The notes under the pieces: model-generated | What the model was told of the DNA's origin: nothing | Databases searched by the model: none | The model's input: only the letters and a program-made list of their open reading frames with translations | In this document: piece after piece, positions 1-64,000 of the stretch | How positions within the stretch are numbered: the stretch's first letter is position 1 | Layout: every line of letters starts with the position of its first letter | Source of the DNA: Candidatus Moraniibacteriota bacterium | GTDB taxonomy: Bacteria > Patescibacteriota > Minisyncoccia > Moranbacterales > UBA2206 | DNA: 64,000 nt | NCBI GenBank assembly: GCA_049303905.1 | Contig: JBAQNP010000011.1 | Span: 2,020 to 66,019 of the forward strand | Direction: 5' to 3' | Program-made: the position numbers and the translations under genes

Positions 1-673
1 GCCTCGTCTGCACGCATAGCCATACCTCCATTATTTTCAAAATTAGAATTGATTATTTCTAAATAATCATTGGCACTGGAAGAATAAGCACTGATTGCAC
101 CATATGGATTATTTATGAATTCAGAATTTTCGATATGAACTTTACCCGAACTAAAATCGAAACCACTCATTCCTGTTCCTGCCAAGGCAGTATTCAAAAA
201 AGTATTCTTAAGCATCAATTGCGGGGCATATCCGCCATTTTCAAAAACGACATAGCGAAAAAATGATTCCTTATTATCCTGATTGCCTTGGAAACTCATC
301 CCGTATTCACCAGTTTCATAACTATTATCCCCTGATTTAGTAGTGAAAACTATTTTTTCCTCTTGAGTTCCTTTGGCAATAATGTTTCCATCCGAAACCG
401 AAAGGCTGGGCGAATAAGTATAAACATCGCCTTTTTCAAATTTTATCACTGCCCCTTTTTCAATAGTAAGTGTTGCGCCGTTAGTGACAACAACCCAATT
501 ATTTATAATATGCTCTCCTTTTTCCCAAACGGTATCTTCAGCTATTTCAATTCTATCCATCCCAAGAACTACCGGTAATCTGAGACTTGAAAAAGAAAAA
601 CTGAGTGGAGAAAAGATTAATAGAAAAACAATAAGGATACAAATCGTATTTCTAATTATTTTATTTTTTGACA
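1..673 (-). CDS. secreted protein (N-terminal part; ATG at 673, ORF runs off the window start so the C-terminus is missing)
   Basis: Read by hand; absent from the ORF track because there is no stop inside the window. MSKNKIIRNTICILIVFSINLFSTQ... is a signal-peptide-like N-terminus followed by a Gly/Asn/Thr-rich soluble region. Confidence 0.5.
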
Positions 674-981
674 TTTTTGTTTTTGATAATATTAATAATT
701 AACAAGATAAATAAGGCAAGATTTATGTATGGCCAATACCCAAGAGTAAATTTAACGAGCCATTTGAGATTGTATATATTAAAAATTCTAGAATCAATAT
801 TTGAATAAAAACTTAAATAACTAAGCATAGAAAAAATAAACAATACCAGTAATTTGTTTTTTGTTTTGTAATAAACAATCGATGAAATAGAAATAGAAAA
901 TAACAAAAGGAATATTATTATATTTATTGCTCTACTTGGACTTGACCAAAACATAATTTTTTCTCCCTCAACCTCCCGCAA
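661..981 (-). CDS. small multi-pass membrane protein, hypothetical
   Basis: 106-aa ORF with 3 hydrophobic segments; overlaps the next gene start by 13 nt. Confidence 0.4.
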   Translation of the reverse strand: MREVEGEKIMFWSSPSRAINIIIFLLLFSISISSIVYYKTKNKLLVLFIFSMLSYLSFYSNIDSRIFNIYNLKWLVKFTLGYWPYINLALFILLIINIIKNKNVKK

Positions 982-1175
982 AAAAATTATTTTTATAATT
1001 CCGGCTTGAAGCGAGTTTTTTTAATTTTTATTTTAATTTTTACATTTTTATTATATTACAACTTCTTTTTTCTCGCCACAACAAAAATTACCTTATCCTT
1101 TTTTGATTGATTTTTTTCAACCAATTCTCGATTAACTTCTCTGGCTGTATTTTTAGCGATCTTCGCCTCCCCTCT

Positions 1176-1204
1176 CCCAAAAAACCACCTTCGGGTGGTT
1201 TTTG
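1176..1204 (-). terminator. Rho-independent terminator (bidirectional hairpin AAAAACCACC-TTCG-GGTGGTTTTT) downstream of the 1290..1700 gene
   Basis: Perfect 7-bp GC stem, tetraloop, A/T runs on both sides. A further GC-rich imperfect hairpin lies at 1208-1262. Confidence 0.6.
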
Positions 1205-1289
1205 AAAAAGTGTTATTTGTCCGCCCGCTTCGCCATAGCTCCAGCGAGGCGAGCCGATGAGGCGGGTTACTGAACAAAAAAATTCACCT

Positions 1290-1700
1290 TTATTGAATTA
1301 TATTTTTATAGATAAAATAAGTTGCCACTGAAACCGATGACGACAAAACCATCCCCCAAATGATATCTATAATTACTATTTTCCAAGGCCAATCTCTTAA
1401 AACTGCCCAACTAGTTAAATCAAATGTCATGTAAGTAAAGAATCCAAATAAAGCCCCATATAAAAGTGCATATGACCAAGAGTTGTTTCTAATTGCCGGA
1501 GAAATGACAAAAATAATCAAACCAACAATAAAGAGCAGGTAAAAAATTACCGCTATTGACCAATTTGGAGTAGGTCGCATTAAATGACCCATATGTTTTT
1601 GATACACCTCCTTAGCAATCACGCCCAACCAGGTTAAATCAATTATGAAAAAGATAGGCACCGCAATGAAATATAGTTTTAGAAAATTAATAATTGTCAT
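1290..1700 (-). CDS. DUF2177-like integral membrane protein
   Basis: 136 aa, 4 predicted TM segments. Pattern WLGVIAKEVYQKHMGHLMRP...WKIVIIDIIWG is reminiscent of DUF2177. Confidence 0.45.
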   Translation of the reverse strand: MTIINFLKLYFIAVPIFFIIDLTWLGVIAKEVYQKHMGHLMRPTPNWSIAVIFYLLFIVGLIIFVISPAIRNNSWSYALLYGALFGFFTYMTFDLTSWAVLRDWPWKIVIIDIIWGMVLSSSVSVATYFIYKNIIQ

Positions 1701-1795
1701 AATTTTATTTTTTAATTAATTATTATTTAAAACATATACTTCTTGCATTATATCACGATTTTTTTATTTTTACTCTTTTAGATATTGAGGCATGA

Positions 1796-2785
1796 TTATT
1801 TTTTAACCGATAATAATGTCGTAACAAGCGCTGTCATTTGATTCTTTTTGTTTGGATTGCTTTCTGCAATTAAAAGTGTCAGAGCGGTAAGTGCACTCGG
1901 GTTGATGTTTTTTGCGCCTTGTATTTTTGTTTTTCGCAAAAACCACACAAAAGCAAAAGCGCCAGAACGTTTGTTTCCGTCGTCAAATGGATGATTCTTT
2001 ACCATAAAATACAAAAGATGGGCCGCCTTTTCTTCGGCAGTAGCGTATAAATTTTTGCCACCAAATGATTGCATCACATTTCCCACTATTCCTTCCACGC
2101 TTCCCACTCTTTTTTCTCGCGCAAAAAGATCAGAGGCTTCGCCTTTTTTCATAAGTTCAGCCCGAAGTTCGCCGATCGCTTCCGCCAACTCCCTGCCTGA
2201 CAACCGAACTGCTTTTTTAGTTGTGCCAATCGCGCTCAGAGCATCTTTGTCATAAGCATCCAAAGCTACCCAGGTACTGGCAAATTCTTTGATAAGTTCC
2301 AAAACTAGTTTCGGATCAAGTGTGACATGCTCTGGTAAAAGATTTTGAATACTGGCCACTGCGCCCATAAAAGCTTCATAATTTTTGGTGATTTGTTTTT
2401 TGTTGATTGTATAGCCTTTAACAATATGCTCACGAAGAGTTTTAGTCGCCCATTGGCGAAATTTGGTTGCATTTGTAGAGTTAACTCTATAGCCTATTGA
2501 TATTATTAAATCAAGATTATAGTATTCAATTTTTCTAGTAATCTTTCTTTTTCCTTCAAGTTGAACTGTTTCCATTTTGGAAACAGTTGACTTTTCATTT
2601 AATTCTCCTGTATTAAATATATTTTTAACATGTTTAGAAATTGCTGCTTTTTTTACATCAAATAACTGGCCAACTTGCTGTTGAGTAAGTAACATAGTTT
2701 CTCGCTTTTTATCTAAGCGAACTTCCACAGCGCCATCTTTGGCTTGATAGATAATTACCTCTTTTTGTTCTTTTTTGTTTTTCAT
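1796..2785 (-). CDS. Fic/Doc family protein with N-terminal RhuM-like domain
   Basis: C-terminal Fic motif HPFDDGNKRSGAFAFVWFL (HPFx[DE]GNxR). N-terminal IIYQAKDGAVEVRLDKKRETMLLTQQQVGQLFDV resembles RhuM virulence-protein family. Confidence 0.75.
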   Translation of the reverse strand: MKNKKEQKEVIIYQAKDGAVEVRLDKKRETMLLTQQQVGQLFDVKKAAISKHVKNIFNTGELNEKSTVSKMETVQLEGKRKITRKIEYYNLDLIISIGYRVNSTNATKFRQWATKTLREHIVKGYTINKKQITKNYEAFMGAVASIQNLLPEHVTLDPKLVLELIKEFASTWVALDAYDKDALSAIGTTKKAVRLSGRELAEAIGELRAELMKKGEASDLFAREKRVGSVEGIVGNVMQSFGGKNLYATAEEKAAHLLYFMVKNHPFDDGNKRSGAFAFVWFLRKTKIQGAKNINPSALTALTLLIAESNPNKKNQMTALVTTLLSVKK

Positions 2786-2798
2786 ATCTATAATTTTT

Positions 2799-3593
2799 TT
2801 ATTTTTTTGCTTTCAACTTTTTTATCCGAGTTTTTGCTCTAGATATTCCATCTGCTGATGATAGTTCTTCCGGCATCGTTCCACCCAATTCTTCAATTGT
2901 ACGCCGAACTTTTTGCCCGACATGAAAATGTGTCAAATTTGCGTTCATTTCGCCTTGAATTTTTTCTCTGCGTAATTTCGCATCGGCTTGAGTGGCGCGA
3001 AATAAGTTAGCTGCCAACTCTTCGCTCCCCATATGATCAAGTATTTTTTGAGATTTTTTTAAACCTTTCTTTTTGTGAATATCATTTGCATCCAGCCCTC
3101 CATACAATCCCTTGTATCCATAATTTTGAAATTTTCCATAATTACTAACTCCCGCATTTTCGGCGGCTTCAGCCAAAGATGTACTATGAGTTTTTATTTC
3201 ACTGCGCAAATGCAATCGCTTATTATCCTCTATCAACTGATCTGATTTTTCTTGTCTTCGAGTTTGAATCGCAAAATATGCCTGACCCAAAGCAACTACT
3301 TCTTTGGATGGATCGGAATTTTGGATAATTAGATAACACGCATAACGAGATAAATATATGGTATCAATCGCTCTTTTTGCACCTGAACCTATTTCGACCA
3401 TTTCGTCCACATGGGAAAAATGGTTGTGGATAACTTGACCACTATTTTTACATGCTTCTTTAGCTTTATTAATAACATTTAGGAATTTATCGTAGCTGGA
3501 ATAATCAAGCGCTTTTGCCAAATCGCGAGATGACCAAAATTCACTTTGGTATTCATTAATTTTTTTAATTTTTTCAAAAATATTGTTTTTCAT
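2799..3593 (-). CDS. dinD: DNA-damage-inducible protein D (DinD) family, paralog 1
   Basis: IGSGAKRAIDTIYLSRYACYLIIQNSDPSKEVVALGQAYFAIQTRRQE block is typical of DinD. Paralogous to 6018..6836. Confidence 0.7.
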   Translation of the reverse strand: MKNNIFEKIKKINEYQSEFWSSRDLAKALDYSSYDKFLNVINKAKEACKNSGQVIHNHFSHVDEMVEIGSGAKRAIDTIYLSRYACYLIIQNSDPSKEVVALGQAYFAIQTRRQEKSDQLIEDNKRLHLRSEIKTHSTSLAEAAENAGVSNYGKFQNYGYKGLYGGLDANDIHKKKGLKKSQKILDHMGSEELAANLFRATQADAKLRREKIQGEMNANLTHFHVGQKVRRTIEELGGTMPEELSSADGISRAKTRIKKLKAKK

Positions 3594-3608
3594 ATCACTT
3601 AGTTATGT

Positions 3609-3668
3609 TTATTATAGTGATATTATACCACTCTATATATTTTTGGCAACTCCTCTGCTGTGGATAAC
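3609..3668 (-). promoter_or_regulatory. conserved promoter cassette: DnaA box GTTATCCACA, -35 TTGCCA, 16-nt spacer, extended -10 TGGTATAAT (minus strand)
   Basis: Minus-strand read gTTATCCACAgcagaggagTTGCCAaaaatatatagagTGgTATAAT. The ~60-bp cassette is nearly identical at 10398-10448 and 47452-47505. Confidence 0.55.
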
Positions 3669-3703
3669 TTCTCATTTCCAAAAAAGTGCTCCTGAACAAA
3701 AAA

Positions 3704-4459
3704 TTATTTTTCCACTTCCTTTACTGCCTGAATATAGGTGCAGTAGTCACATTCTTTTGAATATTTTGGAATTTTCGAACTCATCAGGCATTTCTTGGCG
3801 TCAATTAGAGCGCCTTCCACCCAACTGTCGTCCCCCACATAGGGAATGACTTTAACATTAAACTCCAATTTTCCATCAAAAGCCTCCTTGTCCTTGTCGC
3901 CGTTGCAATAAACAAAATATCCGGTGGTGGAAACTTTGAAGCCATTTTTGCGAAAAAGCCATTGATACATTTCCATTTGTCTTTTATAACCAATTTGCCA
4001 ATCGGCGTCCAAGCTCACTTCTCCATTTTTGGAAGTCGCCTTATAATCCACAATCAAAAGTTCGCCTTTCGGATTCACCCAAACATCATCTACTCCACCC
4101 GTGAATAATAGATTAGTTTTTGGATGCAGATATTGAATTCCTCTTCTCAAGGAATCTCGCCACTGATCCATTCGTTCGTCTTGAAACGGCACAGCGTCAA
4201 TTCCATATTCTTTCATCAAAGGATGAGTAGTTTCATTTGCCCTATGCACATCAAATTCTTTTTTTAGTAGTGCATCCACCGCTGAATTTAGATTAAACGG
4301 AAACCCCGGTGGCTGCCCAACTCCCAAACGACGATCCAAATAGAAACATCGAGGACAATTCAAAAACAGATCCAACTTAGACCGACTAATCCGAAAAGGC
4401 TCTTTTGATTTGGGATCAAAGAGATTTCTAATTCTTTTTGCTTTATAATATTCAGACAT
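3704..4459 (-). CDS. PD-(D/E)XK nuclease superfamily protein with four Cys (Cas4/RecB-nuclease-like, DUF83-like)
   Basis: GGVDDVW ... ELLIVDYKATSK gives D ... (D/E)xK. N-terminal CPRC and C-terminal CDYC cysteine pairs. Confidence 0.6.
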   Translation of the reverse strand: MSEYYKAKRIRNLFDPKSKEPFRISRSKLDLFLNCPRCFYLDRRLGVGQPPGFPFNLNSAVDALLKKEFDVHRANETTHPLMKEYGIDAVPFQDERMDQWRDSLRRGIQYLHPKTNLLFTGGVDDVWVNPKGELLIVDYKATSKNGEVSLDADWQIGYKRQMEMYQWLFRKNGFKVSTTGYFVYCNGDKDKEAFDGKLEFNVKVIPYVGDDSWVEGALIDAKKCLMSSKIPKYSKECDYCTYIQAVKEVEK

Positions 4460-4670
4460 AATTATTTTTTGAAAAAAGTGTTACTTAACATGTTACTGAA
4501 CAAAAATTTATTTTTGAAATATAAAAAGATGCTCATGCATAATTAGAAGAAAATTACTTTTTTTAGATTGTGTTATTTTTTATTCTAGCATTATCTTAAG
4601 AAAATAAAAACTAGCTAATCAAAGCTAGTTTATAATTAAACATTTAAAATATGCTTGCATGCCTTTAAAA

Positions 4671-5069
4671 TCAACTTTTTGAAATAATAGTGATTTTAAA
4701 ATCTGCCGGCTCTTCGATAGTGCCCGTCAAAAAAGACACTACTTGATCTGGTGTTGTTTGGGATTGAAGTAAATTTATCATCATAAAACTAGGTGGCAAT
4801 AAATCACAAGAATACAAAACTTTTGTATCTTCAAGATATTTTTCAATTTCAGGATAAGTAGTTGATTGATTATAACCATTGGAAGTAATGTATATAACGA
4901 AAAATTCATCTTGACTGATTTCTTGCGAAGTTTTAGATTGAACATTTGCCGATGATGAATCACAAACATAAAATTGCCCACCATCATTAAAACTTCCAGT
5001 ATGCACTTCTAGAACAACCCCGTCAACATCCCTAAGGGTTGATTCATTATTTTTTTCTAAATCTATCAT
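4671..5069 (-). CDS. hypothetical protein
   Basis: 132-aa ORF, no recognisable motif. Confidence 0.4.
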   Translation of the reverse strand: MIDLEKNNESTLRDVDGVVLEVHTGSFNDGGQFYVCDSSSANVQSKTSQEISQDEFFVIYITSNGYNQSTTYPEIEKYLEDTKVLYSCDLLPPSFMMINLLQSQTTPDQVVSFLTGTIEEPADFKITIISKS

Positions 5070-5203
5070 ATTATTTTTTTCACTCTCCTACTCCAGGTTT
5101 CCCATTGGGTTTGGCAGAATGAATTATTAATTTATTAAATATTTTGCTTTCTATTATAACGCTATCAAAAAAAATCAGTCAATTTTCGTAATTTAAAAAT
5201 AAA

Positions 5204-5950
5204 CTATTTTAATTTTGCTATTTCTTTGAGCCTACCAACAACATCACTATTGTAAATTGGCTCATATTTACTAACGATCTCATTAAACAATATGGTTGTT
5301 GGTATTGAGTTTATGGTTAGATTAACCCCAATATTAATATTTTTCGGTATTGGGTCTAAAAAAGAACTCCTTTGCTTATCGCTAATATTTCCGATAGTTA
5401 TTGAACTACTCGTACTAGATTGAGGTTCTGACGAAAAGTTATTTATTTTTTGAATAAAAGGAGATAATTGTTGATTAACTTGTTCTTTAGCTTGATTTTT
5501 AATATCATCATGAATTCTTGAATCGAAATTAATATCTGAAACCATTTTAATTATTGAATCTAAATATTCGCCCGTAGAATATAAGTCACTTATTTTATCT
5601 AAATTTTCAAATGGCATTTCTTCTATAAAATAATGCATATTATTAGCCCAACTATTTGTAGCGATTATTTTTTTAGTAAATTTAAAATGACCATGTTCTT
5701 TGTAATCAGAAATAATTTTTTCTGCTCTCTTAATTTCTTGTAAAATCGTCTTCGCAGCATCTTTTTTGTTATCGATTTTTTGAACTATATAAAGAACAAT
5801 TGCAACTATACCAACTATTAAAGTAACAAGCCAACTCAAAAAAACAGAGTTGGCAAATTTTTCATATTTTTGATAGATGAAATATAATAAACTAATAGCT
5901 ATGCCTAAAACTAACACTACCGTTGAAATTAAATTCTTATTTTTAAACAT
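5204..5950 (-). CDS. membrane-anchored hypothetical protein (2 N-terminal TM helices)
   Basis: 248-aa ORF; N-terminal LISTVVLVLGIAISLLYFIY and LVTLIVGIVAIVLYIV hydrophobic helices. Confidence 0.45.
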   Translation of the reverse strand: MFKNKNLISTVVLVLGIAISLLYFIYQKYEKFANSVFLSWLVTLIVGIVAIVLYIVQKIDNKKDAAKTILQEIKRAEKIISDYKEHGHFKFTKKIIATNSWANNMHYFIEEMPFENLDKISDLYSTGEYLDSIIKMVSDINFDSRIHDDIKNQAKEQVNQQLSPFIQKINNFSSEPQSSTSSSITIGNISDKQRSSFLDPIPKNINIGVNLTINSIPTTILFNEIVSKYEPIYNSDVVGRLKEIAKLK

Positions 5951-6017
5951 AATTTTATTTCCACCCCCTACTTAATCATCCTCCACACAATTTGTTACCG
6001 TGAAGGATACTGAAAAT

Positions 6018-6836
6018 TTATTTTTTACTTTTTTTCAACAATTTTTTCTTTTCTTTTTTCAATTCTTTGATATGTTTTTCAGTCGGTAATTCCTCTGGCA
6101 GAGTTCCGCCAATATCTTTGATAGTTTGTCGAACTTTTCCACCAATCATAAAGTGCGTTTGTGATGCATCACGATCACCTCGAATATTATCTTTTTTGAT
6201 TTTCTCGTCAGTTTGCGTAATTCGAAAAAGATTTGCCGCTAATTCAGTTGTTCCTGCCCTATCCAACAATTCACCTTTCTTGATACTTTTTCTATTTTCT
6301 ATTTCAGCCAACGACATTCCATACAATCCTTTATATCCTGCATCATTGAATGATCCAAATTTTGTAACTCCCGCTTTTTTTGCAGTTTTGAAAAGTTTTT
6401 TATTGTGATCTGAAACTTCACCTCGAATAAACAATCTTTTATCCACCCCTGAAAGTCCTTGGAATATTTCTTGTTTTCTGGTTTGAATCGCAAAGTAGGT
6501 TTGAGCCATAGCAATCTCCTGTTTTTTAGGATCACCATTTTGTGCAACCAAATAACAAGCATACCTATCCAATTTCCAGTCCCTCACTTCTCTTACTGTA
6601 TTTGAACCAATTTCGACCATTTTACTAAGTGCGGTAAAATGGTTATCCACAGCCTGACCGCTATTGATACATGCTTTAGCCGCCCTAGCTATAACCTCCT
6701 CGGCATTCTGCCATTTTTCATATCCCAAAACCAACATCAATTCGCGTGCTTCCCAATATTCAACACCACTCCTATCAACTTTTTTAATGTTTTCAAAATT
6801 TTTATTCAACGAATTTATGATTAACTCTTTTGTCAT
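6018..6836 (-). CDS. dinD: DinD family protein, paralog 2
   Basis: IGSNTVREVRDWKLDRYACYLVAQNGDPKKQEIAMAQTYFAIQTRKQE is the same conserved core as 2799..3593. Confidence 0.7.
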   Translation of the reverse strand: MTKELIINSLNKNFENIKKVDRSGVEYWEARELMLVLGYEKWQNAEEVIARAAKACINSGQAVDNHFTALSKMVEIGSNTVREVRDWKLDRYACYLVAQNGDPKKQEIAMAQTYFAIQTRKQEIFQGLSGVDKRLFIRGEVSDHNKKLFKTAKKAGVTKFGSFNDAGYKGLYGMSLAEIENRKSIKKGELLDRAGTTELAANLFRITQTDEKIKKDNIRGDRDASQTHFMIGGKVRQTIKDIGGTLPEELPTEKHIKELKKEKKKLLKKSKK

Positions 6837-6853
6837 ATTGACTTATTTTATTT

Positions 6854-7879
6854 TTATTTCCACCCCTGCCCAATTGCTCTCCAAATAATTTGTTCTTGAG
6901 GAACATTAATCATACCTTGCGGAGTTTGTTGTTGAACATTTTGTTGAACTTTTTTAAATTCCATATTAATTTCAAAAAAATTGGAAATTTCAGCACTTTC
7001 TACAAAAGCAATTTTATAACCTTTGCGATTCATTGCTTGATTTTCTCCCAATTCCAATTCGGGATTCCAAACTTGGCGAGTTTTCATTTCTTCAGCATAA
7101 TCTTCATAAATTTCTGTCATAAGATTTGCAAGTTCTGTGTCTGCGTTAACTACAGTTTTTATCCCCAAATCTTCCCTGGCTTCTTTTCTACCAATAAAAT
7201 ATTGATGGGAATATAATTTTTCTGTTAGAAATTCAATTATTTTTTCAATTTCTTCATCTTTCATTTTTTCTTTATGACTCTTGAGTAATCTTTTGGCAAG
7301 AATTTTTATCAACTCATGTGTTCGATTTACATTTCCCAAAGCCAATGGATGAATTGAGGGAGTAGCTTCTACAAATTTATTGAAAATTTTAACTAATTCC
7401 TCATCACCTTTTATTCCAAATTTATTTTTTGCCAAATCAAAGTAACTCATCACTTCTTCCACAGAAATCGGAATGCGATTTTGTGGATTTTTTGGATCAA
7501 TAGGATTGAAAACATTGGCGGTTGATGGATCAATCGGCGAAAGTTCACTCATATCACTCATCACAATTTCATCAGCTCCAAGTGCAATCATTGTCGCCGC
7601 ACTATGTGCTTTGTAAGGAATAATAACAGAAAACTTTTCGCAATATTCACGAATCATAGAAACTAAACGCCACGGAGTCATTGTGTCTCCACCAGCACTA
7701 TATAATATTAAATCTATTTTTTCTTGTTTTCCAATGCGTCGCAATTGTGAACTGATAATTGGAATAATATCCATTGCTACTCGAGCATTCACTGGTCCTT
7801 GTCGATCACTAGTTGCATAAGTTATAACCTTTGAACCTCTCTTGGTTTCAATTTTTTTGATCAAATCTTTCGTATTCAT
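6854..7879 (-). CDS. ClpP/crotonase-fold serine protease (SDH / S49-like family)
   Basis: LILYSAGGDTMTPWRLVSMIREY...AHSAATMIALGADEIVMSDMSELSPIDPS has SppA/SDH-proteinase-like nucleophile-serine context. 17 nt upstream of dinD paralog 2, same strand. Confidence 0.55.
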   Translation of the reverse strand: MNTKDLIKKIETKRGSKVITYATSDRQGPVNARVAMDIIPIISSQLRRIGKQEKIDLILYSAGGDTMTPWRLVSMIREYCEKFSVIIPYKAHSAATMIALGADEIVMSDMSELSPIDPSTANVFNPIDPKNPQNRIPISVEEVMSYFDLAKNKFGIKGDEELVKIFNKFVEATPSIHPLALGNVNRTHELIKILAKRLLKSHKEKMKDEEIEKIIEFLTEKLYSHQYFIGRKEAREDLGIKTVVNADTELANLMTEIYEDYAEEMKTRQVWNPELELGENQAMNRKGYKIAFVESAEISNFFEINMEFKKVQQNVQQQTPQGMINVPQEQIIWRAIGQGWK

Positions 7880-8012
7880 AAAATTATTAAAGTTTTATTT
7901 AAAATTAAAAAATTACTCTAGTGATAGTATAACATTCTCATAAAAAATGTCAATTTTTTCATTGGCCATTTTAAAAAGGTTTATTTTACCCCATATTTTT
8001 AGAGACTTTTAT

Positions 8013-8507
8013 TTAAATTAAGATAATACTTTTTTCATCTTTCAATTCAGCTCCTATGACATTATCAAATAGTGATTCTTTAAGCCATTTATTTTTCTGT
8101 GTAAAATTATCGAAAGCTTCTTTAACATCATTCCCTTTTCCCCACCCTAATATTTGGCAATTCTCAACTTCTGGAAAATTATCCTCGGATCCTGGATAAA
8201 AAGTATAACCCTCGGTGGTATAGAAAATAAAATTTTTTATAGCTTTTATGTTGGTGATTTTTTCCAAAAATCCCTTCGACATTAATTTCAAAGTTTCTTC
8301 ATCTAAATTTTGTAAATTTTCCCACAATTCAAAAGTTTGATATTTTTCATCTTCTTCAATATTTTCCCACTCATCAGCCTCGATTTCTACAAAATCATCA
8401 TCTTCATCAGAATATTCTTTGCACATCACCAAAAATGGAAAATAGAAATCAGGATTTTCATCCAAGTATTTTAATATTTTTATCGCCAACTCTCTTGAAA
8501 TTTTCAT
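8013..8507 (-). CDS. acidic hypothetical protein, possible DpnD-like partner of the DpnI-like gene
   Basis: 164 aa, Asp/Glu-rich. Lies immediately downstream of the DpnI homolog, as dpnD does in the pneumococcal DpnI cassette (positional inference only). Confidence 0.4.
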   Translation of the reverse strand: MKISRELAIKILKYLDENPDFYFPFLVMCKEYSDEDDDFVEIEADEWENIEEDEKYQTFELWENLQNLDEETLKLMSKGFLEKITNIKAIKNFIFYTTEGYTFYPGSEDNFPEVENCQILGWGKGNDVKEAFDNFTQKNKWLKESLFDNVIGAELKDEKSIILI

Positions 8508-8571
8508 AAAATTGAACAGAAATTAATTTTTATTTCTGATCAATTTTTGATCGAATTTGAATTATTGTCAA

Positions 8572-9336
8572 CTAGCTCAATTTATATTTTCCTGGCTCAA
8601 TAAATTTTAAATATCCCTTGTCTCGCAAAAATTGCAATTGTTGACGAATTTTTGGCTTAATATTGTTATTTTCTGGATGAATAATAGCTAAATTTTTTTC
8701 AAAAGCATAGATATCTTGCAGAGAAAATTCTTTTTTACCCAAAGATTCAATACAATTCATAATATCCAAAATCCAACCTTTCAAATCTGTCCTTTTTATT
8801 TTTTTCAAAAAAGCAGTTTTTTGCCATTTTTTCAAAACTTCTTTTTTGGAAATTTCAGTTCCATTTTCTACATAAAAAATCTTGCCTGAATTGGGAATTT
8901 TATAAAATAAGATATTTGAACCAATCCAACCAGCTCTGCGTGCATTTTCTGACAAAGCTTTTCTTTTTTCAATAATTTCAGGAACAAAAAAATATTTTGG
9001 AACAATAAAAAAATCATTAACGGAAAATGTGGCTAAATATCCCATAAAAAAGAAATGTGGATTTTGTGGCGATTCTATTCTTTTTATTATCTGCGAATAT
9101 GCACCCGCTGAAACCTTTTTGCCAATTTTTCCTTTTTTGGATTTTAATTCAAAATCTTCTGAACATTTTTCACAATAAAAATCCGCTACAGGCTTATTGT
9201 TAGTATAATTTTCAATTTTATCTCCGCAGTTCGGACAATAAATTTCACTCCCAACCCACGCTTCAGTCAAAACTCTTATTTTTTGAGAATTACTATTATA
9301 TTTTTCCGCTAATTTTAAATCAAAAAATGTGTTCAT
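8572..9336 (-). CDS. dpnC: DpnI-like methyl-directed (Gm6ATC) type IIM restriction endonuclease
   Basis: 254 aa, the same length as DpnI. Blocks YNSNSQKIRVLTEAWV, YCPNCG, NKPVADFYCEKCSEDFELKSKKG, RRAGWIGSNI and IRQQLQFLRDKGYLKF match my recollection of S. pneumoniae DpnI almost residue-for-residue. Confidence 0.8.
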   Translation of the reverse strand: MNTFFDLKLAEKYNSNSQKIRVLTEAWVGSEIYCPNCGDKIENYTNNKPVADFYCEKCSEDFELKSKKGKIGKKVSAGAYSQIIKRIESPQNPHFFFMGYLATFSVNDFFIVPKYFFVPEIIEKRKALSENARRAGWIGSNILFYKIPNSGKIFYVENGTEISKKEVLKKWQKTAFLKKIKRTDLKGWILDIMNCIESLGKKEFSLQDIYAFEKNLAIIHPENNNIKPKIRQQLQFLRDKGYLKFIEPGKYKLS

Positions 9337-9413
9337 ATTTTCACCTATTTTAAGCCATTTTATACAGCCACTTGACTTTTACTTATTTATGGCTTAAAAT
9401 AAAAGATAAGAAA

Positions 9414-9519
9414 TCGGTATATGTGCGGATAGCCATGGCCGGTTTTTTTGTTGTATTTTTTCGAAAAAAGTGTACTATTATATATAAGGAGTCGGTATAT
9501 GTGCGGATAGCCATGGCCG
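9414..9519. repeat. two copies of a 28-nt direct repeat TCGGTATATGTGCGGATAGCCATGGCCG (9414-9441, 9492-9519), each followed by a T-run, with palindromic core GCCATGGC
   Basis: Exact 28/28 identity. Located between the DUF3800 stop and the DpnI-like start. A plus-strand TTGACT-N17-TAAAAT lies just upstream (9368-9400). Confidence 0.6.
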
Positions 9520-9528
9520 ACTTTTTTA

Positions 9529-10269
9529 TTATACAAGTATCTCGAAAATGCCAAGTCCCTTATCCATTTTTCTCTCAATTAGTCTTTTCATCATTCTCTC
9601 AACTTTTGTAAGTTTTTTCAGTTTACCCATTTTCATTTCATATACCATATCAGCCATCAAGGCCAGACTATCTGCTATTTGTATATCATCATCAAGATTT
9701 AATTTATTTACCAAACTTAATGATGTAATTTTTCCACGATAATCTGAACCGTTTATGCCCTCTGAAGGAATTCCGACTCCTTGTAATCTAGTGTGAGCCT
9801 CAATTAAATATTTATCTTGAGCTGGATCTGATTCAACAATAATTTTTCCATAAATCTTATCCTTCAAATGTTTTTTAACAAATTCTTCTAATATTTTATG
9901 ATAAGATTTTCTAAGTATTGCAATTTCATTCCATCCTATCTTCCTAGCCTTACCTTTATCGGTTATCACAAATGCAGGAGATATTTTATCTGAATTTAAA
10001 ATAGTCGTGAATTCTGACCAAAATTGAATCTCCTTCTCTCTGTCTTCTCTAAAAAAAGCAAAGGGTCCCTTTCTGCGGATCATATCCCTGCAATGAAATA
10101 CGATTTCCTCATCATCAAAATGTTTCTTTTTTAATTTGCACATTGCCCTATTAAGCTGGGCTTTAAAACTTTCTGGAATAATTATTCCAGACAAAATAAA
10201 ATTTTTTGATTTATGCTTCAAACTAGCCTTTCCCGTTTCATCGATAGCTAAAATTTTATATTTTTTCAT
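9529..10269 (-). CDS. DUF3800 family protein
   Basis: N-terminal KILAIDETGKAS matches the DUF3800 signature (YIDESG-like start); 246 aa. Confidence 0.55.
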   Translation of the reverse strand: MKKYKILAIDETGKASLKHKSKNFILSGIIIPESFKAQLNRAMCKLKKKHFDDEEIVFHCRDMIRRKGPFAFFREDREKEIQFWSEFTTILNSDKISPAFVITDKGKARKIGWNEIAILRKSYHKILEEFVKKHLKDKIYGKIIVESDPAQDKYLIEAHTRLQGVGIPSEGINGSDYRGKITSLSLVNKLNLDDDIQIADSLALMADMVYEMKMGKLKKLTKVERMMKRLIERKMDKGLGIFEILV

Positions 10270-10397
10270 AATTTTCCGATGGATCTACTTTTATATTCGA
10301 CAAAAAAAACCGCAAATGAATTGGATGAACATTTATTTTAGTTGCAATGTTTTGTATTGTTTCCTGTGTCATTTTTATTTTCTATTTTAAAACTCAA

Positions 10398-10448
10398 TGA
10401 TATTATATCACTCTGCATAATTTTGGCAAGTCTTGGATTGTGGATAAC
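10398..10448 (-). promoter_or_regulatory. conserved promoter cassette with DnaA box (copy 2)
   Basis: Minus-strand read gTTATCCACAatccaagacTTGCCAaaattatgcagagTGaTATAAT; aligns with 3609-3668 and 47452-47505. Confidence 0.55.
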
Positions 10449-10940
10449 CTTACTTCCCGCCTCATCGGCGGACAGGTTTCCAATCACTAATTACAAAATT
10501 CTCCCTATTAAAAAATTTAAATTTTATTGGCACTTCAAGCATAATTTTAGAAAAATAACTAAACTTTTTATATAAACTAAATCCCTGTTTTTGTTTATGT
10601 TGTCAACTACAATATAAACTAACTTTTAAAAAGGCTTATTAATTTTCAACTCACTAATTACAAAATTCTTCCTACTAAATATCGCTTCGCTATTAAACAG
10701 AGTAAACCCCAACTTTTTTCACCCCCACCCCGAATTAATTATGCTATTCTCACTCTTTAATTCTACCCCCATCCCCCCTTTTCGTAAAGAAAAAGCCCGG
10801 ATCGGACTTTTTCTTTTTTTTGCGAATTTTTCTAATTTTCAACCCCAATTTTCCAAACACCTTTTTCCAAAGTTTTCACGCTTTTGTCAATATAATCGTG
10901 AAAATGTGGTTAAAATTAGTGCATTTTCACGGTTTTGACT

Positions 10941-11663
10941 TTAGCTTTGAAATTTCGGGATTTTGTTTTCGGCTGGTCGGCCGGCTTTTTTCCAAGCGGA
11001 AAAAGTGTTAAATTTTGCATAACTAATGGCGATAATTTTTTCTTTGGGTTCGCTTTTCCCGCAGGTGCGAGAAAAATAAACAACATATTCGGGTTTTTTT
11101 ATCCAGCTCAAAGAATCAGCCAATGCAAAAAGATCTGAAACTACCTTGTCAGTTTTTTCCTCAAAATCAGAGAAGGTGCTCACTTCAAAAATCATTTTAA
11201 CATTTCCTCTTTCACTGTTCACGATTACATCCGCTTCGATATAGTGCTTGCCTTCTTTCGGTCCGACTTTGACATATCTCCCAAGTTCAACAAGTTCAAA
11301 TGGATATTTATATTTCTCAACTAATTCTACATAAAGTTGAGCTTTAACAAGATTCTCTTCCTGCTCCTTTGATTCCTGCTTGTCTCCGGATAAATAAACC
11401 ACTCTGGATTCGTCGCGGATAATCAGAGTCTTGGCAAAAACTTGCGAAGCATACTTTCTTTCTCCTTTGTCAGCTAGACAAAATCCTTTGTTATTATTTT
11501 TATTTTCCAGAAGTGTTTCGAATTTTTCTGCTGAAAGAACCACCATCTTAGGACACCCTCTTTCTGTGAGAGTATAGTATGTATCACCTTTTTGCACTTC
11601 TTCGGCAATGTTAAAAATATTTTTTCTGGCCGATGTGATCGACAAAGTTGTTTTTGTACGCAT
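10941..11663 (-). CDS. fusion protein: N-terminal Phd/YefM antitoxin-like domain + C-terminal restriction-endonuclease-fold (HsdR-N/PD-(D/E)XK-like) domain
   Basis: N-terminal TLSITSARKNIFNIAEEVQKGDTYYTLTERGCPKMVVLSAEKFETL is YefM-like. C-terminal HYIEADVIVNSERGNVKMIFEVS resembles the D...E.K core. Confidence 0.5.
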   Translation of the reverse strand: MRTKTTLSITSARKNIFNIAEEVQKGDTYYTLTERGCPKMVVLSAEKFETLLENKNNNKGFCLADKGERKYASQVFAKTLIIRDESRVVYLSGDKQESKEQEENLVKAQLYVELVEKYKYPFELVELGRYVKVGPKEGKHYIEADVIVNSERGNVKMIFEVSTFSDFEEKTDKVVSDLFALADSLSWIKKPEYVVYFSRTCGKSEPKEKIIAISYAKFNTFSAWKKAGRPAENKIPKFQS

Positions 11664-11714
11664 TTTTTATTTTTAATTTAGAAGTTATGCGTACATAATA
11701 GCGTACATAGCATT

Positions 11715-12380
11715 TTATAGCAAGCCCTCACACTTCAAACTCAAAAAAGAATTTTCACTCACAATCACATGATCCGTTATTTCAATCCCAAGTATGTTTC
11801 CCGCTTCTACTAAGCGCTTGGTGATTTCCAAATCATCTTGCGAAGGATTCACGTCCCCTGACGGATGGTTGTGGCAAATTATTATCTGCGCAGCACAGTG
11901 GCGAATAGCCGGTTCGAAAACTTCCCGCGGATGAATTAAATTGGCGTTGAGAATTCCGACAGAGATAATTTCCCGTTGGATTTTTTGATTGCGCGTGTCC
12001 AAGTAGAAAACTACGAAATGTTCTTTCTTATTATCACGAATATCTTTCAAATTTTCCCACGTATCACGTGGGGACAAAATCAACTCAGTTTTTTTGCCAT
12101 TGAGAAATCTCCTGCCCAATTCAAAACAAGCTAAAATCTCCGCCGATTTGACCGGGCCAAGTCCGAAAGTTTTTTTGAGCTCAGAAAAACTCGCCTGAGA
12201 AATTCCCTCTCGGCCGAATTTTCGCAGAATTTTTTTAGAAATTTCAACCACACTCAAATCTTTTGTTCCACTTCGAAGAATTATCGCCAGAAGTTCCGAA
12301 TCAGACAGTTTCCCTGGACCATATTTTTCCATTTTTTCCCGCGGTCGATCGATACGCGGAATATCTTTTATTCTTGACAT
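11715..12380 (-). CDS. radC: RadC / UPF0758 JAB-domain protein
   Basis: JAMM motif HNHPSG and the SDSELLAIILRSGT helix-hairpin-helix region. Promoter TTGCAA-N16-TGGTATAAT ends 6 nt before the ATG, so likely leaderless. Confidence 0.85.
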   Translation of the reverse strand: MSRIKDIPRIDRPREKMEKYGPGKLSDSELLAIILRSGTKDLSVVEISKKILRKFGREGISQASFSELKKTFGLGPVKSAEILACFELGRRFLNGKKTELILSPRDTWENLKDIRDNKKEHFVVFYLDTRNQKIQREIISVGILNANLIHPREVFEPAIRHCAAQIIICHNHPSGDVNPSQDDLEITKRLVEAGNILGIEITDHVIVSENSFLSLKCEGLL

Positions 12381-12418
12381 AATGATATTATACCACTAAA
12401 AAATATTTTTGCAATATC

Positions 12419-12691
12419 CTACTCTACCCTATTTTTTTCTTCCGGCTTATCTTTTAAAATCCGTACTAAATACAAGCTCACAATAACTACTCCCAAAGTG
12501 ATAACAACCGCATAGATAAACTTAGCCCACAAACTGTTTTGCTCTAGCGGGAAGAAATATTCAATAGAAGATTTGATTGCATCGTTCCAAGCAAATCCAG
12601 CTACTAGCCCCAAGCCAGCTGTAATATAACCGGCGATTTTGTTTCTTACTTCCCGATTAATGTCGGAAACTTGCTCGCGAATTTTTTTCAT
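12419..12691 (-). CDS. small two-TM membrane protein, hypothetical
   Basis: 90 aa; GYITAGLGLVAGFAW and YAVVITLGVVIVSLYLV helices. Confidence 0.45.
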   Translation of the reverse strand: MKKIREQVSDINREVRNKIAGYITAGLGLVAGFAWNDAIKSSIEYFFPLEQNSLWAKFIYAVVITLGVVIVSLYLVRILKDKPEEKNRVE

Positions 12692-12790
12692 TTTATTAGC
12701 TTTACGAAATACGAAATTAATACTAAATACAAGCCTCGCGTCGACAAGCGGTCTCCGCGAGTCGAGGCGGGCGAAAGTACGAAAAAATAA

Positions 12791-13699
12791 TTATTCCTTT
12801 ATTTTCGTATTTCGCTCATTTCGTAGTTCGTAAATATTTAATATATATTCAAAAACTTTTCCCGCCGCGCAAGAATAAACATTGTGTTCACCAAAACGTG
12901 GCACGAAAAATTCTTGTGTTTTATTATTATGTTTTAACCAAAATTTTTGTCCGTTTTTTTGTTTTTCGATTTTCTCAATTTGAAAAATTACCGGAGCATC
13001 AGTTTTTCCAAAAAATTCTACTCGAGCGCGCGTTTTTTTGGACAAATTTCTCACTCGAGCATTATCATAATTCAAAATTAGTGCACCATCTTTTTTAGAA
13101 CGCCGAGCCAAGTATGCATATTCTAAGAATAAATTATCCATTCCGGAAAAAGACTCGACGTAGCGTTGATTAATTTCAGAAATTATGGAAATTCTTGGTC
13201 TCACAATAGAAAGCAAATAGCGCATATCCCCTTTTTGGGAAACCCCCAGCTCGAGCACTAAGTACTCAGGAAAGTTTTTTTGAAAAATTGCGAGAAAAGA
13301 CTTCGCAATAATCGGAAGCCATGCACGATAGGAATTATATCCGCTCTCAACATTGAGAATGGCCAAGGGCAAACCAATTTCGGTATTGAAATTTTTTGGA
13401 TTCGCTCGGACTGTTTTTCCTTTTTCTTTCAAAATTTTTCTAATTTCATCCCGAATGAAAGTTTTGTTCGAACTGCCAGAAATTGCCACAATAGTCGGCC
13501 GATGAACAGCCAAGACTATTTTTGTCACATACTTCAAATAATATTTCAGAATTGTTTTGCAAAAAAATTTCATACTTTTTAATAACTCTTCGTACTTTTT
13601 CTCTCCGCGAGAAAATATTCTCCCCTTACTTTTCTTTGCCTCAAAGAAAAGTAACAAAAGAAAGTGGCCATCCGAGCTCATAGAAAGATAAATTTTCAA
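12791..13699 (-). CDS. Mur ligase family protein, MurF-like central domain only (C-terminal domain absent)
   Basis: P-loop TIVAISGSSNKT and NTEIGLPLAIL (MurF NxEIGxP). Only ~227 aa follow the P-loop, so the Mur ligase C-terminal domain is missing. The N-terminal 40-70 aa may be over-extended. Confidence 0.5.
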   Translation of the reverse strand: MKIYLSMSSDGHFLLLLFFEAKKSKGRIFSRGEKKYEELLKSMKFFCKTILKYYLKYVTKIVLAVHRPTIVAISGSSNKTFIRDEIRKILKEKGKTVRANPKNFNTEIGLPLAILNVESGYNSYRAWLPIIAKSFLAIFQKNFPEYLVLELGVSQKGDMRYLLSIVRPRISIISEINQRYVESFSGMDNLFLEYAYLARRSKKDGALILNYDNARVRNLSKKTRARVEFFGKTDAPVIFQIEKIEKQKNGQKFWLKHNNKTQEFFVPRFGEHNVYSCAAGKVFEYILNIYELRNERNTKIKE

Positions 13700-13830
13700 C
13701 TTTTTTGCTAAAATTTATAACTCTCCGCCAACTGGCGGATCAAACAGGATAAATTTTTTAACGCGAAAAAGTTTCAATTTATTTCTTTTTATTTCGCAAG
13801 GATGGGGTGAAATACGAAATGCATTTTTTG

Positions 13831-15015
13831 TTAAATTTTAAATATTTTTTCCATCCTATCAAACGCTCGGTTGATGTCGTGCTCGGTTCGGCCAAAACTC
13901 AAACGAATGTGACCTTCACCACTTGGACCAAAGGCCACTCCTGGGACAACTGCTACCTGAGCTTTTTCTAGCATCCAAAAAGCAAATCTGAAAGAAAAAC
14001 TTTCCGGTGCTTCGATTGAACCAAAGTCAAAATCTTTTTTTATAATTTTTGGGAAAACATAATAAGCGCTTTCTGGTCGAACATAGCTGAAAATATGTTT
14101 CAGCTTATCCAGGCGAGCACAAACTAAATCTCGCCGTTTCAGATATTGTTTATTGAAAAAAATCACATCCTTTTCCGCCATTTCTAACGCCCCCATAGCT
14201 GCATACTGAGAAATAACTGGGGCGCAAGTGACAAGAGAATCATGCACTTTCAAAATTTCAGCAACAATACTTTCATCCGAGTGGAGATATCCGACGCGAT
14301 ACCCTGTCATGGCATAGGATTTAGAGAAACTAAATAGTCGGATGACTCTTTTTCGAAGCTCTGGAATTTCCGCTAAACTAAAAATTTTTTCTTTTCGAGC
14401 AAAAGTAAAATCCTTGTACACTTCATCTGAAATCAAAAATAAATTATGTTTTTTGGCGAGCTCAGCTAATCCCAAAAGCTGTTCCTTGGAATAGATAGTG
14501 CCGGTGGGATTATTGGGATTACAATAGAAAATGGCTTTGGTTTTTGGGGTGATAGCTTTCTCAAATTTTTCCAGTTCAAAACTCCAATCTTTTTCTTCAT
14601 TGAGTCCCACAAAAACTGGCGTGCAACCGCAAAGAATAATCACTTCGCGATACGAGGTATAAGTTGGTTCAGGGATAATTATCTCATCTCCTGAATTTGT
14701 GATTGCCAATAGCGTGGCGGTTATTCCTTCAATTGAACCAGCAGTCACAATGATTTCTTTTTCAAAATCATAAAACATATTATCCTGGGCCAACTTGACT
14801 TCAATCAGTTCGCGAAGTTCCGAAAGTCCCGGAGAAAGTGAATATTTGGAAACAACACCATTTTTAAGTGCCAACTCCACTCGCCTTTTTATCCCTGACG
14901 GCGTATCAAAACTTGGCACGCCCTGCGCCAAAGAAATGACATCTGGAAACTTGGAAGCCCGAAGCTCCATCTGCTTTATCACTGAAAGTCGAAGATCTTT
15001 TGTGCGTTCAAACAT
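13831..15015 (-). CDS. PLP-dependent aminotransferase, class I/II (AspAT family; could be DapL-like)
   Basis: NPNNPTG and the SFSKSYAMTGYRVGY PLP-lysine motif; 394 aa. Confidence 0.8.
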   Translation of the reverse strand: MFERTKDLRLSVIKQMELRASKFPDVISLAQGVPSFDTPSGIKRRVELALKNGVVSKYSLSPGLSELRELIEVKLAQDNMFYDFEKEIIVTAGSIEGITATLLAITNSGDEIIIPEPTYTSYREVIILCGCTPVFVGLNEEKDWSFELEKFEKAITPKTKAIFYCNPNNPTGTIYSKEQLLGLAELAKKHNLFLISDEVYKDFTFARKEKIFSLAEIPELRKRVIRLFSFSKSYAMTGYRVGYLHSDESIVAEILKVHDSLVTCAPVISQYAAMGALEMAEKDVIFFNKQYLKRRDLVCARLDKLKHIFSYVRPESAYYVFPKIIKKDFDFGSIEAPESFSFRFAFWMLEKAQVAVVPGVAFGPSGEGHIRLSFGRTEHDINRAFDRMEKIFKI

Positions 15016-15029
15016 TTTATAAGTAAAAA

Positions 15030-17396
15030 TTACTGCGATGAATTTCTAATAATATTTTCCAAAAATTCAACTGGATATATAGGTGGATTTTCTGCTAAAG
15101 CCTGATGAAAAATTACTGTCGAAGGAGTAAGTGCGGGAGTAGTATTCGCTTCTATAATTATCAATTCGCCAGACGCAATATTCATAAATGCATCGATTCG
15201 CACATAATTTTCCACACCCAAAGCATTGGCAACTATCTCCATTCGTTTCATAGCTTTTTCCACAACAGATTTAGGCACAAATTTTTCCGGCGGTGGCGTA
15301 ATATTTATTCCTGTTCCGCCTTGAAATTTCTCTTCTAAGGTTAGGACACTGCCCATTGCCACAGTCATGCTTGGCTTCATAGCTTGCATCTTTCCTTTCT
15401 TACCTATTAGCCCCATCGTTATCTCAATATAACCAGTTTTTTTCTGCCATAATATTTCTTTGCCAACCACTTTCACCTTATCAGTCACGATAAATTCTTC
15501 AAACATAATATCCTTCATCGGATTACTTGGCATCTCAATTATCCCGTGCTGATTTTTCAATAGACCATTTTCTATACAATTTTTATTAGCAATAATATGC
15601 TTTATGTAGATTCCTAAATCATTTGAATTGTGAAGTTGGGCTATGCCAGAACTGCAACCATCGTCCACTGGTTTTACGATAATATTTTTTGCATTTAACT
15701 CTTGAAGTAATTTCTTCCAATAATTTTCAAAATCTTTTTTTGCAAAATCCTTGAACATGCCAACTTTTTCTTTTTTCTTTTTAGCCGTATAAATTCCCTT
15801 ACAGGATAATTCTTTAACCACCTCCCCTGTCATATATTTATCCATTGAAAGCTTTGATGACGCAGAACCCGAACCATTAAATGCTAACTTAGCTTTTTCT
15901 AACATTGCCTGCAGAGTTCCATCCTCGCCTATTCCGCCGTGCAAACCAATAAAGACGTACTTCGAATTTTTGATGAAATTTTTCAGAGTAATTTTTTTAG
16001 GTAATATTAATTTTTCATTTATGTCCCCTGATTCCGGACTTAATTTATCAATAACTCTTTGAATTAATATTTTCAGCCTAGCCTCATCTTGAGGCGCATT
16101 TTTGCAAGTTTCTGTAATTTCCTCAACAGTATGATTTAGAGTAAGTGAATAAGGCAGATGCCAGACATTACGATCAATATCCAATAGGTATGGCTCGGGT
16201 GAATATAGTTTTGATTTTTTTAATTTTAGCCACGCATTTGTGCCACTCATAACTGAGACTTGTCTTTCAGCTGTATCGCCACCAAATATAACATTAATTT
16301 TTTTCTTTTCTGTTAAGTTTTTTTTCTTTTTTGGAAATTTTAAATTATATCTTCGGCAAGCATTTTTCACAACATAGCTCAAAAAATCACCGTGACTCAT
16401 CCCTATTTTTGCCGACTGCATAAACAAGAAACTATTTTGTTCCATGCCACTAATGGGATTGAAATCGGAAAACCAAATTTTTCCATCCGGCAATAGCCAC
16501 CCATCAAAACGTGCAAAATCACGCATACCAAAGAGAGTAAAAATTTGCTGGGCTTGAATCTGTATCCTTTCAATCACATCATTGTCAAATCTTGGTGGAC
16601 AATGATAAGTAACCTGCCTGGTTGCTAAATATTTTTTTCGATAATCGAAAATATTATAATCCTTATTATGAATTTCTATTTCTGTGGGGATAATAGAAAC
16701 GGGTTGCCCAAATCTGTTTTGAAGGATTATTACGGTAAATTCAATACCCCTGCAAAAAGGTTCGATAACCACCCGATCATCAACGCTGTCAAAAATTATC
16801 TGTGCATTCTTGATTGCTCCCCTAAAATCATCCGCCACATAAACTGCAATTGATGAGCCTCCGTTAGCCGGTTTGACAATGGCCTTTTTTATTTTATTTT
16901 CTATAAAAAAATTTCTAACGGCCTTATCGTTATTTTTCCCTTTTTTTATGACAACTGAAGGAAGAGTATGGAAATTATATTTTTTTATATATTCATTGGC
17001 GTTGTATTTATCAAAAGCCTTTTTGCAAGCATTAGATGAAGAACCCACAAAAGAAATATCATTTTTTTCAAGCAATTCTTGAATTTCTCCATCTTCGCCA
17101 AATTTTCCGTGAATAACCGGGAAAACTAAATCGAATTTTTTCAAATACTCTACTAGCTCCTTCTGATTTAATGGTTTTGAATTTTGAGCTAATTTGAAAT
17201 CAAAATCTGACGGAGTGTTTGAATATAGCATTGCTCGCGAAATTTTGTACGCCTTTTTATTTTGATCAAAATATATCGGAAGGATATCTAGGGACGCTGA
17301 CTGAAGATGATCACATACTGAACGAGCAGAATTCAAAGAAATTCCTCGCTCAAGAGATGGCCCTCCGCATAATAAAGCTAATTTAAATTTTTTCAT
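15030..17396 (-). CDS. ddl: tandem fusion of two D-Ala-D-Ala-ligase-family ATP-grasp modules
   Basis: Module 1: LALLCGGPSLERGISLNSA, FPVIHGKFGEDGEIQELLE, ARFDGWLLPDGKIWFSDFNPISGM. Module 2: INVIFGGDTAERQVSVMSGTNA, VFIGLHGGIGEDGTLQAMLE, VRIDAFMNIASGELIIIEANTTPALT. Confidence 0.8.
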   Translation of the reverse strand: MKKFKLALLCGGPSLERGISLNSARSVCDHLQSASLDILPIYFDQNKKAYKISRAMLYSNTPSDFDFKLAQNSKPLNQKELVEYLKKFDLVFPVIHGKFGEDGEIQELLEKNDISFVGSSSNACKKAFDKYNANEYIKKYNFHTLPSVVIKKGKNNDKAVRNFFIENKIKKAIVKPANGGSSIAVYVADDFRGAIKNAQIIFDSVDDRVVIEPFCRGIEFTVIILQNRFGQPVSIIPTEIEIHNKDYNIFDYRKKYLATRQVTYHCPPRFDNDVIERIQIQAQQIFTLFGMRDFARFDGWLLPDGKIWFSDFNPISGMEQNSFLFMQSAKIGMSHGDFLSYVVKNACRRYNLKFPKKKKNLTEKKKINVIFGGDTAERQVSVMSGTNAWLKLKKSKLYSPEPYLLDIDRNVWHLPYSLTLNHTVEEITETCKNAPQDEARLKILIQRVIDKLSPESGDINEKLILPKKITLKNFIKNSKYVFIGLHGGIGEDGTLQAMLEKAKLAFNGSGSASSKLSMDKYMTGEVVKELSCKGIYTAKKKKEKVGMFKDFAKKDFENYWKKLLQELNAKNIIVKPVDDGCSSGIAQLHNSNDLGIYIKHIIANKNCIENGLLKNQHGIIEMPSNPMKDIMFEEFIVTDKVKVVGKEILWQKKTGYIEITMGLIGKKGKMQAMKPSMTVAMGSVLTLEEKFQGGTGINITPPPEKFVPKSVVEKAMKRMEIVANALGVENYVRIDAFMNIASGELIIIEANTTPALTPSTVIFHQALAENPPIYPVEFLENIIRNSSQ

Positions 17397-17410
17397 TCTA
17401 GTAAATCTTA

Positions 17411-17941
17411 TTATTCAATACAACAGTCGATGGCTTTTCGCACTAATTCGCCAAGTTTACCCATAAAACCTGATTTCACTTCATCATTTTTATCAATCGC
17501 CTGTTCATCAATTTTTTTCACGTCCCCAGTGCTAATAACTTTCATGTTTATCCCCCAGAATAAAGAATAGAGGTCATAAGCTTTTTGGAATAGTTCACGC
17601 GCCTCTTCTTTTTTGCCCATGCCTTGCTGTTTAGTACCCACTTCCATGAGACGCATCGAGGCTGCCAAAAGATGTTTTGAAATACACCAGACTTCCCCTT
17701 CCGGTTCTTTGACAATTTTTCGAAGCAAATCTCCTCGCATTTTTCTCACTTCTTGCAAGAGATCAAAATATTCCGGTTTACCTAATTTTGCGCCAGTAAA
17801 AAAGAAATGTTCTTCGATACTCACTAAATTCATAATCGCAATTGACAAATCTTGATCCGAACTCAAATCAAGCTTGTCCTGCTTTTTCATGGTGTCGACT
17901 TTTTCAATTAGTTCATTAAGATTGTTGATTGGATTGTTCAT
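17411..17941 (-). CDS. hypothetical protein
   Basis: 176-aa ORF, no motif recognised. Confidence 0.4.
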   Translation of the reverse strand: MNNPINNLNELIEKVDTMKKQDKLDLSSDQDLSIAIMNLVSIEEHFFFTGAKLGKPEYFDLLQEVRKMRGDLLRKIVKEPEGEVWCISKHLLAASMRLMEVGTKQQGMGKKEEARELFQKAYDLYSLFWGINMKVISTGDVKKIDEQAIDKNDEVKSGFMGKLGELVRKAIDCCIE

Positions 17942-18018
17942 AATGTTTCACATTTACGAAATTACGAATTAAGCGAAAGTACGAATTCGTAATTTAGTTA
18001 GATTCGTATTTTCGTAAA

Positions 18019-18534
18019 TTAACATGTTAAAAAATAAAAAACGCCACTCATAATTCCCAGTATTGCGACTGGCACAACCACTTTTTGAAATGGGAAAAAA
18101 ACTTTGTCATTATTTTTCTTTTTGAGATATGCGTTTAAAAATACCGCCACAAGGAAAAAAATACTACCTGAAATTATCCCGAGCAACAATTTGTCCATTC
18201 CCCAAAGCTTATTGGCCGGATGTCCAATCATCTCACTTCTATACAACGGTCCGATAGTAAAAACATAGAATAGGCCGGCGACTAGAATTTTTCTGAAATA
18301 AAATTTTATATTTTTCCTTTTCAGCCAATCAATTGTCCAAATTATCATTGAAACCAAAAGTCCTCCAATCCAAAGACCGGAAATTGTATCGTCAATTCCC
18401 AAGTATTGCGAAAGTCCCACGCAAGCACTCACCGCTACCACACAAACAGGGCAAACTGCCTGCGCACCGCGGGCAAAAAGAAAAATTACCGTTAGTAGAA
18501 AAATTATTAAATATTTTTTAAATTCATTGTTCAT
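18019..18534 (-). CDS. polytopic membrane protein with CPVC motif
   Basis: 171 aa, 4-5 TM segments, CxxC directly after the first TM. Confidence 0.45.
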   Translation of the reverse strand: MNNEFKKYLIIFLLTVIFLFARGAQAVCPVCVVAVSACVGLSQYLGIDDTISGLWIGGLLVSMIIWTIDWLKRKNIKFYFRKILVAGLFYVFTIGPLYRSEMIGHPANKLWGMDKLLLGIISGSIFFLVAVFLNAYLKKKNNDKVFFPFQKVVVPVAILGIMSGVFYFLTC

Positions 18535-18554
18535 TGTTCTTTGTTCGTTGATTA

Positions 18555-18911
18555 TTATTTTATTTTATTCTTAAAAAATTCAATCACATCCTTATCGCCA
18601 ACATAGCATTTATCATCCGCCCAAAGCAAAGGCACACCGATTGATTTCGTATCAATTCCGCATTTGCCGGCTTTTTCCGCCAGAAAGGCTGAGTTATTTT
18701 TATTATGATACACTTCACCCTCGGAAAAATCTACTTTTTCTTTTATCTTATTCTCCTCAATATATTTTTCTACAATTTTACAATGCGGACACTCTTGTCC
18801 ATAAAAAAATATAATCGAGGCATTCTTGTCCACATCTCCACTGTTTTGCCCGCAACCGGACAAAATTAAGCTAAATCCTAGAAAAACGGCAGTTAAAAAA
18901 TATTTATTCAT
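18555..18911 (-). CDS. thioredoxin-fold lipoprotein (CPHC active site)
   Basis: Lipobox LILSGC after a signal peptide; ...FFYGQECPHCK... is a thioredoxin-like CxxC. Confidence 0.6.
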   Translation of the reverse strand: MNKYFLTAVFLGFSLILSGCGQNSGDVDKNASIIFFYGQECPHCKIVEKYIEENKIKEKVDFSEGEVYHNKNNSAFLAEKAGKCGIDTKSIGVPLLWADDKCYVGDKDVIEFFKNKIK

Positions 18912-18972
18912 TATTGTTGATTTTTAAATTATTACATTTAACATTAATTATACTAGCATAAAACCAAAAAAT

Positions 18973-19006
18973 ACAAAACAGCCCCGCCTAAACGGGACTG
19001 TCCTAT
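18973..19006 (-). terminator. Rho-independent terminator downstream of the RRM gene
   Basis: Minus strand: ACAGTCCCG-TTTAGG-CGGGGCTGT followed by a T-rich run. Confidence 0.5.
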
Positions 19007-19041
19007 TATTCGCATGTGCCTTTCGCTAAGGCTTTCACATA

Positions 19042-19368
19042 CTAGAATCGGTCTCTTCGTCCGCCGAAATCTCGGCCACGACCATTTCCGCCTCCAAAGC
19101 CACCTGTGCGAGGTCGGTCTTCTTTTGGTCGGGCTTCATTAACAGTCAATGCTCGTCCTTCGACTTCTTTTCCATTGAACATGTCAATTGCAGCTGTCGC
19201 TTCCGCGTCAGAACTCATTTCAACGAATCCAAAACCCTTGGATCGTCCAGACATTCTGTCGGTGATGATCATTGCAGAAGCTACTGTTCCCGCTGCGGAA
19301 AACATTTCTTTTAATGATTCATCGTTTACGCTGTAGGGCAAATTGCCTACATATAGTTTTTGTGCCAT
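19042..19368 (-). CDS. RRM-type RNA-binding protein with Gly/Arg-rich tail
   Basis: RNP-2 LYVGNL and RNP-1 KGFGFVEM; C-terminal RGG/GR repeats. Confidence 0.85.
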   Translation of the reverse strand: MAQKLYVGNLPYSVNDESLKEMFSAAGTVASAMIITDRMSGRSKGFGFVEMSSDAEATAAIDMFNGKEVEGRALTVNEARPKEDRPRTGGFGGGNGRGRDFGGRRDRF

Positions 19369-19550
19369 TTTCTTACTTGCCCCGCTATTCTGTTTACAGA
19401 ATTTTGCGGGGTTGCCTTATTTAATTTAATATTGCAAGGCGACCTCTCTCATATCGCTTGTTCCTTACTTTTTTTAGATAAGGCAAAACTTACTGAGAAG
19501 ACTTACAACTAAAAAGATTGTAGCTTAAAAAATAAATTACGTCAATCTCA

Positions 19551-20378
19551 TTAGGGAGCAATTTTTTCTACGCTTTGCCCCATCGGAATTTCATTCGTTT
19601 CAATTTGTTCTGTTTGAGGTTGACTTACTTTATCATCCTCATTTTCCTCCGGCACTACTGGCGCAACTTCTGGCGGTAATTCCCCTTTTTGCAGACTGGC
19701 ATATCCAAAGAAAGCGTTGAAACGATTAGACCAAATCAAGACATTATAATACTTATCCAAATCAACTAACTTCTCAACTTTATAGTTAACATTTCCTGTG
19801 GTTGATTTCATCACACCTAAATCAATAGCATCATCTGGATTAAGATTCGAAACTGGCGAAAGATAGATGTGCATATCTTGCCCATTGACCATTTCAAAAC
19901 CTTCCAATCGCAAAAAAAATTCTCCTTCGCTTTTTACAAAAAGTGCTTTGCCTTTCAAAATTTGTTCTACATTATTGAATCTTCCTTGAGAAACAATTTC
20001 TCCATTAGCTGGGAAAGCTTCGTCTAGATTCTCAATTTCTATAACCTTTCCTGGTTCTTGCAAATTGGAAGAAATTGAATTTTTTGGCAGTGGGCGCGGA
20101 GCATTTTTCTTCTTTTTCACCAGAAAAATCACTCCCGCAATGATGGCTAAAATCAGAACTATAATCAAAACTAGAAACACTATTTTCTTCCAAGTTTTTT
20201 TCTGATAGGTTTTTCGCATTACCACTTTTGGTTTTCTGAATTTTTTGAAAGGATTAGTGACCCTAATCGTTTTTATTTTCTCCATTATATCCCCTATCGC
20301 CTTTTTTATCACTTCTTTTTTGATAATAGTTTTTTTAGTTTTATTGATTTTTCTAACTTTTATAATTTGCTTTTTCAT
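19551..20378 (-). CDS. membrane-anchored DM13-like domain protein
   Basis: Basic N-terminus, one TM helix; C-terminal GKALFVKSEGEFFLRLEGFEMVNGQDMHIYLSP resembles the DM13 domain. Confidence 0.45.
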   Translation of the reverse strand: MKKQIIKVRKINKTKKTIIKKEVIKKAIGDIMEKIKTIRVTNPFKKFRKPKVVMRKTYQKKTWKKIVFLVLIIVLILAIIAGVIFLVKKKKNAPRPLPKNSISSNLQEPGKVIEIENLDEAFPANGEIVSQGRFNNVEQILKGKALFVKSEGEFFLRLEGFEMVNGQDMHIYLSPVSNLNPDDAIDLGVMKSTTGNVNYKVEKLVDLDKYYNVLIWSNRFNAFFGYASLQKGELPPEVAPVVPEENEDDKVSQPQTEQIETNEIPMGQSVEKIAP

Positions 20379-20665
20379 TTTTTTTATTTACCCTGTTAAA
20401 TAAAATTTGTCCCTTATACTAAGAAACATCCTATTTTAATTATTGTTATTTATTTTTTTCACCTACTGTTTACCTAGATATATCCAAATCTAATTTTAAT
20501 TTTTTTTAAAAATTAAAATTATTTAACAGGGTGAATTCCTAATATAATTATAATCCAAAAACAAAAAACTTGCCAGAATTATTCGAAATTAATAAAACCT
20601 TGATTTATTTGAAATGTTTGATATAATCAAATTGTTAGATAAATAGTCCTTGAGGCTATTTAAAA

Positions 20666-20690
20666 TTGACAATTAAATATTCCGCGATAG
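20666..20690 (+). repeat. 25-bp direct repeat copy 1 (TTGACAATTAAATATTCCGCGATAG), contains the first 10 nt of tRNA-Asn
   Basis: 24/25 identical to 21019-21043. Followed by nested perfect hairpins (TCCCGAC/GTCGGGA; TTCTGTC/GACAGAA) and then GCTCAAT, which looks like a pseudo-tRNA 5' fragment. Confidence 0.6.
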
Positions 20691-20758
20691 TCCCGACGCA
20701 AGGTCGGGATCCCGACTTCTGTCTGGAGACAGAACGTCGGAGCTCAATCAAAAATCCA

Positions 20759-21022
20759 ATGCCACATGTTTACATATTAGAAAGCATAAACGATGGTCGG
20801 TATTATATAGGTAGTACCGCTGATTTAAAGTCTAGGATAAAACATCATATTGGTGGGCACACTCCAAGTACCAAAAGATTTGGTAAAATTAAATTAGTCT
20901 TTTCTCAAGAATATGCAACATTGAAAGAGGTTAGAATTATTGAGAAAAAACTAAAGAAATTAAAGAGAAAAGATTATTTGCAGAAAATAATCAAGGATGG
21001 TTTTATAAAAATAAAACCTTGA
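20759..21022 (+). CDS. small GIY-YIG nuclease (YhbQ/UPF0213-like)
   Basis: HVYILESINDGRYYIGSTADLKSRIKHHIGG is the GIY-YIG core. The track ORF begins at 20666 but the N-terminal 31 codons read through the repeat and hairpins, so the start is placed at MPHVYIL. Confidence 0.65.
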   Translation: MPHVYILESINDGRYYIGSTADLKSRIKHHIGGHTPSTKRFGKIKLVFSQEYATLKEVRIIEKKLKKLKRKDYLQKIIKDGFIKIKP

Positions 21023-21033
21023 CAACTAAATAT

Positions 21034-21105
21034 TCCGCGATAGCTCAATGGTAGAGCAGTTGACTGTTAATCAATTGGTTCCAGGTTCGAGTCCTGGTCG
21101 CGGAG
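21034..21105 (+). tRNA. tRNA-Asn (anticodon GTT)
   Basis: Acceptor TCCGCGA/TCGCGGA, D arm GCTCAATGGTAGAGC, anticodon loop CTGTTAA, T arm CCAGGTTCGAGTCCTGG, discriminator G. Confidence 0.85.
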
Positions 21106-22698
21106 CAGAACTGGAGAACTAGAGTATAAAAGCTCTAGTTTTTCTTTATCTTCGGGCAAATTCAGAGGTTCGAACTTTCTGAATATCGTATTTAGCTCGG
21201 AAGATATTTTTTCTAGGCCAGCGAACTTATTATCGGCTCTAATATTGAGTTTTTTCTCAGAAAGTGAGAGGTTCGAACCAATCGCCCTAAATATCTCTTT
21301 TCGTTTTTCTTCATCGCCATTTCTGAACTTTTCAAGTGAGTCCTTGGCAAGCTCCAGCAATTCTTTCGTTTCTTCCAGCTGGTCTATCCAATAGGTTGAA
21401 TTGTCCTCACAAGCGTCCAAACTGGCCTTCAGCCGTCCTTTTTCTCGTGTTAGCTCATCTTTCTTCGTTGCGAATTCACCCTCGCTTAATTCGCCATTTA
21501 TTCGCATATCTAGGAGTCTAGCTAACTTGTTATCATAAGCTTCGCATTCCTTTTTTCGGTTTTCTAATGTTTGTTTCCTTTCCTCAATTTCTTCCTTGTT
21601 TTCCTTTCTGAGTTTTTCAATCGCCCATTCTAGGAATGTGGGGTGGATCTTTATTCTTTTTAGGATTCCAATGATTTCTTCTTCAAACTTCCTTTCCTCG
21701 ACTACTTTTTGATCGCATTTTGGATCTAACCTGTGACTACAGTGGTAGTAGATGTAATAATGAGTTTTGCCATTCTTGCATTTCTTAACTTTATGTTCAG
21801 CTACTATCGATGCTTCACATATTCCGCATCTGATCGCTCCTGTATATTTGAAACTGTATTTTCGTGGTCTGGTCGTTCCTCGTCGACCGAGTATCATTTG
21901 AGTCTTTTCGAATTCTGCTTGTGTGATCATCGGTTCATGCTTGCCTTTATGCCATTGGCCACTATCGGATGGAAATTCATACCAGCCGTAGTAGAAAGGG
22001 TTATTCATCATGGCGTACCATGAGCTGATGGAAACTTTTTGGCCATGCTTATTTGTAAAGTTCCATTCAGCAGTTCCTTTCCTGTATGCTTCTGGCGGAG
22101 TGAGTTTTCCTGAAGCGACCATTTTCAACATCTTTTGAATCGTTTCAAATCTTTCAGGATCTTTGATGATTTCTTTTTCGCCTTTGAGCTTGATGGGATT
22201 GTGTCTATATCCGAGTGGCGATCCATTAGGATACCACCCTCGCTCCGCTTTGTTTCGCAGGCCTCGCTTTGTGTCAGTGCTTAGATCGCGAATGAATTGG
22301 TTAGCCATTCCTTGCTCTACAGCCATCACTAGAACATTATCTTCAGGGTAATAACTTCTCCCGAATGTAAAAATATGTTTTATCATCTTACCCTGTAGCA
22401 TCCAACTTATCGTACCGCTATCTACAGGATTTCTAGACAGACGATTAAGTTTCCAACAAAGTATTCCATCAGCTTCGCCCCGTTTTATTTTTTCGAACAT
22501 TTCGTTAAAAACTATCCTCCCAGGCTCTTTGGCTGATTTGGATTCATGCATAATTTCAGATACATTCAACCCGTTTTCTTTTGCGAGTCTTTGTAACTCT
22601 TCAATTTGCGAGTCAATCGATGCCATTTGTCGATCCTCGCTTTCAGATGATTTTCGAGCGTAAAGAATGTACTTAGTTGCTCTTGTTTCTTGGTTCAT
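21067..22698 (-). CDS. large serine recombinase (resolvase/invertase-type catalytic domain + recombinase domain + zinc ribbon + coiled coil)
   Basis: N-terminal YARKSSESEDRQMASIDSQ (catalytic Ser region), zinc ribbon CGICEAS...YYHCSHR, long coiled coil. The annotated 3' end reads through the tRNA-Asn 3' half (last ~13 codons), so the true stop may be earlier or it overlaps att. Confidence 0.85.
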   Translation of the reverse strand: MNQETRATKYILYARKSSESEDRQMASIDSQIEELQRLAKENGLNVSEIMHESKSAKEPGRIVFNEMFEKIKRGEADGILCWKLNRLSRNPVDSGTISWMLQGKMIKHIFTFGRSYYPEDNVLVMAVEQGMANQFIRDLSTDTKRGLRNKAERGWYPNGSPLGYRHNPIKLKGEKEIIKDPERFETIQKMLKMVASGKLTPPEAYRKGTAEWNFTNKHGQKVSISSWYAMMNNPFYYGWYEFPSDSGQWHKGKHEPMITQAEFEKTQMILGRRGTTRPRKYSFKYTGAIRCGICEASIVAEHKVKKCKNGKTHYYIYYHCSHRLDPKCDQKVVEERKFEEEIIGILKRIKIHPTFLEWAIEKLRKENKEEIEERKQTLENRKKECEAYDNKLARLLDMRINGELSEGEFATKKDELTREKGRLKASLDACEDNSTYWIDQLEETKELLELAKDSLEKFRNGDEEKRKEIFRAIGSNLSLSEKKLNIRADNKFAGLEKISSELNTIFRKFEPLNLPEDKEKLELLYSSSPVLLRDQDSNLEPID

Positions 22699-22916
22699 TT
22701 TTTTAATATTAATTGATTAGTTTTCTTAACAACACAATACTCCAAAGTGATATTAAAGCTAGTGGGTAAAAACCTGCGAAAATCCGACAAAGTTCGGGCT
22801 CAAAATAGGGTAAAGCTCTTTGCCAAAATCCCGCTTTTCTCTTTTATTAAGCCATAATATGCGATTTGAACTTTACCCTTTTTTCTGAAAAAACTTTGTC
22901 GTCTTTTCTAAAAGAA

Positions 22917-23010
22917 AGCGGACTCATGTAAGGGCTTTTTCTTTTTTAGTAAACCGACTCACGTAAGTCGGTTTTCTTTTGAGAATACTGACTCATGTAG
23001 GTAAGTTTTC
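22917..23010. repeat. three tandem ~34/35-bp repeats with core GACTCAYGTAAG (imperfect palindrome around ACGT)
   Basis: Copies at 22921, 22956 and 22990, each followed by GGnTTTTCTTTT. Confidence 0.6.
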
Positions 23011-23029
23011 TTCAATCTCTATATTGCAA

Positions 23030-23246
23030 AAAACGTTCAGAAAATTCAGAAAATGTGTCCGCAAAACCCGCAAAACTACATTCTCAAAACGTTCGGAAAA
23101 CTCGGAAAACTAAAGTACGAAAAACGCTCCAAAAACTCCAAAAACCTACCTTTAAAAACGTTCAGAAAATTCAGGGGATTAAATTCCTGAAACGTTCAGA
23201 AAACTCAGAAAACCATATCCTTTTCTGTGTCAGAAAAGTCAGGGAA
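23030..23246. repeat. six degenerate iteron-like repeats AAAACGTTCAGAAAAYTCAGAAAA (each itself a TTCAGAAAA dimer)
   Basis: Copies begin near 23030, 23087, 23116, 23154, 23190 and 23225. The spurious 97-aa plus-strand ORF at 23055..23348 is just a translation of these repeats. Confidence 0.6.
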
Positions 23247-23371
23247 TTATTTTTTAAAAAATCGCCGTTTTTTATTTTTTTACTTAACTTCATTGATTGC
23301 ATAGATACTTTATATTTACCTTATAGGGAACATATATTCTTTATATGACGTATATGTATATATAATAGTTA

Positions 23372-23710
23372 CTATGTTTGACCATTAATGTTTCTGGAAA
23401 ACTCCTCGCTTTGATAACATTCAATTATTTTTTCTTCTAATTTTTTCCATAGCACTTTATTCTCCATGTAAACAATTTCAACAAATTTACCTTTGTGTGG
23501 CGTGGCTGGAGGAGAAACGTAAAGCCCTCTGGATGAATACCAAATTCTATAGCCCTTTATAACTAAACAGCCAAAGAAAGTAACATTTACAATAGCTCTG
23601 ACGGAATCCTTTCTCGTTTCCATCTCCTTGATCAGGTTAATTTTGACACGAATATTTTCTATGTCACTATGATTCAATATTCTTTTCTCATTGGGGGTTT
23701 CTATCTTCAT
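23372..23710 (-). CDS. SpoVG-like protein
   Basis: VRAIVNVTFFGCLVIKGYRIWYSSRGLYVSPPATPHKGKFVEIVYMENKVLWKKLEEKII parallels SpoVG ([32 protein letters not shown]...FRDIAHPI). Recalled alignment, moderate confidence. Confidence 0.5.
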   Translation of the reverse strand: MKIETPNEKRILNHSDIENIRVKINLIKEMETRKDSVRAIVNVTFFGCLVIKGYRIWYSSRGLYVSPPATPHKGKFVEIVYMENKVLWKKLEEKIIECYQSEEFSRNINGQT

Positions 23711-23814
23711 TTTTTTACTAATTTTAATAATAATGCTAATTATGTATAAGAATTCATTTTAGATGCTTAGCTCTCCATTTCCAGCTTTGCTCATCCTCGC
23801 ATGCAAAATGTAAT

Positions 23815-24096
23815 TTATGTTTCCGAATAGTATAAGTCATGTAAGATTTCTATTTTTTTACTACCATCATAATCTTCTTTGGAAACGTTTTTATTGAAAT
23901 GATAGTTGATTGATTTTATGGAAATTTTTCGACTACTCTGCTTTACTTCCATCACGATCATTCTGAATAGACAAATATCGGAAACCAGTTGATAGTTCCT
24001 TAAACTCCGAAGATACTTAAAAATTCTTCCCAACCCATAGTTCTTATCAATCAGTCTCCTAGCAATTTTGATTTGATCATTTGCATTTTTGCTCAT
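23815..24096 (-). CDS. small hypothetical protein
   Basis: 93-aa ORF in a tightly packed minus-strand operon. Confidence 0.4.
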   Translation of the reverse strand: MSKNANDQIKIARRLIDKNYGLGRIFKYLRSLRNYQLVSDICLFRMIVMEVKQSSRKISIKSINYHFNKNVSKEDYDGSKKIEILHDLYYSET

Positions 24097-24100
24097 ATTT

Positions 24101-24238
24101 TTTTAATTAGATTTATAAACAGCAGTCAGTAAATCCAGCAACATTTGAGCATTTTCAACAATCTCGTTGTCGCTTATTTCAACGCCAAATTCTTCTTCGT
24201 GCATTTGCTTTAGTTGTTGGATTTCTTCTTGCGAAAAC
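24101..24238 (-). CDS. small hypothetical protein (45 aa, MFSQEEIQQLKQMHEEEFGVEISDNEIVENAQMLLDLLTAVYKSN)
   Basis: Hand-translated; below the track length cutoff. Fills the gap between the two neighbouring genes with 3-4 nt spacing. Confidence 0.3.
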
Positions 24239-24241
24239 ATT

Positions 24242-24460
24242 TTAGTTATAGATTCTACCTTTCAAATCCTTTTGAATGAAAAATAACTTTTTTGGTTCGA
24301 CCTTTATTTTTCCATTGTGAAAATCATCCAATATCATATTGGTTTTTTCGTTTGGGATAATAACAAAGACACATCTTCTTGGATCGCTTTTGTCTATTTC
24401 TGCAATTTCATGATCAAAGTAAAGCAGTACTGAACACGTTAATAGATCTGTTATTTTCAT
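24242..24460 (-). CDS. small hypothetical protein
   Basis: 72-aa ORF. Confidence 0.4.
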   Translation of the reverse strand: MKITDLLTCSVLLYFDHEIAEIDKSDPRRCVFVIIPNEKTNMILDDFHNGKIKVEPKKLFFIQKDLKGRIYN

Positions 24461-24546
24461 CTTAATCTAAATAAAAAAATTACGACTTTATATGTCGTAA
24501 TCATAGAGCGTAACTATTTAATCCTGCACAGTATAAATCTGGTGGA

Positions 24547-25653
24547 TTATAGGTTCATTAGCTTTTTGAATCTGGTTATTTCTCTTGATGCAATATTTGC
24601 AGGGACTTTCTTAAGCTTAAGGTTTTCCATTACTTTGTTTGCCTCTTTGTTGGTCAATTTTTCCCCAGTAATCAAGAAGAAATATATTGCCTCGCTCAAT
24701 ATTGTTTTTGGATCTATCCTTGAAATTCCCATTTTAGACTTGTAGGATGGAAATTTCTTTATGACACCAGCACCGCTTAATTCTTTGATAAGGTTTCTTA
24801 TATCGGTTATGTCAGTTGCACCATAAATATCAATGCTGATGTGTGGCTCAAAATTCTTCAGTTTTTCCTTGCTTAACTGAATGCATCGATTTTCCGTTTG
24901 TATTATTGAAGCCCTTGATGATCTTCGGCTGGAAGTCGCAAAATTATCATCCCACTCTATTTTATTGAACAAAATAAATTTTCTTAGATTGGATGAATAA
25001 CTCGAAGGGAAACCCAATTCCATGACAAAAAAATTGTAAATTTCCTCTTTGAGTTTCGGGTATTTATTATCTAAAAATATATCAATTTCATCAATCAATT
25101 TTTGCTTGGTTTTGCCACTTTGATTTTCCGTGCTTTTGTCAGCTATTTCCAAAATCAGATCATAATATGGATCGGATTCATTTTCCAATACTTCTACCAA
25201 ATAAACTGCATTTTCTCTAAAATTACTATATACTTCCGCTCTGACAGCACTAGGTTTTATTCCATATTTTTTTCTCAGGTTGCTTAACCATTGATTGAAT
25301 TTTGGAATAAATCGCAATATGGTAATCAGCGATATTTCTTTTGGATGTTTTAAACCTTTTTTAATATAACCAAAATCTGTAGCCAAAATTGATAAAACTT
25401 CTCGCTTAGCTAAGGATTCTTTTTCAGATAATCCCATTTCAATCCCTGTTTTTTTGGATGGTTTATTTTTCTCCTTAATTAGATTATTTAAACCGAGCAA
25501 ATCATTTGGAATAAAATATTCTTCTTTGATAAAACCAGCATCTTCTAGAAATTTGCTTGATACCTGGATAGTTCTCTTCGAGAAAAGAGGACTTTTATTT
25601 GCTTCTGTACAAAAATCAACTAAATTCATGATGTTAATCTTAATTTCTTCCAT
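24547..25653 (-). CDS. hypothetical protein (start placed at MEEIKIN; track ORF extends to 25845)
   Basis: The first 64 codons of the track ORF (MSGRPDGYHNQKTPRCSIMCVEPPAKGRDRAKPKG...) run through a GC-rich hairpin cluster that is atypical for this genome's coding sequence. Confidence 0.45.
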   Translation of the reverse strand: MEEIKINIMNLVDFCTEANKSPLFSKRTIQVSSKFLEDAGFIKEEYFIPNDLLGLNNLIKEKNKPSKKTGIEMGLSEKESLAKREVLSILATDFGYIKKGLKHPKEISLITILRFIPKFNQWLSNLRKKYGIKPSAVRAEVYSNFRENAVYLVEVLENESDPYYDLILEIADKSTENQSGKTKQKLIDEIDIFLDNKYPKLKEEIYNFFVMELGFPSSYSSNLRKFILFNKIEWDDNFATSSRRSSRASIIQTENRCIQLSKEKLKNFEPHISIDIYGATDITDIRNLIKELSGAGVIKKFPSYKSKMGISRIDPKTILSEAIYFFLITGEKLTNKEANKVMENLKLKKVPANIASREITRFKKLMNL

Positions 25654-25740
25654 TTTACCACTAAACCCGAAATGGTTGTATTTTAAGCAATTTGATGGTA
25701 TTTTATATTTGGTACCATAATCAATAAATACTAAGGTGAA

Positions 25741-25880
25741 ACCCTTGGGTTTTGCTCTATCACGCCCTTTAGCGGGCGGCTCGACGCACATGATAGAGCA
25801 CCTTGGTGTTTTTTGATTGTGGTACCCGTCGGGTCGTCCACTCAAGCGGAACCACTCGACGACTAATTATTAGTCGTTTT
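25741..25880. other. GC-rich structured element (nested hairpins) ending in a terminator-like CGACTAA-TTA-TTAGTCG-TTTTT
   Basis: Stems GCTCTATCA/TGATAGAGC (25754-25799) enclosing CGCCC/GGGCG; GTCGTC/GACGAC (25833-25863); final hairpin 25860-25881. Could be an sRNA or ribo-regulator on the plus strand, or a 5' leader of the minus-strand gene. Confidence 0.3.
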
Positions 25881-25884
25881 TATT

Positions 25885-27168
25885 ATGAAAATTTCTAGAA
25901 TTTTAGGGGAAAACTTTTTTCGGAAAGATTTGAATCTTAAAAATAAATGGTTGCATAGACTTATTTCTATCTCATTTGTTTTATTATTTTTTGTTTCTGT
26001 TATTTCCGTATTTGTAGACTATTTTGATGGTAATGGTTTTACCCAATGGACACAGACAAACACTCTTAAAGAGAGAATAAATTCTGATATGAATGCTACT
26101 GGCAATCTTGTTAAACAAAACGAGAAATTAGAAGAAATTGGTGCTCCTGCACAAACTCTAAATCTTAATGACTTGCCCTATGGTGATTATGTTTTAAATA
26201 ATGTATATTGTTCCACTGAAATTCAAAATCATGTAGGGGAAATAAAAAACGAACGTAAAATTGACCACCTTCTAGTAAGAGATTTGTATGATAAAAATGA
26301 TGTTTCAATTGAAGATTTTAATAAATACATAAAGGAAAATAATATAGATTGTATAGCTGTGGATGCTTATACGACTTATGGAAATAACAGTCAGGAAACT
26401 GGTAAATTTACTTTTTTAGAACCCAATAAAAAATTTCAGAATGGTTGGGCGTTTTATAAAAAATCAATCCCCAAAACCGTTTTATATCTTTTAGGATATT
26501 CACTTTGGACAGTGACATCTTTATTACTTATTTTCATTGTAATAGCCGTTATCTATTATAAAATTTTGCTTTATATAATATTCGGCAAAGCCACCAATGA
26601 AGCATCAAGGGAGGGAATCGAAAGAAGCGATGCAGTAAAATTGAGTCGATACGCAAAGCCCATAGTCATTATCTCAATCGTAATCATTTTACTTTTAGGA
26701 GTTTCTTTTTATTGGTTTGGAATTAGGCCGTCAAATATTCGACAGTGGTGTTCTGACGTTGAGGGAAGACAGGCTACTAATAGTGAATACACGAATTGTT
26801 TAAGGAAAAATGGGTTAAGAGAGGACAATTTACAATCTATTAATGATGAGCAATTAAAAAATTTACAACAAAGCATCGACGAGCAGTCGGAAAAAATAGA
26901 AAATGTTAACACAAAAAAGAACACCTCGTCTATCGATGCTCAGGCAATAATAAAGTCATCCATAGAAAAAACTAATCGTGAAGAGCAGGCAAAATGCCAG
27001 CAGGAATTAAGTGAATATAACTCCTGTTTAGCTGAGTATAATTCTAAGATGACTGAATATAATTCATGCCTAACGGAAGAAGCGAATCCGAATTCCTGGA
27101 ATTATGGCAAGACATCACTTTGTTTCAAGCCATCTAATTATTGCTTTAAGCCAGTTTGTGCTTATTAG
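25885..27168 (+). CDS. membrane protein with coiled-coil and Cys-rich C-terminus, hypothetical
   Basis: 427 aa; N-terminal TM helix, two internal TM helices, C-terminal CxxEYNSC repeats. Confidence 0.5.
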   Translation: MKISRILGENFFRKDLNLKNKWLHRLISISFVLLFFVSVISVFVDYFDGNGFTQWTQTNTLKERINSDMNATGNLVKQNEKLEEIGAPAQTLNLNDLPYGDYVLNNVYCSTEIQNHVGEIKNERKIDHLLVRDLYDKNDVSIEDFNKYIKENNIDCIAVDAYTTYGNNSQETGKFTFLEPNKKFQNGWAFYKKSIPKTVLYLLGYSLWTVTSLLLIFIVIAVIYYKILLYIIFGKATNEASREGIERSDAVKLSRYAKPIVIISIVIILLLGVSFYWFGIRPSNIRQWCSDVEGRQATNSEYTNCLRKNGLREDNLQSINDEQLKNLQQSIDEQSEKIENVNTKKNTSSIDAQAIIKSSIEKTNREEQAKCQQELSEYNSCLAEYNSKMTEYNSCLTEEANPNSWNYGKTSLCFKPSNYCFKPVCAY

Positions 27169-27177
27169 TAAAAAAGT

Positions 27178-29430
27178 CTATAGTTTGATTTTTGTTTTTA
27201 CTTTTTGGTCTATGATGTTGTATATGGGATATTTTTCTCTGATAATTTGGTGTAAGTCTATCCTTTTTGTTGTATCTGGCGTTATATCCTCAATAGATAT
27301 TACCAGTGCATAATCTTGAGAATAATCAATTGTATCAGCCTTTCCTCTTGTAGTTAAGGTTAGCCATATTTCCCAATCACCATTTTTATAATGCGAAAAA
27401 GTTTTTTCAAAAGTCTTTAGATTTTGCCATTTTGTTCTATTGTCAATCTTTTCCGAGGGGAGTCCGGCACTTCTATCCGTACCATTAGAGTTTTTATAAT
27501 GAAGATTGATGTCTATATCTGCTAATGTATAATCTATCTGGCCACTTTCACTTATGAGTGGAGTATAGGCTAAAGTTCCCCTAATCTTAACTTTTTTATT
27601 TTTTCCAACCAACTCATCAGGAATAATAAATTTTATTTTATGTTTATACTCTTTTGCTTCTTGATCATTTTCTTTTTTTGCCTCAATGGCTCCCAGGTGT
27701 ATAAATGTCGCTGATGACTTATCGCAGTCTAAAGCTCTGCTGTAATCAGGGATTCCAAAACCAACTGCTCTTCTACAATCATTCTCTTTTATTTTTGAAT
27801 TATTAGGCAGATTGTAACTAGCAGAATGAACAACTAAGGCCTTTACTAAATCAATCGAGTTTCTCCCAGTGTTCAACAGATAAGCATAAATTTGAGCGGC
27901 AATACTACTTACTAATGGAGCCGCAAAACTTGTTCCGATATTTTCATAAATTTTTTTAGGATCAATTGATAAGCTCCTAACTCCAACCCCTGCATAGTTT
28001 CCGTATTTATCGATATTCCCTCCAAAATGTGCTAAATCTGGCTTTTTTGAATCAGGCAGACCGGTTCTTGTAAAAGGAGACGGCTCATTATTCAGAGATA
28101 ATGCTCTTGAAGACGAACTATCAGCAATGGAGCCAACGCTTAAACCATTTATGATGTCGGCAGGAGAGGTAATAACTGAATTGTTGCAGAATAAACAATC
28201 TGGATATGTATCAGTCAGAAAAGTTTTTTGATTGCCTGCCGTTACAATTAAACAAACTTTGTGTTTATATGCTATTGCATCAAGCTCGCGAGTGAAAAAT
28301 GATTTTGTGTTATTTAGTATTGTCGTATCCGAGTCATTATTTAATGATAGATTAAAAACTTTTATATCTTTGTATTTTGGGTTTTTTATTGTGTCCAAGA
28401 GAGCGTTTATTATTTCTCGATCATTAGCACCCCTGCTTTTTCTCATCACTTTTATATCTAGAATTTTCAAGGCTGGTATCAGTCGGTTATTTTCTCTTAT
28501 TTGGTTTTCAATGTCATTTCCAAAAATTGCTCGTCCTGCAACGAATGTGCCATGCGAATGATTTTCGTCTTGAGAATCCTTTATAAAATCACAAGTATCT
28601 AGAATTAAATCCTTAATTAAGGGGTGTCTAGATATGCCAGTATCTATGACACCAATTTTTGCATCAAGTAATGGTTTTTCTATAATAACCGAATTGTATT
28701 CATATTCAATAGGTAGCTCTTGCGGGGTAAAAAAATCAATAGATTTTTCCACTCTAACAATTGGATTTCTTGGATCTGGTTCAGAAATTTCATCAATAAA
28801 ATTTGCGGCGAAAGAACCATATAATATTTTTGAACCAGCTTGCGAAGTAAAATACTCAACTTCAGAGCCAGTTTTCTTTTTCAGATTTTTTGCTACTTGT
28901 TTTCCATCTTCTTCGGAAACACCATCTGCAAGTATCAAATAGCTCTTGATTTTTTTGCCTTTTTGCGGAACAAATGATAACTTCGCACGCTTATTAATAA
29001 GTCCAATCTTGGTAATCGCAGACAAATATGCACTTCCGTTTTTATTATTAATCAAATCGAATTTACTTACAGAGTCCCTAAAGGATTTAAGATTTTCAGC
29101 AGTTGAGGATGCTAGAAAATTTTGTTTTCCTATTTGCGAATAAACATCTATATGGTTTTGTTCTAGTAGCTTACGTGGTTGTGCTGACTTTGCTAGTGCC
29201 TCATCATGAAATTCGATTTCATAAAATAATCTGTTTCCAGATAAAATTTGCCCTACTTTCTTTGTTTCCGCAAAACCTATAAGGTTGTCAACTTCTCGAA
29301 CCCTATCTCTTTTGTGTTTTTCAAATTCCGAATCATCTCCTCTGTAAGGCGGTGGATTTCCGCCTCCAGATTTTTGCTCTCTGCGATTATTTTCGGCTGG
29401 TATTTCAAATAAAGGGTTTTTTATTTTCAT
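27178..29430 (-). CDS. S8 family subtilisin-like serine peptidase with ~220-aa N-terminal extension
   Basis: Catalytic triad contexts VIDTGI (Asp), HGTFVAG (His), GTSFAAP (Ser). Sits 14 nt downstream of the AAA ATPase. Confidence 0.8.
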   Translation of the reverse strand: MKIKNPLFEIPAENNRREQKSGGGNPPPYRGDDSEFEKHKRDRVREVDNLIGFAETKKVGQILSGNRLFYEIEFHDEALAKSAQPRKLLEQNHIDVYSQIGKQNFLASSTAENLKSFRDSVSKFDLINNKNGSAYLSAITKIGLINKRAKLSFVPQKGKKIKSYLILADGVSEEDGKQVAKNLKKKTGSEVEYFTSQAGSKILYGSFAANFIDEISEPDPRNPIVRVEKSIDFFTPQELPIEYEYNSVIIEKPLLDAKIGVIDTGISRHPLIKDLILDTCDFIKDSQDENHSHGTFVAGRAIFGNDIENQIRENNRLIPALKILDIKVMRKSRGANDREIINALLDTIKNPKYKDIKVFNLSLNNDSDTTILNNTKSFFTRELDAIAYKHKVCLIVTAGNQKTFLTDTYPDCLFCNNSVITSPADIINGLSVGSIADSSSSRALSLNNEPSPFTRTGLPDSKKPDLAHFGGNIDKYGNYAGVGVRSLSIDPKKIYENIGTSFAAPLVSSIAAQIYAYLLNTGRNSIDLVKALVVHSASYNLPNNSKIKENDCRRAVGFGIPDYSRALDCDKSSATFIHLGAIEAKKENDQEAKEYKHKIKFIIPDELVGKNKKVKIRGTLAYTPLISESGQIDYTLADIDINLHYKNSNGTDRSAGLPSEKIDNRTKWQNLKTFEKTFSHYKNGDWEIWLTLTTRGKADTIDYSQDYALVISIEDITPDTTKRIDLHQIIREKYPIYNIIDQKVKTKIKL

Positions 29431-29444
29431 AATTTTACTTTTAA

Positions 29445-30557
29445 TTATTTGCTTATATTATGAATTGTTGAAGATGAGATACCTGTCATTTTTTCAAGAT
29501 TATCGAAGGTGTATCTTGATTTATCGGATTTTCTTAAATGTCTTATTGCTTTTATAAAATTTTTTCTAGGAGCACCTTTTAACTTTTCATTTTTTCCAGC
29601 AGTTGCAATTAAGAAATTTTCTATAAGAATATCTCTTAAACCAGCAGAATCTTTATCAAGGAGTGATTTCCTGAGACTCTTGTTAATAATTTGCTTTATT
29701 ATTGCACCTGATAATCCCTCTGAGAGTTCGGCTAGAAGATTGATATCAATATCTTCATTTGCCCCTATAATCATCTGAATTAAAGATTTACGAAGTGAGG
29801 CAGGGAGGATATCTATTTTAAGGGAATAATCAAATCTTCTCCAGACCGCTGAATCAAGTAAATGATCATGATTTGTTGCGGCAATCAATATGGTATCAGG
29901 ATTAAGCTCGTCGATATTTTGAAGTAAAACAGTCACTACTCGCTTAAGCTCACCTAGTTCTTGCGAATCATCTCGATGCTTTGCGATTGCATCAAATTCA
30001 TCCAATAATAAAACGCACTCGTTTGCGGAAGCTTCTCTGAATATTTCTTTTAAGTTTTTTCCTGTTTCTCCAAGATATGAAGATATAAGCGAATCTAAAT
30101 AAACATGAAGAATCGGAATACCTAATTCTCCGGCGACAACATAGGCGAAGAGAGTTTTTCCTGTTCCAGGAGGACCATGCAAAATTAACCTACTATCATT
30201 ACTTAATCCATGCTTTCTTAAGAGATCCTTTTTCTTGTAGTTGTGTATTATTTCTTGAAGGGTTTCCTTATTTGTATCTGAAAGTATTATATTTCCAATG
30301 CCAATTTTTGATTTTCGTATTTCAAAAAGTTTAGAATTATTATCCTGCGTATTTGAAAATTGAAATGAGCTTAGTGATGAGGGAGAGAAATGTGCCTCCG
30401 ATGCTGATGCATAAGCTTCTCGTAGTTTTTTTGCCAAATTATATTGCTTCCTTTTTTCTGCGGTCGCTATGAGCTTCTTGATGATGATATCAATTTCTTG
30501 CGGATCATTTTTTTTGAATGAATTTATTAAATTTATGATAATTTCTGTAGAAATCAT
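29445..30557 (-). CDS. AAA+ ATPase
   Basis: Walker A GPPGTGKT, Walker B VLLLDEFD; 370 aa; first gene of a two-gene operon with the S8 peptidase. Confidence 0.8.
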   Translation of the reverse strand: MISTEIIINLINSFKKNDPQEIDIIIKKLIATAEKRKQYNLAKKLREAYASASEAHFSPSSLSSFQFSNTQDNNSKLFEIRKSKIGIGNIILSDTNKETLQEIIHNYKKKDLLRKHGLSNDSRLILHGPPGTGKTLFAYVVAGELGIPILHVYLDSLISSYLGETGKNLKEIFREASANECVLLLDEFDAIAKHRDDSQELGELKRVVTVLLQNIDELNPDTILIAATNHDHLLDSAVWRRFDYSLKIDILPASLRKSLIQMIIGANEDIDINLLAELSEGLSGAIIKQIINKSLRKSLLDKDSAGLRDILIENFLIATAGKNEKLKGAPRKNFIKAIRHLRKSDKSRYTFDNLEKMTGISSSTIHNISK

Positions 30558-30780
30558 AGCAATTTTTATTTTATTTTAAGATTATGTTTTAATTATATCC
30601 AAAAATAGAAATTAAGTAAAGTTTTGGATAAATGCAATTTAAAACAGTTTAGATACGCCAGTTGTTATGCTGTTATAGTCATCCATAATTATTATTGACT
30701 GGCACTCAGTCGAAAGAATGGTCATTGCTTTTTATGTAAATGTGGAATATAAATGATTATAGACGCAAGCTAAAATTGAG

Positions 30781-32073
30781 TTGTTAAATATGGGAAAATT
30801 ATCTGAAAAATTAGTAGTTTATCTTGATCAAAATTTCATTAGTGAAATTGCTAAATCAAAAATAAACAGTAAAGTCAGAAAGGAATTTCAAGAACTTTTT
30901 GATTTGCTTCATAGAGGTTTTCTAGAAGAAAAATTAGTCGTACCATCTTCTTGGTTTCATGAAATTGAAACATGTTTGATTCCTGAATTCAAAGAAAGAA
31001 TCAAGGAATGCCAAGCATACATGGGTCAGATAGGCTTGGAAAATAAGGAGAACATATACACGTTTCAAATCGGAAGAGCCGCTAACGATTTCTTAGGAAA
31101 TAAAAATAAGCCACTGGATTACACAATTGCTTTCCATGATGATCCAGATCAGTTCTTGAAGTTTTACAATATAAGTTTTGATATGCATCTGGAGCGTTAT
31201 CACAATAAGGAAGAAAGAGAGGAGCTCGCATCAAAAATCGATGCAAACAGAGAGGAAATAAAGAAAGTAAGCTATAAAATTCAGTTAGGAAGAGAAATAG
31301 AAGCTTACTCTGCTGGTTTTCTGGCAAGCAACGGTTGGCGAGTTAACTATTTATTTAACGGAGATGTTGATAAAATTAAAGATTTTGCTGGTTCTAAAAA
31401 TTTTAAAGACATACCCCTGGTTGAAATTGGATCAAAGCTTTGGGCAAAAATCCTAACAGCTCATGGTAATAGAAAGATTCAAAGTGGCGACGCTACTGAT
31501 GTTGAGGTGATATCTTCCTATTTGCCCTATGTTGATGTGATGGCCATAGATGGTTTCATGGCCAATAATGTAAAAGAATTAAAAATGGATGAAAAATACA
31601 AAACCATTGTTTTTACTGCAAAGGGTGATGGTTTGAGAAAATTTATTGAGTTTATTAAAGATTATCTGGACAATAATCCACCAGTAAATGTTCCTGACGC
31701 CACTATATTTGTACTTTCGGATGATAAAATAAAAGATGTTTCTTTTGAATTTTTTAGAAAACTAGGGTCTTTATGCAGTAGATATTATACTGATGTCTAC
31801 GCTTTTGATGATGGGAATATGCCTAAATATCAACACAGAGATTCAAAAATCATAATGCCATTCAGTGGTTTGCAGGAAGTGCATCATATTGATATTAAAC
31901 CCAACACTTCAACAGAGGAAACCGTTGCTATCTGTAAAGAAAAATGTAGGTCGGAAAAATTCGTAATAATTGATTCATACCGAGATTTACCCGATAATTT
32001 TATTAAGACATTTATTGAATATTGTGAAAATGATAAAGATATGATTTTGGGGTATGGTATATACACAAAGTAG
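30781..32073 (+). CDS. hypothetical protein (430 aa)
   Basis: Long ORF divergent from the ATPase gene; no motif recognised. Confidence 0.5.
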   Translation: MLNMGKLSEKLVVYLDQNFISEIAKSKINSKVRKEFQELFDLLHRGFLEEKLVVPSSWFHEIETCLIPEFKERIKECQAYMGQIGLENKENIYTFQIGRAANDFLGNKNKPLDYTIAFHDDPDQFLKFYNISFDMHLERYHNKEEREELASKIDANREEIKKVSYKIQLGREIEAYSAGFLASNGWRVNYLFNGDVDKIKDFAGSKNFKDIPLVEIGSKLWAKILTAHGNRKIQSGDATDVEVISSYLPYVDVMAIDGFMANNVKELKMDEKYKTIVFTAKGDGLRKFIEFIKDYLDNNPPVNVPDATIFVLSDDKIKDVSFEFFRKLGSLCSRYYTDVYAFDDGNMPKYQHRDSKIIMPFSGLQEVHHIDIKPNTSTEETVAICKEKCRSEKFVIIDSYRDLPDNFIKTFIEYCENDKDMILGYGIYTK

Positions 32074-32245
32074 TTTTGCCTGAGTGATGAAATTGGTAGA
32101 CGAGGTGCCAACTTCTTCTTTCCAGTTTTTCTTAATTATTATTGAAGAATGGAATAAAGTTTCCAAGCTTTCCTTAGATAAAGAGATAGAAACTATAACT
32201 AAAAATGGGTAGAGCGAATGAAGGAAAAGAATAACAAACAAAATT

Positions 32246-32827
32246 ATGGTAAGAAAAATGAGCTATGGTATTAAGGTCTCCTATCCGGGATTCAGTGCGA
32301 CAGACTTAGAAAAAGAACGATCACAGAAGAAGTCGTCTGTTGAAGCATTGCCTAATTTGCTTTCGTCTTTGGCCTTGCCGTATTTATTTGGTGCAAAAAA
32401 GCAGATTAACAGGTATAAAACTTCCACATCGTTACTCTCTACACGACCCATATTATCTACTATGGAATGTTTGCATGAAGCATCTACATTATTTGAGGAT
32501 TTAAACACTGTGGCTATGTATGCTAATAAATGTAACCAACACCATGAGTACCATCGGCTATTTAGAGATATTTGTAATCATATTAGGCATACTGTTCGAG
32601 AAGATTTTGATATAGAGGATAAGAGCGTAAAAAATGAAGCTGCAAAAAGATTAGGACTTGATTCTAGGCTTCAAATTAATATAGGTTTTGATATGGATAG
32701 CATTAAAGTTGGAGAAAAAGTGATTAAGCTGGTTGATATAAAAGCGTATTTAGATTGGGCGGAAGGAGTTTTCACTGAGATCATAAATAGAGCCAAAAGG
32801 GACGGTGCTTTTCGAGAGATGGAATGA
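32246..32827 (+). CDS. hypothetical protein (193 aa)
   Basis: ORF with no recognised motif. Confidence 0.4.
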   Translation: MVRKMSYGIKVSYPGFSATDLEKERSQKKSSVEALPNLLSSLALPYLFGAKKQINRYKTSTSLLSTRPILSTMECLHEASTLFEDLNTVAMYANKCNQHHEYHRLFRDICNHIRHTVREDFDIEDKSVKNEAAKRLGLDSRLQINIGFDMDSIKVGEKVIKLVDIKAYLDWAEGVFTEIINRAKRDGAFREME

Positions 32828-32907
32828 ATTGGAAGCTGGCATTGAGATATATGTGGTATTTATTATTAAGCATAGGTTCGCATCATTTTTAGCTCGCGGA
32901 GCCTTTA

Positions 32908-32944
32908 AAAAATTACGTAATTAATTACGTAATTTTATTTTGAA
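32908..32944. terminator. bidirectional terminator: A-run, 24-bp perfect palindrome AATTACGTAATTAATTACGTAATT, T-run
   Basis: The identical 24-mer recurs at 58468-58491 in the same A/T-run context. Confidence 0.55.
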
Positions 32945-33035
32945 AAAAAGGTGCTTGACCTTTTTTTAATTGTTGCATTAATTGTATCAAAATGTTACAA
33001 TTAGAGTAAATAAATGTAATAATTAGAATAAATTC

Positions 33036-34091
33036 ATGGAAAAATTAACTAATCGTCAAAACTCAATACTAGAATTCATAAGAAATCAGGGGCAAGCCAG
33101 CACTAGGGAAATTAAGAAATACCAAGAACTAAAAACGGGAACTCTAAATAGAATAACAATCATAAGAGATCTTGATGTTTTAATAACGAAAAAACTAATT
33201 AAAAAAACAGGACAAGGAAGAAGCGTTTCTTATAGCATGATAATTGAAAATCCCCTACTGTCTTTTTATGATATTGAAAAATATTTTAAACAATCAATAA
33301 AAGAAAGAAATTCTCGAAAAAACTTCAACTTCGATATCTTTAAAAATTTTGATAATTCCATATTTTCAAAAGAAGAATTATCTAATCTTGATAAACTGAA
33401 TGATACCTACCGAAAAAGCGTAGCAAGGCTTTCCCCAACTATTTTAAAAAAGGAGTTTGAAAGACTAACTATCGAATTAAGTTGGAAATCATCTCAAATA
33501 GAAGGAAACACATATTCGTTAATAGAAACGGAAATTTTAATAACAGAAAATCAAGAGGCTTCCGGTCACACAAAATCAGAAACTCAAATGATCTTAAATC
33601 ATAAAAAAGCTCTGGATTATATTATTAATAATCCTAAAATTTTCAAAGAATTAACTCTTTCCAAAATCGAAGACTTGCACAAGCTACTCATCTTCGATCT
33701 TGGAGTTGAAAAAAATATTAGAAAAACATCAGTCGGAATAACTGGAACTAATTACAAACCGCTAGACAACCAATTTCAAATAAAAGAAGCCTTGCATGAA
33801 ATGCTTTCGATTATTAATGCTAAAAATCTACATCCCCTGCTAAAAGCACTCTCTGCAATCGCCTTAATTTCCTATACCCAGCCCTTTGAAGATGGAAACA
33901 AAAGAACTGCTAGAATTTTAGGCAATGCTATTTTATTAGCCCAGGAATATTGCCCACTATCCTACAGAGATGTTGATAAAAATGACTACAAGAAAGCGAT
34001 TTTGCTTTTTTATGAACAAAATAGTCTTTATTTACTAAAAGAAATTTTCATCCAACAATTTGAATTTGCAGTGAAGAATTATTTTGAATAA
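33036..34091 (+). CDS. Fic family protein with N-terminal HTH-like region
   Basis: Fic motif QPFEDGNKRTARILGNAILL. Confidence 0.75.
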   Translation: MEKLTNRQNSILEFIRNQGQASTREIKKYQELKTGTLNRITIIRDLDVLITKKLIKKTGQGRSVSYSMIIENPLLSFYDIEKYFKQSIKERNSRKNFNFDIFKNFDNSIFSKEELSNLDKLNDTYRKSVARLSPTILKKEFERLTIELSWKSSQIEGNTYSLIETEILITENQEASGHTKSETQMILNHKKALDYIINNPKIFKELTLSKIEDLHKLLIFDLGVEKNIRKTSVGITGTNYKPLDNQFQIKEALHEMLSIINAKNLHPLLKALSAIALISYTQPFEDGNKRTARILGNAILLAQEYCPLSYRDVDKNDYKKAILLFYEQNSLYLLKEIFIQQFEFAVKNYFE

Positions 34092-34106
34092 TACTAAAAT
34101 GGAAAC

Positions 34107-35195
34107 ATGTCTGAAGAAATAACAAAAATTGAAGATTTAGGATGGGATGAATTTTTTGAATCTAACCGGATAAAACTTGGACTAGAGGCTTTTCAAATTG
34201 CTCGGGTAATTTCCGAATTAAGAGGAGGTTATCGGGTGAAAAATGTCCAGGGTGAATATTTGGCCAAAATAATGGGCAAACAGATTTGGAAAGCAACTTC
34301 TCGAGAAGACTATCCGGCTGTGGGCGATTGGGTGGCAATTTCCAACTTGGAAGATGGGAAAGCGATAATCGAAAAAATATTGCCCAGAAAAACAATTATG
34401 CAAAGAAAATATAGCGGAAAGGATGAAACTCAAATTATAGCAACAAATATTGATGTGGTGTTTATCATTGAAGCGGTGGGCAGGGATTATAATTTAAATC
34501 GATTTGAACGATATTCTGCCATGGCAAATGATGGCGGAATAAAGTCAGCAATAATACTAAACAAAATAGATTTAATTTCCAAAGAAGAATTAAATTTGAA
34601 ACTTAATCAAATACGAGACCGCTTTAAAGATATTGATGTTCTCCTAACCAGCGTTTTGACTAATAGCGGACTAGAAGAATTAAAAAAATATATCACCAAA
34701 GGAAAAACCTATTGCTTTTTAGGCTCTTCTGGTGTGGGAAAATCTTCTCTAATCAATAGCTTACTTGGCGAAAGTAAAATAGAAACCGGTGAAATTGGTT
34801 CGCATTCAGGCAGAGGAAAACACGTGACAACTGCAAGGGAAATGTATTTCTCAAAACAAGGCGGTATCATAATAGACAATCCGGGGGTGCGAGAAGTAGG
34901 AATGACTGATGCCAGCGGTGGCGTTGATAATTTATTTGATGAAATAACGAGTCTATCTCAAGAATGTAAATTCGTTAATTGCACACATGTCCACGAGCCA
35001 GGATGCGCAGTTCTACTATCCTTGGAAGCTGGAAAAATAGATAAGCAAAGATATGTAAATTATATCAACCTCAAAAAAGAAACTCAGCATTATGGAATGA
35101 ATAAATTAGAGAAAAAAGAAAAGGACCGTCAGTTCGGAAAATTTATTAAAAATGCAAAAGCAGATTTTAAAAAATATTCTCATAAGGATTATTAA
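34107..35195 (+). CDS. rsgA: ribosome small-subunit-dependent GTPase A (RsgA/YjeQ)
   Basis: G motifs GSSGVGKSSLINSL and DNPGVRE, circularly permuted order; C-terminal zinc finger CKFVNCTHVHEPGC. Confidence 0.85.
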   Translation: MSEEITKIEDLGWDEFFESNRIKLGLEAFQIARVISELRGGYRVKNVQGEYLAKIMGKQIWKATSREDYPAVGDWVAISNLEDGKAIIEKILPRKTIMQRKYSGKDETQIIATNIDVVFIIEAVGRDYNLNRFERYSAMANDGGIKSAIILNKIDLISKEELNLKLNQIRDRFKDIDVLLTSVLTNSGLEELKKYITKGKTYCFLGSSGVGKSSLINSLLGESKIETGEIGSHSGRGKHVTTAREMYFSKQGGIIIDNPGVREVGMTDASGGVDNLFDEITSLSQECKFVNCTHVHEPGCAVLLSLEAGKIDKQRYVNYINLKKETQHYGMNKLEKKEKDRQFGKFIKNAKADFKKYSHKDY

Positions 35196-35210
35196 TTAAA
35201 AACTAAAAAA

Positions 35211-35801
35211 ATGGAACTGTTAAATTATAAAATTATTATTAGTCTTATTGCTGTTGTTCTATCTTTTGTTGGTTACGGTGTATATATCAGGGATGTACTA
35301 AGAAAGAAAACCACTCCGCACAGCTTTACTTTTTTTATTTGGGGCTTAGTTAGTTCTATAGTCTGGGCGCTTCAGGTTTATGGGGGAGCTGGCGTAGGCG
35401 CTTGGGTTACACTCTCAGTATCCCTAATTTGCACTTTTATTTTTTTTCTTTCTCTCAAATACGGCGAAAAGAATATTACTTTGCTAGATATCGTTTTTCT
35501 TCTCATCTCTTTGTTGGCACTTATCCTTTGGTTTTTTGCCAAGCTACCTATCTGGTCGATGATTTTATTAACAGCAATTGAAGTTTTTGGTTTTGCTCCA
35601 ACGATAAGAAAATCTTGGAATAAACCACAGGAGGAATCATTGCTGACTTGGGAAATAACAGCTTTTAGGCACGGGCTTAGTATTTTCGCATTGCAGTCGT
35701 TTAATATTCTAACTCTCCTATATCCAGTCACTTGGGTGTTTGTAAATTTACTTTTTAGTTTTCTTTTAATTATTCGTCGCAGACAGCTAAAATTAGTATA
35801 A
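35211..35801 (+). CDS. polytopic membrane protein, hypothetical
   Basis: 196 aa with ~6 hydrophobic helices. Confidence 0.5.
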   Translation: MELLNYKIIISLIAVVLSFVGYGVYIRDVLRKKTTPHSFTFFIWGLVSSIVWALQVYGGAGVGAWVTLSVSLICTFIFFLSLKYGEKNITLLDIVFLLISLLALILWFFAKLPIWSMILLTAIEVFGFAPTIRKSWNKPQEESLLTWEITAFRHGLSIFALQSFNILTLLYPVTWVFVNLLFSFLLIIRRRQLKLV

Positions 35802-35893
35802 AGCTTAAGACTTAGCTTAATTAGAAAAAATTAAATTTATAGTTATTTCGGAAAAAAGATAACTAATGAAATGATTATGCTATACTAAAAAAC

Positions 35894-36907
35894 ATGACTC
35901 ATAACAATAAATTATCAAAAAACAAGCATTGGGATATTTTGGGGATTGGCAGTCCCCTGTTTGATATTGTGATTCCGGTGAGTGAAGAAATGCTCGCTAA
36001 ATTGAATTTCAAAAAAGGCTCTATGAATTTGATTTCAAAGGCGGAAAGTGAAAATATTTTCCAGCAATTTAAAAACATAGAATTAAATTTAACTCCTGGG
36101 GGCAGTGTTTCCAATACTCTTTCTGGAGCTAATCTTTTGGGCAGTCGCGTGTCATTTTTGGGACTTGTTGGCCAAGATGAACATGGCAAAAAATATCAAG
36201 AAAAAATAGAAGCAGAAGGCGTCGCTTCTCATCTTTGTTTTCACGATGGTGGGATAACCGGACATGCGATTGTTTTTGTCACTCCAGACGGAGAACGTAC
36301 CATGGCTACGCATTTGGGGGCCTCGATTAATTTCAATAAAAATCATATTCAAGAAAAAGAAATTAGGCGCGCAAAAATTCTCCATATCGAAGCCTATCAA
36401 CTGGAAAATTCTGTCAGTCGCCAAGCAGTTTTGCACGCGGTGGAAATTGCCAAAAAAAATGATGTTTTGGTTTCACTGGATTTGTCTGATACTCAACTCA
36501 TTAAGCGCAACAAAAAACTTTTTTTGCAAATTGTCAAAGAACATATTGATATTGTTTTTGCCAATGAAGAAGAAGCCACCGCCTTTAGTGGCAAGAAAAA
36601 TTCTCGCAAAGCTTTGCGCGAAATAGCTAAAAATTGTCGTATCGCAATAGTGAAATTAGGAGAAAAAGGCAGTCTAATAGAGAAAGATGGAAAAATTTTT
36701 GAAATTTTACCTCAAAAAGTTAAAGTGGTAAACACTAATGGCGCAGGCGATATGTACGCCGCCGGAATTTTACATGGATTGATAAATAATTTAGACTTAG
36801 AAGAAGCTGGAAAAATAGCCAGTCATGTTTCTGCTCTAATTGTTGCCAGCTCCGGCTCGCGACTCGACAAAAAACATCACAAATTAATTCAGAAAAACAG
36901 TAAGTGA
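35894..36907 (+). CDS. PfkB-family carbohydrate/adenosine kinase
   Basis: NTNGAGDMYAAGILHG (GAGD anion hole) and an N-terminal GG-type motif. Adjacent to ahcY, which suggests adenosine kinase. Confidence 0.75.
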   Translation: MTHNNKLSKNKHWDILGIGSPLFDIVIPVSEEMLAKLNFKKGSMNLISKAESENIFQQFKNIELNLTPGGSVSNTLSGANLLGSRVSFLGLVGQDEHGKKYQEKIEAEGVASHLCFHDGGITGHAIVFVTPDGERTMATHLGASINFNKNHIQEKEIRRAKILHIEAYQLENSVSRQAVLHAVEIAKKNDVLVSLDLSDTQLIKRNKKLFLQIVKEHIDIVFANEEEATAFSGKKNSRKALREIAKNCRIAIVKLGEKGSLIEKDGKIFEILPQKVKVVNTNGAGDMYAAGILHGLINNLDLEEAGKIASHVSALIVASSGSRLDKKHHKLIQKNSK

Positions 36908-36979
36908 AAAAATAAATAATATAATTAAAAATAAGTTGCGTCTTATCATAAGATTCAAATCTTATTTAACAGGGTAAAT

Positions 36980-38392
36980 ATGAAACAAGAACAAGATTAC
37001 AAAATCAAAGACATTAGTTTGGCGGAATATGGGCGAAACGAAATTATCATCGCTGAAAAAGAAATGCCTGGGCTGATGGCACTGCGAAAAAAATTTGGCA
37101 AGAAAAAACCTCTCCGGGGCGCCAGAATTTTGGGCAGTCTGCACATGACCATTCAAACTGCAGTGCTTATCGAAACTTTGGTTGAATTGGGCGCCAAAGT
37201 ACGCTGGGTTTCTTGCAATATATATTCCACTCAAGACCACGCAGCGGCGGCCATCGCCAAAGCCGGCGTTCCGGTTTTTGCTTGGAAAGGTGAAACATTG
37301 GAAGAATATTGGTGGTGCACTGAGCAAGCTTTCAAATTTGGCAAAAATCTAGGTCCAAATCTAATCGTAGATGACGGAGGCGACGCTACTCTGATGCTTC
37401 ATCTTGGGACCGAGATTGAAAAAGATCCAAAGTTACTCAAACGAAATTATTCTGGCAAAACTGAAGATGAAAAAGAGCTAATGAAAATTCTTGCTAAAAT
37501 TTATAGCGAAGACAAAACTTTTTGGAGCAAAATGATTCGAGATGTCAAAGGAGTTTCCGAAGAAACTACCACGGGCGTGCACCGACTCTATCAAATGTTT
37601 GAAAAAAAGAGATTGCTTTTTCCAGCAATCAATGTCAATGACAGCGTAACTAAAAGTAAGTTTGATAATTTGTATGGTTGTCGAGAAAGCTTGGCGGATG
37701 GCATCAAGCGTGGAACAGACGTGATGGTGGCCGGAAAAGTGGTTGTTGTTTGCGGTTATGGCGACGTTGGCAAAGGTTGCGCGCAAAGCATGAAAGGTCT
37801 TGGAGCGCGTGTAATTATTACCGAAATTGATCCAATTTGCGCTTTGCAAGCTTCGATGGAAGGTTTTGAAATAAAGACTGTTGAAGAAACTTTGGGCGAA
37901 GGTAATATCTATGTGACCGCTACTGGCAATCAAGATATCATCACAATTTCTCATATGGAAAAAATGAAGGACGAAGCGATTGTCTGCAACATCGGACACT
38001 TTGACAATGAAATTCAAGTGGAAAAATTGGAAAAATATAATGGAATCAAAAAAATAAATATCAAACCGCAAGTGGATAAATATATCTTCCCTGACGGACA
38101 CGCTATCGTACTTCTTTCACAAGGCCGACTCGTCAATCTTGGCAACGCCACGGGACATCCAAGTTTTGTGATGAGCACATCTTTTACCAATCAAGTCTTG
38201 GCGCAAATGGAACTTTGGAAAAATAAACTAGCTGTTGGAGTTTATACTTTGCCAAAAAAATTGGATGAAGAAGTAGCACGGTTGCACCTAGAAAAACTTG
38301 GCGTGTCCTTGACCAAACTCACCAAAAAACAAGCCAACTATATCAACACTCCGATTGATGGGCCTTATAAGTCGGAAAATTATCGGTATTAG
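36980..38392 (+). CDS. ahcY: adenosylhomocysteinase (SAH hydrolase)
   Basis: [30 protein letters not shown] is the N-terminal signature; NAD-binding [10 protein letters not shown]. Confidence 0.9.
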
Positions 38393-38443
38393 AAAAATTT
38401 TTTAGAAATTTTAAAGGGAAGAAATAAATTTATCCTTCCCTTT

Positions 38444-38620
38444 TTATTCTTTACAATCGCCATGCTTGGCTTTTTGTATTTTCTCAGGATACGATTCCTC
38501 AAAAAGCCTAATTGTGGGACAATTTATTCGGAGTAAACAATTTTGACAAAATGTTATTTTACGGCTCATACAGCCCATATATTTCCCACAGACCTTACAT
38601 TTAAATAATCTGGTATCCAT
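38444..38620 (-). CDS. small Cys-rich zinc-ribbon-like protein (58 aa)
   Basis: Hand-translated: MDTRLFKCKVCGKYMGCMSRKITFCQNCLLRINCP... with CxxC...CxxC. Conflicts with the track ORF 38566..38835, which I consider less likely. Confidence 0.3.
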   Translation of the reverse strand: MDTRLFKCKVCGKYMGCMSRKITFCQNCLLRINCPTIRLFEESYPEKIQKAKHGDCKE

Positions 38621-38758
38621 TTTTCCTCCCTAATTGTGAACTTAAAAAAATTAAAATCAATTTTCAATCTCGAAATAGTAGCCTCTTTCTCGTTTTTCGT
38701 CAAATTAAAAGGGAGGGCAACGGAGTTATTCGTCGCCTTCCCTTTTTTTGCGCTAATT

Positions 38759-39106
38759 TTAGTGCACAACATGGCTTTCACTGCCCACCTCCTTTCCTTC
38801 ACAGAAATTACATTGTTTAACTGCTCCGCTGGCAAGTTTGAGACAGCCTAACCGATAATGACATTCTCGGCAGAACACGTCTTGACCATCAAACCCAACA
38901 CAGTAATATAATTTGCAATCCATACATAAAAATTTTTCGTTAGCATGTTCCACTTTTTTTCTTGGGATTCTCGCAATTATTAAAAGTGCGAGTTCATGAT
39001 TAATTTGGCGCTCTTCAGCGGAGTCTTTTCTCCGCTTACTCTTGGGTCGCCTGTCTTTGCTCCGTCTCACTCTTTTTTTCTGCTTACGTTCCGGTACTTT
39101 TCTCAT
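38759..39106 (-). CDS. small basic Cys-rich protein (zinc-ribbon-like)
   Basis: Highly basic N-terminus followed by CMDC...CREC...CNFC. Confidence 0.4.
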   Translation of the reverse strand: MRKVPERKQKKRVRRSKDRRPKSKRRKDSAEERQINHELALLIIARIPRKKVEHANEKFLCMDCKLYYCVGFDGQDVFCRECHYRLGCLKLASGAVKQCNFCEGKEVGSESHVVH

Positions 39107-39458
39107 AATAGGAGCCTCCGATGGTTACATGCTTAAGTTAATAAATTCCACGATTATTAATATACAGCATTTTTTTCTATTCTTATTTTATCTTTTTTAT
39201 CCTCCTTTCTCATTAAAAAAAGATAATTTTCTTCCAAAAAATAATAGCCTCCGAAGGCCACCTTCGCTAGCCAAGTTATTATTGCATCTTTCATACTGCC
39301 TCCTTATGTAAAAATTTATTCAAATCTTACACAGACAGAAAGAAAAGCTTTTTAAAGGACAAAAAAAGCCACCGATTAAAGTGGCTTTGTATAAAAATTT
39401 TCTATTAATTGAGTTTTCATGTCTTCATGATAATCCAATCCTCATATCTCGTCAATGC

Positions 39459-39854
39459 CTATTTTTTGATTTTTTTAACTGCTTTTACAACACGAGAAGC
39501 ATCCTTAGCGATATCGCGCTTGGCAGAAATTGCCAATTTACTTATCGATTTCCAATGTTTTTTGAGATCATTAGCAATTGCTCCGATCTCCTCTCGAGTT
39601 GCCACTTTTTCTTTGGCATAGTCCTTGGACACTGCATCGATAATTTCAAGATAGATTGGCTCGGTGATTTCTTTGGCCTTTTCTAATTTTTCAATAACAT
39701 CCCCTTTCATTTTGATTGCCCAAGATTTGGCGTGCTCGCGATGTTTCTTCCCTTTTGGCCCGAAGAAAAAATAGGCGGTGGCTGCTACACCAGCCAAGCT
39801 TGCGCCGATGACTGCCAGCTTGATCACTTTCGAACTGTCTGTCTTCTTTTTCAT
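39459..39854 (-). CDS. membrane-anchored coiled-coil protein, hypothetical
   Basis: 131 aa, one TM helix, Lys-rich. Confidence 0.45.
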   Translation of the reverse strand: MKKKTDSSKVIKLAVIGASLAGVAATAYFFFGPKGKKHREHAKSWAIKMKGDVIEKLEKAKEITEPIYLEIIDAVSKDYAKEKVATREEIGAIANDLKKHWKSISKLAISAKRDIAKDASRVVKAVKKIKK

Positions 39855-39874
39855 AATTTTATTTTATTAATTTA

Positions 39875-40150
39875 TTAAACTTTTTTTTGATCTTTCTCTT
39901 CTGAACGTTTTCTTTTGCGAGCTGGCGGAAAAAACATTCGAAAGATAATGTTGTCTTCCAATCTTTCTTTGAGTTCCAGAATAAATTCTTTCGAATCCTC
40001 AAAATTATCTTGTAGCTTTTCTGAAATTAAATATAAATTTCTACCGGCTTTGATGAAATAAAACAAGCCGATAGAAAATAATACCGAAAGCACCACTGTC
40101 GCCACCGAAGAGATGAAAAAGAAAATGTCCGCTTTCATAACTGTTTCCAT
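39875..40150 (-). CDS. small membrane protein
   Basis: 91 aa, one TM helix. Confidence 0.4.
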   Translation of the reverse strand: METVMKADIFFFISSVATVVLSVLFSIGLFYFIKAGRNLYLISEKLQDNFEDSKEFILELKERLEDNIIFRMFFPPARKRKRSEEKDQKKV

Positions 40151-40171
40151 ATATAATATCTATATTTTAGA

Positions 40172-40318
40172 TTAAATAATATTTCGACCTTGCAGTAATC
40201 TTATTATAACTAAAATAACAGCAATTACAAGTAGGATATGAAGCAATCCCCCGAGAGTATATGAGGTGATGAGTCCCAAAAACCAAAGGATTACTAAGAT
40301 TATGATTATTGTCCACAT
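40172..40318 (-). CDS. Lmo0937-family small membrane protein (48 aa)
   Basis: Hand-translated: MWTIIIILVILWFLGLITSYTLGGLLHILLVIAVILVIIRLLQGRNII matches the lmo0937 family pattern. Confidence 0.55.
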   Translation of the reverse strand: MWTIIIILVILWFLGLITSYTLGGLLHILLVIAVILVIIRLLQGRNII

Positions 40319-40335
40319 ATTTTTTGAAAATTTAA

Positions 40336-40737
40336 TTACATACTAGATTTTTGTTTTTCGCCCGAGAATATTCGTACTAATTTGACGATTCCCCAAGCTA
40401 AAACAGCGTACACGATAATTGCCACGAGTGTTGATGGCTCCAAAACTGAAGTCGTTTCCACACCTTGAGCAAAGCCTCTGCGAAATATTCCTTCAAAAGG
40501 AGCAATGAAAATTCCTGTTATCCCGTAGATTAATCCTACAAATGCACTTGCCAAACTCGCTCCCATCAATTTGAGCACAAGACGAAAAACTAAGAGTATT
40601 TCCAAAAGTCCGGCAAAGAAATAAACTAAATATTCAATCGTCTGAAAACCAGTCGCTTCGCTTTCGATTGAAGTCACTGCAACTGGAGTTTTGCCATCTT
40701 CTTTCGCAGTTGTAGTTTCTTTTATAATTTCTGTCAT
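40336..40737 (-). CDS. membrane protein (YggT-like?)
   Basis: 133 aa, 3 TM helices. Confidence 0.45.
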   Translation of the reverse strand: MTEIIKETTTAKEDGKTPVAVTSIESEATGFQTIEYLVYFFAGLLEILLVFRLVLKLMGASLASAFVGLIYGITGIFIAPFEGIFRRGFAQGVETTSVLEPSTLVAIIVYAVLAWGIVKLVRIFSGEKQKSSM

Positions 40738-40931
40738 ATTTTTTTCACCGCCTTTCTATTTTTGCTAATTTCGACCTTTTTAATTATCGTCTCTTTGGGT
40801 AAATATTCAATTAATGCCCTCTCTATTAAATCAGTAAGACTCCTCTCCTCAACAATAGCTTGCGCTTTTGCTTGCTTGGCCAGAGAAGGATTGATGAAAA
40901 TTGTCAATCTTTGATTTTTTTTAGTTGTCAT
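40734..40931 (-). CDS. ribbon-helix-helix (CopG/Arc-like) DNA-binding protein
   Basis: RLTIFINPSLAKQAKAQAIVEERSLTDLIERALIEYL has the RHH beta-strand + two helices pattern; 4-nt overlap with the downstream gene. Confidence 0.5.
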   Translation of the reverse strand: MTTKKNQRLTIFINPSLAKQAKAQAIVEERSLTDLIERALIEYLPKETIIKKVEISKNRKAVKKI

Positions 40932-41191
40932 AATTGATATATTAGTGTTTATTGCACTACTTGATATAGTACAACAATAAAAGCATTATATTTCAAAAGG
41001 ATGATTTTGGTGCCAGCCCCTTGATTTTTTCTGTGGCTGTGCTACAGTTTCAAACTAATTGGAGGATAGTTTTTTTAACAATTAAATAGCCCTAAAAGAA
41101 AGGAGGTTGGGAGGGCAGTTTTATTTTTTCAGAAATGACCAAGGAATTATTAACGGGCGATAACGCCCAAAAAAATTTTACGGAGGACATC

Positions 41192-41710
41192 ATGAAAAAA
41201 TTAACGCTCATTCTGGCAATTTTTACGATTTTTTTCTCAACAAGTGCCGCCGGCGCCGATGATACAACCAACGCGCCCGTTACCACAATCTCAGTTTCCG
41301 CATATCCTGTGGGCTTCTGTGGCAGACTTCGGTTTGTCAGTGTCCTCTGGATCTCCCCAGGAGGAACTGCTGTTAAAAAAGTCCAGGACAGAATCGAACA
41401 GGGGTTAGGCAAAGACTATATTCAAGACCCGGAATATTATTTCTTGCCTGCCAATATGATCGATGAATCAATAATCGAAACGTCATCATCAAGAAGTTCT
41501 CACATCAAACCGGAATTCAATAACGGATACATTGTTGTTTACCAAACAATGCTCGTTCTGCCTGGAGATCATATCAAATTCATATTCAAAGCTCAGGGTA
41601 AATATTACCAACCGCTAATATGCGATAGCCTTGAACCATTCATTAACCTGGATGGATCTCTGCTGTGTAATGATATTCCCCATGGAGAATATGATTTTGA
41701 AATTCCGTAA
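41192..41710 (+). CDS. secreted hypothetical protein
   Basis: Signal peptide MKKLTLILAIFTIFFSTSAAGA. The track ORF starts 19 codons earlier. Confidence 0.5.
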   Translation: MKKLTLILAIFTIFFSTSAAGADDTTNAPVTTISVSAYPVGFCGRLRFVSVLWISPGGTAVKKVQDRIEQGLGKDYIQDPEYYFLPANMIDESIIETSSSRSSHIKPEFNNGYIVVYQTMLVLPGDHIKFIFKAQGKYYQPLICDSLEPFINLDGSLLCNDIPHGEYDFEIP

Positions 41711-41735
41711 AATAACGGCCGAACCGCCACAAGCA

Positions 41736-41782
41736 TAAGTCTCGACGTTCACACACGAACGCCGAGACTTATTTTTTCATAA
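41736..41782 (+). terminator. Rho-independent terminator (10-bp stem ATAAGTCTCG/CGAGACTTAT + T6)
   Basis: Perfect inverted repeat followed by TTTTTT. Confidence 0.65.
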
Positions 41783-41976
41783 AACCCACATTCTCTTCCC
41801 CTTCCCAAATTTTCAAAAATGCGCTAGAATAAAAACTCATACCGTTATAACTTAAACAATTTTAGTTGTATTTTACAAAAAATCCTATTGGACAAGTTAA
41901 AAATACTCGATTAAAACTAGCGAATTAAGTTATAACGGCATCAGTGCTTTTTTTATTTTTAATTTTTCAAAACATC

Positions 41977-43428
41977 ATGGCTAAAGACGACGTCGCAGTT
42001 AGATTCAACAAAGTTTCTTTTGAATATACTCACAATAAAACCATCCTCGAAGAGGCTTCTTTTTCTATCCGCCAAGGCACCAAAATTACTATTATGGGAC
42101 AAAATGGCGCCGGGAAATCGACTATTTTGAATTTGATCACAGGGTCACTGAAAGAAGAAGATGGTTCAATCTATGTCAATCCTAGTCTCAAAATTGCTTA
42201 TGCTAAGCAAGTTATTCCAAATGAACAAATGACGCTCACTGTCAAAGAATTTTTTGCCCTTTGTTTCACTGAGAAATTATATAATCTCGATCCAAAGATT
42301 GATAAGGTTTTGGACCTTGTAAATCTAAAAGCGCCACACGACAAGATAATTAAATCTTTTTCCGGCGGACAACAAGCCCGTCTGCTTTTAGCTTCTGCTT
42401 TGATTCAAGATCCTGATCTTTTGATTCTAGATGAACCAACCAATAATTTAGACAAAGCCGGCATTGAACATCTCACGCAATTTTTGATGAATTACAATAA
42501 AACTTGTATTGTTATTTCTCATGACGCTGACTTTTTGAATTCTTTTACTGATGGCGTGCTCTATCTTGATATCTTTACCCACAAAGTTGAACAATATCTC
42601 GGCGACTACTATGTTGTGGTGGCTGAAATTGCCGATCGAATCGAAAAAGAAAAAATGAAAAACGCGCAATATGAAAAAGAAATCATCGCCAACAAAGAAA
42701 AAGCTAACTTCTTTGCTAACAAAGGTGGCAAGATGCGACTAGTAGCTCGAAAGATGCGCGACAAAGCTGAGGAGATGGAGGAAGCCAAGGTTGATGTCAG
42801 ACGTGAAGACAAAGCTATTTGTGATTTTGAAATTCCAGTCCAAGATGGACTTATTGGAGAGATAATTAATATTTCTTCACTAACTGTCATGAAAAATCAT
42901 GAACCCGAAGAAAAGAAAGTTCAAATCTCTCTCAAGAAAAAAACTCATCTGCTTCTTGCCGGACCAAATGGTATTGGTAAAAGTACCCTGCTTGAATCTC
43001 TCGCTTCCGGTCACGCTAAGGGCGCAAAAATTACTGAAGGCATTCGGGTGGGATATTACCGCCAAGATTTTTCCACACTTAATTTTGAAGACACTGTTTA
43101 TAATTCGCTTTCAGAGGTTATGCGAGAAAACAACGAAGAAAAACTCCGCTCTGTCGCTGCCGGATTTTTGATCGACAAAACAATAATCAACGCCAAAATT
43201 GGCACGCTTTCTGAAGGACAAAAAGGTCTCGTAGCTTTCGCGCGCCTCATGCTCGAAGAACCAGGACTTCTAATCCTCGACGAACCAACCAACCACATCA
43301 ACTTTCGCCACTTGCCAATCATCGCCAAAGCCCTTGATTCTTTCGAAGGCGCCATGATTCTCGTTAGCCACGTCCCCGAATTCGTCTCGCAAATTAGGAT
43401 TGATGAAGTTTTAGATTTGGAGAAATAA
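41977..43428 (+). CDS. ABC-F family ATPase (two NBDs, no TMD; EttA/ARE-like translation factor)
   Basis: Walker A GQNGAGKST and GPNGIGKST; signatures LSGGQQAR and LSEGQKGL; inter-domain linker. Confidence 0.85.
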   Translation: MAKDDVAVRFNKVSFEYTHNKTILEEASFSIRQGTKITIMGQNGAGKSTILNLITGSLKEEDGSIYVNPSLKIAYAKQVIPNEQMTLTVKEFFALCFTEKLYNLDPKIDKVLDLVNLKAPHDKIIKSFSGGQQARLLLASALIQDPDLLILDEPTNNLDKAGIEHLTQFLMNYNKTCIVISHDADFLNSFTDGVLYLDIFTHKVEQYLGDYYVVVAEIADRIEKEKMKNAQYEKEIIANKEKANFFANKGGKMRLVARKMRDKAEEMEEAKVDVRREDKAICDFEIPVQDGLIGEIINISSLTVMKNHEPEEKKVQISLKKKTHLLLAGPNGIGKSTLLESLASGHAKGAKITEGIRVGYYRQDFSTLNFEDTVYNSLSEVMRENNEEKLRSVAAGFLIDKTIINAKIGTLSEGQKGLVAFARLMLEEPGLLILDEPTNHINFRHLPIIAKALDSFEGAMILVSHVPEFVSQIRIDEVLDLEK

Positions 43429-43499
43429 TATTAAATTTTGCAAATAAAAAAGTACAGAATCAATTCTGTACTTTTTTTCTAAAATATTTTTTAATTTTC

Positions 43500-44717
43500 C
43501 TATTCCACAAAAGTCAGCGCATTTCCTTTTTTGTCGGCACGGCCGGTGCGACCGATGCGATGCACATAGTCTTCATAGGTTGCTGGCAAATCAAAATTGA
43601 TAACATGACTCACATTTGGAATGTCGAGTCCGCGGGCAGCCACGTCCGTGGCGACCAAAATTTCCACCACATTTTCTTTGAACATTTTGAGTGCTCGCTG
43701 TCGTTTGCTATGTGGTTTGTCACCGTGAATAGATTCAGTTTTAAAACCTCGACCAAGTAAACTCTTGGTAAGTTTGTCGGCACCGTGCTTGGTGCGAGTA
43801 AAAATCAAAACTTTTTCAAATTTAGCTTGGATGAGTAAATCATGGAGTGTATCTGTTTTGTCCTTGCCTTTTTCCACTCTAACAATATTTTGATCAATTT
43901 GCGCGCTTGATTCTCCGCTTTTAACAGAAATTTTCACCGGATTATTCAAGAATTTTCTGGTCAAACTTTCGATCTCAGCGCCAAAGGTTGCCGAGAAAAG
44001 CATGATCTGTCTTTGTTTTGCCACCAGTGACAAGAGCCAATTCACATCATTGATAAATCCCATATCGAGCATGCGATCAGCTTCGTCGAGCACCACACTG
44101 CTAAACTGTGAAAGATCCAAAACTTTTCTAGTGATCAAATCTTTGAGTCTGCCAGGAGTGCCAACGACTAAATTATGCCGTCTATGCATTTCCTTGATTT
44201 GTCTTCGAATATCTGCGCCTCCAACTACCACCACGGAAAAAATATTTAGTCTTTTAGCCAGCGCCATAAATTCATCTTGAATTTGAATCGCTAATTCGCG
44301 AGTCGGCGTCACAATCAAAACTTTTTCGCGCGGATTCAAAAGAATTTTATTGATCATTGGAATGAGAAAAGCCCCCGTTTTTCCGGTTCCAGTATTAGCC
44401 AAACCAATCACATCTTTTCCTGCTAAAATTTCTGGAATAGCTTGATCTTGAATCGGTGTTGGCGTGGCAAAACCACGACTTTCGATGGCGCGTTTGAGCA
44501 AAGTATGAATTTCAAGATCGCAAAAGGCATAGCGAGGCTTGAAAGCTTCCGTTGGAACAATTTCCTTGGCCTTGCAAATGAAACGACTAACGTCGATTAC
44601 ATTGCCAGTGAATCTTCTTCGGCCACTTGGACGAGAACCGCCTCGCGATCCCCCTTTTCTACCACCATGAGAACTGCCTGCGCGAGAACTTCGCGCGTTT
44701 GTTTTGTATTGCATCAT
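43500..44717 (-). CDS. DEAD-box ATP-dependent RNA helicase with RG-rich C-terminal tail
   Basis: Motifs TGTGKT, DEAD, SAT, HRIGRTGRA. Confidence 0.9.
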   Translation of the reverse strand: MMQYKTNARSSRAGSSHGGRKGGSRGGSRPSGRRRFTGNVIDVSRFICKAKEIVPTEAFKPRYAFCDLEIHTLLKRAIESRGFATPTPIQDQAIPEILAGKDVIGLANTGTGKTGAFLIPMINKILLNPREKVLIVTPTRELAIQIQDEFMALAKRLNIFSVVVVGGADIRRQIKEMHRRHNLVVGTPGRLKDLITRKVLDLSQFSSVVLDEADRMLDMGFINDVNWLLSLVAKQRQIMLFSATFGAEIESLTRKFLNNPVKISVKSGESSAQIDQNIVRVEKGKDKTDTLHDLLIQAKFEKVLIFTRTKHGADKLTKSLLGRGFKTESIHGDKPHSKRQRALKMFKENVVEILVATDVAARGLDIPNVSHVINFDLPATYEDYVHRIGRTGRADKKGNALTFVE

Positions 44718-45045
44718 TATCTAATACAGAATTACGCTTTTGATTGCGGAAAAGATATTAACGCAGTCGCCAGAAAAATATTTTACATAAAAAATTTCTA
44801 ACTACTGGTGAATCGTTGCATTTTATAATCGCTTTTGCGACGAGCATATCTTGACGCAAGCAAATGCGTAAGTCCTAAACATAAAAAATTAATTATTTTA
44901 TGTTTAGATACGTACGAAGATGTATTAACATAAAAAGTAAGTATACCTTTTCTTTTTTGTTTTGTCAAGCTAGGCTAGGCCACCCCATTCTTCTTTCCTA
45001 ATTTTTTATGCTATAATATAAAAGTAATTAACTAAAATAAATAAA

Positions 45046-45429
45046 ATGAAAAAATACGCAATATTGTTTCTTTTGCCAATTGCTCTTTTTCTTTCTGGAT
45101 GCGGAAAAAGCGTCAGCTATCCGGAGCTTTACACGCAAGAAAAATTGCCACAGTATGCTGACGCCAAACTAGTCCAAATAATTAAAGACGGACCAACACT
45201 TAAGGATGGTGTTCTTTTGCGACTTGAAAGTTCTAAGGATGTAAAAACGATTGCTACTTATTATGATGAAGAAATGAAAAAACTGGGCTGGACTATGCCA
45301 GCTGTAAACACTCCGACTGAAACCCTTTATGCCACTCAATATAATAACGGAAAAAAATATATCCAGCTCACCGTGAGTCAAATAACCGGATCTAGTCAAA
45401 CTATTTCTATCAATTTCATGGAACAGTAG
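45046..45429 (+). CDS. lipoprotein, hypothetical
   Basis: Signal + lipobox LFLSGC. Confidence 0.55.
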   Translation: MKKYAILFLLPIALFLSGCGKSVSYPELYTQEKLPQYADAKLVQIIKDGPTLKDGVLLRLESSKDVKTIATYYDEEMKKLGWTMPAVNTPTETLYATQYNNGKKYIQLTVSQITGSSQTISINFMEQ

Positions 45430-45500
45430 TCGAAAAAAATTAGTCGGGTTCAAAAAAAGACTGGGGATTCCCCAGTCTTTTAATTATCATTCTTCCAAGT

Positions 45501-46442
45501 CTAGGTGCAAGGAACACTAATAGTTTTAGTTAGGGTATTATTATCTTCCTCCTCTTCATCAACATCATCATCGACATCAGCTATTATTTTCATAACATAA
45601 GCACCCGAACATCCGTCATATTTTTCAGTGCATGACACGGTTGTGCTTTCACCAGCCTCCAATTCATCAATTTCTCCATCACAAAGCTTGAGAGCTGAAG
45701 CCCCCCAATATTCCCATTCGAAATCTTTGGCATCCGTTTGTCCTTCATTTTTTATAGTGATAGTAATTTTAAAATCTTCTCCCATTTTTGGATCATGATT
45801 AAATTCATATTTACTGATTGTTAAATCAGCTTTCTTGTGTTTAGGCGTCACTTGTTTTGTGGACGTATTATTTCCCTCGTCACTTTCACTCACATCATTT
45901 TGCGAATCAACCACAACCTTGGTGGCATAATCTGACCAGTCGGAATATGTAAATTCACATTCAACTGTGCTAGTTCCTCCTGCAGAAATCGCGCCAACTT
46001 TTTTCTTGCAAGATTGTTTGGAAGCAGTTGACCACCATTCCCAATAGGACTCAGGCGAAGCAATTTGTCCTTTGTTGCCAATGACAACCGTTACAGTAAA
46101 TTCAGATCCAACTTTTGGATCTTTGCTAAAGGAATAACTTTTCACATAGAGATCGGCTTTTTTAGTTTCTACTGGAACTGTCGGCTCGGGTTCGGTTGTG
46201 ACCGCAGGAGTGGTTGGGATGACTGAAGAACTAGAGCTAGTAGGAACATCTGAAGTTGTTTCTGTTTTTTTTGCTTCCTCTTCAACTTGAGAATTTTTCG
46301 AAACATTATAAATATAGAGAGCAGCCAAACCTACCAGCGCCACAGATAGCATCACTATGATAGTGATTAGAAATTTTTTTGAATCTTCATCTTTTTGTGG
46401 CTCTGGTTGAGAATACATATTATACCGTGGATCTTGTTCCAT
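45501..46442 (-). CDS. membrane-anchored protein with two CARDB-like domains
   Basis: Two repeats ending in the ...E.DEGNN / EEEDNN signature, KADL...NKGQ/NEGQ; one N-terminal TM helix; Thr/Pro/Ser linker. Confidence 0.55.
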   Translation of the reverse strand: MEQDPRYNMYSQPEPQKDEDSKKFLITIIVMLSVALVGLAALYIYNVSKNSQVEEEAKKTETTSDVPTSSSSSVIPTTPAVTTEPEPTVPVETKKADLYVKSYSFSKDPKVGSEFTVTVVIGNKGQIASPESYWEWWSTASKQSCKKKVGAISAGGTSTVECEFTYSDWSDYATKVVVDSQNDVSESDEGNNTSTKQVTPKHKKADLTISKYEFNHDPKMGEDFKITITIKNEGQTDAKDFEWEYWGASALKLCDGEIDELEAGESTTVSCTEKYDGCSGAYVMKIIADVDDDVDEEEEDNNTLTKTISVPCT

Positions 46443-46585
46443 ATTTTTAGATTTAATATTTATTTTTAAATATATTATTTAACACTTCTATACATTTATA
46501 TATTACCTCTTTTTTTCCAAAAAATCAAAAACCGCCGGTGATAGCGGTTTTGTTGTTTTTTAGATTGGTTTAATTTTCCATAAAT

Positions 46586-47431
46586 TTAATTCAATTTTTT
46601 CACAGATTTTTTCTTAGGCAGATAATTCTCCCCAGTCACAATTGATTTTCCAATTTTTTCTTCCAGTGCCGTTCTGGCATCTTTGGCAATTTTCCCGCCT
46701 TTTATCGCTGGAATTTTATTCTCCTCTAAACCTTTGGCTTCGTCTGTTTCTGCAATTCTTCTGGTGGAAAGTTCCGCCAAGGCGGTAAAGATTAATTCCT
46801 CTTCGCTCATATGGTCTCGTAAATTTTGTGTTTTGAGACCTTTCAAGTTTTTATGCGCTTTTACAGATAAATCACTCCACTCTTTATGAATAATATTAGT
46901 CAGAATTGCAAACTCATCTCCCTTTTTCACACCACTCTCAGACCAATAATCCGTTAATTTATTTCTAGTTTCTTGCCCGGTCATTCTTTGTTGTATCCAT
47001 TTTTCACTTCGCCCTTGTTTTTGCCAGTATTCACGACTGCGATTAAGTGCCTTTTCCGGATCACTCATTTCCTGCATTCGTTCATAACCAACCCTAGCCA
47101 ACCAAAGTTTGATTGGCTCGGCTTTTTTGCTAGGCACGGATTGGATGAGTCGCAAAATTGTTTCTGTGTTTGCCACATCAGTTTCTCTCATTTTTCCATC
47201 CTCTGCTAATAATTTCAACCGGTTACAATTTGTAACCACTTCACTTCCTTCTTTTACTAGGCGGTTTTTTAAAACCTTCCAATAATTTCTTGCTAATTGA
47301 AAATCTATCTGTTCTGTTAAAGCGGCAACGATATCAATTACCGAAAAATACCAAGTTTCTATTTTTTCGTCGTAGTGACGACGAATCTTAAAATCTTCAA
47401 AAATGACGAGTGAGTTATATTTGTTTTTCAT
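46586..47431 (-). CDS. Bro-N domain protein (phage antirepressor-like)
   Basis: N-terminal FEDFKIRRHYDEKIETWYFSVIDIVAAL resembles the Bro-N domain. Confidence 0.5.
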   Translation of the reverse strand: MKNKYNSLVIFEDFKIRRHYDEKIETWYFSVIDIVAALTEQIDFQLARNYWKVLKNRLVKEGSEVVTNCNRLKLLAEDGKMRETDVANTETILRLIQSVPSKKAEPIKLWLARVGYERMQEMSDPEKALNRSREYWQKQGRSEKWIQQRMTGQETRNKLTDYWSESGVKKGDEFAILTNIIHKEWSDLSVKAHKNLKGLKTQNLRDHMSEEELIFTALAELSTRRIAETDEAKGLEENKIPAIKGGKIAKDARTALEEKIGKSIVTGENYLPKKKSVKKLN

Positions 47432-47451
47432 AACTTTATTTAGTTTATTAT

Positions 47452-47505
47452 AATGATATTATATCACTTAGGAATAATTTTGGCAACTTTTTGGTTGTGG
47501 ATAAC
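47452..47505 (-). promoter_or_regulatory. conserved promoter cassette with DnaA box (copy 3)
   Basis: Minus-strand read gTTATCCACAaccaaaaagTTGCCAaaattattcctaagTGaTATAAT. Confidence 0.55.
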
Positions 47506-47535
47506 TTTCTCCAATAATGCTAGGATAAAATTATT

Positions 47536-48897
47536 ATGAGTAATTTAAGAGAAGAAAAATTTGATACGGTGGTTATTGGCGGTGGGGCGTCTGGGATGAT
47601 GGCGGGGATTTTGGCGAGCGCTGACGGAGCGAAAGTAGCCATCCTGGAAAAAAACTCAGCACTGGGAAAGAAATTACTTTTGACTGGCAATGGGCGGTGC
47701 AACATCACCCAAGCTAATTTTTCCAATCGGGAGTTTGTGGAAAAAATTGGAAAAAATGGTAAGTTCCTTTTTTCGGGGTTGGCTATTTTTGGAACGCATG
47801 AGACCCAAGATTTTTTTGAAAAACTTGGACTCAAACTCAAAACCGAAAAAGATGGACGGGTTTTCCCCGAGAGCGACAAAGCCCAGGATGTGCTAGACGC
47901 TTTGAAAAAAAGTTTGAAAAAAAATGGGGTGGTAGTGAAACTCAATCAAAATGTTTTGGATTTTGAACTCAAAGATGGAAAAATAATCTGCGTCAAAACA
48001 ATTGAGCGAAAAATCTATGCCAAAAATTTCATTCTTGCTACGGGCGGAAAATCTTTTCCGACCACTGGTTCCACAGGAGACGGCTACATGTGGCTAGAAA
48101 AAATGGGGCACACTATCGTGCGCCCAATGCCGGCGCTGACGCCGATAAAAATAAAAGAGCGCTGGGTTAAGGAGTTGCCAGGAGTGAGCCTTCCAAATGT
48201 CGGGATAAAAATATTACAACAGGACAAAAAAATATTCGCAGTTACGGGAGAAATTCTTTTCACTCACTTTGGCCTTTCCGGACCAGCTATTATTAATGCC
48301 AGCAAATATGTCAGTCAAAATCTTTCCGCATGTGAAATTTTTTTGGAACTTGACCTCTTCCCTACTCTCACACTTTTCGCATTAGAAGAAAAACTGAAAA
48401 TAGATTTTGAAAATTATAAGAAGAAGGATTTGAAAAATTATCTGGCCGAATATTTTTCGCAAAAATTAGCTCTCATAATTTTAGAACTTTCTAAACTTGA
48501 AACTGATCGAAAAATTTATTCTCTCGGCAAAACTCATCGCAACAACTTAGCCAAACTTTTGAAAAACATTCGTCTGAGTGTCGATTCTCTTTTGGATTTT
48601 GAGTCCGCCATGATAACTTCCGGCGGAGTGAGTTTAAAAGAAGTGGAAAATAAAACTATGCGCTCCAAAATTATTTCTAATTTATATCTGGCCGGCGAAA
48701 TCTTGGATCTCGACGGCCCCACCGGTGGATACAACCTCCAAATCGCCTGGACGACTGGATATGTGGCCGGAAAATCCAGCGCCAGAGCCATTGACAAAAT
48801 CAAAAAAGAGGCGTATACTAGTCTACAAGTCCCAATAAGCCTGCAGTTAGAAGAATCGTCGAACTTTTTTGCAAAGCCTCTAGTGGAACAAATTTAA
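47536..48897 (+). CDS. HI0933-family (BaiN-like) NAD(P)/FAD-dependent oxidoreductase
   Basis: FDTVVIGGGASGMMAG dinucleotide-binding motif, GKKLLLTGNGRCNITQ. Confidence 0.8.
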   Translation: MSNLREEKFDTVVIGGGASGMMAGILASADGAKVAILEKNSALGKKLLLTGNGRCNITQANFSNREFVEKIGKNGKFLFSGLAIFGTHETQDFFEKLGLKLKTEKDGRVFPESDKAQDVLDALKKSLKKNGVVVKLNQNVLDFELKDGKIICVKTIERKIYAKNFILATGGKSFPTTGSTGDGYMWLEKMGHTIVRPMPALTPIKIKERWVKELPGVSLPNVGIKILQQDKKIFAVTGEILFTHFGLSGPAIINASKYVSQNLSACEIFLELDLFPTLTLFALEEKLKIDFENYKKKDLKNYLAEYFSQKLALIILELSKLETDRKIYSLGKTHRNNLAKLLKNIRLSVDSLLDFESAMITSGGVSLKEVENKTMRSKIISNLYLAGEILDLDGPTGGYNLQIAWTTGYVAGKSSARAIDKIKKEAYTSLQVPISLQLEESSNFFAKPLVEQI

Positions 48898-48918
48898 ATA
48901 ACCTATATCTCTATCACA

Positions 48919-49119
48919 ATGGAACAAGGAACAATCAAAAAATTGACTGATCGAGGATTCGGATTCATTTCCCGAGAAGGAAATGACAAGGATCTTTTCT
49001 TTCATTCAAAAGAACTTCAAGGTGTAACCTTTGAAGAACTGCGAGAAGGTGACAAGGTACAGTTCGAAGTAAGCGAAAGCCCAAAAGGACCATGCGCTGT
49101 CAACGTATCAAAGATCTAA
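48919..49119 (+). CDS. cspA: cold-shock protein (CspA family)
   Basis: GTIKKLTDRGFGFI RNP1-like motif; 66 aa. Confidence 0.9.
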   Translation: MEQGTIKKLTDRGFGFISREGNDKDLFFHSKELQGVTFEELREGDKVQFEVSESPKGPCAVNVSKI

Positions 49120-49142
49120 TACTTTTAATAGTATTTAAACTA

Positions 49143-49169
49143 AACCACCCTGCGAGGGGTGGTTTTTTT
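49143..49169 (+). terminator. Rho-independent terminator (CCACCC-TGCGAG-GGGTGG + T7)
   Basis: GC stem followed by TTTTTTT. Confidence 0.7.
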
Positions 49170-49192
49170 GTGGCTGTGATATAATTAGATTT

Positions 49193-50470
49193 ATGAAGAT
49201 ACAAGAGCGACAAAACTTGCGAGTAAAAAAATATAGCGCCCGAAGAAAACTTTTTGTGGGTTTGTTTTTTTTGCTCATTATTTTCGTGTTTTTTAAATGT
49301 TCCATCTGGCTAAAAAATGCTATTTTCACTAAAGAAAAACCGACAGAAAAAATTATTGAAAGAGTAGAAGAAATTTCTATACCTGAAACGAAAAAAAATA
49401 CTGACCGCGTAGTGGAATATACCATTTCAGAGGGCGACATTCCCGCTGAAGTTTTTTCCTCTCAAGGGAAGGTCAACGCTAACGATGTAGTGTCACTTCT
49501 CTCTTGCGCCAAAGATGTTTATGATTTTACCAACATTAAAATTGGCCAAAAATTGCGTTTCTATTTTGGAGAGGAAGAAAAAACTAAGCGCATTGAGTAT
49601 GACAAAAATAGTGAGGCAATGATTGTTGTGGAGCGAAAGGACGACAAGTTTAGTGCCTGCGAAGAAAAAATTTCCTACGAGATCTCCCAAAGTGTTGCGC
49701 GAGGAAAAATTGATAATTTTTTCTATGTTGATGCGTTGGAAGCAGGATTGCAAGAAGCCACTGTGCTGGAGGTGGGTGATATTTTTTCTTTTGACATTGA
49801 CTTTACCACTGAAATTCAGCGTGATGATGAGTTTGTGATTATTTATGAAAAACGTTTGCGTGACGGAAAAAGCGCCCCAGATGGAAAAATTTTAGGCGCA
49901 AAATTTGTTAACTCTGGTACAGCCTATTTTGCCTACTATTTCGACAATGGTGGCAAAGGTGGGTATTATGACAGTGACGGACGACTACTCGAGCGACAAT
50001 TCTTGAAAGCTCCCTTGAGTTATCGTCACATCTCTTCCGGTTTTACAGGAGCGCGCATGCATCCAATCACGCGAAAAGTTTCCGCCCACTATCAAATTGA
50101 CTATGCCGCGCCGACTGGCACGCCAGTTTCCGCTGCTGCGCATGGCACAGTAGTAAGCGCCGGATGGGAAGGTGGCTGGGGGAATATGATTCGACTTACT
50201 CATGACAATGGGTATACTACGCATTATGGGCATTTGAGTAAATTTGCCCAAGGCTTGCGTTCAGGCGAAAGAGTTAGTCGCGGACAAATTATTGGCTATG
50301 TCGGCTCGACCGGTTGGTCCACTGGACCGCATCTGGATTATGGAGTGAAACTCAATGGTGTTCCTGTTAATCCTCTGAAAATGGATCTGCCCAAGGGTGA
50401 ACCAATTACGGGAGAGCAAATTAAACTTTTTGAAGAAACTAAACATAATTTCGCGGATTTATTAAAATAA
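49193..50470 (+). CDS. M23 family metallopeptidase with N-terminal TM anchor
   Basis: HYGHLSKF ... GYVGSTGWSTGPHLDYGV (HxxxD / HxH LytM motifs). Confidence 0.8.
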   Translation: MKIQERQNLRVKKYSARRKLFVGLFFLLIIFVFFKCSIWLKNAIFTKEKPTEKIIERVEEISIPETKKNTDRVVEYTISEGDIPAEVFSSQGKVNANDVVSLLSCAKDVYDFTNIKIGQKLRFYFGEEEKTKRIEYDKNSEAMIVVERKDDKFSACEEKISYEISQSVARGKIDNFFYVDALEAGLQEATVLEVGDIFSFDIDFTTEIQRDDEFVIIYEKRLRDGKSAPDGKILGAKFVNSGTAYFAYYFDNGGKGGYYDSDGRLLERQFLKAPLSYRHISSGFTGARMHPITRKVSAHYQIDYAAPTGTPVSAAAHGTVVSAGWEGGWGNMIRLTHDNGYTTHYGHLSKFAQGLRSGERVSRGQIIGYVGSTGWSTGPHLDYGVKLNGVPVNPLKMDLPKGEPITGEQIKLFEETKHNFADLLK

Positions 50471-50474
50471 TTTT

Positions 50475-51431
50475 ATGCTAAAATTTTTTGCCGACTGGCT
50501 CACTTATTCAATTTTTAATATTACCCCAGAAACGCTTCTTACTGAAGCGGTCAATTTTTTCATTTATGACACAATTAAAATATTTTTACTATTAGTTGCA
50601 ATTATTTTCTTCGTATCTCTTTTGCGATCTTTCCTTCCGCCAGAAAAAATCAGAAAAATTCTTTCGCAAGAAAAAAAATATTTTGGCAATATCTTGGCGT
50701 CACTTTTTGGCATCATCACTCCCTTTTGCACTTGTTCAGCCATTCCATTATTTTTAGGTTTCTTAGAAGCCGGCGTACCGCTGGGCACTACCTTTTCTTT
50801 TTTAGTCGCTTCTCCAATGATCAATGAAGTGGCACTGGTAATGCTTCTAGGAATGTTTGGTTGGAAAATTGCCTTGCTTTATGTTGCAAGCGGACTCCTC
50901 ATTGCAATTTTTTCCGGAATTATTATCGGCCAATTAAAAGTAGAAAATTTATTGAAAAATTTTGGAGAGAGAAATATAGATACTGCTCAAAAAAAATTAT
51001 CCGAATTATCTTGGAAACAAAGAACGATTTATGCCAAAGATTATACATTAGGGATTATAAAAAATATTTGGCTTTATATAATTATCGGTGTTGGAATTGG
51101 AGCTATCATTCATGGCTATGTGCCTACAGATTTTCTCGCACAATATGCCGGCACTGATCAGTGGTACGCTGTGCCTTTGGCTGTGATTCTTGGCGTCCCA
51201 CTCTATTCCAATGTAGCTGGAATAATTCCTCTTGTAGGTGTACTCAGCGAAAAAGGCGTGAGTATCGGCACGAGTCTGGCTTTTATGATGGCTGTCACAG
51301 GATTGTCATTTCCTGAGTTTATGATTCTCAAAAAAGTAATGCGGGTAAAATTAATTTTGATTTTTGCCTCTGTCGTTGGCGCAGGGATAATTTTCACTGG
51401 CTATCTTTTTAATTTTATTTTAGCTAAATAA
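50475..51431 (+). CDS. COG0701-type permease
   Basis: Signature ITPFCTCSAIPL; 8-9 TM helices. Confidence 0.65.
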   Translation: MLKFFADWLTYSIFNITPETLLTEAVNFFIYDTIKIFLLLVAIIFFVSLLRSFLPPEKIRKILSQEKKYFGNILASLFGIITPFCTCSAIPLFLGFLEAGVPLGTTFSFLVASPMINEVALVMLLGMFGWKIALLYVASGLLIAIFSGIIIGQLKVENLLKNFGERNIDTAQKKLSELSWKQRTIYAKDYTLGIIKNIWLYIIIGVGIGAIIHGYVPTDFLAQYAGTDQWYAVPLAVILGVPLYSNVAGIIPLVGVLSEKGVSIGTSLAFMMAVTGLSFPEFMILKKVMRVKLILIFASVVGAGIIFTGYLFNFILAK

Positions 51432-51433
51432 AA

Positions 51434-52045
51434 ATGTTTGGCATTCCCAAAGAAAAATTGAAAATCTTAAAGTCACTGAATGATCCCAAGAAAATTCAAG
51501 CCTTTTTAAATTCAATGCCGATGAATTTTGAAAAAGACGGCGACACTTGTTTTTCACCGATGACAGTTCTGGACAAAAAAGTTTGTCATTGCATCGAAGG
51601 TGCTGTTCTGGCTGCTCTCGCACTTCGACTAAATGGTCGACCTCCCCTACTTTTAGATCTCATGGCCAGTAGAACTGATTTCGATCATGTCGTAGCGGTT
51701 TTCAAAAGATATGGCAAATGGGGCGCCATCTCCAAAACTAATCATGTCTTCCTTCGCTACCGTGAGCCGGTCTATTCTTCTATTCGCGAACTGACGATGA
51801 GTTATTTTCATGAATATTTTGACACCACCGGCCGCAAAAGTCTGCGCAGTTTTTCCGCTCCGATAAATTTGAAACGTTTTGACCATCTTGATTGGATGAC
51901 AACCGAAGAAGAAATTTTCTATATCCCCGAATATCTGGCCGACGTCAAGCATTCCCTAATCCTCACTCGCCAGCAAATAATGTATCTCCAAAAAGCCGAC
52001 CACATGGAAGCCAAGATTGGAAAAATGTTAGAGTGGGAGGAATAA
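51434..52045 (+). CDS. hypothetical protein
   Basis: 203 aa; conserved-looking CHCIEGAVLAAL; no confident family. Confidence 0.45.
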   Translation: MFGIPKEKLKILKSLNDPKKIQAFLNSMPMNFEKDGDTCFSPMTVLDKKVCHCIEGAVLAALALRLNGRPPLLLDLMASRTDFDHVVAVFKRYGKWGAISKTNHVFLRYREPVYSSIRELTMSYFHEYFDTTGRKSLRSFSAPINLKRFDHLDWMTTEEEIFYIPEYLADVKHSLILTRQQIMYLQKADHMEAKIGKMLEWEE

Positions 52046-52046
52046 A

Positions 52047-52075
52047 AAAATCAGCTTCAGTAGCTGATTTTTTAA
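52047..52075 (+). terminator. Rho-independent terminator (ATCAGCT-TCAGT-AGCTGAT + T6)
   Basis: Perfect 7-bp stem and T-run; also serves the convergent tRNA-Glu. Confidence 0.65.
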
Positions 52076-52079
52076 TTTG

Positions 52080-52154
52080 TACCGCGTATGGGATTTGAAC
52101 CCATGATTTCCAGGATGAAAACCTGGCGTCCTGACCGGGCTAGACGAACGCGGC
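52080..52154 (-). tRNA. tRNA-Glu (anticodon TTC)
   Basis: Minus-strand read GCCGCGT...CCAGG-TTTTCAT-CCTGG...ATGGG-TTCAAAT-CCCAT-ACGCGGT-A; full cloverleaf. Confidence 0.85.
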
Positions 52155-52240
52155 ATATAGTTCAATAAAAAATGCCTTAGCAGGGCACCTTTCAATGATA
52201 GAAAGATATTATCATATATTTAAAAATAAATCAACTATTT

Positions 52241-52909
52241 CTAATCTTCATCGCAACATCTCACAATTTGCGCGTGGAAAAGATTGTCATCGTCAAGATC
52301 GCGTGTTCCAACGGCGCGCAAAAATTTCCCTGTCTCATATTCATCCACACTTGTCGGCTGAGGTTTTTTGATAAAAATTCTGACTATTTTTCCATTCTCA
52401 TCTTCCACTAAAACCTCCTCTGGTGAAAAAGTTTTTACCCGACCAGAAATCGCACTCTCTCGAGGAATGTTTTTTCCCGACCAACCCTTGAGGTATTCCC
52501 CCACCCCCATGACGCCAAAAATAGTTCCTAAGATTAATGAGCCGGCAAAAAAATATACAGCGAAAGAATCTGTTCGTGTACAATTTCCGCAAAACAATTC
52601 TATTTGATTGGCAAAATAAATAGCCAAGATCACAAAAAATATAAACAGCGCGATGTAATCATAGGGCAAAGTTAGAAGAAAAATTTTGAGTCCCGGTGTG
52701 CCTAGACTCAAAAATTTCAAAACGCCGGTTTTTTTCAAGAAATAAAATAGGATGCTGATTAGGAGTGAGCCAAAAATTATCGCTCCCGCTAAAGCGCTTT
52801 CCAATCCCAATTTTTCCGCCATAAAAACCAAATGACTGCGCATTTTCACTTTTTTACTTTTTATTACTTGCATTACTTTTTCTTTGACGATATCTTTTTT
52901 TTCTTCCAT
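52241..52909 (-). CDS. membrane protein, possible anti-sigma factor for the upstream ECF sigma
   Basis: 222 aa, several TM helices. Lies downstream of the ECF sigma gene on the same strand (positional inference). Confidence 0.4.
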   Translation of the reverse strand: MEEKKDIVKEKVMQVIKSKKVKMRSHLVFMAEKLGLESALAGAIIFGSLLISILFYFLKKTGVLKFLSLGTPGLKIFLLTLPYDYIALFIFFVILAIYFANQIELFCGNCTRTDSFAVYFFAGSLILGTIFGVMGVGEYLKGWSGKNIPRESAISGRVKTFSPEEVLVEDENGKIVRIFIKKPQPTSVDEYETGKFLRAVGTRDLDDDNLFHAQIVRCCDED

Positions 52910-53013
52910 TTTATTAAAATTATTTACCCCACACCAATTAAATACAAACTTAATTATATTATTAAATATTTTTTACAAAATAAACCCAACCAATGCGCTG
53001 CTTTTAAAAAATT

Positions 53014-53622
53014 TTAATTAGTGTGGGGTGAATCAAACGGCAAATTTTTTCCTTTCAACTCTTGCGAAAGTTTTTGCTTGGCACGACTAATTAGCGTCCC
53101 TACCGTGTTCATTGGCTTTCCCAAAATTTCACTTATCTCCTCATATGATTTATCAGAAAAATAGCGTAGCACCAATACTTGTTTATATTTGAATGGCATT
53201 TTTTCAAGTGCCGTGTTGACCTCTTTGCCAATTTCTTTTCGAAGCCACGCCTTATCCGCCCCTTCCTCAAAACTCATCATCTCCAGTTTATCTTTGGTCG
53301 CGGCGATATCTTCCCAAGGGATAAATCTTTTAAGTGCTCTTCTTTTGATGAAATTGACCGCTTCATTGTGCGCAATGCGATAGATCCAAGAAGAAAATTT
53401 TCGCGTCGTGTCATAGCTTTGCAAATTTCGATAGGCTTTGAGAAAAACATCTTGCAAAATATCTTGGGCTTCATCCCGAGAACCAATCAAGCGAAAAAGA
53501 TAGGCAAATAATTTTCCTTGATATCTTTCAATTATCTCCCCATATCTTTCCTGATCCGAGTTTCGCACAATTTCTACCAACTCACTGTCAGTTAATTCAT
53601 TTTTTTGCTTATTTTCTGTCAT
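53014..53622 (-). CDS. ECF-type RNA polymerase sigma-70 family factor
   Basis: Region 2 (ILQDVFLKAYRNL...WIYRIAHN) and region 4 HTH (YEEISEILGKPMNTVGTLISRA). Confidence 0.8.
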   Translation of the reverse strand: MTENKQKNELTDSELVEIVRNSDQERYGEIIERYQGKLFAYLFRLIGSRDEAQDILQDVFLKAYRNLQSYDTTRKFSSWIYRIAHNEAVNFIKRRALKRFIPWEDIAATKDKLEMMSFEEGADKAWLRKEIGKEVNTALEKMPFKYKQVLVLRYFSDKSYEEISEILGKPMNTVGTLISRAKQKLSQELKGKNLPFDSPHTN

Positions 53623-53700
53623 TTATAATACTTGGATTTATTACTTTATATTTCGCAATAATAATGATACTATATAATCAGTAATTATACTAGCAATTTT

Positions 53701-54825
53701 ATGATCATTTTAAGCCTTGAAACATCTTGTGATGAAACCGCCTGCGCTATTTTGGAAGAAAAAAATAGTGCTTTTTCGGTTTTAGCCAACATTGTTTCTT
53801 CGCAAATAGCCCTTCATGCCACCTGGGGTGGAGTGGTACCAAACCTAGCTGCTAGAGAACATTTGAAAAATATTATGCCCGTTATTGACGAAGCACTGAA
53901 AAAAGCCCACCTAACTTCCAAAGATATTGATCTTATCGCCGTTACCAACGGCCCCGGACTTATCCCAGCCCTGCTTATCGGTGTCGAAACCGCCAAAACA
54001 TTGTCCTATCTTTGGAAAAAACCTCTAGTTGGAATTCATCATATTGAAGGGCACATCTACGCTAATTTTATTGAAAATAAAATTGGCGCAATTTCCAATT
54101 TCCAACCTGCCTCGCCGGCAGGCGGGTTTCCAATTTCCAAACAAGTTAAAAGCCAAAAGCTAAAAGCTAAAAGCTATTTTCCTATTCTTTGTTTGGTAGT
54201 TTCTGGCGGGCATACACAATTAGTTCTAATGAAAAAACATTTAGATTATGAAATTATTGGCGAAACCCAAGATGATGCCGTGGGAGAAGCCTTTGACAAG
54301 GTCGCGAGAATCTTGGGACTTGGTTACCCTGGTGGCCCCGCCATTGCCAAAGTCGCCCTAAAAGCTAGAAGCCCAAAGCTAAAAGCTAGTCTTCCAAGAC
54401 CAATGATTAAGAGTGATAATTTTAATTTTTCTTTTTCCGGACTCAAAACTGCCGTACTCTATAGTGTTAAAAAAAATCCTGATTACAAATTACAAATTGC
54501 AAATTACTGCTATGAATTCCAACAAGCTGTTTGCGATGTCTTGATTTCCAAAACTATGCGCGCGGCAAAAAAATATAACCCCAAAACTATTATGCTAGCC
54601 GGAGGTGTATCTGCCAATGCCGAACTGCGCAAACAACTTGGCGAAGCGATTGAAATAGATCTGCCCAATACTACTTACTGCATACCAGAAACTAAATACA
54701 GCATCGACAACGCCGCCATGATTGCTATTGCCGCCTCTTTCCGTTATAAGCTCAAAAAAGATACTCGCAAGTTGAAAAATAATTGGAAAAATTTGGAAAC
54801 GAACGCTAATTTAAAATTAAACTAA
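53701..54825 (+). CDS. tsaD: tRNA N6-adenosine threonylcarbamoyltransferase TsaD (Kae1/Gcp family)
   Basis: MIILSLETSCDETACAIL, HHIEGHIYANF metal-binding, GGVSANAELRKQL. Contains a ~25-aa low-complexity insertion (PASPAGGFPISKQVKSQKLKAKS). Confidence 0.85.
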   Translation: MIILSLETSCDETACAILEEKNSAFSVLANIVSSQIALHATWGGVVPNLAAREHLKNIMPVIDEALKKAHLTSKDIDLIAVTNGPGLIPALLIGVETAKTLSYLWKKPLVGIHHIEGHIYANFIENKIGAISNFQPASPAGGFPISKQVKSQKLKAKSYFPILCLVVSGGHTQLVLMKKHLDYEIIGETQDDAVGEAFDKVARILGLGYPGGPAIAKVALKARSPKLKASLPRPMIKSDNFNFSFSGLKTAVLYSVKKNPDYKLQIANYCYEFQQAVCDVLISKTMRAAKKYNPKTIMLAGGVSANAELRKQLGEAIEIDLPNTTYCIPETKYSIDNAAMIAIAASFRYKLKKDTRKLKNNWKNLETNANLKLN

Positions 54826-54826
54826 T

Positions 54827-55366
54827 ATGAACAAATTTCTAATTTTCTCTTTTGGAATAGCTGCCGCCTTTGGCGCTTTGATTTTCCAAACAATTTCAAC
54901 TATCATCTTTCCTGCCTTAGAAAATTCTGCCGTTTCGGAAAAAATTGGAATTTTCATGCTTTTGGCAATTTTTTCAGAAGAATTTATTAAGCTTGGTCTC
55001 TTATGGAAAATTTCAAAAAGCGCAAAAAATATTTTCTGGCATTCGATTATTTTAGGCAGTGGATTTGCCGTGGCAGAAATATTTCTAAATATTCTAAATA
55101 ATAATCCTCTTAACCCTGACTTATTACTCTCTTATTTTGGACTATTTCTGATTCATATTTTTACTTGTGCAATCTATGGACTCTACTTTACCAAAAAAGA
55201 GACTCTGGCAATTTGGAGTATTTTGATTGTCTTTTGTCTGGGATACTTATCTCATTTTCTTTTTAATTTTTTTGTTCTCATTTCGACCAATCCCCTGACG
55301 CTTAATGGCGGGTTAATTATTCTCATTTTTTTAGCTTTTTTACTAAGCAAGAATGGCCAAAAATAA
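54827..55366 (+). CDS. polytopic membrane protein, hypothetical
   Basis: 179 aa, 5-6 TM helices. Confidence 0.5.
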   Translation: MNKFLIFSFGIAAAFGALIFQTISTIIFPALENSAVSEKIGIFMLLAIFSEEFIKLGLLWKISKSAKNIFWHSIILGSGFAVAEIFLNILNNNPLNPDLLLSYFGLFLIHIFTCAIYGLYFTKKETLAIWSILIVFCLGYLSHFLFNFFVLISTNPLTLNGGLIILIFLAFLLSKNGQK

Positions 55367-55431
55367 CTTTTCTTGCCAAAATAGCAGAATTAAATTAGAA
55401 TTAAAGTAAGATAAATAAATAACAATATTAT

Positions 55432-55968
55432 ATGACCAAAGTAAAGAAATCTTTTTTTGAAAAATTAACCGGCTCTCGAACAATCGACAGTAGTGAAGGG
55501 GGATCTTTTGAGAGAGAACGCCCAATGAATATTTCCAACATTTATTCCGAAGATGTCGAAGCCGAAATGATTCTCAATTCCTCTCCGCGCATGATGGAAC
55601 GAGAAGAAACACACTCTTCCCCTGTTCAAGAAGACGGCGAAGGACAACTCACTATCGATGTTTACCAAACTGACAATGATGTAGTGATTCGTTCCACTAT
55701 CGCTGGCGTGAAACCAGAAGATTTGGATGTGAGCATCAACAATGATATGATCACCATCCGTGGTGAAAGAAGAAAAGACGAAGAAGTTTCCGAAGAAAAT
55801 TATTATTATCAAGAATGTTATTGGGGGAGTTTTTCCCGTTCTGTTATTTTGCCAGTAGATGTTTTGGCTGATAAGATAGAGGCTTCAATGAAAAACGGAA
55901 TTTTGACCATTCGCTTGCCAAAGGCTGACAATACTAAAACAAAAAAAATTCAAGTTAGAGGATTCTAG
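55432..55968 (+). CDS. Hsp20/alpha-crystallin family small heat-shock protein
   Basis: ACD pattern ...DVYQTDNDVVIRSTIAGVKPEDLDVSINNDMITIRGER ... NGILTIRLPK. Confidence 0.85.
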   Translation: MTKVKKSFFEKLTGSRTIDSSEGGSFERERPMNISNIYSEDVEAEMILNSSPRMMEREETHSSPVQEDGEGQLTIDVYQTDNDVVIRSTIAGVKPEDLDVSINNDMITIRGERRKDEEVSEENYYYQECYWGSFSRSVILPVDVLADKIEASMKNGILTIRLPKADNTKTKKIQVRGF

Positions 55969-56052
55969 AAGAAAAAAATGAAAACACAGAAATTAACAGA
56001 ATGACACAGAAAAATTCTGTGTTTTTCTTTCTATTTATGGTATATTAAAGCT

Positions 56053-57354
56053 ATGCAAACTCGAAATTACATTTTAATGGCTTCTTTTTTAACTCTGGTT
56101 TTTTGGCCAGGAAATATTTTCGCCCAAAATAATGATTTGAGCAAAGCCTTGCCAATAGATATTTTGAATAAAATTCCGAGTGATTTGAGTTTGACCATCA
56201 ACGAAAACTCCTACCCACTGGCTAAATCAGAAATTTCTACTTGGCTAAAAGAAAAAAATTATCTTTCGTGTGATGCCATTTATTTTTCCGAGATAGAAAA
56301 TATTGATCTATGTAAATATGAAAAATCCATCGAATGTCGACTCTCCTTTCCCTATGAAAAACAAAGACATGTTCGCAAAAATCATACTCTCAGTGTCAAT
56401 ATTATTTCAATTGAAAATTTCACTAAAGATCTGGCTAGGAAAGTTAACAAGGATCCGATTGATGCAAAATTTGAAATAACTGACGGCAAGGTTTCTGTTT
56501 TTTCTCTTTCTAGTCCTGGCATAGAACTCAATGAAAAAGAAAGTGTTAAAATTTTAGAAAATTATTTATTAGCCCAAAATTTTTCCAGCTCTCCAGAACT
56601 TCCGACTCAAAAAAAACAACCGGAAATTTCTTCTGACTCACAAAATAATTTAGGCATTACCAGTCTCATCGGAAGCGGAAAATCAAATTTTGTCGGTTCA
56701 CCAAAAAATAGGATCTTTAATATTAAGGTAGCCACTAACCGTTTCAATGGAATTCTTATTAAGCCCGACGAAGAATTTTCTTTTGTCAAAGTTTTGGGCG
56801 AAGTAGATGGTGAACATGGCTATTTGCCAGAGCTGGTTATCAAGCAAGATAAGACCGAACCAGAATTTGGGGGAGGAATTTGCCAAGTTTCTACTACTGC
56901 TTTTCGCGCTGCGATAAATTCTGGGCTAGAAATAACCGCCAGAAGAAATCATGCTTATCCGGTTAGTTACTATAACCCACAAGGCATGGATGCTACAGTT
57001 TATGTCCCCCGCCCTGATTTGCGCTTTATCAATAATACTCCAAAACATATTCTCATTGAAACAAAAATCGAAGGTACGGAATTATTTTTCAATTTTTATG
57101 GCACGGATGATGGCCGAAAAACAAATGTTATCGGACCAACAATCACAGAGAGAAAACCCGATGGTTCAATGAAAGCTACTTTCACCCAACAAGTTTTTGA
57201 CAAAGATGCCAAGCTAATTCGAGAAGATGTTTTCAATAGCGCTTATGATTCTCCTAGTAAATATCCGCACCCCGGCGCCGAAACTCTAACTGAAAAACCA
57301 AAGGATTGGTCTGATAATGAATGGAAAAAATATAAAAAAGAACATAAAATATAG
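56053..57354 (+). CDS. VanW-family protein
   Basis: VanW core GGGICQVSTTAFRAAINSGLEITARRNHAY; signal peptide. Confidence 0.7.
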   Translation: MQTRNYILMASFLTLVFWPGNIFAQNNDLSKALPIDILNKIPSDLSLTINENSYPLAKSEISTWLKEKNYLSCDAIYFSEIENIDLCKYEKSIECRLSFPYEKQRHVRKNHTLSVNIISIENFTKDLARKVNKDPIDAKFEITDGKVSVFSLSSPGIELNEKESVKILENYLLAQNFSSSPELPTQKKQPEISSDSQNNLGITSLIGSGKSNFVGSPKNRIFNIKVATNRFNGILIKPDEEFSFVKVLGEVDGEHGYLPELVIKQDKTEPEFGGGICQVSTTAFRAAINSGLEITARRNHAYPVSYYNPQGMDATVYVPRPDLRFINNTPKHILIETKIEGTELFFNFYGTDDGRKTNVIGPTITERKPDGSMKATFTQQVFDKDAKLIREDVFNSAYDSPSKYPHPGAETLTEKPKDWSDNEWKKYKKEHKI

Positions 57355-57502
57355 CAGTCTGTTAATCCCGCACTAACTTTTTTTGCTTTTCAAAATTTTT
57401 AGATTTTATTGTGCTAATAAAAATTTAGTGCGGGATTGACTAAGCTCTCCATTTGGGCTAGTATTTCATATGTTATAAAGAAAGAGGAGTGATAACAACG
57501 AC

Positions 57503-57575
57503 GCGCCCGTAGCTCAATGGATAGAGTACTTGGCTTCGAACCAAGGGGTTGTAGGTCCGATTCCTGCCGGGCGCA
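57503..57575 (+). tRNA. tRNA-Arg (anticodon TCG)
   Basis: Acceptor GCGCCCG/CGGGCGC, anticodon arm CTTGG-CTTCGAA-CCAAG. Confidence 0.65.
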
Positions 57576-57600
57576 CAAAATTTCAAGAAATAGCAACGAC

Positions 57601-57673
57601 GCGCCCATAGCTCAGTTGGTAGAGCAGATCCCTCTTAAGGATATGGTCCCAGGTTCGAGTCCCGGTGGGCGCA
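57601..57673 (+). tRNA. tRNA-Lys (anticodon CTT)
   Basis: Acceptor GCGCCCA/TGGGCGC, anticodon loop CTCTTAA. One mismatch each in the anticodon and T stems. Confidence 0.55.
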
Positions 57674-57758
57674 CAAAAAAATGTTGGTGAGTTGGTTTGT
57701 GAATAAAATCAGAAAGCCATCCCTTGCCAAATGAAATATTTTATTATATCATCAAGGC

Positions 57759-58313
57759 ATGGTGCAAATAAAATGCAATGTCTGTAAAAAAGAATTTTAT
57801 GCTAAGCCGAGCCAGATTAAAAATGGCTTAGGTAAATATTGTTCTCGAGAATGTCATCATGTAAAACTAAAAACTGGAAAAATAGTCAGTTGTTATATTT
57901 GCAAAAAACAAACATACAAATCTGGCAAAGCGCTAAAAGGTTCAAAAAGTAAAAAATATTTCTGTAGCAAATCCTGTCAAACTAAATGGAGAAATTCGAT
58001 GGTTTTTATAGGTAAAAATCATACAAATTGGAAGGGTGGTCGCTTCACATATAGAAATATCATATCTAGAAGCAATGTTCCAAAGGTTTGCACCATATGT
58101 GATGAAAAAGATACTAGGGTATTACTCGTCCATCATATGGATGTAGATAATAAAAATAATAAACTTGATAATTTAATTTGGTTGTGTCATAATTGTCATT
58201 TCTTAGTTCACCATTATGCAAAAGAAAAAGAAAATATAAATAAAATTATTTCCAATAAAAATTCAATGAGTAATTTAAAGTCTATAGAGGGGCGGGTATC
58301 GTCCAGTGGTTAG
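57759..58313 (+). CDS. HNH endonuclease with N-terminal Cys-rich zinc-finger repeats
   Basis: HHMDVDNKNNKLDNLIWLCHNCHFLVHH HNH motif; N-terminal CxxC...C..H repeats. The last ~8 codons read into tRNA-His. Confidence 0.7.
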   Translation: MVQIKCNVCKKEFYAKPSQIKNGLGKYCSRECHHVKLKTGKIVSCYICKKQTYKSGKALKGSKSKKYFCSKSCQTKWRNSMVFIGKNHTNWKGGRFTYRNIISRSNVPKVCTICDEKDTRVLLVHHMDVDNKNNKLDNLIWLCHNCHFLVHHYAKEKENINKIISNKNSMSNLKSIEGRVSSSG

Positions 58314-58364
58314 GACACAAGTTTGTGGAACTTGGAAGTTGGGTTCAATTCCCAATACCCGCCC
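58290..58364 (+). tRNA. tRNA-His (anticodon GTG) with extra 5' G(-1)
   Basis: G-1 + GGCGGGT/ACCCGCC + C73; anticodon arm CAAGT-TTGTGGA-ACTTG. Confidence 0.75.
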
Positions 58365-58387
58365 CTGTGTAGATTTTCATACTATAT

Positions 58388-58460
58388 GCGCCGGTAGCTC
58401 AGTGGATAGAGCAGTAGCCTTCTAAGCTATTGGTCGCAGGTTCGATTCCTACCCGGCGCA
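58388..58460 (+). tRNA. tRNA-Arg (anticodon TCT)
   Basis: Acceptor GCGCCGG/CCGGCGC, anticodon arm GTAGC-CTTCTAA-GCTAT. Confidence 0.65.
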
Positions 58461-58461
58461 C

Positions 58462-58498
58462 AATAAAAAATTACGTAATTAATTACGTAATTTTTTTC
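58462..58498. terminator. bidirectional terminator: A6 + AATTACGTAATTAATTACGTAATT + T7 (second copy of the palindrome at 32914-32937)
   Basis: Perfect 24-bp palindrome flanked by A-run and T-run; placed between the tRNA cluster (+) and the giant gene (-). Confidence 0.6.
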
Positions 58499-58787
58499 TT
58501 TTCATCCTCTTTGCTAAAAACAAAAAATATTTGCCGAAATTCTTGTTTGAGTTTTAGATTTTTATCTAAAAATATCCTTTCTTTTGTATTTTTTTGCATT
58601 TTTATCCACCCCATAAAATAAAGAATTATAAATTGAGATTTTAGAGCGTTAAGAATTTACTCATCAGTGCCTAAGAGGCGTTAGTAAATTTAGCGAGAAA
58701 ATCGAAAATTTATTTCTTTATTTTATTAGGGTGGCCTTTTTTCTTTCTGCCACTTTCTTTTTGGGCAAAAAGAAAGTGGTGAGGAGT

Positions 58788-61700
58788 CTAATTCCCAATC
58801 TTCTTCACCCACCCAAAGGTGCTTTCAAAGTTAGAGATGATGAGATCAAGAACTGATTGTTGTTTAGTTGGAGTGAGGAGGGAGTAGTTTTCAGAGATAG
58901 AGACATTACCGTGTTTGTCAAAGGAAGCAGTTCTGAATTGATAGACACTGGCAGGTTTTAGATCAGTCAGAACAAAGAGATGGTTTTTGGTGAGATCTTG
59001 TTTTTTGATGAGTTTCCAGTTATCAATTTTAGTTATGTCAGGGTTTTTGAGTTGATCAATTAGATTAGGGTCTTTTTCTACTCCTTCGCGGTAAGCCAGG
59101 ATAGAATTAGAATCTTTGTCAGTGTTCCAACTAATGATGGTTTGGATTTGAGCTTCTTTACCAGGAAAGACGGTGGTGTCAGATTTAACGTTGGTGATAG
59201 TCGGAGCGTTGAGATCTTCCTCGGTTGTGAAACTCTGCTCTTCACTACTAGATTCATTGTTAAATGCGTCTTTGGAAGAGACTTTGAAGGTGTAGCGCGT
59301 ACCAGGGAAAAGGTTGGTGAGGGTGAAGGAGTGGTCAGTGACCGCTTCGAGTTCTCCGTTGGTGGTACCTTTGGTCTCTCCATCTTTTTTGAATTCTACT
59401 CGGGAGTCTGTTTTGACGTTAGTTTGCCAATTAATGGTGGCGGATTCGATTTGGATATCTTTGATGGTAACATTGGAGATTACTGGGAGAGAGGTGGTGG
59501 TGAAGGAGTAGTCGTCACTGGTGAGAGTTTGACCGTCAGAGTCGGTGGCAGTGACTCTTAGGTGGTAAGTGGTGTTTTCGTTGAGGTTAGTGAGATTAAC
59601 TGTGTGGAGATTACTGGTAGTTTTACCTTTGTCAGATTTTCCATATTTAATTGATTCACCGTATTCAAGTTGGGAAGAGTCAATGGAGCCAGTGGTGGTC
59701 CAAGAGATATCAGCAGAGTTGAGGGTGAGGTTGGAAATGGAGATACCAGAGAGACTGGCAGTGTCTCCGGTGGAGAAAGATTTGTTTTCTGATTGGGTGG
59801 TGGTACCTAGGAGTCCTTCAGAGTAAGCGTAGTAGTTATACTGAGTGTTAGCGTTCAAGTTTTTAATTATGATTTCGTGGTCTGTCCTAGCAGCAGTAAT
59901 GTTTTCCGCTTGACTCGTTGCCGTGTCCTCGTTGTCAGTGTCTTGCCAATAGTAAATCTTTCCAATAGCTGGTCGGTTGGTGGTCCAGGAGAAAGTAGCT
60001 GTGGTATCAGTGATATCTACAGATGGGCCACTGCTGGTAATGGAGATAGAGTAGAGTCCAGAGAGAGCGTCTTGGATTTCGGCTTCGGTGAAATAGTAGT
60101 TGTCGATCATATCTTGGATTTGGGACATGATGTCGGTAAGTTGGTCGCCTTCGCCATCTGCGTCAACATCTTCGGTTGGGGAGGTGGTGGTGAAGGTGAG
60201 AAGATTATTTGAGTCGTCTTTGTTTTGGGTGGAAAGATTATCATCAGAATCTCTTGAAGAAACCTTAAAATAATATGTAGTAACTGAGTTTAAGCCATTT
60301 AATAAAACTTCATGAACAGTGACTGATTCAGTAGAAGCATTTCCTTTACTCTCTGCATATTCCTCTGCTATTCCATAATCCACCAAACTATTCCCCACCA
60401 CATCCGTCACCCACCTCACCACCGCACTGTCATACTTAATATCACTCACGACAATATCAGAAATAGTCGGTCCGGTAGTGTCGGGAGTTTCTTCTGAGTT
60501 AGTAGTGAAAGTATAATCTGTATTGCTGTTAGTATTAGGATTGGAGTTTTCATCCGTGGCAGTAATTTTGAAATGATAGGTGGTGTTAGGAGTGAGTTCT
60601 TCTAAATCAAAGACTTGATTGATGTTTAGATTATCACTGGTAAGCGTAGTGCCATAACTAGTGTCTGTTCCATATTCCAAAGTTGAAGTTGATTGTTCAC
60701 TAGTGGTGAAATTGATTTTAGCGGTAGTGGTGGTTTTGGAAATATCAGTGTTGGAGTTGAAAGTAATGGTTGGGGCAATAAGGTCTTGCGTAGTAGTAAA
60801 GGAGTAATAGCTGTTAATGGGATATTGGTTGTTGTCAGTAGCAGTGTCTCCATTGTAAGTTGATTGGGCATAGAAATAGTATTTAGTTCCTTGAAGAAGT
60901 CCAGTAATAGTCACTTCATGATTGGTAGAATCTTGGCTGGTACCTAAGAAGTTTTCTGCATTAGACATATCTGAAAAGGTAGAATAGTTAATTTTAGAAG
61001 AAGCGGCGATGTCAGTAATCCAATTGATGGTAGCTGAAGTGTTGGTGGTTTTAGAAACTAAAACAGAACCACTGGTGATTTTTGGTCCGGGGAGAGTTTT
61101 GAAATGATAGCCAAGATGATTATTATCGGCGTTATCGTCAGTGCCTGTAATAGCATTAGTGCCCGTAGATTTGACTTGGAAATAGTAGTCGGTGTCAGGA
61201 GTGAGATTAGTAAGCACTACAGTGTGCGGTCCATAGTGGCCGGTGGAACTATTGTCATACATTGTATCAGAGCCAACTTCAGTAGTGAATGATCCGGGGG
61301 TGATGGAATACCCGACAGTAGAATTAGAAAAAACATCCGTACTCCAAGTGATGGTGGCCTGGGAAGTGAAAATGGGAGAAGGTGGGATTTGGACATCGGA
61401 AATAATTGGCGGAGCGGTAGATGTGCCTCCTCCTCCTTCACCATAGTTTTGAATTCCATCAGCTTTGGCTTGGACAGTTTCTGAAAAGAAAGATTGGTTA
61501 CTATTAGAATCAATTGTTTTGACTTTGTAGAAATATTCAGTGTCTCCTACTACGGTATTATCAGGATAGGAGTTGGTGGATTGAGTGTAGGTGAAAAAGA
61601 TTTGATTAAAAGTGCTGTTGTCAGTAGAGCGATAGAGCTCATAGCGATTAAAATTTGGATCAGTGGATACTTTCCAAGCAATGAAGAGTCGAAATTCATT

Positions 61701-63830
61701 AGGAGTGGTAAGGGTGTTAGTGGTATCTTGGACCATAAAAGCAGTAGGGGTTTCGGGGGAGGTGGTGTAAGAGATGCTTGATTCGTTATTGTATTGGTCT
61801 TTTAGTTGGAGACAAATGGTGAATGGATCTTGAGCGGGAGTGATGGTGGGAGTGGCATTATATGTTTCGTAACTTGCAGAAGAAAGAGCGATTTGGCAAG
61901 CATCTGAATCTTCTCCTTGAGCGAGTTTCATTTGATAGGTAGAGTCATCAGAGGATGTAATGTTGATTTGGGCGGGAGAAACGGAAGCGTCTAAATCCAC
62001 ATCAGTAATAACGGGTGGTTTGGTGTCGAGGGTGAAGTTAGTGGAAGCTAAGATGGCGGTGTTGTTGGCGGCTTCACCATCATTAACTATCGCTTTAATT
62101 TGCGTATCAGTTTCATAAGTGGTAATTTCAATACCCGATTCACAACCTGGATCCCAAACGGCGGAGTATGGCAAGAAGTTTGTTTCTTCGACGGTTTTTT
62201 GATCTAGATCATTTGCGCCAAGACAACCAGCAGTAATATTAGTCCAGTTTGTTCCGCCATCGATGGAATATTGAAAAGATGGAGTCACTTTATACCTGTT
62301 AACCAAAGTAGCCGTGGAAGTGTCAGGATCACGAGCTTCATAGGCAATATTGACATTGCCGGAAGAATCAGGACTGGCGGTGACATTTTGAATTTGAGGA
62401 GCGCCATTGACTACATAGACCATTTGAATATCATCTACTGTCGGAGCATTACCCATTCCTTTGGAAAGTTCCAGTTTGTATTGGAAATATCGATCATCAG
62501 TTCCATCTTTCATTCCGGCGGGAATAATTGTTTGATCACAAGAAACTGCGGTAGAGTTTTTTTCACAACCAGTGGTCAAACTGCTAGGAGTTGAAAGCGC
62601 CACTTCGGTCCAACTGGCGCCGGAAAGTGCGGTGGCGTCGGCACCGGTGCGCAAATATATTTTTGTTTGAGAGCCATCTTGCAATGTTTCATCTTCTTCC
62701 CAGCTTACTCCTCCGAGGGCATTGGCAGAGTCGGTGGAATCATAGGGGGAGGAAATAAGAGAGCCAGCATCGCCATAGTAGACCACCAAGTCATACATCA
62801 CTGGAGTTTTTGCCAAATCATCCGTACCTAAGACAACTTGATATTGAAAATATCTTTCACCGTCATCCACGCAATTATTATTTGAAATGTCAGTGTTATT
62901 AGAAACCAAATCACAAGTTGACCAAGCCGGAGCAGTACTCATATTAGAATTGGAATCCGTTCGTACTTTGATCGAAAGAGAAGTATTGGGCAAAACATTA
63001 TCCGTCCAAACCACATTCAAATAATCTTTTCCTGAAGCACCAGTATCTTTGATTGAACTGGTAAAAGTTGATTCATAAGTTCTCATGGCTGTCGTCGGCA
63101 ATTCATAGTCCACATTCACATTATCCGTAATTGGAAAATCAGTTCCGCCCACCACATTAGCAATGAGGATGGCGCGATATTGAAAATATCGATCACTGGT
63201 TTGATCGCGAAAAGCGGAAGCGGTTTGTTCTCCCCCATTGGGATCAGAAAACCAACTTTCCGTTCCTCCGCTCGGCCCCATCCAAGAAGTCCAAGTGGCA
63301 TTATCCGCCGAAGAACGTATTTGATAAACGACATTAGAAGTTCCCGCCAAAGTTTCACTCCAACTCAAACTGTTGATGATATTTTTGGAATCCTGTGAAT
63401 CAAAAATGGAAGAAGTTAGAACGGCGGTATTGGTAGTGATTAAAACATCATAAACGGTCGGCGTAGCGGACAAATTATTTGTTCCCAAAACTACATTATA
63501 TTGAATATATCGCAAACCATCATAAGCATCCAAGGAATTTCCATTAGTGAGTTCTGCCGACCAAGCCGTCCAAGTGCCGTCCGGCGTCACAACATTTCCC
63601 GCTCTGACTTTGAAAACCAAAGAAGTGCTAGCGGGAACATTCAATCCCCAGCTGATTGTTCCATAGTCCACCGAGGAGTGATAATTATCCATTACTCGTG
63701 AAGTAAAAGTTGATTCATAAGCGGATGCTTTCGCGCTATCCGTTTTTAAAAATAAAAAACAAAAAACCGCCAAACAAAATATTGCTACTGAAAAAATTGA
63801 TTTTAATTTGTACATCTTTGTCTTTTTCAT
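58788..63830 (-). CDS. giant (1680 aa) secreted cell-surface protein with many fibronectin-type-III-like repeats
   Basis: Signal peptide MKKTKMYKLKSIFSVAIFCLAVFCFLF; repeated FN3-like blocks (...TYHFKITATDENSN..., ...YYFKVSSRDSDDN..., ...YYFYAQSTYNGD..., ...RYTFKVSSKDAFNN...); Thr/Ser-rich. Confidence 0.7.
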   Translation of the reverse strand: MKKTKMYKLKSIFSVAIFCLAVFCFLFLKTDSAKASAYESTFTSRVMDNYHSSVDYGTISWGLNVPASTSLVFKVRAGNVVTPDGTWTAWSAELTNGNSLDAYDGLRYIQYNVVLGTNNLSATPTVYDVLITTNTAVLTSSIFDSQDSKNIINSLSWSETLAGTSNVVYQIRSSADNATWTSWMGPSGGTESWFSDPNGGEQTASAFRDQTSDRYFQYRAILIANVVGGTDFPITDNVNVDYELPTTAMRTYESTFTSSIKDTGASGKDYLNVVWTDNVLPNTSLSIKVRTDSNSNMSTAPAWSTCDLVSNNTDISNNNCVDDGERYFQYQVVLGTDDLAKTPVMYDLVVYYGDAGSLISSPYDSTDSANALGGVSWEEDETLQDGSQTKIYLRTGADATALSGASWTEVALSTPSSLTTGCEKNSTAVSCDQTIIPAGMKDGTDDRYFQYKLELSKGMGNAPTVDDIQMVYVVNGAPQIQNVTASPDSSGNVNIAYEARDPDTSTATLVNRYKVTPSFQYSIDGGTNWTNITAGCLGANDLDQKTVEETNFLPYSAVWDPGCESGIEITTYETDTQIKAIVNDGEAANNTAILASTNFTLDTKPPVITDVDLDASVSPAQINITSSDDSTYQMKLAQGEDSDACQIALSSASYETYNATPTITPAQDPFTICLQLKDQYNNESSISYTTSPETPTAFMVQDTTNTLTTPNEFRLFIAWKVSTDPNFNRYELYRSTDNSTFNQIFFTYTQSTNSYPDNTVVGDTEYFYKVKTIDSNSNQSFFSETVQAKADGIQNYGEGGGGTSTAPPIISDVQIPPSPIFTSQATITWSTDVFSNSTVGYSITPGSFTTEVGSDTMYDNSSTGHYGPHTVVLTNLTPDTDYYFQVKSTGTNAITGTDDNADNNHLGYHFKTLPGPKITSGSVLVSKTTNTSATINWITDIAASSKINYSTFSDMSNAENFLGTSQDSTNHEVTITGLLQGTKYYFYAQSTYNGDTATDNNQYPINSYYSFTTTQDLIAPTITFNSNTDISKTTTTAKINFTTSEQSTSTLEYGTDTSYGTTLTSDNLNINQVFDLEELTPNTTYHFKITATDENSNPNTNSNTDYTFTTNSEETPDTTGPTISDIVVSDIKYDSAVVRWVTDVVGNSLVDYGIAEEYAESKGNASTESVTVHEVLLNGLNSVTTYYFKVSSRDSDDNLSTQNKDDSNNLLTFTTTSPTEDVDADGEGDQLTDIMSQIQDMIDNYYFTEAEIQDALSGLYSISITSSGPSVDITDTTATFSWTTNRPAIGKIYYWQDTDNEDTATSQAENITAARTDHEIIIKNLNANTQYNYYAYSEGLLGTTTQSENKSFSTGDTASLSGISISNLTLNSADISWTTTGSIDSSQLEYGESIKYGKSDKGKTTSNLHTVNLTNLNENTTYHLRVTATDSDGQTLTSDDYSFTTTSLPVISNVTIKDIQIESATINWQTNVKTDSRVEFKKDGETKGTTNGELEAVTDHSFTLTNLFPGTRYTFKVSSKDAFNNESSSEEQSFTTEEDLNAPTITNVKSDTTVFPGKEAQIQTIISWNTDKDSNSILAYREGVEKDPNLIDQLKNPDITKIDNWKLIKKQDLTKNHLFVLTDLKPASVYQFRTASFDKHGNVSISENYSLLTPTKQQSVLDLIISNFESTFGWVKKIGN

Positions 63831-64000
63831 CGCTGAATCGCTTATAGATTAAAAATATATATTATCTCTTTTGAACATTCGGCAATATCTGAAATCAATA
63901 TAAAAATAATTGTAGAAAAGAATGGAAATCTCCTTGGTGAGAATTTTTTTTCGTAAATTATATGAATTATAGTGTTTCATCATTCCAAGTATTGAATTGA

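What the first reader, a model, noticed from the sequence alone, without database searches (positions are those of the whole stretch)
1796..7879. Duplicated DinD modules combined with Fic, Cas4-like nuclease and a ClpP-fold protease
Two DinD paralogs lie 2.4 kb apart, and each is the middle gene of a minus-strand trio. One trio is Cys4 PD-(D/E)XK nuclease -> DinD -> Fic/RhuM. The other is SDH/S49-type serine protease -> DinD -> two unknown membrane/soluble proteins (5204-5950, 4671-5069). E. coli DinD is an SOS-induced protein of poorly defined function. Here it is repeatedly coupled with toxin/effector-like partners (AMPylase, nuclease, protease) behind the DnaA-box promoter. This looks like a modular, possibly novel, DinD-centred defence or stress system rather than housekeeping SOS.
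Basis: inference. Interest (0 to 1): 0.55.

Follow-up and report, generated by a model that had tools for sequence, protein, structure and literature searches.

The report
Patchwork defence island, not DinD system
The genes are all there, but they form a mosaic of independently exchanged defence-type cassettes in a Moranbacteria (CPR) genome rather than one DinD-centred machine; the one part not yet catalogued is a protease plus membrane-protein pair that often travels with DinD-family genes.

Summary
All seven genes exist as described. Both DinD copies pass NCBI's DinD model, but they belong to different subfamilies: they are 46% identical to each other, while DinD1 is 59% identical to E. coli DinD. 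This is not a local duplication.

DinD and the RhuM-Fic protein already exist in PADLOC as single-gene defence candidates (PDC-S13, PDC-S23). In about 81 DinD1-like loci the recurrent neighbours are type I R-M (15), type III R-M (6), LexA (5) and RhuM (4). The Cas4-like nuclease recurs once. In a sister genome it is replaced by an unrelated gene, and a promoter separates it from DinD1. Trio 1 is therefore not a unit. The "Fic" domain carries a Doc-type motif (HPFDDGNKR), which predicts a kinase, not an AMPylase.

Trio 2 is partly real but protease-centred. The SDH ClpP-fold protease sits directly upstream of the 248-aa protein's family (two transmembrane helices) in all five contexts seen. It adjoins a DinD-family gene in six of eleven contexts. 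A 40-bp remnant of a protease 3' end lies just upstream of the 248-aa gene, which shows DinD2 arrived by recombination. This protease/membrane-protein pair is not in PADLOC and is the only possibly new element.

The parts
1796..2785 (-). RhuM N-terminal region fused to a Doc-type Fic domain (PADLOC PDC-S23; NCBI name 'virulence protein RhuM/Fic/DOC family'). Starts 13 bp after DinD1.
   Evidence: Motif HPFDDGNKR at residue 265. Plasmid homologues are about 40% identical over the full length.
2799..3593 (-). DinD1: Bro-N domain plus DinD C-terminal region; E. coli-type DinD subfamily (PDC-S13).
   Evidence: NF008573, 360 bits against a 242 cut-off. PDC-S13 1e-108. 59% identical to E. coli DinD.
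3622..3667 (-). Promoter module of the DinD1/RhuM-Doc unit: DnaA box TTATCCACA, then -35 TTGCCA, then an extended -10 TGgTATAAT.
   Evidence: The same module occurs upstream of unrelated genes in other Moranbacteria loci.
3704..4459 (-). Stand-alone Cas4-like PD-(D/E)XK nuclease with Cys pairs; a separate cassette.
   Evidence: PF12705 1e-12. Cas4 model 32 bits, below the 65-bit cut-off. No CRISPR array in the window. Replaced by an unrelated 176-aa gene in sister locus L019.
4508..4568 (-). Conserved 60-bp element upstream of the nuclease slot. It contains the 10-codon micro-ORF MHEHLF(I/V)FQK (4508-4540).
   Evidence: 85% identical to L019 9025-9085, with synonymous differences inside the micro-ORF.
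4608..4631 (-). Terminator-like hairpin after the 132-aa gene; the likely end of the protease-side transcription unit(s).
4671..5069 (-). 132-aa soluble near-orphan protein with its own promoter-like site (5182-5153).
   Evidence: No hit in any family library. Only 3 other clusters among 1.84 billion representatives. Promoter-like site.
5204..5950 (-). 248-aa protein with two N-terminal TM helices, long helices, a disordered Ser-rich linker (residues 177-214) and a conserved C-terminal helix. Partner of the SDH protease.
   Evidence: TM prediction. AF2 pLDDT 76, no fold match. About 110 CPR homologues. The protease lies immediately upstream in L119, L131-136 and L137.
5955..5994 (-). Decayed remnant of the 3' end of an SDH-protease gene (reads QIVWRMIK*), directly upstream of the 248-aa gene.
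   Evidence: blastn to the protease 3' ends of L113, L119 and L121. Alignment A3..
6018..6836 (-). DinD2: second DinD subfamily (PDC-S13). Starts 17 bp after the protease.
   Evidence: NF008573, 334 bits. PDC-S13 6e-106. The protease+DinD2 block is 76% identical in DNA to L113.
6854..7879 (-). SDH-family ClpP-fold serine protease: conserved Ser93 in YKAHSAATMI and oxyanion motif LYSxGGD, followed by a C-terminal beta-sheet domain. First gene of the unit.
   Evidence: PF01972. phrog_11747 1e-44. Alignment A5. AF2 model and Foldseek match to ClpP and SppA.
7926..7953 (-). Promoter-like site of the protease unit (TTGACA-16-TATACT, with TG before the -10). No DnaA box.
8013..12380 (-). Rest of the island: 164-aa unknown, DpnI-type methyl-directed restriction enzyme, DUF3800, Phd/YefM-fusion protein, RadC.
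46586..47431 (-). Third DinD-family gene of the window (BroN2 type, PADLOC PDLC04920), behind the same DnaA-box promoter module.

Best explanation
Window 1796-12380 is a mosaic defence ('conflict') island of a Candidatus Moraniibacteriota genome. It is built from cassettes that are exchanged separately, not from one DinD-centred machine.

Unit A (7953-5204, perhaps to 4671) is an SDH-type ClpP-fold serine protease whose evolutionary partner is the 248-aa protein with two TM helices. DinD2 sits between them because a 'protease-DinD2' block recombined in front of an older 'protease-248-aa' block, leaving 40 bp of the second protease gene. My inference on mechanism: the protease cleaves its membrane partner, probably in the disordered Ser-rich linker. 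This would activate or remove a membrane-active effector. The DinD-family protein (Bro-N DNA-binding domain) would act as a DNA- or RecA-filament-sensing or regulatory accessory.

Unit B is a free-standing Cas4-like nuclease cassette.

Unit C (3667-1796) is a two-gene operon behind a DnaA-box promoter: DinD1 plus a RhuM-N/Doc fusion. My inference: the Doc-type domain arrests translation by phosphorylating EF-Tu, as phage P1 Doc does, when triggered by infection or DNA stress.

Shown: the gene families, the boundaries of the homology blocks, the recurrent neighbourhoods, the protease remnant, the Doc motif and the ClpP fold. Inferred: every biochemical step and the defence phenotype.
For: Family assignments:
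-.

DinD subfamilies and contexts:
- The two DinD genes belong to distinct subfamilies.
- DinD1-like genes lie mostly inside type I (15) or type III (6) R-M operons, or next to LexA (5) or RhuM (4), among about 81 loci.
- DinD2-like genes occur alone, in a type I R-M operon that also carries Fic, or after the protease.

Exchange of separate cassettes:
- DNA homology between the window and other loci stops at gene boundaries: protease alone in 5 loci, protease+DinD2 in L113, DinD2 alone in L103, DinD1 alone in L019.
- Sister genome L019 carries a KAP NTPase in place of the protease block, and an unrelated 176-aa gene in place of the nuclease. Both lie between conserved flanks.
- GC content varies from 0.26 to 0.42 across the island.

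Protease and its partners:
- The protease is followed directly by a homologue of the 248-aa protein in L137 (6-bp gap) and L131-136, and by one after an intervening 94-aa gene in L119.
- The protease 3' remnant lies at 5955-5994.
- PDC-S13-family genes adjoin the protease on either side in the window, L113, L116, L117, L131 and L134.
- Other protease contexts carry type III R-M, HNH, Vsr/HpaII, Fic, MazE and RadC.
- ClpP fold and invariant Ser motif.

Unit C:
- Doc motif.
- A RhuM (PDC-S05) representative gave about 1000-fold protection against T7 and T5 in E. coli (PMC12881386).
Against: - No experiment bears on any gene of this island.
- The protease is unusually conserved for a defence gene (72-90% amino-acid identity, fixed length), which would also fit a housekeeping role.
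- Only 11 protease contexts were sampled, and 4 of them were reached through a partner gene, so the fractions are rough.
- The 81 DinD loci include a few near-duplicates.
- The 248-aa protein has no fold match, so 'effector' is a guess.
- Operon structure rests on consensus scans only.
- The protease is not in PADLOC, and the literature search found nothing on it in defence.
Confidence: 0.6

Rival explanations
1. One reading: one integrated, DinD-centred modular system in which DinD is the common adaptor that controls interchangeable toxic effectors (nuclease, Fic, protease), arranged as two parallel trios.
For: - Gene order is as described.
- Gaps are tight: protease-DinD2 17 bp and DinD1-RhuM/Fic 13 bp.
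- DinD-family genes recur beside the protease and beside Fic/RhuM.
- A PADLOC model represents a Bro-N/RhuM fusion, and another a DinD/HsdS fusion.
Against: - The nuclease lies next to DinD in 1 of about 81 loci, in the opposite order. A promoter-like site separates it from DinD1, and the sister genome carries another gene in its place.
- The closest DinD1 and DinD2 relatives lack all three partners.
- RhuM/Fic/DOC homologues lack DinD.
- The protease occurs without any DinD-family gene in 5 of 11 contexts, while the 248-aa family was never seen without the protease.
Confidence: 0.1
2. The protease and the 248-aa membrane protein are a housekeeping pair for membrane-protein processing or quality control, like NfeD/STOPP-stomatin or SppA. 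They merely flank a hotspot where selfish and defence genes, including DinD2, accumulate. Only the DinD, RhuM-Doc, DpnI and similar genes would be conflict genes.
For: - Very high conservation and fixed length of the protease across many CPR genomes, with DNA identity only about 75-78% at 80-90% protein identity. This suggests long purifying selection rather than recent transfer.
- A membrane protein is encoded within a few genes of the protease in every sampled context.
- The ClpP/SppA fold.
- The downstream cargo is highly variable.
Against: - The genes upstream of the protease also differ in every context (rpoC, dnaN-trxB, tsf, ftsA, RadC-MazE, rplT), so it is not a fixed core locus.
- The sister genome has a KAP NTPase where the window has the protease block.
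- DinD-family genes lie on either side of the protease, not only in a downstream hotspot.
- Homologues in phages sit in moron-like positions, one next to HicAB.
Confidence: 0.2
3. The DinD genes are ordinary DNA-damage (SOS-type) RecA modulators, as in E. coli. Their neighbours are coincidental, and the DnaA-box promoter ties DinD1 to replication stress.
For: - DinD1 is 59% identical to E. coli DinD.
- E. coli dinD is LexA-regulated and its product inhibits postsynaptic RecA filaments (PMC6590174; Uranga 2011, as cited in PMC8989531).
- LexA lies next to DinD in 5 loci.
- A DnaA box lies upstream of DinD1.
Against: - There are three DinD-family genes in one 64-kb stretch of a small genome.
- DinD-family genes are recurrently embedded between R-M subunits and are PADLOC guilt-by-embedding candidates.
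- The position of DinD1 differs between sister genomes, and the gene is frameshifted in L019.
- The DnaA-box promoter module also drives unrelated genes.
Confidence: 0.1

Closest known systems
PADLOC phage-defence candidate PDC-S13 (DinD-like Bro-N proteins)
   Same: Both DinD genes and the third gene at 46586-47431 match PDC-S13 models nearly end to end (E 1e-106 to 1e-118). Homologues lie between HsdM and HsdS, or between type III Mod and Res, as the guilt-by-embedding definition expects.
   Different: In this window none of the three copies is embedded in an R-M operon. One follows a ClpP-fold protease and one precedes a RhuM-Doc gene. PDC-S13 appears nowhere in the searched paper library, so I found no published test of it.
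PADLOC PDC-S23 / PDC-S05 (RhuM and RhuM/Fic/DOC family proteins)
   Same: Full-length match to PDC-S23 (2e-112). The N-terminal 135 residues match PDC-S05 RhuM models. A PDC-S05 member protects E. coli against T7, T5 and T4 (PMC12881386).
   Different: The C-terminal half is a Doc-type Fic domain instead of the RhuM C-terminal region. Here the gene is coupled (13-bp gap) to DinD1, which plasmid homologues are not.
Phd-Doc toxin-antitoxin (phage P1 Doc kinase) and SoFic
   Same: The catalytic motif HPFDDGNKR fits the Doc consensus HxFx(D/N)(A/G)NKR. There are weak hits to the DOC_P1 model (27 bits, below its 38.65-bit cut-off) and to the Doc-like PHROG.
   Different: No Phd antitoxin gene is adjacent; the only Phd-like gene lies 8 kb away, fused to another domain. 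The Doc domain is fused to a RhuM N-terminal region. SoFic proteins have the canonical GNGR motif.
ClpP-fold membrane-protein proteases encoded next to a membrane protein (NfeD/STOPP-stomatin, SppA). The NfeD comparison is recalled from general knowledge and was not tested here.
   Same: A ClpP/crotonase-fold serine protease encoded directly upstream of a small membrane protein. SppA is among the structural matches.
   Different: The protease itself has no TM segment. It belongs to the SDH family (PF01972) and has an extra C-terminal beta domain. The partner is not an SPFH/stomatin protein and has no fold match. The neighbourhood is rich in defence genes.
Bacterial gasdermin plus adjacent protease (functional analogy only, recalled from general knowledge)
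   Same: The idea of a protease encoded next to a membrane-targeting protein in a defence island, activated by cleavage of a C-terminal segment.
   Different: No sequence or fold similarity to gasdermins, and the protease is of a different class. Cleavage is purely hypothetical here.
E. coli DinD (SOS gene, RecA-filament inhibitor)
   Same: DinD1 is 59% identical over the full length and passes the equivalog model.
   Different: E. coli dinD stands alone among housekeeping genes. Here there are three family members in cassette-like, variable contexts. LexA control was not examined.

Membership tests
DinD (NCBIfam NF008573 equivalog) | Full-length match above the curated cut-off (242 bits) | tested here: met
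   360.6 and 334.4 bits.
DinD (NCBIfam NF008573 equivalog) | LexA/SOS-regulated expression | not tested
   No LexA-box search was made. DinD1 has a DnaA-box promoter. LexA genes adjoin DinD in 5 other loci.
DinD (NCBIfam NF008573 equivalog) | Inhibition of postsynaptic RecA filaments | not testable with these tools
   Biochemical property reported for E. coli DinD (Uranga 2011, cited in PMC8989531).
PADLOC PDC-S13 | HMM match to a PDC-S13 model | tested here: met
   1e-108, 6e-106 and 5.7e-118.
PADLOC PDC-S13 | Embedded within a known defence system (guilt by embedding) | tested here: not met
   No R-M, BREX or similar genes flank any of the three copies in the window. The feature is met by homologues elsewhere: 21 of about 81 loci, and L129.
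PADLOC PDC-S23 (RhuM/Fic/DOC) | Full-length HMM match | tested here: met
   2.1e-112, residues 6-326 against model positions 3-324 of 327.
Doc toxins (Fic superfamily) | Motif HxFx(D/N)(A/G)NKR | tested here: met
   HPFDDGNKR at residue 265. Also present in 3 of 4 plasmid homologues.
Doc toxins (Fic superfamily) | Adjacent Phd-type antitoxin gene | tested here: not met
   The upstream gene is DinD1. The only PhdYeFM domain is at 10941-11663.
AMPylating Fic proteins | Motif HxFx(D/E)GNGR | tested here: not met
   Lys replaces the second Gly.
Cas4 | Score above the TIGR00372 cut-off (65 bits) | tested here: not met
   32.2 bits. Only the generic PD-(D/E)XK family PF12705 passes.
Cas4 | Location next to cas genes or a CRISPR array | tested here: not met
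   No CRISPR-like repeat array in the 64-kb window. No cas genes among the neighbours.
SDH-family ClpP-fold serine proteinase (Pfam PF01972 / NCBIfam NF047768) | Pfam match above the gathering score | tested here: met
   70.9 bits against 31.3, but covering only residues 3-123.
SDH-family ClpP-fold serine proteinase (Pfam PF01972 / NCBIfam NF047768) | NCBIfam equivalog cut-off (250 bits) | tested here: not met
   72.6 bits. It is a divergent subfamily with a different C-terminal half.
SDH-family ClpP-fold serine proteinase (Pfam PF01972 / NCBIfam NF047768) | ClpP/crotonase fold with a conserved nucleophile Ser and an oxyanion GG motif | tested here: met
   Foldseek match to ClpP (probability 1.0, TM-score 0.62 relative to the target) and to SppA. 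Ser93, LYSxGGD and several His and Asp residues are invariant in 47 sequences.
Phage prohead (head-maturation) protease | Location among capsid, portal and scaffold genes | tested here: not met
   No structural phage genes nearby. The head-protease PHROG hits are weak (7e-11) compared with phrog_11747 of unknown function (1e-44).

The most novel reading that the evidence does not exclude
The SDH-type ClpP-fold protease and the two-TM helical protein of the 248-aa family, often joined by a DinD-family (Bro-N) DNA-binding protein, form a previously undescribed anti-phage or stress system largely confined to Patescibacteria. In it, regulated proteolysis of the membrane partner (cleavage in its disordered linker) switches on a membrane-active effector. 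DinD-type proteins would supply the DNA- or RecA-linked trigger.
Probability: 0.25. Interest if true: 0.7.

Novelty: new variant of a known kind. Interest (0 to 1): 0.4.

Why it matters
Very few defence systems have been described in Patescibacteria (stated in bioRxiv 10.1101/2025.02.28.640651), so this island gives a concrete and testable set.

(i) A DinD plus RhuM-Doc operon could show what the widespread but untested PDC-S13 family does. It could also link the long-obscure E. coli SOS protein DinD to phage defence.

(ii) The protease/membrane-protein pair is absent from the defence catalogue searched here. Its genomic behaviour is that of a conserved head gene with swapped partners, and a recombination scar is visible in this window. 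That points to a protease-controlled membrane effector.

If neither unit protects against phage, the region is simply one more mosaic of catalogued candidate genes.

Tried and rejected
- Local tandem duplication of DinD: rejected. The copies are 46% identical and DinD1 is closer to E. coli DinD.
- Nuclease-DinD-Fic as a unit: rejected.
- CRISPR-linked Cas4: rejected. There is no repeat array, and the score is below the cut-off.
- Prophage head protease: rejected. There are no structural genes nearby.
- AMPylase reading of the Fic domain: rejected in favour of a Doc-type kinase motif.
- Searches of viral contigs with DinD2, the protease and RhuM-Fic gave one distant DinD hit and otherwise nothing.
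- PDB sequence searches with four of the proteins gave nothing.
- Foldseek with the 248-aa model gave only generic long-helix noise.
- Rfam found nothing in 1-13000.
- The repeat finder missed the protease remnant because of a 1-nt indel. It was found by blastn against other loci instead.
- The window's own DinD2 protein (P0001) is not indexed for the contig look-up.
- Literature searches for PDC-S13, or for SDH/PF01972 proteases in defence, found nothing relevant.
- The Uranga 2011 paper itself is not held in the library.

Full report
**1. What is in the sequence**

- 1796-2785 combines the first 69 positions of the RhuM profile with a Fic/Doc domain. It matches PADLOC PDC-S23 over its whole length (2e-112).
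- 2799-3593 (DinD1) and 6018-6836 (DinD2) both exceed the curated cut-off of NCBIfam NF008573, 'DNA damage-inducible protein D' (360 and 334 bits against 242). Both match PADLOC PDC-S13.
- 3704-4459 is a PD-(D/E)XK nuclease with Cys pairs. It passes only the generic Pfam family and falls below the Cas4 cut-off. The window has no CRISPR-like array.
- 6854-7879 is an SDH-type ClpP-fold protease.
- 5204-5950 has two predicted TM helices, and 4671-5069 has none. Neither hits any family library.
- Upstream on the same strand lie a 164-aa unknown, a DpnI-type methyl-directed restriction enzyme, DUF3800, a Phd-fusion protein and RadC. Housekeeping genes follow.

The region is therefore a defence-type island in a genome of about 33% GC. 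The window's own proteins are recorded in NCBI as Candidatus Moraniibacteriota.

**2. The two DinD genes are not a local duplication**

They are 46% identical to each other, whereas DinD1 is 59% identical to E. coli DinD. A third family member of the 'BroN2' type (PADLOC PDLC04920, 5.7e-118) lies at 46586-47431.

**3. Signals within the island**

Gaps are tight only between protease and DinD2 (17 bp) and between DinD1 and RhuM-Fic (13 bp).

- Strong promoter-like sites lie upstream of the protease (7953-7926), the 132-aa gene (5182-5153) and DinD1 (3649-3622).
- A terminator-like hairpin follows the 132-aa gene (4631-4608).
- The 'DnaA-box promoter' is real but belongs to DinD1 only. A TTATCCACA box sits just upstream of the -35 element, followed by an extended -10.
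- This same module recurs upstream of DUF3800, upstream of the third DinD-family gene, and upstream of unrelated genes in other Moranbacteria loci. It is a lineage-wide promoter type.
- The protease promoter has no such box.

**4. Neighbourhoods of DinD1-type genes**

I fetched 100 loci, 20 from genomes and 80 from metagenomes, with DinD1 identity of 54-91%. Neighbours were clustered and cluster representatives were annotated.

Among about 81 loci with usable flanks (a few are near-duplicates):

| Neighbour or context | Loci |
|---|---|
| Inside a type I R-M operon (typically HsdM-DinD-HsdS) | 15 |
| Inside a type III R-M operon (Mod-DinD-Res) | 6 |
| Next to LexA | 5 |
| RhuM within two genes | 4 |
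| Canonical Fic within two genes | 2 |
| Homologue of the nuclease, downstream rather than upstream (L009) | 1 |
| Distant protease homologue 5.7 kb away (one genomic context, present as duplicate loci L010/L022) | 1 |

(Nuclease and protease counts.) This fits how PADLOC defined its PDC candidates, by guilt by embedding (PMC12881386). It also fits published type I R-M loci that carry dinD- and RhuM-domain genes between the hsd genes (PMC9881135).

**5. The sister genome shows cassette exchange**

Loci L001 and L019 come from close relatives, with 83-95% protein identity to window genes at 47-55 kb.

- L019 reads DpnI, 164-aa homologue, a KAP-family NTPase, a 60-bp conserved element, an unrelated 176-aa gene, then DinD1 (frameshifted).
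- Window 8252-4568 (protease, DinD2, 248-aa and 132-aa genes) and window 4508-3636 (nuclease) therefore occupy two slots that hold other genes in the relative.
- More generally, DNA homology between the window and other loci ends at gene boundaries.
- GC content ranges from 0.26 to 0.42 across the island.

The nuclease-DinD1-Fic 'trio' is thus an accidental adjacency, apart from the DinD1/RhuM-Doc pair.

**6. The RhuM-Fic protein**

Its catalytic motif is HPFDDGNKR. This fits the Doc consensus HxFx(D/N)(A/G)NKR rather than the AMPylase motif HxFx(D/E)GNGR (PMC4177925).

- P1 Doc is a kinase that inactivates EF-Tu (same source).
- Full-length homologues of about 40% identity, annotated 'virulence protein RhuM/Fic/DOC family', occur on Vibrio, Legionella, Pseudomonas and other plasmids. 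Three of the four examined keep the NKR motif.
- In those four contexts there is no DinD nearby. One lies between HsdS and HsdR.
- A RhuM-domain candidate (PDC-S05) has been shown to protect E. coli against T7, T5 and T4.
- A PADLOC model (PDLC04871) aligns with the DinD N-terminus and then with the RhuM N-terminus, which indicates that natural fusions exist.

The DinD-RhuM/Fic link is therefore recurrent but optional.

**7. The protease side is the interesting part**

The protease family is large, with 2,084 hits, and strikingly uniform: the top 120 are 72-100% identical and nearly all 338-345 aa long.

I sampled eleven distinct contexts, counting the window. Four of the ten outside contexts were reached through a partner gene or a shared contig length, so the fractions below are rough.

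- The upstream genes differ every time (rpoC; dnaN-trxB; tsf-TPR; an SLFN/AlbA-type ATPase; ftsA; RadC-MazE; rplT).
- Downstream cargo is variable and often defence-like: type III Mod/Res twice, and HNH, an HpaII fragment, Vsr and Fic once.
- Partner 1, the 248-aa family. A homologue follows the protease directly in L137 (6-bp gap, 64% identity) and in L131-136 (51% identity over the N-terminal 143 residues). In L119 it follows after a 94-aa TM protein.
- Every context of that family that I could inspect has the protease immediately upstream, or one small gene away.
- Partner 2, the DinD family. A DinD-family gene adjoins the protease in the window, L113-115 (DinD2 type, 4-bp gap), L116 (N-terminal fragment), L117/118 (BroN2 type), L131-133/135 (BroN2 upstream) and L134/136 (DinD plus BroN2 upstream).
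- BroN2 is PADLOC PDC-S13 model PDLC04920 (4.6e-119).

**8. A recombination scar explains the window's gene order**

Directly upstream of the 248-aa gene, at 5955-5994, lies a 40-nt copy of the end of a protease gene, including its stop codon.

- It is 80-88% identical to the protease 3' ends of L113, L119 and L121, which makes it closer to those alleles than to the window's own protease.
- It now reads QIVWRMIK* in place of the family's QIVWRxxGQGWK*.
- The protease+DinD2 block is collinear with L113 at 76% DNA identity.

The simplest history is that a 'protease-DinD2' unit recombined in front of a 'protease-248-aa' unit and most of the second protease gene was deleted. DinD2 is an insertion into a protease/membrane-protein pair, not the hub of a trio.

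**9. Structure**

- The protease model (pLDDT 77) has a ClpP/crotonase-fold N-terminal part. Foldseek matches ClpP with probability 1.0 and TM-score 0.62 relative to the target, and also matches SppA.
- It also has a confident C-terminal beta-sheet domain.
- Ser93 in YKAHSAATMI, the LYSxGGD motif and several His and Asp residues are invariant in 47 sequences. An active enzyme is therefore likely.
- The 248-aa model (pLDDT 76, from 79 diverse sequences) is all-helical. It has two TM helices, long helical hairpins, a disordered Ser-rich stretch (177-214) and a conserved C-terminal helix. It has no significant PDB match.
- The 132-aa protein is nearly an orphan, with three other clusters among 1.84 billion representatives.
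- Distant protease homologues in phages sit in moron-like positions, one beside HicAB.

**10. Most likely function**

These are inferences; nothing was tested.

- Unit C (DinD1 plus RhuM-N/Doc) most likely acts as a toxin-type abortive module. A Doc-type kinase domain would stop translation. The RhuM N-terminal region and/or DinD1 would serve as sensor or restraint. DinD1 has a Bro-N DNA-binding domain, and its E. coli relative inhibits postsynaptic RecA filaments.
- Unit A most likely works as a protease/substrate pair at the membrane, with cleavage in the disordered linker switching the membrane protein on or off. DinD-family proteins would be optional DNA-linked accessories.
- The main rival is that the protease pair is housekeeping and merely borders an insertion hotspot. 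The protease's very high conservation favours that view. The variable upstream context, its absence from the equivalent slot in the sister genome, and DinD-family genes on either side argue against it.

**11. Novelty and score**

DinD-like and RhuM/Fic/DOC genes are already catalogued defence candidates, and the island as a whole is an ordinary mosaic.

The protease/248-aa pair and its link to PDC-S13 genes are absent from PADLOC v2.0.0, and my literature searches found nothing on them.

I rate the finding as a new variant of a known kind, interest 0.4. There is roughly a one-in-four chance that the protease module is a genuinely new CPR defence system.

Noticed in passing
window 3615-3667(-), 10395-10447(-), about 47450-47504(-); also L001 (two sites), L004, L012, L019, L023, L103, L116: A highly conserved promoter module: aAGTTATCCACAg, 7-8 nt, TTGCCa, about 12 nt, AGTGATATAATATCA. 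A perfect DnaA box sits just upstream of the -35 element. It drives unrelated genes (DinD-family genes, DUF3800, the SDH protease) in several Moranbacteria genomes. TTATCCACA occurs 5 times in the window against 0.54 expected; two of the five lie inside DinD coding sequence.
   Followed up: partly
window 4508-4540(-), within the conserved element 4508-4568; L019 9025-9085: A 10-codon micro-ORF, MHEHLF(I/V)FQK*, is conserved between the window and sister locus L019, with mostly synonymous differences. It lies upstream of different genes (the nuclease here, an unrelated 176-aa gene there). It could be a leader peptide or the remnant of a gene's 3' end.
   Followed up: no
window 9399-9455 and 9477-9533: Two direct copies (84% identical) of a 57-nt element containing a GC-rich hairpin-like core (CGGTATATGTGCGGATAGCCATGGCCG) followed by a T-run. 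They lie between DUF3800 and DpnI and could be tandem terminators or a small repeat element.
   Followed up: no
window 46586-47431(-): A third DinD-family (PDC-S13, PDLC04920 type) gene, about 40 kb from the finding. It is 48-52% identical to the BroN2 genes that adjoin the SDH protease in other genomes.
   Followed up: partly
L019 10001-10790; L118 2398-3228; L116 6033-6314: DinD-family genes are frameshifted or truncated in several relatives: DinD1 in L019, BroN2 in L118, and a 93-aa Bro-N fragment in L116. This suggests frequent decay of these genes.
   Followed up: no
L010/L022 9284-9943, L015, L016, L001: A LexA-type repressor gene (LexA DNA-binding domain plus S24 peptidase) lies next to DinD1-like genes in five loci, four of them in CPR genomes. 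In L010 the order is LexA, DinD, HsdM, an unknown gene, HsdS.
   Followed up: partly
L113 8348-8890, L123 6100-6546, L121 7308-7820; L116 6350-6631 and L119 6025-6309: Two further small TM-protein families recur downstream of the SDH protease: a 148-180-aa single-TM family (36% identity between L113 and L123, with only a weak match to the three-TM L121 protein) and a 93-94-aa C-terminally anchored family (70% identity). None is in Pfam or PADLOC.
   Followed up: partly
L143 (Gordonia phage BeeGee gp31) and L144 (Porphyromonas phage, 293-aa protein): Phage homologues of the SDH protease share the LILHxPGG, MSA(A/G)TM and GPIDPQ motifs. They sit in moron-like positions, after a minor tail protein gene in one phage and beside HicAB in the other.
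   Followed up: partly
window 15030-17396(-): A 788-aa ORF with D-Ala-D-Ala ligase domains in its first half and further ATP-grasp matches in its second half. It looks like a tandem fusion of two Ddl-like proteins.
   Followed up: no
L007, L012-L014, L017 (MAGs labelled Bdellovibrionales or Gammaproteobacteria): DinD1-type genes 68-80% identical to the window's occur on contigs binned to non-CPR bacteria. Either DinD moves between phyla or these contigs are mis-binned. L012 carries the Moranbacteria-type DnaA-box promoter.
   Followed up: no

Follow-up and report, generated by a model that had tools for sequence, protein, structure and literature searches.

A promoter module of Moranbacteria-like bacteria pairs a perfect DnaA-type box with a candidate LexA operator

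A promoter module made of a perfect DnaA-type box, a sigma-70-type core and a dyad over the -10 occurs three times in a window of 64,000 nucleotides (the whole stretch of DNA analysed) from a Candidatus Moraniibacteriota bacterium. It appears to be the promoter type used throughout one Moranbacteria-like (CPR/Patescibacteria) group, where it defines a clade-wide regulon. In our opinion it is probably an SOS promoter under LexA repression, with a DnaA site at a fixed place upstream, that is, a promoter with two regulatory inputs. Co-regulation by DnaA and LexA is already known in E. coli, and an SOS network of Patescibacteria was published in 2017; if our reading is true, the module is a damage promoter that also carries an initiator site, present at lexA itself and at many interchangeable defence or phage-derived genes.

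The copies were read directly and aligned to each other, and we observed three near-identical promoters on the minus strand, as had been proposed (Table 1). The core is of the sigma-70 type, with TTGCCA, a spacer of 16-17 bp and the extended -10 TGnTATAAT. In the alignment, the blocks common to the three window copies are G-TTATCCACA, TTGCCAAAA and AGTG[A/G]TATAATATCA[C/T]T; the module type can be written as AAAG-TTATCCACA-G, a gap of 9-10 bp, TTGCCAAAA, then TGnTATAAT-ATCAYT. Since the spacers between the blocks vary among the copies, the conservation is block by block, and the original prediction of almost base-for-base identity is valid for the blocks but not for the spacers. That prediction had also recognized the box, the -35 and the -10, but overlooked the fact that the -10 lies within a 17-21 bp dyad, ATAGTGATAT-A-ATATCACTAT, which symmetric flanks extend to 21 bp. 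With at most 3 mismatches, the -10 block AGTGRTATAATATCAYT is found at 5 sites of the window (10 strand-hits, against 0.95 expected), namely the three copies, the radC promoter (12381-12397) and a weaker relative (7920-7936).

Table 1. Features of the window discussed in the text, with positions counted from its first letter
Feature	Position	Strand	Remarks
Cassette copy 1, whole promoter module	3609-3671	-	drives dinD (2799-3593) and RhuM/Fic (1796-2785)
Perfect DnaA-type box TTATCCACA, copy 1	3659-3667	-	flanks GAAG-box-G; 9 bp upstream of -35
-35 hexamer TTGCCA, copy 1	3644-3649	-	
21-bp dyad, candidate LexA operator, copy 1	3614-3634	-	contains extended -10 (TATAAT 3622-3627)
Extra operator half-site GTGATAT (candidate)	3592-3598	-	overlaps dinD start codon
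Cassette copy 2	10394-10448	-	box 10439-10447, -35 10424-10429, -10 10402-10407, dyad 10394-10414
Cassette copy 3	47450-47507	-	box 47496-47504, -35 47481-47486, -10 47458-47463, dyad 47450-47470
radC promoter	12379-12414	-	-35 TTGCAA, same -10 and dyad (12381-12397), no box
radC gene	11715-12380	-	
Weaker relative without box, TTGACA-16-TGTTATACTATCACT	7920-7953	-	upstream of SDH-type protease gene (6854-7879) and second dinD (6018-6836)
dinD (DNA damage-inducible protein D, Bro-N domain)	2799-3593	-	equivalog-level; first gene after copy 1
RhuM + Fic/DOC gene	1796-2785	-	13 nt after dinD; probably same operon
38-aa ORF, 5' stub of D12 (Dam-type) methyltransferase gene	10256-10372	-	behind copy 2; homology to L056 ends at 10270
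DUF3800 gene, replacement cargo behind copy 2	9529-10269	-	
Bro-N family gene, PADLOC candidate PDC-S13	46586-47431	-	driven by copy 3

About 45 other intergenic upstream regions of the window, those of tRNA genes included, contain neither the box nor TTGCCAAAA nor ATCAYT, and the housekeeping promoters of the window have only (G)TGnTATAAT. It is barely credible, then, that the cassette is a generic strong promoter of this organism, or an IS/MITE-like repeat end containing the 9-mer by chance, even if the -35 and the extended -10 do not differ from ordinary sigma-70 elements and GTGnTATAAT is also present at some housekeeping promoters. The copies resemble each other over only about 60-90 nt, in which the spacers vary, an Rfam search gave no match at the cassettes, and near them we saw no transposase, terminal inverted repeats, target duplications or longer repeated unit. 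The two findings that the original proposal had named as refuting it, the 60-mer upstream of most genes or as part of an IS end or larger repeat, were thus looked for and not seen. An integron-type cassette array was also considered and rejected, since each unit has its own promoter, attC-like repeats are absent and no integron integrase lies near the cassettes; the sole recombinase found is a serine recombinase (21067-22698), far from them.

In relatives and metagenomes, the module precedes not only dinD/Bro-N, RhuM-Fic, NYN, DUF3800 and many restriction-modification genes but also lexA, recA and recQ. What had been described as the promoter of three accessory or defence operons is real and specific, but it is not an isolated defence promoter. 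The 39 distinct downstream proteins include 6 LexA (S24 peptidases, some with LexA_DNA_bind), 1 RecA, 1 RecQ-like protein, 5 Bro-N, 4 RhuM, about 11 DNA methylases together with the NgoPII and HaeIII endonucleases, 2 NYN and 2 DUF3800. The recQ gene was found twice behind the module, and dinD in the window and at several other loci; the cargo of the window comprises two equivalog-level dinD genes and radC.

For an unbiased test, loci were fetched by protein identity and not by motif. We observed that all seven lexA promoters selected in this way contain the exact box and the dyad at fixed spacing, with GTGATATAATATCAY over the -10; most of them have additional half-sites, several have GTGATA-N6-GTGATA, and the pattern-selected set adds 6 further lexA genes behind the module. 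The gene order ftsZ-lexA-nrdR-nrdDG is conserved in these 7/7 loci. A candidate operator at lexA itself, which is the pattern of autoregulation, is a hallmark of a LexA operator. Concerning recA, the module is present at one of four unbiased promoters (L103) and, in the pattern-selected set, at L055, so the regulon is not the textbook SOS core. Neither lexA, recA nor dnaA is present in the 64-kb window, and LexA in this genome is therefore assumed from close relatives. The LexA of these relatives aligns full-length with E. coli LexA, with the C-G cleavage site, the GDSM serine and the IKR lysine all present; Pfam recognizes S24 and LexA_DNA_bind in it, and the clade family has 591 members whose source names are Moranbacteria or Parcubacteria. 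To judge from these sequences, the repressor of the relatives is a genuine LexA.

The dyad, and not the DnaA box, best explains the conserved ATCAYT and what would be the on/off control of the promoter. Extra GTGATA/TATCAC half-sites flank 22 of 62 cassettes, with a density of 4.87/kb vs 0.58/kb in the background (8-fold). Because the -10 falls within every dyad, at a constant register, some of the conservation of the dyad is just that of promoter sequence.

The 9-mer had been proposed to be a perfect DnaA box; indeed, it matches TTATCCACA (TTWTNCACA) at 9/9 positions in all three copies, and the exact box is also present in every relative examined. The window contains 5 exact boxes for 0.54 expected, a number reached by none of 100 shuffles. 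In the protein-selected loci (99 kb), we counted 21 exact boxes vs 1.1 expected (about 19-fold), whereas one-mismatch variants in the same 99 kb are at chance level (50 vs 51.2 expected). Such an all-or-none behaviour is expected of an isolated site bound by a monomer at high affinity, and the perfect 9-mer is under strong selection. In addition, 60 unique instances of the module were retrieved by a search pattern, and conservation was judged at positions outside this pattern: the AAAG ahead of the box, the G that follows it and the symmetric flanks of the dyad are still conserved. The gap between box and -35 is 9 bp in 37 of these instances, and the distance from box to dyad is 27-28 nt in 50 of the 60, with a fixed orientation of the box. 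Given this fixed spacing, the two motifs might also be read by a single complex.

As anticipated, the box is an add-on that can be separated from the rest. The only regulon members seen without it are radC and L048:3375; the radC promoter has the predicted -35 and -10 and also ATCAYT, and its dyad abuts the ATG, so that the radC mRNA is probably leaderless. Conversely, the nrdR-nrdD-nrdG promoters have the box without the dyad in 6/6 cases, mostly inverted and at a different distance (about -80), with both orientations occurring.

We infer from the motifs which proteins would bind the box and the dyad, and with what effects. The dyad ATAGTGATAT-A-ATATCACTAT would be the operator of the clade LexA repressor, which in this position would occlude the -10 and the start site, until RecA-stimulated self-cleavage after DNA damage would remove it. 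The single perfect box AAAG-TTATCCACA-G, in one orientation and 9 +/- 1 bp upstream of the -35 (roughly -45 to -53), is a putative DnaA site, from which DnaA would modulate the recruitment of RNA polymerase. The output of the promoter would then depend on DNA damage and replication status together.

Sanchez-Osuna, Barbe and Erill are said to have described, in Environ Microbiol in 2017, a LexA-controlled SOS network of Patescibacteria that counts ribonucleotide reductase genes among its members. That network concerns the same superphylum and a LexA damage response, and lexA adjoins nrdR-nrdDG in the loci that we fetched. For it, the literature searched makes no mention of a DnaA box as fixed partner, nor of restriction-modification or defence cargo. 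According to a secondary source, the published Patescibacteria LexA motif is of the direct-repeat type (PMC7739468); the GTGATA-N6-GTGATA of several lexA promoters may or may not correspond to it. In E. coli, uvrB, recN and dinJ are co-repressed by DnaA and LexA (Wurihan et al. 2018, PMC6015884); as in the module, where binding is predicted from sequence, LexA operators and DnaA boxes share one promoter region and the initiator modulates the SOS output. However, the E. coli arrangement is limited to a few promoters, where several degenerate boxes lie at varying positions and in part overlap LexA boxes. In the module, a single perfect box precedes the -35 at a constant distance and in a constant orientation, apparently as standard in nearly every member. 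The nrd genes are also DnaA targets in E. coli (PMC8203912), nrdDG being included in ChIP-seq data (PMC11317965). High-affinity boxes just upstream of nucleotide or DNA-metabolism promoters are common to E. coli nrdAB/nrdDG and to the nrdR-nrdD-nrdG promoters of the relatives, but E. coli nrd uses paired boxes and cooperative binding (PMC8203912, PMC11317965), while the boxes are single and perfect here. By its position upstream of the core promoter, the box resembles that of DnaA-activated nrdAB, whereas at uvrB, recN and dinJ DnaA limits SOS genes. In B. subtilis, a DnaA-mediated replication-stress response runs parallel to LexA (Goranov et al. 2005, cited in PMC8203912). There too DnaA is a transcription factor linking replication status to DNA-metabolism and stress genes, but its regulon and that of LexA have few promoters in common, whereas both predicted sites lie on one promoter here.

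The TTATCCACA block might be read by another factor, for example LexA in a bipartite site, a dedicated activator or a defence-island regulator, with a coincidental DnaA-box identity and the dyad as second half or as the site of another repressor. We consider this unlikely, although several observations fit with it: the constant spacing and orientation of box and dyad, the conserved flanks AAAG...G that reach beyond the classical 9-mer, and the fact that lexA and nrdR promoters have only the box in common while ribonucleotide reductase is reportedly an SOS member in Patescibacteria. However, it is improbable a priori that an unrelated factor reaches exactly the universal DnaA consensus. The box also occurs singly and lacks symmetry, in contrast to the sites of dimeric LexA; a dimeric repressor is much better matched by the repeated GTGATA/TATCAC half-sites of the lexA promoters. 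The location at -45 to -53, or about -80 at nrdR, is a bad one for repression, and both orientations are found at nrdR. Moreover, the G-box-G context is that of R1 and R4 in E. coli oriC. E. coli DnaA prefers paired boxes and occupies in vivo only 13 of 32 single consensus boxes (PMC11317965), which favours another reader, but a conserved DnaA should bind a perfect box whatever else binds.

A competence or DNA-uptake regulon rather than an SOS regulon, with box or dyad read by a competence regulator, seems quite improbable to us. In streptococci, recA, radC, DpnI/Dam-type restriction-modification and recombination genes are typically competence-induced, and CPR bacteria rely on taking up DNA; a type IV pilin gene of another Patescibacteria genome (L004) is preceded by the box and then TTGCCAAAA. 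But this pilin case is a single match chosen by the search pattern, lexA is the most consistent member (7/7), pointing to LexA autoregulation, and the comEC genes in the lexA loci have neither box nor dyad.

We also observed that the cargo is exchanged. The genes downstream of the three copies had been named correctly as DinD/Fic, DUF3800 and Bro-N, but what was taken for a tiny HTH-like ORF is a 5' remnant of a gene for a Dam-type methyltransferase: DUF3800 has taken the place of a Dam-type methylase system behind copy 2, and L056 keeps the complete system. The HI0933 locus carries a Bro-N gene in the window and a dinD-like gene in L005, and L052 and L063 have flank and promoter in common, with different cargo. 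Conversely, 14 pairs have the same cargo behind unrelated upstream flanks, and homology between L018 and the window begins exactly at the box edge (47507). The predicted portable module, shuffled by recombination, finds some support in these swaps, which distinguish strains and break at the edges of the module. Being compact and standardised, the module lets accessory genes (dinD/Bro-N, RhuM-Fic, restriction-modification systems, DUF3800, NYN) be plugged in behind it and swapped at its edges.

These exchanges could suggest that we mainly deal with a portable promoter (or promoter plus terminator) travelling with horizontally acquired genes, or with a recombination anchor, whose shared sequence reflects descent and recombination and not a shared regulator. 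As a full account this is improbable, since the spacers are free to vary but box, -35 and dyad are not, and such block-wise conservation indicates selection on binding sites and not recent copying. In addition, the module precedes lexA, a chromosomal core gene in conserved synteny, the cassettes lack the hallmarks of transposition already mentioned, and the viral contigs searched gave no match to it. Portability explains the spread but not the motifs, and complements the LexA-DnaA promoter rather than replacing it; replication-coupled regulation and a portable module, originally opposed, each find some support and are not mutually exclusive.

A comparable exchange is that of dpnI/dpnII in S. 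pneumoniae, where a methyl-dependent (DpnI) and a Dam-type (DpnII-like) system exclude each other and alternate at one locus. The window likewise has DpnI (8572-9336) and only the stub of the Dam-type methylase that L056 has in full. Unlike in S. pneumoniae, the exchange here takes place downstream of a conserved SOS-type promoter and has brought in DUF3800.

By direct reading and alignment, we observed that the three minus-strand copies of the promoter cassette share the blocks G-TTATCCACA, TTGCCAAAA and AGTG[A/G]TATAATATCA[C/T]T, separated by a variable gap of 9-10 bp and then by a variable stretch. The copies are thus those described in the original prediction, and the radC promoter, as it also stated, lacks the box; it is single blocks that are conserved, since the spacers vary among the three copies. 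The window contains 5 exact copies of TTATCCACA where 0.54 would be expected, and none of 100 shuffles reaches this count; the -10 block matches 5 promoters where about 1 strand-hit is expected. In a consensus scan of the first 20 kb, these promoters are among the top sigma-70-like sites (TTGCCA, 16 bp spacer, TATAAT, TG extension). Each of the two dinD paralogs contains one of the two remaining exact boxes, in one case on the sense strand, where it encodes V-I-H-N, and in the other antisense; one-mismatch boxes are clustered close to them. These boxes could be chance coding or additional DnaA sites.

Coordinates of the features (window unless a locus from relatives or metagenomes, L-number, is given)
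Feature	Coordinates	Remark
Cassette copy 1 (-)	3609-3671	-10-block promoter; dinD + RhuM/Fic
Cassette copy 2 (-)	10394-10448	-10-block promoter; DUF3800
Cassette copy 3 (-)	47450-47507	-10-block promoter; Bro-N
radC promoter	12381-12397	-10-block promoter, without box
radC dyad and -10 region	12379-12397	
Weaker relative	7920-7953	-10-block promoter, box-less
Exact boxes inside dinD	3425-3433 (-); 6643-6651 (+)	
One-mismatch boxes	3320; 4044; 6439; 7159	
DNA damage-inducible protein D	2799-3593; 6018-6836	equivalog level
RadC	11715-12380	
Fic-domain genes	1796-2785; 33036-34091	first RhuM-fused, behind copy 1
DpnI	8572-9336	methyl-dependent endonuclease
38-aa ORF	10256-10372	
HI0933-like gene	47536-48897	
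Boxes at nrdR-nrdD-nrdG promoters	L092 10679; L094 10747; L096 10710; L098 3178; L100 4325; L101 3182	
Box and TTGCCAAAA before pilin genes	L004 4873-4899	
Truncated cassette	L028 2857-2900	
Terminator + G-rich element	about 46472-46605; 10752-10850; L018 2672-2733; L009 6186-6270; L028 418-520, 2190-2250	
Large serine recombinase	21034-22698	543 aa, Resolvase N-terminal domain
Tandem 57-nt repeats	9399-9455; 9477-9533	84% identical
AAAAATTACGTAATTAATTACGTAATTTT	32906-32939; 58464-58497; 43445-43478	first two 97% identical; third weaker

All upstream regions of at least 45 nt in the window were listed. The box, TTGCCAAAA and the post--10 ATCAYT are absent from its housekeeping and tRNA promoters, which show at most (G)TGnTATAAT, so that the cassette is not a generic promoter. 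A repeat search limited the similarity between copies to about 50-90 nt and found no inverted termini, and no transposase lies near the cassettes, which rules out an IS, a MITE or a longer repeat. Both outcomes that the original prediction had raised against itself, a generic promoter and an IS end, were thereby set aside. A structured RNA was also ruled out, the Rfam matches in the window being tRNAs only, as was a phage origin, a full-pattern scan of viral contigs giving 0 hits.

The original prediction had overlooked that the -10 is embedded in a palindrome, AGTGATAT-A-ATATCACT, which accounts for the conserved ATCAYT. In 60 unique instances from the window and related DNA, the symmetry is also found at positions left free in the search pattern and defines a 21-bp dyad, ATAGTGATAT-A-ATATCACTAT. 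Since RNA polymerase imposes no symmetry downstream of the -10, the dyad looks like the site of a dimeric repressor. Its ends are similar to Fur/PerR-type 7-1-7 boxes (TGATAATnATTATCA), but its spacing differs (6-1-6). At radC the dyad abuts the ATG, the dyad and -10 ending 7 nt ahead of it, and the mRNA is therefore probably leaderless.

Loci selected by motif form a biased set; therefore, lexA loci were fetched by protein identity. The LexA protein family gave 591 hits, the named members being Moranbacteria or Parcubacteria, and the fetched loci have a conserved synteny, ftsZ-lexA-nrdR-nrdD-nrdG. In all seven independent lexA promoters, the dyad covers the -10 and the exact box precedes the -35 by 9-10 bp, with 27-28 nt between box and dyad. 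Further half-sites (GTGATA or TATCAC) occur in the majority of them; those in the spacer form a direct repeat of 12-nt period, and the others lie downstream. Such extra half-sites are present in 22 of 62 cassettes, at 4.87 per kb compared with 0.58 per kb in the background. LexA of the clade aligns over its full length with that of E. coli and retains the C-G cleavage site, the GDSM serine and the IKR lysine. Because a LexA box is classically recognised by an operator-like dyad at lexA's own promoter, we assigned the dyad to LexA as a candidate operator. The module was found at only one of four recA promoters chosen by protein, so that recA was dropped as a second defining member and a canonical SOS core is not claimed. 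By tblastn, neither lexA nor recA was found in the window.

Scanning species-representative genomes for GTTATCCACA-N8/9-TTGCCAAAA gave 44 loci, 8 of them with the entire module including the dyad; these come from two Parcubacteria-group and two Candidatus Moranbacteria MAGs, up to about 80-91% identical to the window in nucleotide sequence over matching stretches. A metagenome scan with a pattern across the box, TTGC and the dyad gave 47 further loci. Matches outside the clade were discarded: those in Pseudomonas are conserved coding sequence, and those in Saccharibacteria, other Patescibacteria and Bacteroidota are isolated and uninformative. The first genes behind 54 unique instances were collected and 39 distinct proteins run against Pfam. 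They include 6 LexA-type repressors (Peptidase_S24, 3 also with LexA_DNA_bind), RecA, a RecQ-like helicase, 5 Bro-N, 4 RhuM, about 11 DNA methyltransferases, NgoPII and HaeIII endonucleases, 2 NYN, 2 DUF3800, AntA, KilA-N and GNAT. Several cargo proteins match PADLOC candidate defence families. In one lexA locus (L096), lexA is directly preceded by a RhuM-Fic gene that has the cassette variant of copy 1.

The next promoter downstream of lexA, that of nrdR-nrdD-nrdG, has the exact box in 6 of 6 loci, with the same AG... flank, usually in inverted orientation, about 45 bp ahead of the -35. The dyad is absent at these six promoters, where there is only GTGGTATAAT, followed by NrdR-box-like repeats; between the box and these repeats come a conserved TTTTGGCTTA and a hairpin with the -35 in its loop. 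Such promoters, having the box without the dyad, argue that the box is a site in its own right, read by a factor of its own. Exact boxes number 21 against 1.1 expected in the 99 kb that were fetched by protein, and one-mismatch variants 50 against 51.2, which points to selection on the perfect 9-mer only. The G-box-G context is also that of R1 and R4 at E. coli oriC, and a DnaA monomer as a rule binds an isolated box only if it is perfect. The consensus DnaA box of high affinity is TTATCCACA itself (PMC11317965). The nrd genes, nrdDG included according to ChIP-seq, are DnaA targets in E. coli; for B. subtilis and Caulobacter, they have been proposed as such (PMC8203912, PMC11317965).

We consider it rather probable that LexA at the dyad and DnaA at the box jointly set expression according to damage and replication status. 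LexA on the dyad would block the -10 and the start site, likely the conserved purine 7 nt after the -10, until RecA-stimulated self-cleavage frees them. DnaA at about -45 to -53 would modulate polymerase recruitment, so that the output would reflect replication status besides damage. The position of the box is like that at the DnaA-activated nrdAB, whereas at uvrB, recN and dinJ, which are under joint DnaA and LexA control in E. coli (PMC6015884), the precedent is repression; the effect of DnaA could be in either direction. Instead of two separate readers, one complex could read the box and the dyad together, as their fixed spacing could mean, and the DnaA reading of the box is weakened by the preference of E. 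coli DnaA for paired boxes and by the occupancy in vivo of only 13 of 32 single consensus boxes (PMC11317965). A wider proposal is possible but doubtful: in Moranbacteria-like CPR, DnaA would be an obligate co-regulator of nearly the whole LexA regulon, through a two-key promoter (damage and replication) with a perfect box and a LexA dyad at fixed spacing. The same promoter, compact and in many cases paired with a conserved terminator, would be a socket for recombination-exchanged R-M, DinD/Bro-N, RhuM-Fic and other defence genes, newcomers being wired into the damage/replication alarm on arrival.

The dnaA/oriC region of the clade was sought in the collected loci, which yielded only a Firmicutes dnaA (L036). 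Another candidate, L004, was rejected as a type IV pilus locus; in this unrelated Patescibacteria genome, the box and TTGCCAAAA precede tandem type IV pilin genes, and the pairing of box and -35 may be more widespread in the superphylum.

The portable module of the original prediction found support in the exchange of cargo at the edges, but not in the upkeep of the motifs: that conservation is by blocks and that the module stands at the chromosomal lexA argue that regulation, not mobility, maintains them. Comparisons between relatives show units shuffled at module edges. Next to the HI0933-like gene, L005 keeps the cassette with a dinD-like gene in place of the window's Bro-N, homology returning at about 46523, close to the conserved terminator; in L018, with the same cassette and Bro-N gene beside tRNA-Glu, homology to the window starts exactly at 47507, the box edge. 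Behind a copy-2-type cassette, the Dam-type methylase (323 aa) is complete in L056 and L053, followed in L056 by further R-M genes (a 180-aa ORF and a second methylase), and L056-window homology stops at 10270. The window's 38-aa ORF, ahead of DUF3800, is a 5' stub of this Dam-type (D12) methyltransferase gene, its first 28 residues being identical. DpnI lies next door to DUF3800, a situation similar to the mutually exclusive dpnI/dpnII cassettes of pneumococcus. In a pairwise survey, 14 pairs share the cargo with unrelated upstream flanks and 1 pair shares flank and promoter with different cargo. In L028, a cassette with box and TTGCCAAAA, without the -10/dyad, runs straight into the start codon for a DpnI homologue and looks like a recombination scar within the promoter spacer. 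Relative to window 1796-4484 and 46379-52157, L005, L018 and L062 have the dinD/RhuM-Fic island and the tRNA-Glu block (47536-52045) adjacent or reordered; the arrangement of accessory modules around tRNA-Glu differs among strains.

CPR/Patescibacteria have tiny genomes with very few regulators and, to our knowledge, no member of the clade is genetically tractable. A compact promoter grammar readable in sequence would predict their damage- or replication-stress-responsive genes. If DnaA is a fixed LexA partner, the few-promoter link of E. coli, where DnaA/LexA co-regulation is already known, would become the organising principle of a whole regulon, and anti-phage and restriction genes would be coupled to replication and damage in the cell. 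Another lesson of the module is how defence genes acquired horizontally can come under regulation, by insertion behind a standard promoter. Should the DnaA reading fail, a clean account of the Moranbacteria SOS operator and regulon remains, part of it maybe already published. A 2017 study reportedly described a LexA network in Patescibacteria; if it already gives a GTGATA-type site, the operator is known. Its motif is of the direct-repeat type according to a secondary source (PMC7739468). Our literature search found no description, in CPR, of an SOS operator with a DnaA box as its fixed partner, nor of R-M/defence cargo behind such a module.

A second conserved intergenic element consists of an intrinsic terminator (AAAACCGCTATCACCGGCGGTTTTT) and, after it, a promoter-like G-rich block (TTGATTTATTGGGGGAAAGGGGGTAGAAT GGAAGTGTT). 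Relatives often have it immediately upstream of a cassette. The large serine recombinase gene overlaps the 3' side of tRNA-Asn, and an integrated element may occupy the ~10 kb that follow, with genes for an AAA ATPase and a subtilase and unknown ORFs. Between DpnI and DUF3800, the tandem 57-nt repeats each contain a GC-rich hairpin (CCGGCCATGGCTATCCGCAC...) and may be terminators or a small repeat element. The palindromic, AT-rich AAAAATTACGTAATTAATTACGTAATTTT is probably a shared bidirectional terminator.

Follow-up and report, generated by a model that had tools for sequence, protein, structure and literature searches.

The window, a stretch of 64,000 nucleotides (64 kb) from a Candidatus Moraniibacteriota bacterium, contains two neighboring open reading frames on the minus strand: one encodes a protein of 254 aa (8572..9336), and the other, separated from it by 64 nt on its downstream side, encodes a protein of 164 aa (8013..8507). 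Both had been described in an initial annotation, and both are present with exactly the coordinates and strand given there. A cluster look-up identifies the two proteins with the NCBI entries MFZ2975276.1 and MFZ2975277.1 on one contig of 70,195 bp, and the record of the 254-aa protein (MFZ2975277.1) carries the name 'DpnI domain-containing protein'. Considered jointly, the features of the locus are probably best explained by a two-gene DpnI cassette that resides within a defence island of this CPR genome.

The neighbors of the cassette are candidate defence genes, all of which lie on the minus strand. The downstream side of the island (1796..8012), as read with Pfam, NCBIfam, and PADLOC, contains RhuM+Fic (1796..2785), DinD/Bro-N (2799..3593), a Cas4-like PD-(D/E)XK nuclease (3704..4459), a second DinD-like gene (6018..6836), and a ClpP-like SDH protease (6854..7879), together with two ORFs that have no family match. 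The NCBIfam DinD match reaches 5.5e-100, and PADLOC assigns the candidate systems PDC-S23 and PDC-S13 in addition to Cas4. On the upstream side (10941..12380; Pfam, NCBIfam phd_fam) there is a Phd/YefM-antitoxin-like N-terminus fused to an HSDR_N-like region (10941..11663), followed by RadC (11715..12380). Together with a DUF3800 protein (9529..10269; PF12686, 2.3e-4) located directly upstream of dpnI, these genes bear out the earlier description of an island of nucleases and toxins. DUF3800 also precedes DpnI in two related loci (L001 and L006), but it is the upstream neighbor in just 3 of 44 cases overall, and the idea that it is a constant third gene of the cassette was therefore rejected. 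In the region between this gene and dpnI (9337..9528, minus strand), a Shine-Dalgarno-like AGGTGA precedes the ATG; there are also an inverted repeat of 13 nt (9346-9358 and 9389-9401) and a GC-rich direct repeat of ~57 nt in two copies (9399-9455 and 9477-9533). This direct repeat (9399-9533) is found nowhere else in the window, in no related locus, and in no Rfam family; as none of the related loci yielded it, it does not belong to the conserved cassette.

The DpnI-family endonuclease

Judged by its sequence, the 8572..9336 reading frame encodes a full-length, DpnI-family type IIM endonuclease. The N-terminal DpnI catalytic domain (PF06044) is matched at 1.5e-75, with 253.3 bits (cut-off 26.7) and coverage of profile positions 1-182 of 183, while the C-terminal winged-helix domain (PF17726, DpnI_C) is matched over residues 186-252 at 1.8e-32, with 111.8 bits (cut-off 23). 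The reading frame is intact and collinear with the solved structure of R.DpnI (PDB 4esj; E 1.3e-78 over residues 2-252), and the PADLOC profile for a 'Type II methyl-directed restriction enzyme' (mREase_II) gives an E of 1.5e-104. Identity to pneumococcal DpnI is 47.6%, and the protein is basic (pI 9.5, net charge +16). The similarity to DpnI is thus far above chance, and the DpnI assignment and two-domain layout, which the initial annotation had put forward and had proposed to check with HMMs, hold up to profile search, structure comparison, and residue-by-residue inspection.

The catalytic and zinc residues of R.DpnI have been defined (PMC3424567), as have its base-contact, methyl-cleft, and winged-helix residues (PMC4117772). 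All 17 of the 17 key residues compared, whether catalytic, zinc-binding, base-contacting, methyl-sensing, or winged-helix, are kept in the window protein. The PD-(D/E)XK catalytic residues are not substituted: E25, D53, E64, and K66 of DpnI are all retained as E25, D52, E63, and K65. The Cys4 zinc site is formed by two CXXC motifs (C34, C37, C55, and C58), and the GATC base-contact and methyl-cleft residues Q18, N48, R126, L129, R135, W138, and G140 of DpnI correspond to Q18, N47, R125, L128, R134, W137, and G139. In the winged helix, K229 and R231 are kept. The motifs YCPNCGDK, YCEKCSED, and IRQQLQFLRDKGY can be read directly in the translation. The PD-(D/E)XK N-terminus, zinc element, and winged helix previously recognized are all found.

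By analogy with pneumococcal R.DpnI, the enzyme would act as a monomer that binds Gm6ATC through both its PD-(D/E)XK and winged-helix domains. It would cut only adenine-methylated GATC and would therefore destroy incoming DNA that had undergone replication in a Dam-type system or methylation by one. A cognate methyltransferase would not be needed. This activity is presumed because the functional residues are completely conserved. Six D12 and N6_N4 queries found no methyltransferase in the 64-kb window, nor does any real ORF there contain a (D/N/S)PP[YFWH] motif; thus, a cognate methyltransferase adjoining the endonuclease, as in classical type II restriction-modification, is absent within 64 kb. 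The observed/expected ratio of GATC in the window is 0.74. From the known behavior of DpnI, one would expect a host without Dam methylation of GATC. As an enzyme, the protein is ordinary, since it is already annotated at NCBI and has thousands of relatives, with abundant homologs in CPR metagenomes. Among the papers searched, none names DpnI together with CPR or Patescibacteria.

The acidic partner and the slot downstream of dpnI

The 164-aa protein is acidic (pI 4.26, net charge -20) and has two domains. The N-terminal domain (residues 1-86; 8250..8507, minus strand) is rich in aromatic residues, has a pI of 4.06 and a net charge of -16, and characterizes a small family linked to DpnI. It has 563 homologs, nearly all of the named ones from CPR, and it shares 76-84% identity with ten single-domain relatives. 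In a set of 1.84 billion proteins, the family is represented by only 93 clusters at 50% identity. The domain appears, then, to define a small family found mostly in CPR genomes. It has no match among the Pfam profiles searched, and fold searches of solved and viral structures with the partner gave neither a match nor a functional clue. Because 2.9 million viral contigs contain no relative, the idea that the family is phage-borne was rejected. The C-terminal domain (residues 89-164; 8016..8243, minus strand) is also encoded on its own in other loci, by a gene that immediately follows DpnI, and full-length relatives of the partner carry the precomputed label PF27350.1.

The initial annotation had noted that this small acidic ORF occupies the position of dpnD in the DpnI cassette. 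Position, strand, and acidity are all as described, but the ORF itself lacks the DpnD/PcfM domain: PF14207 gives no match even at E<=10, and hhalign of the C-terminal domain against the DpnD/PcfM alignment returns a probability of 0.9%. On this evidence, the identification of the partner as a DpnD/PcfM protein was rejected.

The linkage of the N-terminal domain to DpnI is nevertheless strong. DpnI lies directly upstream of it in 49 of the 55 metagenome loci that have enough upstream sequence (89%) and in a further 13 of 20 partial loci, and this linkage shows that the domain is, in CPR genomes, a nearly obligate companion of DpnI, encoded downstream of it. The link is not exclusive to DpnI, because in the other 6 of the 55 loci the spacer motif and partner gene come after different defence genes; the five of these that were examined follow GmrSD (L091, L101), type I HsdS (L100), HsdR (L144), or a Schlafen-type helicase (L137). 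Conversely, a genome census indicates that ~80% of DpnI genes have some other gene downstream, and for this reason the partner cannot be essential to DpnI function. The alternative occupants of the slot include stand-alone C-domain genes (L019, L026, L080, L082), tail-only, zinc-ribbon, and DpnD/PcfM genes. At L083-L087, L048, and L050, DpnI is followed by a true PF14207 gene, and PF14207 is present in the slot in Bacteroidota, Mariprofundaceae, and some CPR loci. In addition, the acidic N-terminal domain is fused to a true PF14207 domain in at least five protein clusters (P0089, P0258, P0292, P0357, P0358). This domain census shows that the N-terminal domain is interchangeable with, or can be fused to, DpnD/PcfM and other small modules.

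The paired-GATC element of the spacer

The 64-nt spacer between the two genes (8508..8571, minus strand) contains a promoter-like element that is recognized by its conservation and its match to a consensus. A -35-like TTGACA (8566..8571) is followed after 13 nt by a first GATC (8549..8552), a -10-like AAAAAT (8543..8548), and, on the other side of this hexamer, a second GATC (8538..8541). In the conserved arrangement, TTGACA-N13-GATC-AAAAAT-TGATC, two target sites of DpnI thus flank the -10-like hexamer. (It should be noted that the σ70-like reading of TTGACA-17-AAAAAT is a consensus match only and that CPR promoters are poorly characterized.) DpnI cuts substrates with two sites better than those with one (PMC3424567). 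The spacer also has a hairpin with an 11-bp core (8513..8542, minus strand), which can be extended to a fold that reaches the AUG; folding gives -14.8 kcal/mol (z -2.7), and the hairpin is 87.9% paired, with GC<->AU swaps.

The motif is kept in 60 of 62 unique spacers, and the 13-nt distance from TTGAC to GATC is found in 84 of 85 instances; by contrast, the motif lies anywhere between 4 and ~30 nt from the ATG. Part of this recurrence is inheritance, as the loci in the comparison share ancestry, but flanking positions of the spacer nonetheless vary freely. The 62 unique spacers contain 129 GATC sites in 3169 nt, compared with 1.9-2.3 per kb elsewhere, an enrichment of ~18-fold. Among 113 paired GATCs present in 1.23 Mb, 79 lie no more than 80 nt beyond the stop codon of a DpnI gene, and the pair in the spacer is the sole one in the 64-kb window. 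Such positional counts rule against the pair as a generic genome feature and, together with a control region upstream of dpnI, against its belonging to the dpnI promoter. The element is invariably 5' of a gene on the same strand; it is also found ahead of other small genes, but in those cases only after DpnI.

Interpretation and relation to known systems

Within the cassette, gene 2 may be expressed separately from DpnI, using its own promoter-like element, and its acidic product may be an accessory or regulator of DpnI. The GATC pair could then tie expression of the partner to the methylation state of GATC or to the binding of DpnI. From this arrangement we infer that the partner is separately controlled, possibly in a manner sensitive to GATC methylation. 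Our leading guess is that the acidic partner binds and modulates the basic DpnI, given a net charge of -16 for the N-terminal domain and +16 for DpnI. A DpnI cassette with a separately expressed accessory behind a GATC-paired promoter is the explanation that we favor and consider probable as a whole. A further proposal, which is speculative and rather doubtful at present, is that the partner promoter senses either GATC adenine methylation or DpnI occupancy. The cell would normally be free of Gm6ATC, a Dam carried by a phage or plasmid would change the state of the promoter, and the partner or other modules of the slot would either modulate DpnI or provide a second-line response.

Several other explanations must be weighed against this one. 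A specific version of the accessory idea, in which the partner inhibits DpnI as a DNA mimic or in the manner of an antitoxin, is a tentative possibility. The extremely acidic, aromatic-rich N-terminal domain, the basic nature of DpnI, the tight linkage of the genes, and an element between them that suggests separate regulation all speak for it, but fold searches detect no similarity to Ocr, ArdA, or other solved or viral structures, the gene is downstream rather than upstream of the nuclease, and many DpnI genes lack the partner. It is unlikely that the partner is just DpnD in its CPR form, an ortholog of the pneumococcal protein, and the cassette an ordinary dpnC-dpnD pair like that of Streptococcus pneumoniae, because the window protein is without a PF14207 match and hhalign is negative. 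Nonetheless, its position and strand relative to dpnI are identical to those in the pneumococcal DpnI locus, which is formed by dpnC and dpnD (PMC4471560), true PF14207 genes follow DpnI in the loci named above, and relatives of the N-terminal domain are fused to PF14207.

The partner and its GATC-bearing promoter might instead be an autonomous unit that lodges after restriction genes generally, as a hitch-hiker or a general modulator of restriction with no specific tie to DpnI. The presence of the motif and gene after GmrSD, HsdS, HsdR, and the Schlafen-type helicase, as well as the apparent possession of its own promoter, would fit such a unit. This too seems improbable, however, given that DpnI is upstream in 89% of loci, that the motif precedes other small genes only after DpnI, and that the embedded sites are exactly the DpnI recognition sequence, a match that would be difficult to account for if DpnI had no role. 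Quite unlikely is the notion that the TTGAC-N13-GATC..GATC element is not a promoter but a recombination junction for the exchange of downstream modules. A constant junction followed by highly variable genes, and Dam-like remnants that reveal remodelling of dpnI loci by recombination, could be taken this way, but the geometry fits a -35/-10 promoter with a 17-nt spacing, the element is fixed to TTGAC rather than to either coding sequence, no recombinase is consistently nearby, and a same-strand gene always follows. Finally, we regard an inactive DpnI-like protein, or one of different specificity, as very improbable. Its identity to the characterized enzyme is just 47.6%, and D12 methyltransferases that are complete or nearly so in appearance coexist with intact DpnI at L001, L099, and L050, although membership in the D12 family alone does not establish GATC specificity. 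Against these points, the intact reading frame is collinear with 4esj and keeps every catalytic, zinc, base-contact, and methyl-sensing residue.

What stands out at this locus is not the enzyme but the acidic partner, found after DpnI in nearly all of its loci, and an element with two DpnI target sites. In CPR, the slot after dpnI holds a modular set of small, DpnI-tied proteins behind a rigidly spaced GATC pair, and the cassette offers a concrete hypothesis for how a methylation-dependent nuclease might be controlled with no methylase partner. R.DpnI (dpnC) of Streptococcus pneumoniae (PDB 4esj/4kyw) is the closest parallel: it has the same length, two domains, and all key residues in common with the window protein, and in both loci a small gene follows the nuclease on the same strand. 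The window differs in its CPR host and in a downstream gene that is not DpnD/PcfM; its spacer carries the conserved paired-GATC element. DpnD/PcfM (PF14207) takes the same slot and can be fused to this type of acidic N-terminal domain, but the C-terminal domain of the window protein is a different, unrelated-looking module.

Ocr and ArdA, which are acidic DNA-mimic anti-restriction proteins, resemble the partner in that it is small, very acidic, and genetically tied to restriction functions. No sequence or fold similarity to these proteins was detected, however, and the partner is encoded by the cell beside the nuclease and is absent from the viral contigs searched. In Neisseria meningitidis, the DpnI-family enzyme NmeBII, product of the 'dam-replacing gene' (drg), is mutually exclusive with Dam (PMC516771). 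Similarly, six related loci (L024, L027, L071, L114, L085, L086) have dpnI adjoining the 5' remnant of a Dam-family gene; such truncated genes in several lineages extend the meningococcal dam-replacement scenario beyond Neisseria. The window differs from drg in that it has no Dam remnant and its dpnI follows a DUF3800 gene within a defence island.

Promoters of restriction-modification systems can contain their own recognition site, for example in CfrBI. Other promoters are Dam-sensitive through a GATC in or near the -10 element, such as that of the IS10 transposase (IS10 is listed in PMC10073500). The spacer element is like both in having a methylation target inside core promoter elements, and transcription could consequently report the methylation state. 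The window host differs in that it is expected to be Dam-negative, so methylation of the sites would signal an intruding Dam rather than the cell cycle or the system's own methylase. The function of the dpnD-type gene after dpnI has been described as unknown (PMC4471560), and literature searches for dpnD returned only statements to this effect; if true, the proposed role of the partner promoter as a sensor would provide the first functional handle on these genes.

A DpnI-family enzyme within a defence island

The 254-aa product of the ORF at 8572..9336 (-) (NCBI MFZ2975277.1, 'DpnI domain-containing protein') is a DpnI family member, as firmly as sequence can establish this, because all 17 of the 17 functionally defined DpnI residues are present. 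These residues, which were defined by two R.DpnI structure papers (PMC3424567, PMC4117772) and mapped onto the window protein, comprise the catalytic E25/D53/E64/K66, the base contacts Q18, N48, and R126, and the methyl-binding cleft L129/R135/W138/G140 (DpnI numbering), together with the four cysteines of the zinc site and K229/R231 of the winged helix. Both DpnI Pfam domains score well over threshold (PF06044, 253 bits; PF17726, 112 bits), PADLOC's model of the type II methyl-directed restriction enzyme matches with an E of 1.5e-104, and the R.DpnI structure 4esj matches over the full length (E 1.3e-78, 47.6% identity). The proposal, made in the initial annotation, of a DpnI-like methylation-dependent endonuclease is borne out, and the active site is intact; that annotation holds overall, and the CPNCG, CEKC, and IRQQLQFLRDKG motifs it had claimed are all found in the translation. 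Cleavage by this enzyme would be expected to depend on Gm6ATC. The enzyme is not new: it is ordinary, has been annotated before, and belongs to a known and very large family (>7,500 clusters), many of whose members come from CPR MAGs and are named DpnI or type II restriction enzyme. MFZ2975277.1 and the product of the gene that follows it, MFZ2975276.1, are encoded on a single NCBI contig of 70,195 bp, from a Candidatus Moraniibacteriota MAG, and the remark that the genome is CPR-like was correct because this phylum falls within the Patescibacteria/CPR group.

The dpnI gene had also been placed in an island of nucleases and toxins, and Pfam, NCBIfam, and PADLOC indeed delineate a run of defence-type genes from 1.8 to 12.4 kb, every one of them (-). 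It contains RhuM+Fic (PADLOC PDC-S23), two DinD-like (Bro-N) paralogs at 2799-3593 and 6018-6836 (PADLOC candidate PDC-S13, both ~1e-106), a Cas4-like PD-(D/E)XK nuclease, an SDH-type ClpP-like protease, DUF3800, a Phd-like fusion, and RadC. Bro-N, Fic, SDH protease, and AbiEii are families that recur beside DpnI in other loci. Beyond the island lie cell-wall and aminotransferase housekeeping genes.

Several other features of the window were observed. A ~57-nt element with a GC-rich core occurs twice between the DUF3800 gene and dpnI, at 9399-9455 and 9477-9533; its copies are 84% identical, and each can form a small stem-loop. Within the window the core, GGCCATGGCTATCCGCACATATACCG, occurs only at these two copies, in a region of 29% GC; it was found in none of the related loci and has no Rfam match. 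At 21034-22698, a gene for a large serine recombinase (543 aa, with Resolvase, Recombinase, and zinc-ribbon domains) immediately adjoins a tRNA-Asn, a sign that a mobile element distinct from the DpnI island may have integrated here, with its start near 21 kb. TGA is seldom used as a stop in the window (2 of 46 long ORFs), and a 1680-aa ORF with a signal-peptide-like N-terminus occupies 58788-63830, at the far end.

The acidic partner and its linkage to DpnI

As had been noted, a small acidic ORF follows dpnI on the same strand. It lies 64 nt downstream, at 8013..8507 (-), and encodes a 164-aa protein (MFZ2975276.1, 'hypothetical protein WA055_01425') with a pI of 4.26 and a net charge of -20. 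This partner has no Pfam match in the local library, and its 563 relatives at E<=0.01 are, where named, almost all CPR. The family alignment reveals two parts: an acidic, highly conserved N-domain of ~86 residues, for which a profile search of 1.84 billion proteins yields only 93 clusters at 50% identity, and a C-domain that varies between subfamilies. A local copy of Pfam identifies no domain among these 93 clusters except for one weak DUF match. The AlphaFold models are confident (pLDDT 84.9 for the full-length partner, 78.8 for the N-domain), and searches with them found no structural relative in the PDB or BFVD. Assignment of the window partner's C-domain to DpnD/PcfM was rejected (hhalign probability 0.9%); in at least five protein clusters (P0089, P0258, P0292, P0357, P0358), the N-domain is joined to a bona fide DpnD/PcfM domain, PF14207. 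The charge of the partner is complementary to that of the basic DpnI, making it plausible that the partner is a direct modulator of the enzyme.

The partner family is tightly linked to DpnI and has domain-level ties to DpnD/PcfM. On metagenome contigs, a DpnI gene lies directly upstream on the same strand in 49 of the 55 partner-family loci with at least 850 nt of upstream sequence, and the 3' part of DpnI is seen in 13 of 20 shorter loci, counts that, like those for the spacer element, are inflated by the shared descent of the loci. Five of the six full-length exceptions have the spacer motif and the partner gene behind another defence gene, namely GmrSD (loci L091 and L101), type I HsdS (L100), a Schlafen-type helicase (L137), or HsdR (L144); in the remaining one, L133, the motif is missing. 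No partner relative was found in 2.9 million viral contigs. The upstream neighbours of DpnI are not conserved, the most frequent being Bro-N (6/44), with D12 and DUF3800 at 3/44 each.

A census based on DpnI, using 80 loci from species-representative genomes, shows what else fills the slot after this gene. The N-domain family occupies it in about one fifth of the loci, the window-type C-domain alone in 4, the commonest alternative tail alone in 5, DpnD/PcfM in 7, and a 67-aa zinc-ribbon protein in ~14; the rest have a nucleotidyltransferase-like protein, in some cases with a fused N6_N4 methylase, or unrelated genes. The zinc-ribbon protein, the commonest alternative occupant, is conserved, has a double CXXC (FPKHACQxCG...RCxQCEKEW), and is without a Pfam family; its gene begins ~35-40 nt after the DpnI stop in L011, L017, L037, L042, L049, L062, and others.

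A paired-GATC element in the spacer

Between dpnI and the partner gene lies a rigidly spaced, conserved element that contains DpnI's own recognition sequence. At least one GATC, and usually two, is present in 60 of 62 unique DpnI-partner spacers (129 in 3169 nt, ~41 per kb); for comparison, the density is 2.3 per kb when all loci are taken together and 1.9 per kb in the 120 nt that precede dpnI. TTGAC(A/T), immediately behind the DpnI stop codon, opens the element and is followed by a GATC at a distance of exactly 13 nt in 84 of 85 unique instances, and then by either a short form, AAN-GATC, or the long form found in the window, AA(A/G)A(A/G)T(T/G/A)-GATC. Given this geometry, the two GATC sites flank or overlap an A-rich hexamer (AAAAAT or AAnGAT) that lies at the canonical distance of 17 nt from the -35-like hexamer. 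A simple promoter scan of the window reports exactly this site, 8571..8543. The start codon follows the element at a variable distance, 4-5 nt for the short form and ~30 nt for the long one, which argues for a promoter-linked role and against one in ribosome binding. Despite the shared descent of the loci, the fact that neighbouring spacer positions vary freely speaks for selection acting on the GATC pair and on TTGAC.

When paired GATC sites (spacing 7 or 11) are counted over 1.23 Mb of loci, 79 of 113 fall within 80 nt after a DpnI stop, and at least 14 of the remainder are directly 5' of partner genes without a mapped upstream DpnI stop; the sole pair in the window is at 8538..8552. The motif also precedes zinc-ribbon, tail-only, and C-domain-only genes after DpnI, whereas non-CPR loci in which DpnD/PcfM overlaps the end of the DpnI gene lack it. 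Long-form elements contain an 11-bp hairpin whose base consists of the second GATC and a third, degenerate box; this hairpin is 87.9% paired versus 27-63% when the partners are slid, and it exhibits GC<->AU swaps and frequent G.U pairs. The window hairpin folds at -14.8 kcal/mol (z -2.7) and reaches the AUG.

Methylases near DpnI and the meaning of the GATC pair

The initial annotation had predicted a host without Dam. The 64-kb window contains neither a D12 (Dam-class) nor an N6_N4 methyltransferase homolog, and no real ORF there has the (D/N/S)PP[YFWH] methylase motif. GATC is mildly depleted in the window (observed/expected 0.74), a value that makes it the second-lowest 4-mer palindrome after GGCC (0.55) and is not diagnostic. 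In related loci, truncated Dam-like D12 ORFs abut the dpnI start: L024:5260-5997 and L027:5254-5997 (both profile positions 1-198 of 253), L071:5308-5979 (1-161), L114:1576-1965 and L085:5799-6020 (both 1-52), and L086:5837-5995 (1-39). Their lineages include CPR, Saprospiraceae, and one Flavobacterium isolate. These ORFs, which resemble the arrangement of the meningococcal 'dam replacing gene' drg (PMC516771), may lend indirect support to the no-Dam prediction. In contrast, complete but divergent D12 methylases are found near intact DpnI genes in L001 and L099, and L050 has a nearly complete Dam-like ORF (positions 1-233) ~1 kb upstream of an intact dpnI; therefore, D12 membership by itself does not predict a conflict.

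Other methylase arrangements were observed at these loci. At L001:7308-9568 (on a contig shared with L098), a 455-aa protein without a family match overlaps the start of the D12 methylase, two genes downstream of dpnI; the two probably constitute a restriction-modification pair of their own that coexists with DpnI. In several CPR loci the gene right after dpnI encodes an unusual fusion of a nucleotidyltransferase-like minimal domain to an N6_N4 DNA methylase (THPPY), as in L024:6731-7774 and L034:1988-2983, and also L027:6802-7656 and L035:4325-5182; elsewhere only C-terminal methylase fragments of it remain, with remnants in L006/L018 around 7033-7200. In Bacteroidota, a DpnD/PcfM domain immediately after dpnI is fused to (L087:6955-8058) or followed by (L085:6773-7401) an N6_N4 DNA methylase (DPPY), and thus the methylase travels with the methylation-dependent nuclease.

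To our knowledge, and in the literature searched, a cassette in which a modular, DpnI-linked partner lies behind a promoter-like element with paired GATC sites is undescribed; it offers a testable lead on what dpnD-type genes do. The spacer element would serve as the promoter of the partner gene, and the GATC pair may couple its activity to GATC methylation or to the binding of DpnI. R.DpnI itself acts in a type IIE-like manner, cutting two-site substrates with greater efficiency (PMC3424567), and Dam+ bacteria have genes regulated by GATC sites in their core promoters, IS10 being one example (listed in PMC10073500). In a Dam-negative host, sites like those of the window would become methylated only through the activity of a foreign Dam, and this is the basis for reading the pair as a 'methylation alarm', a speculation that we consider unlikely to be correct.
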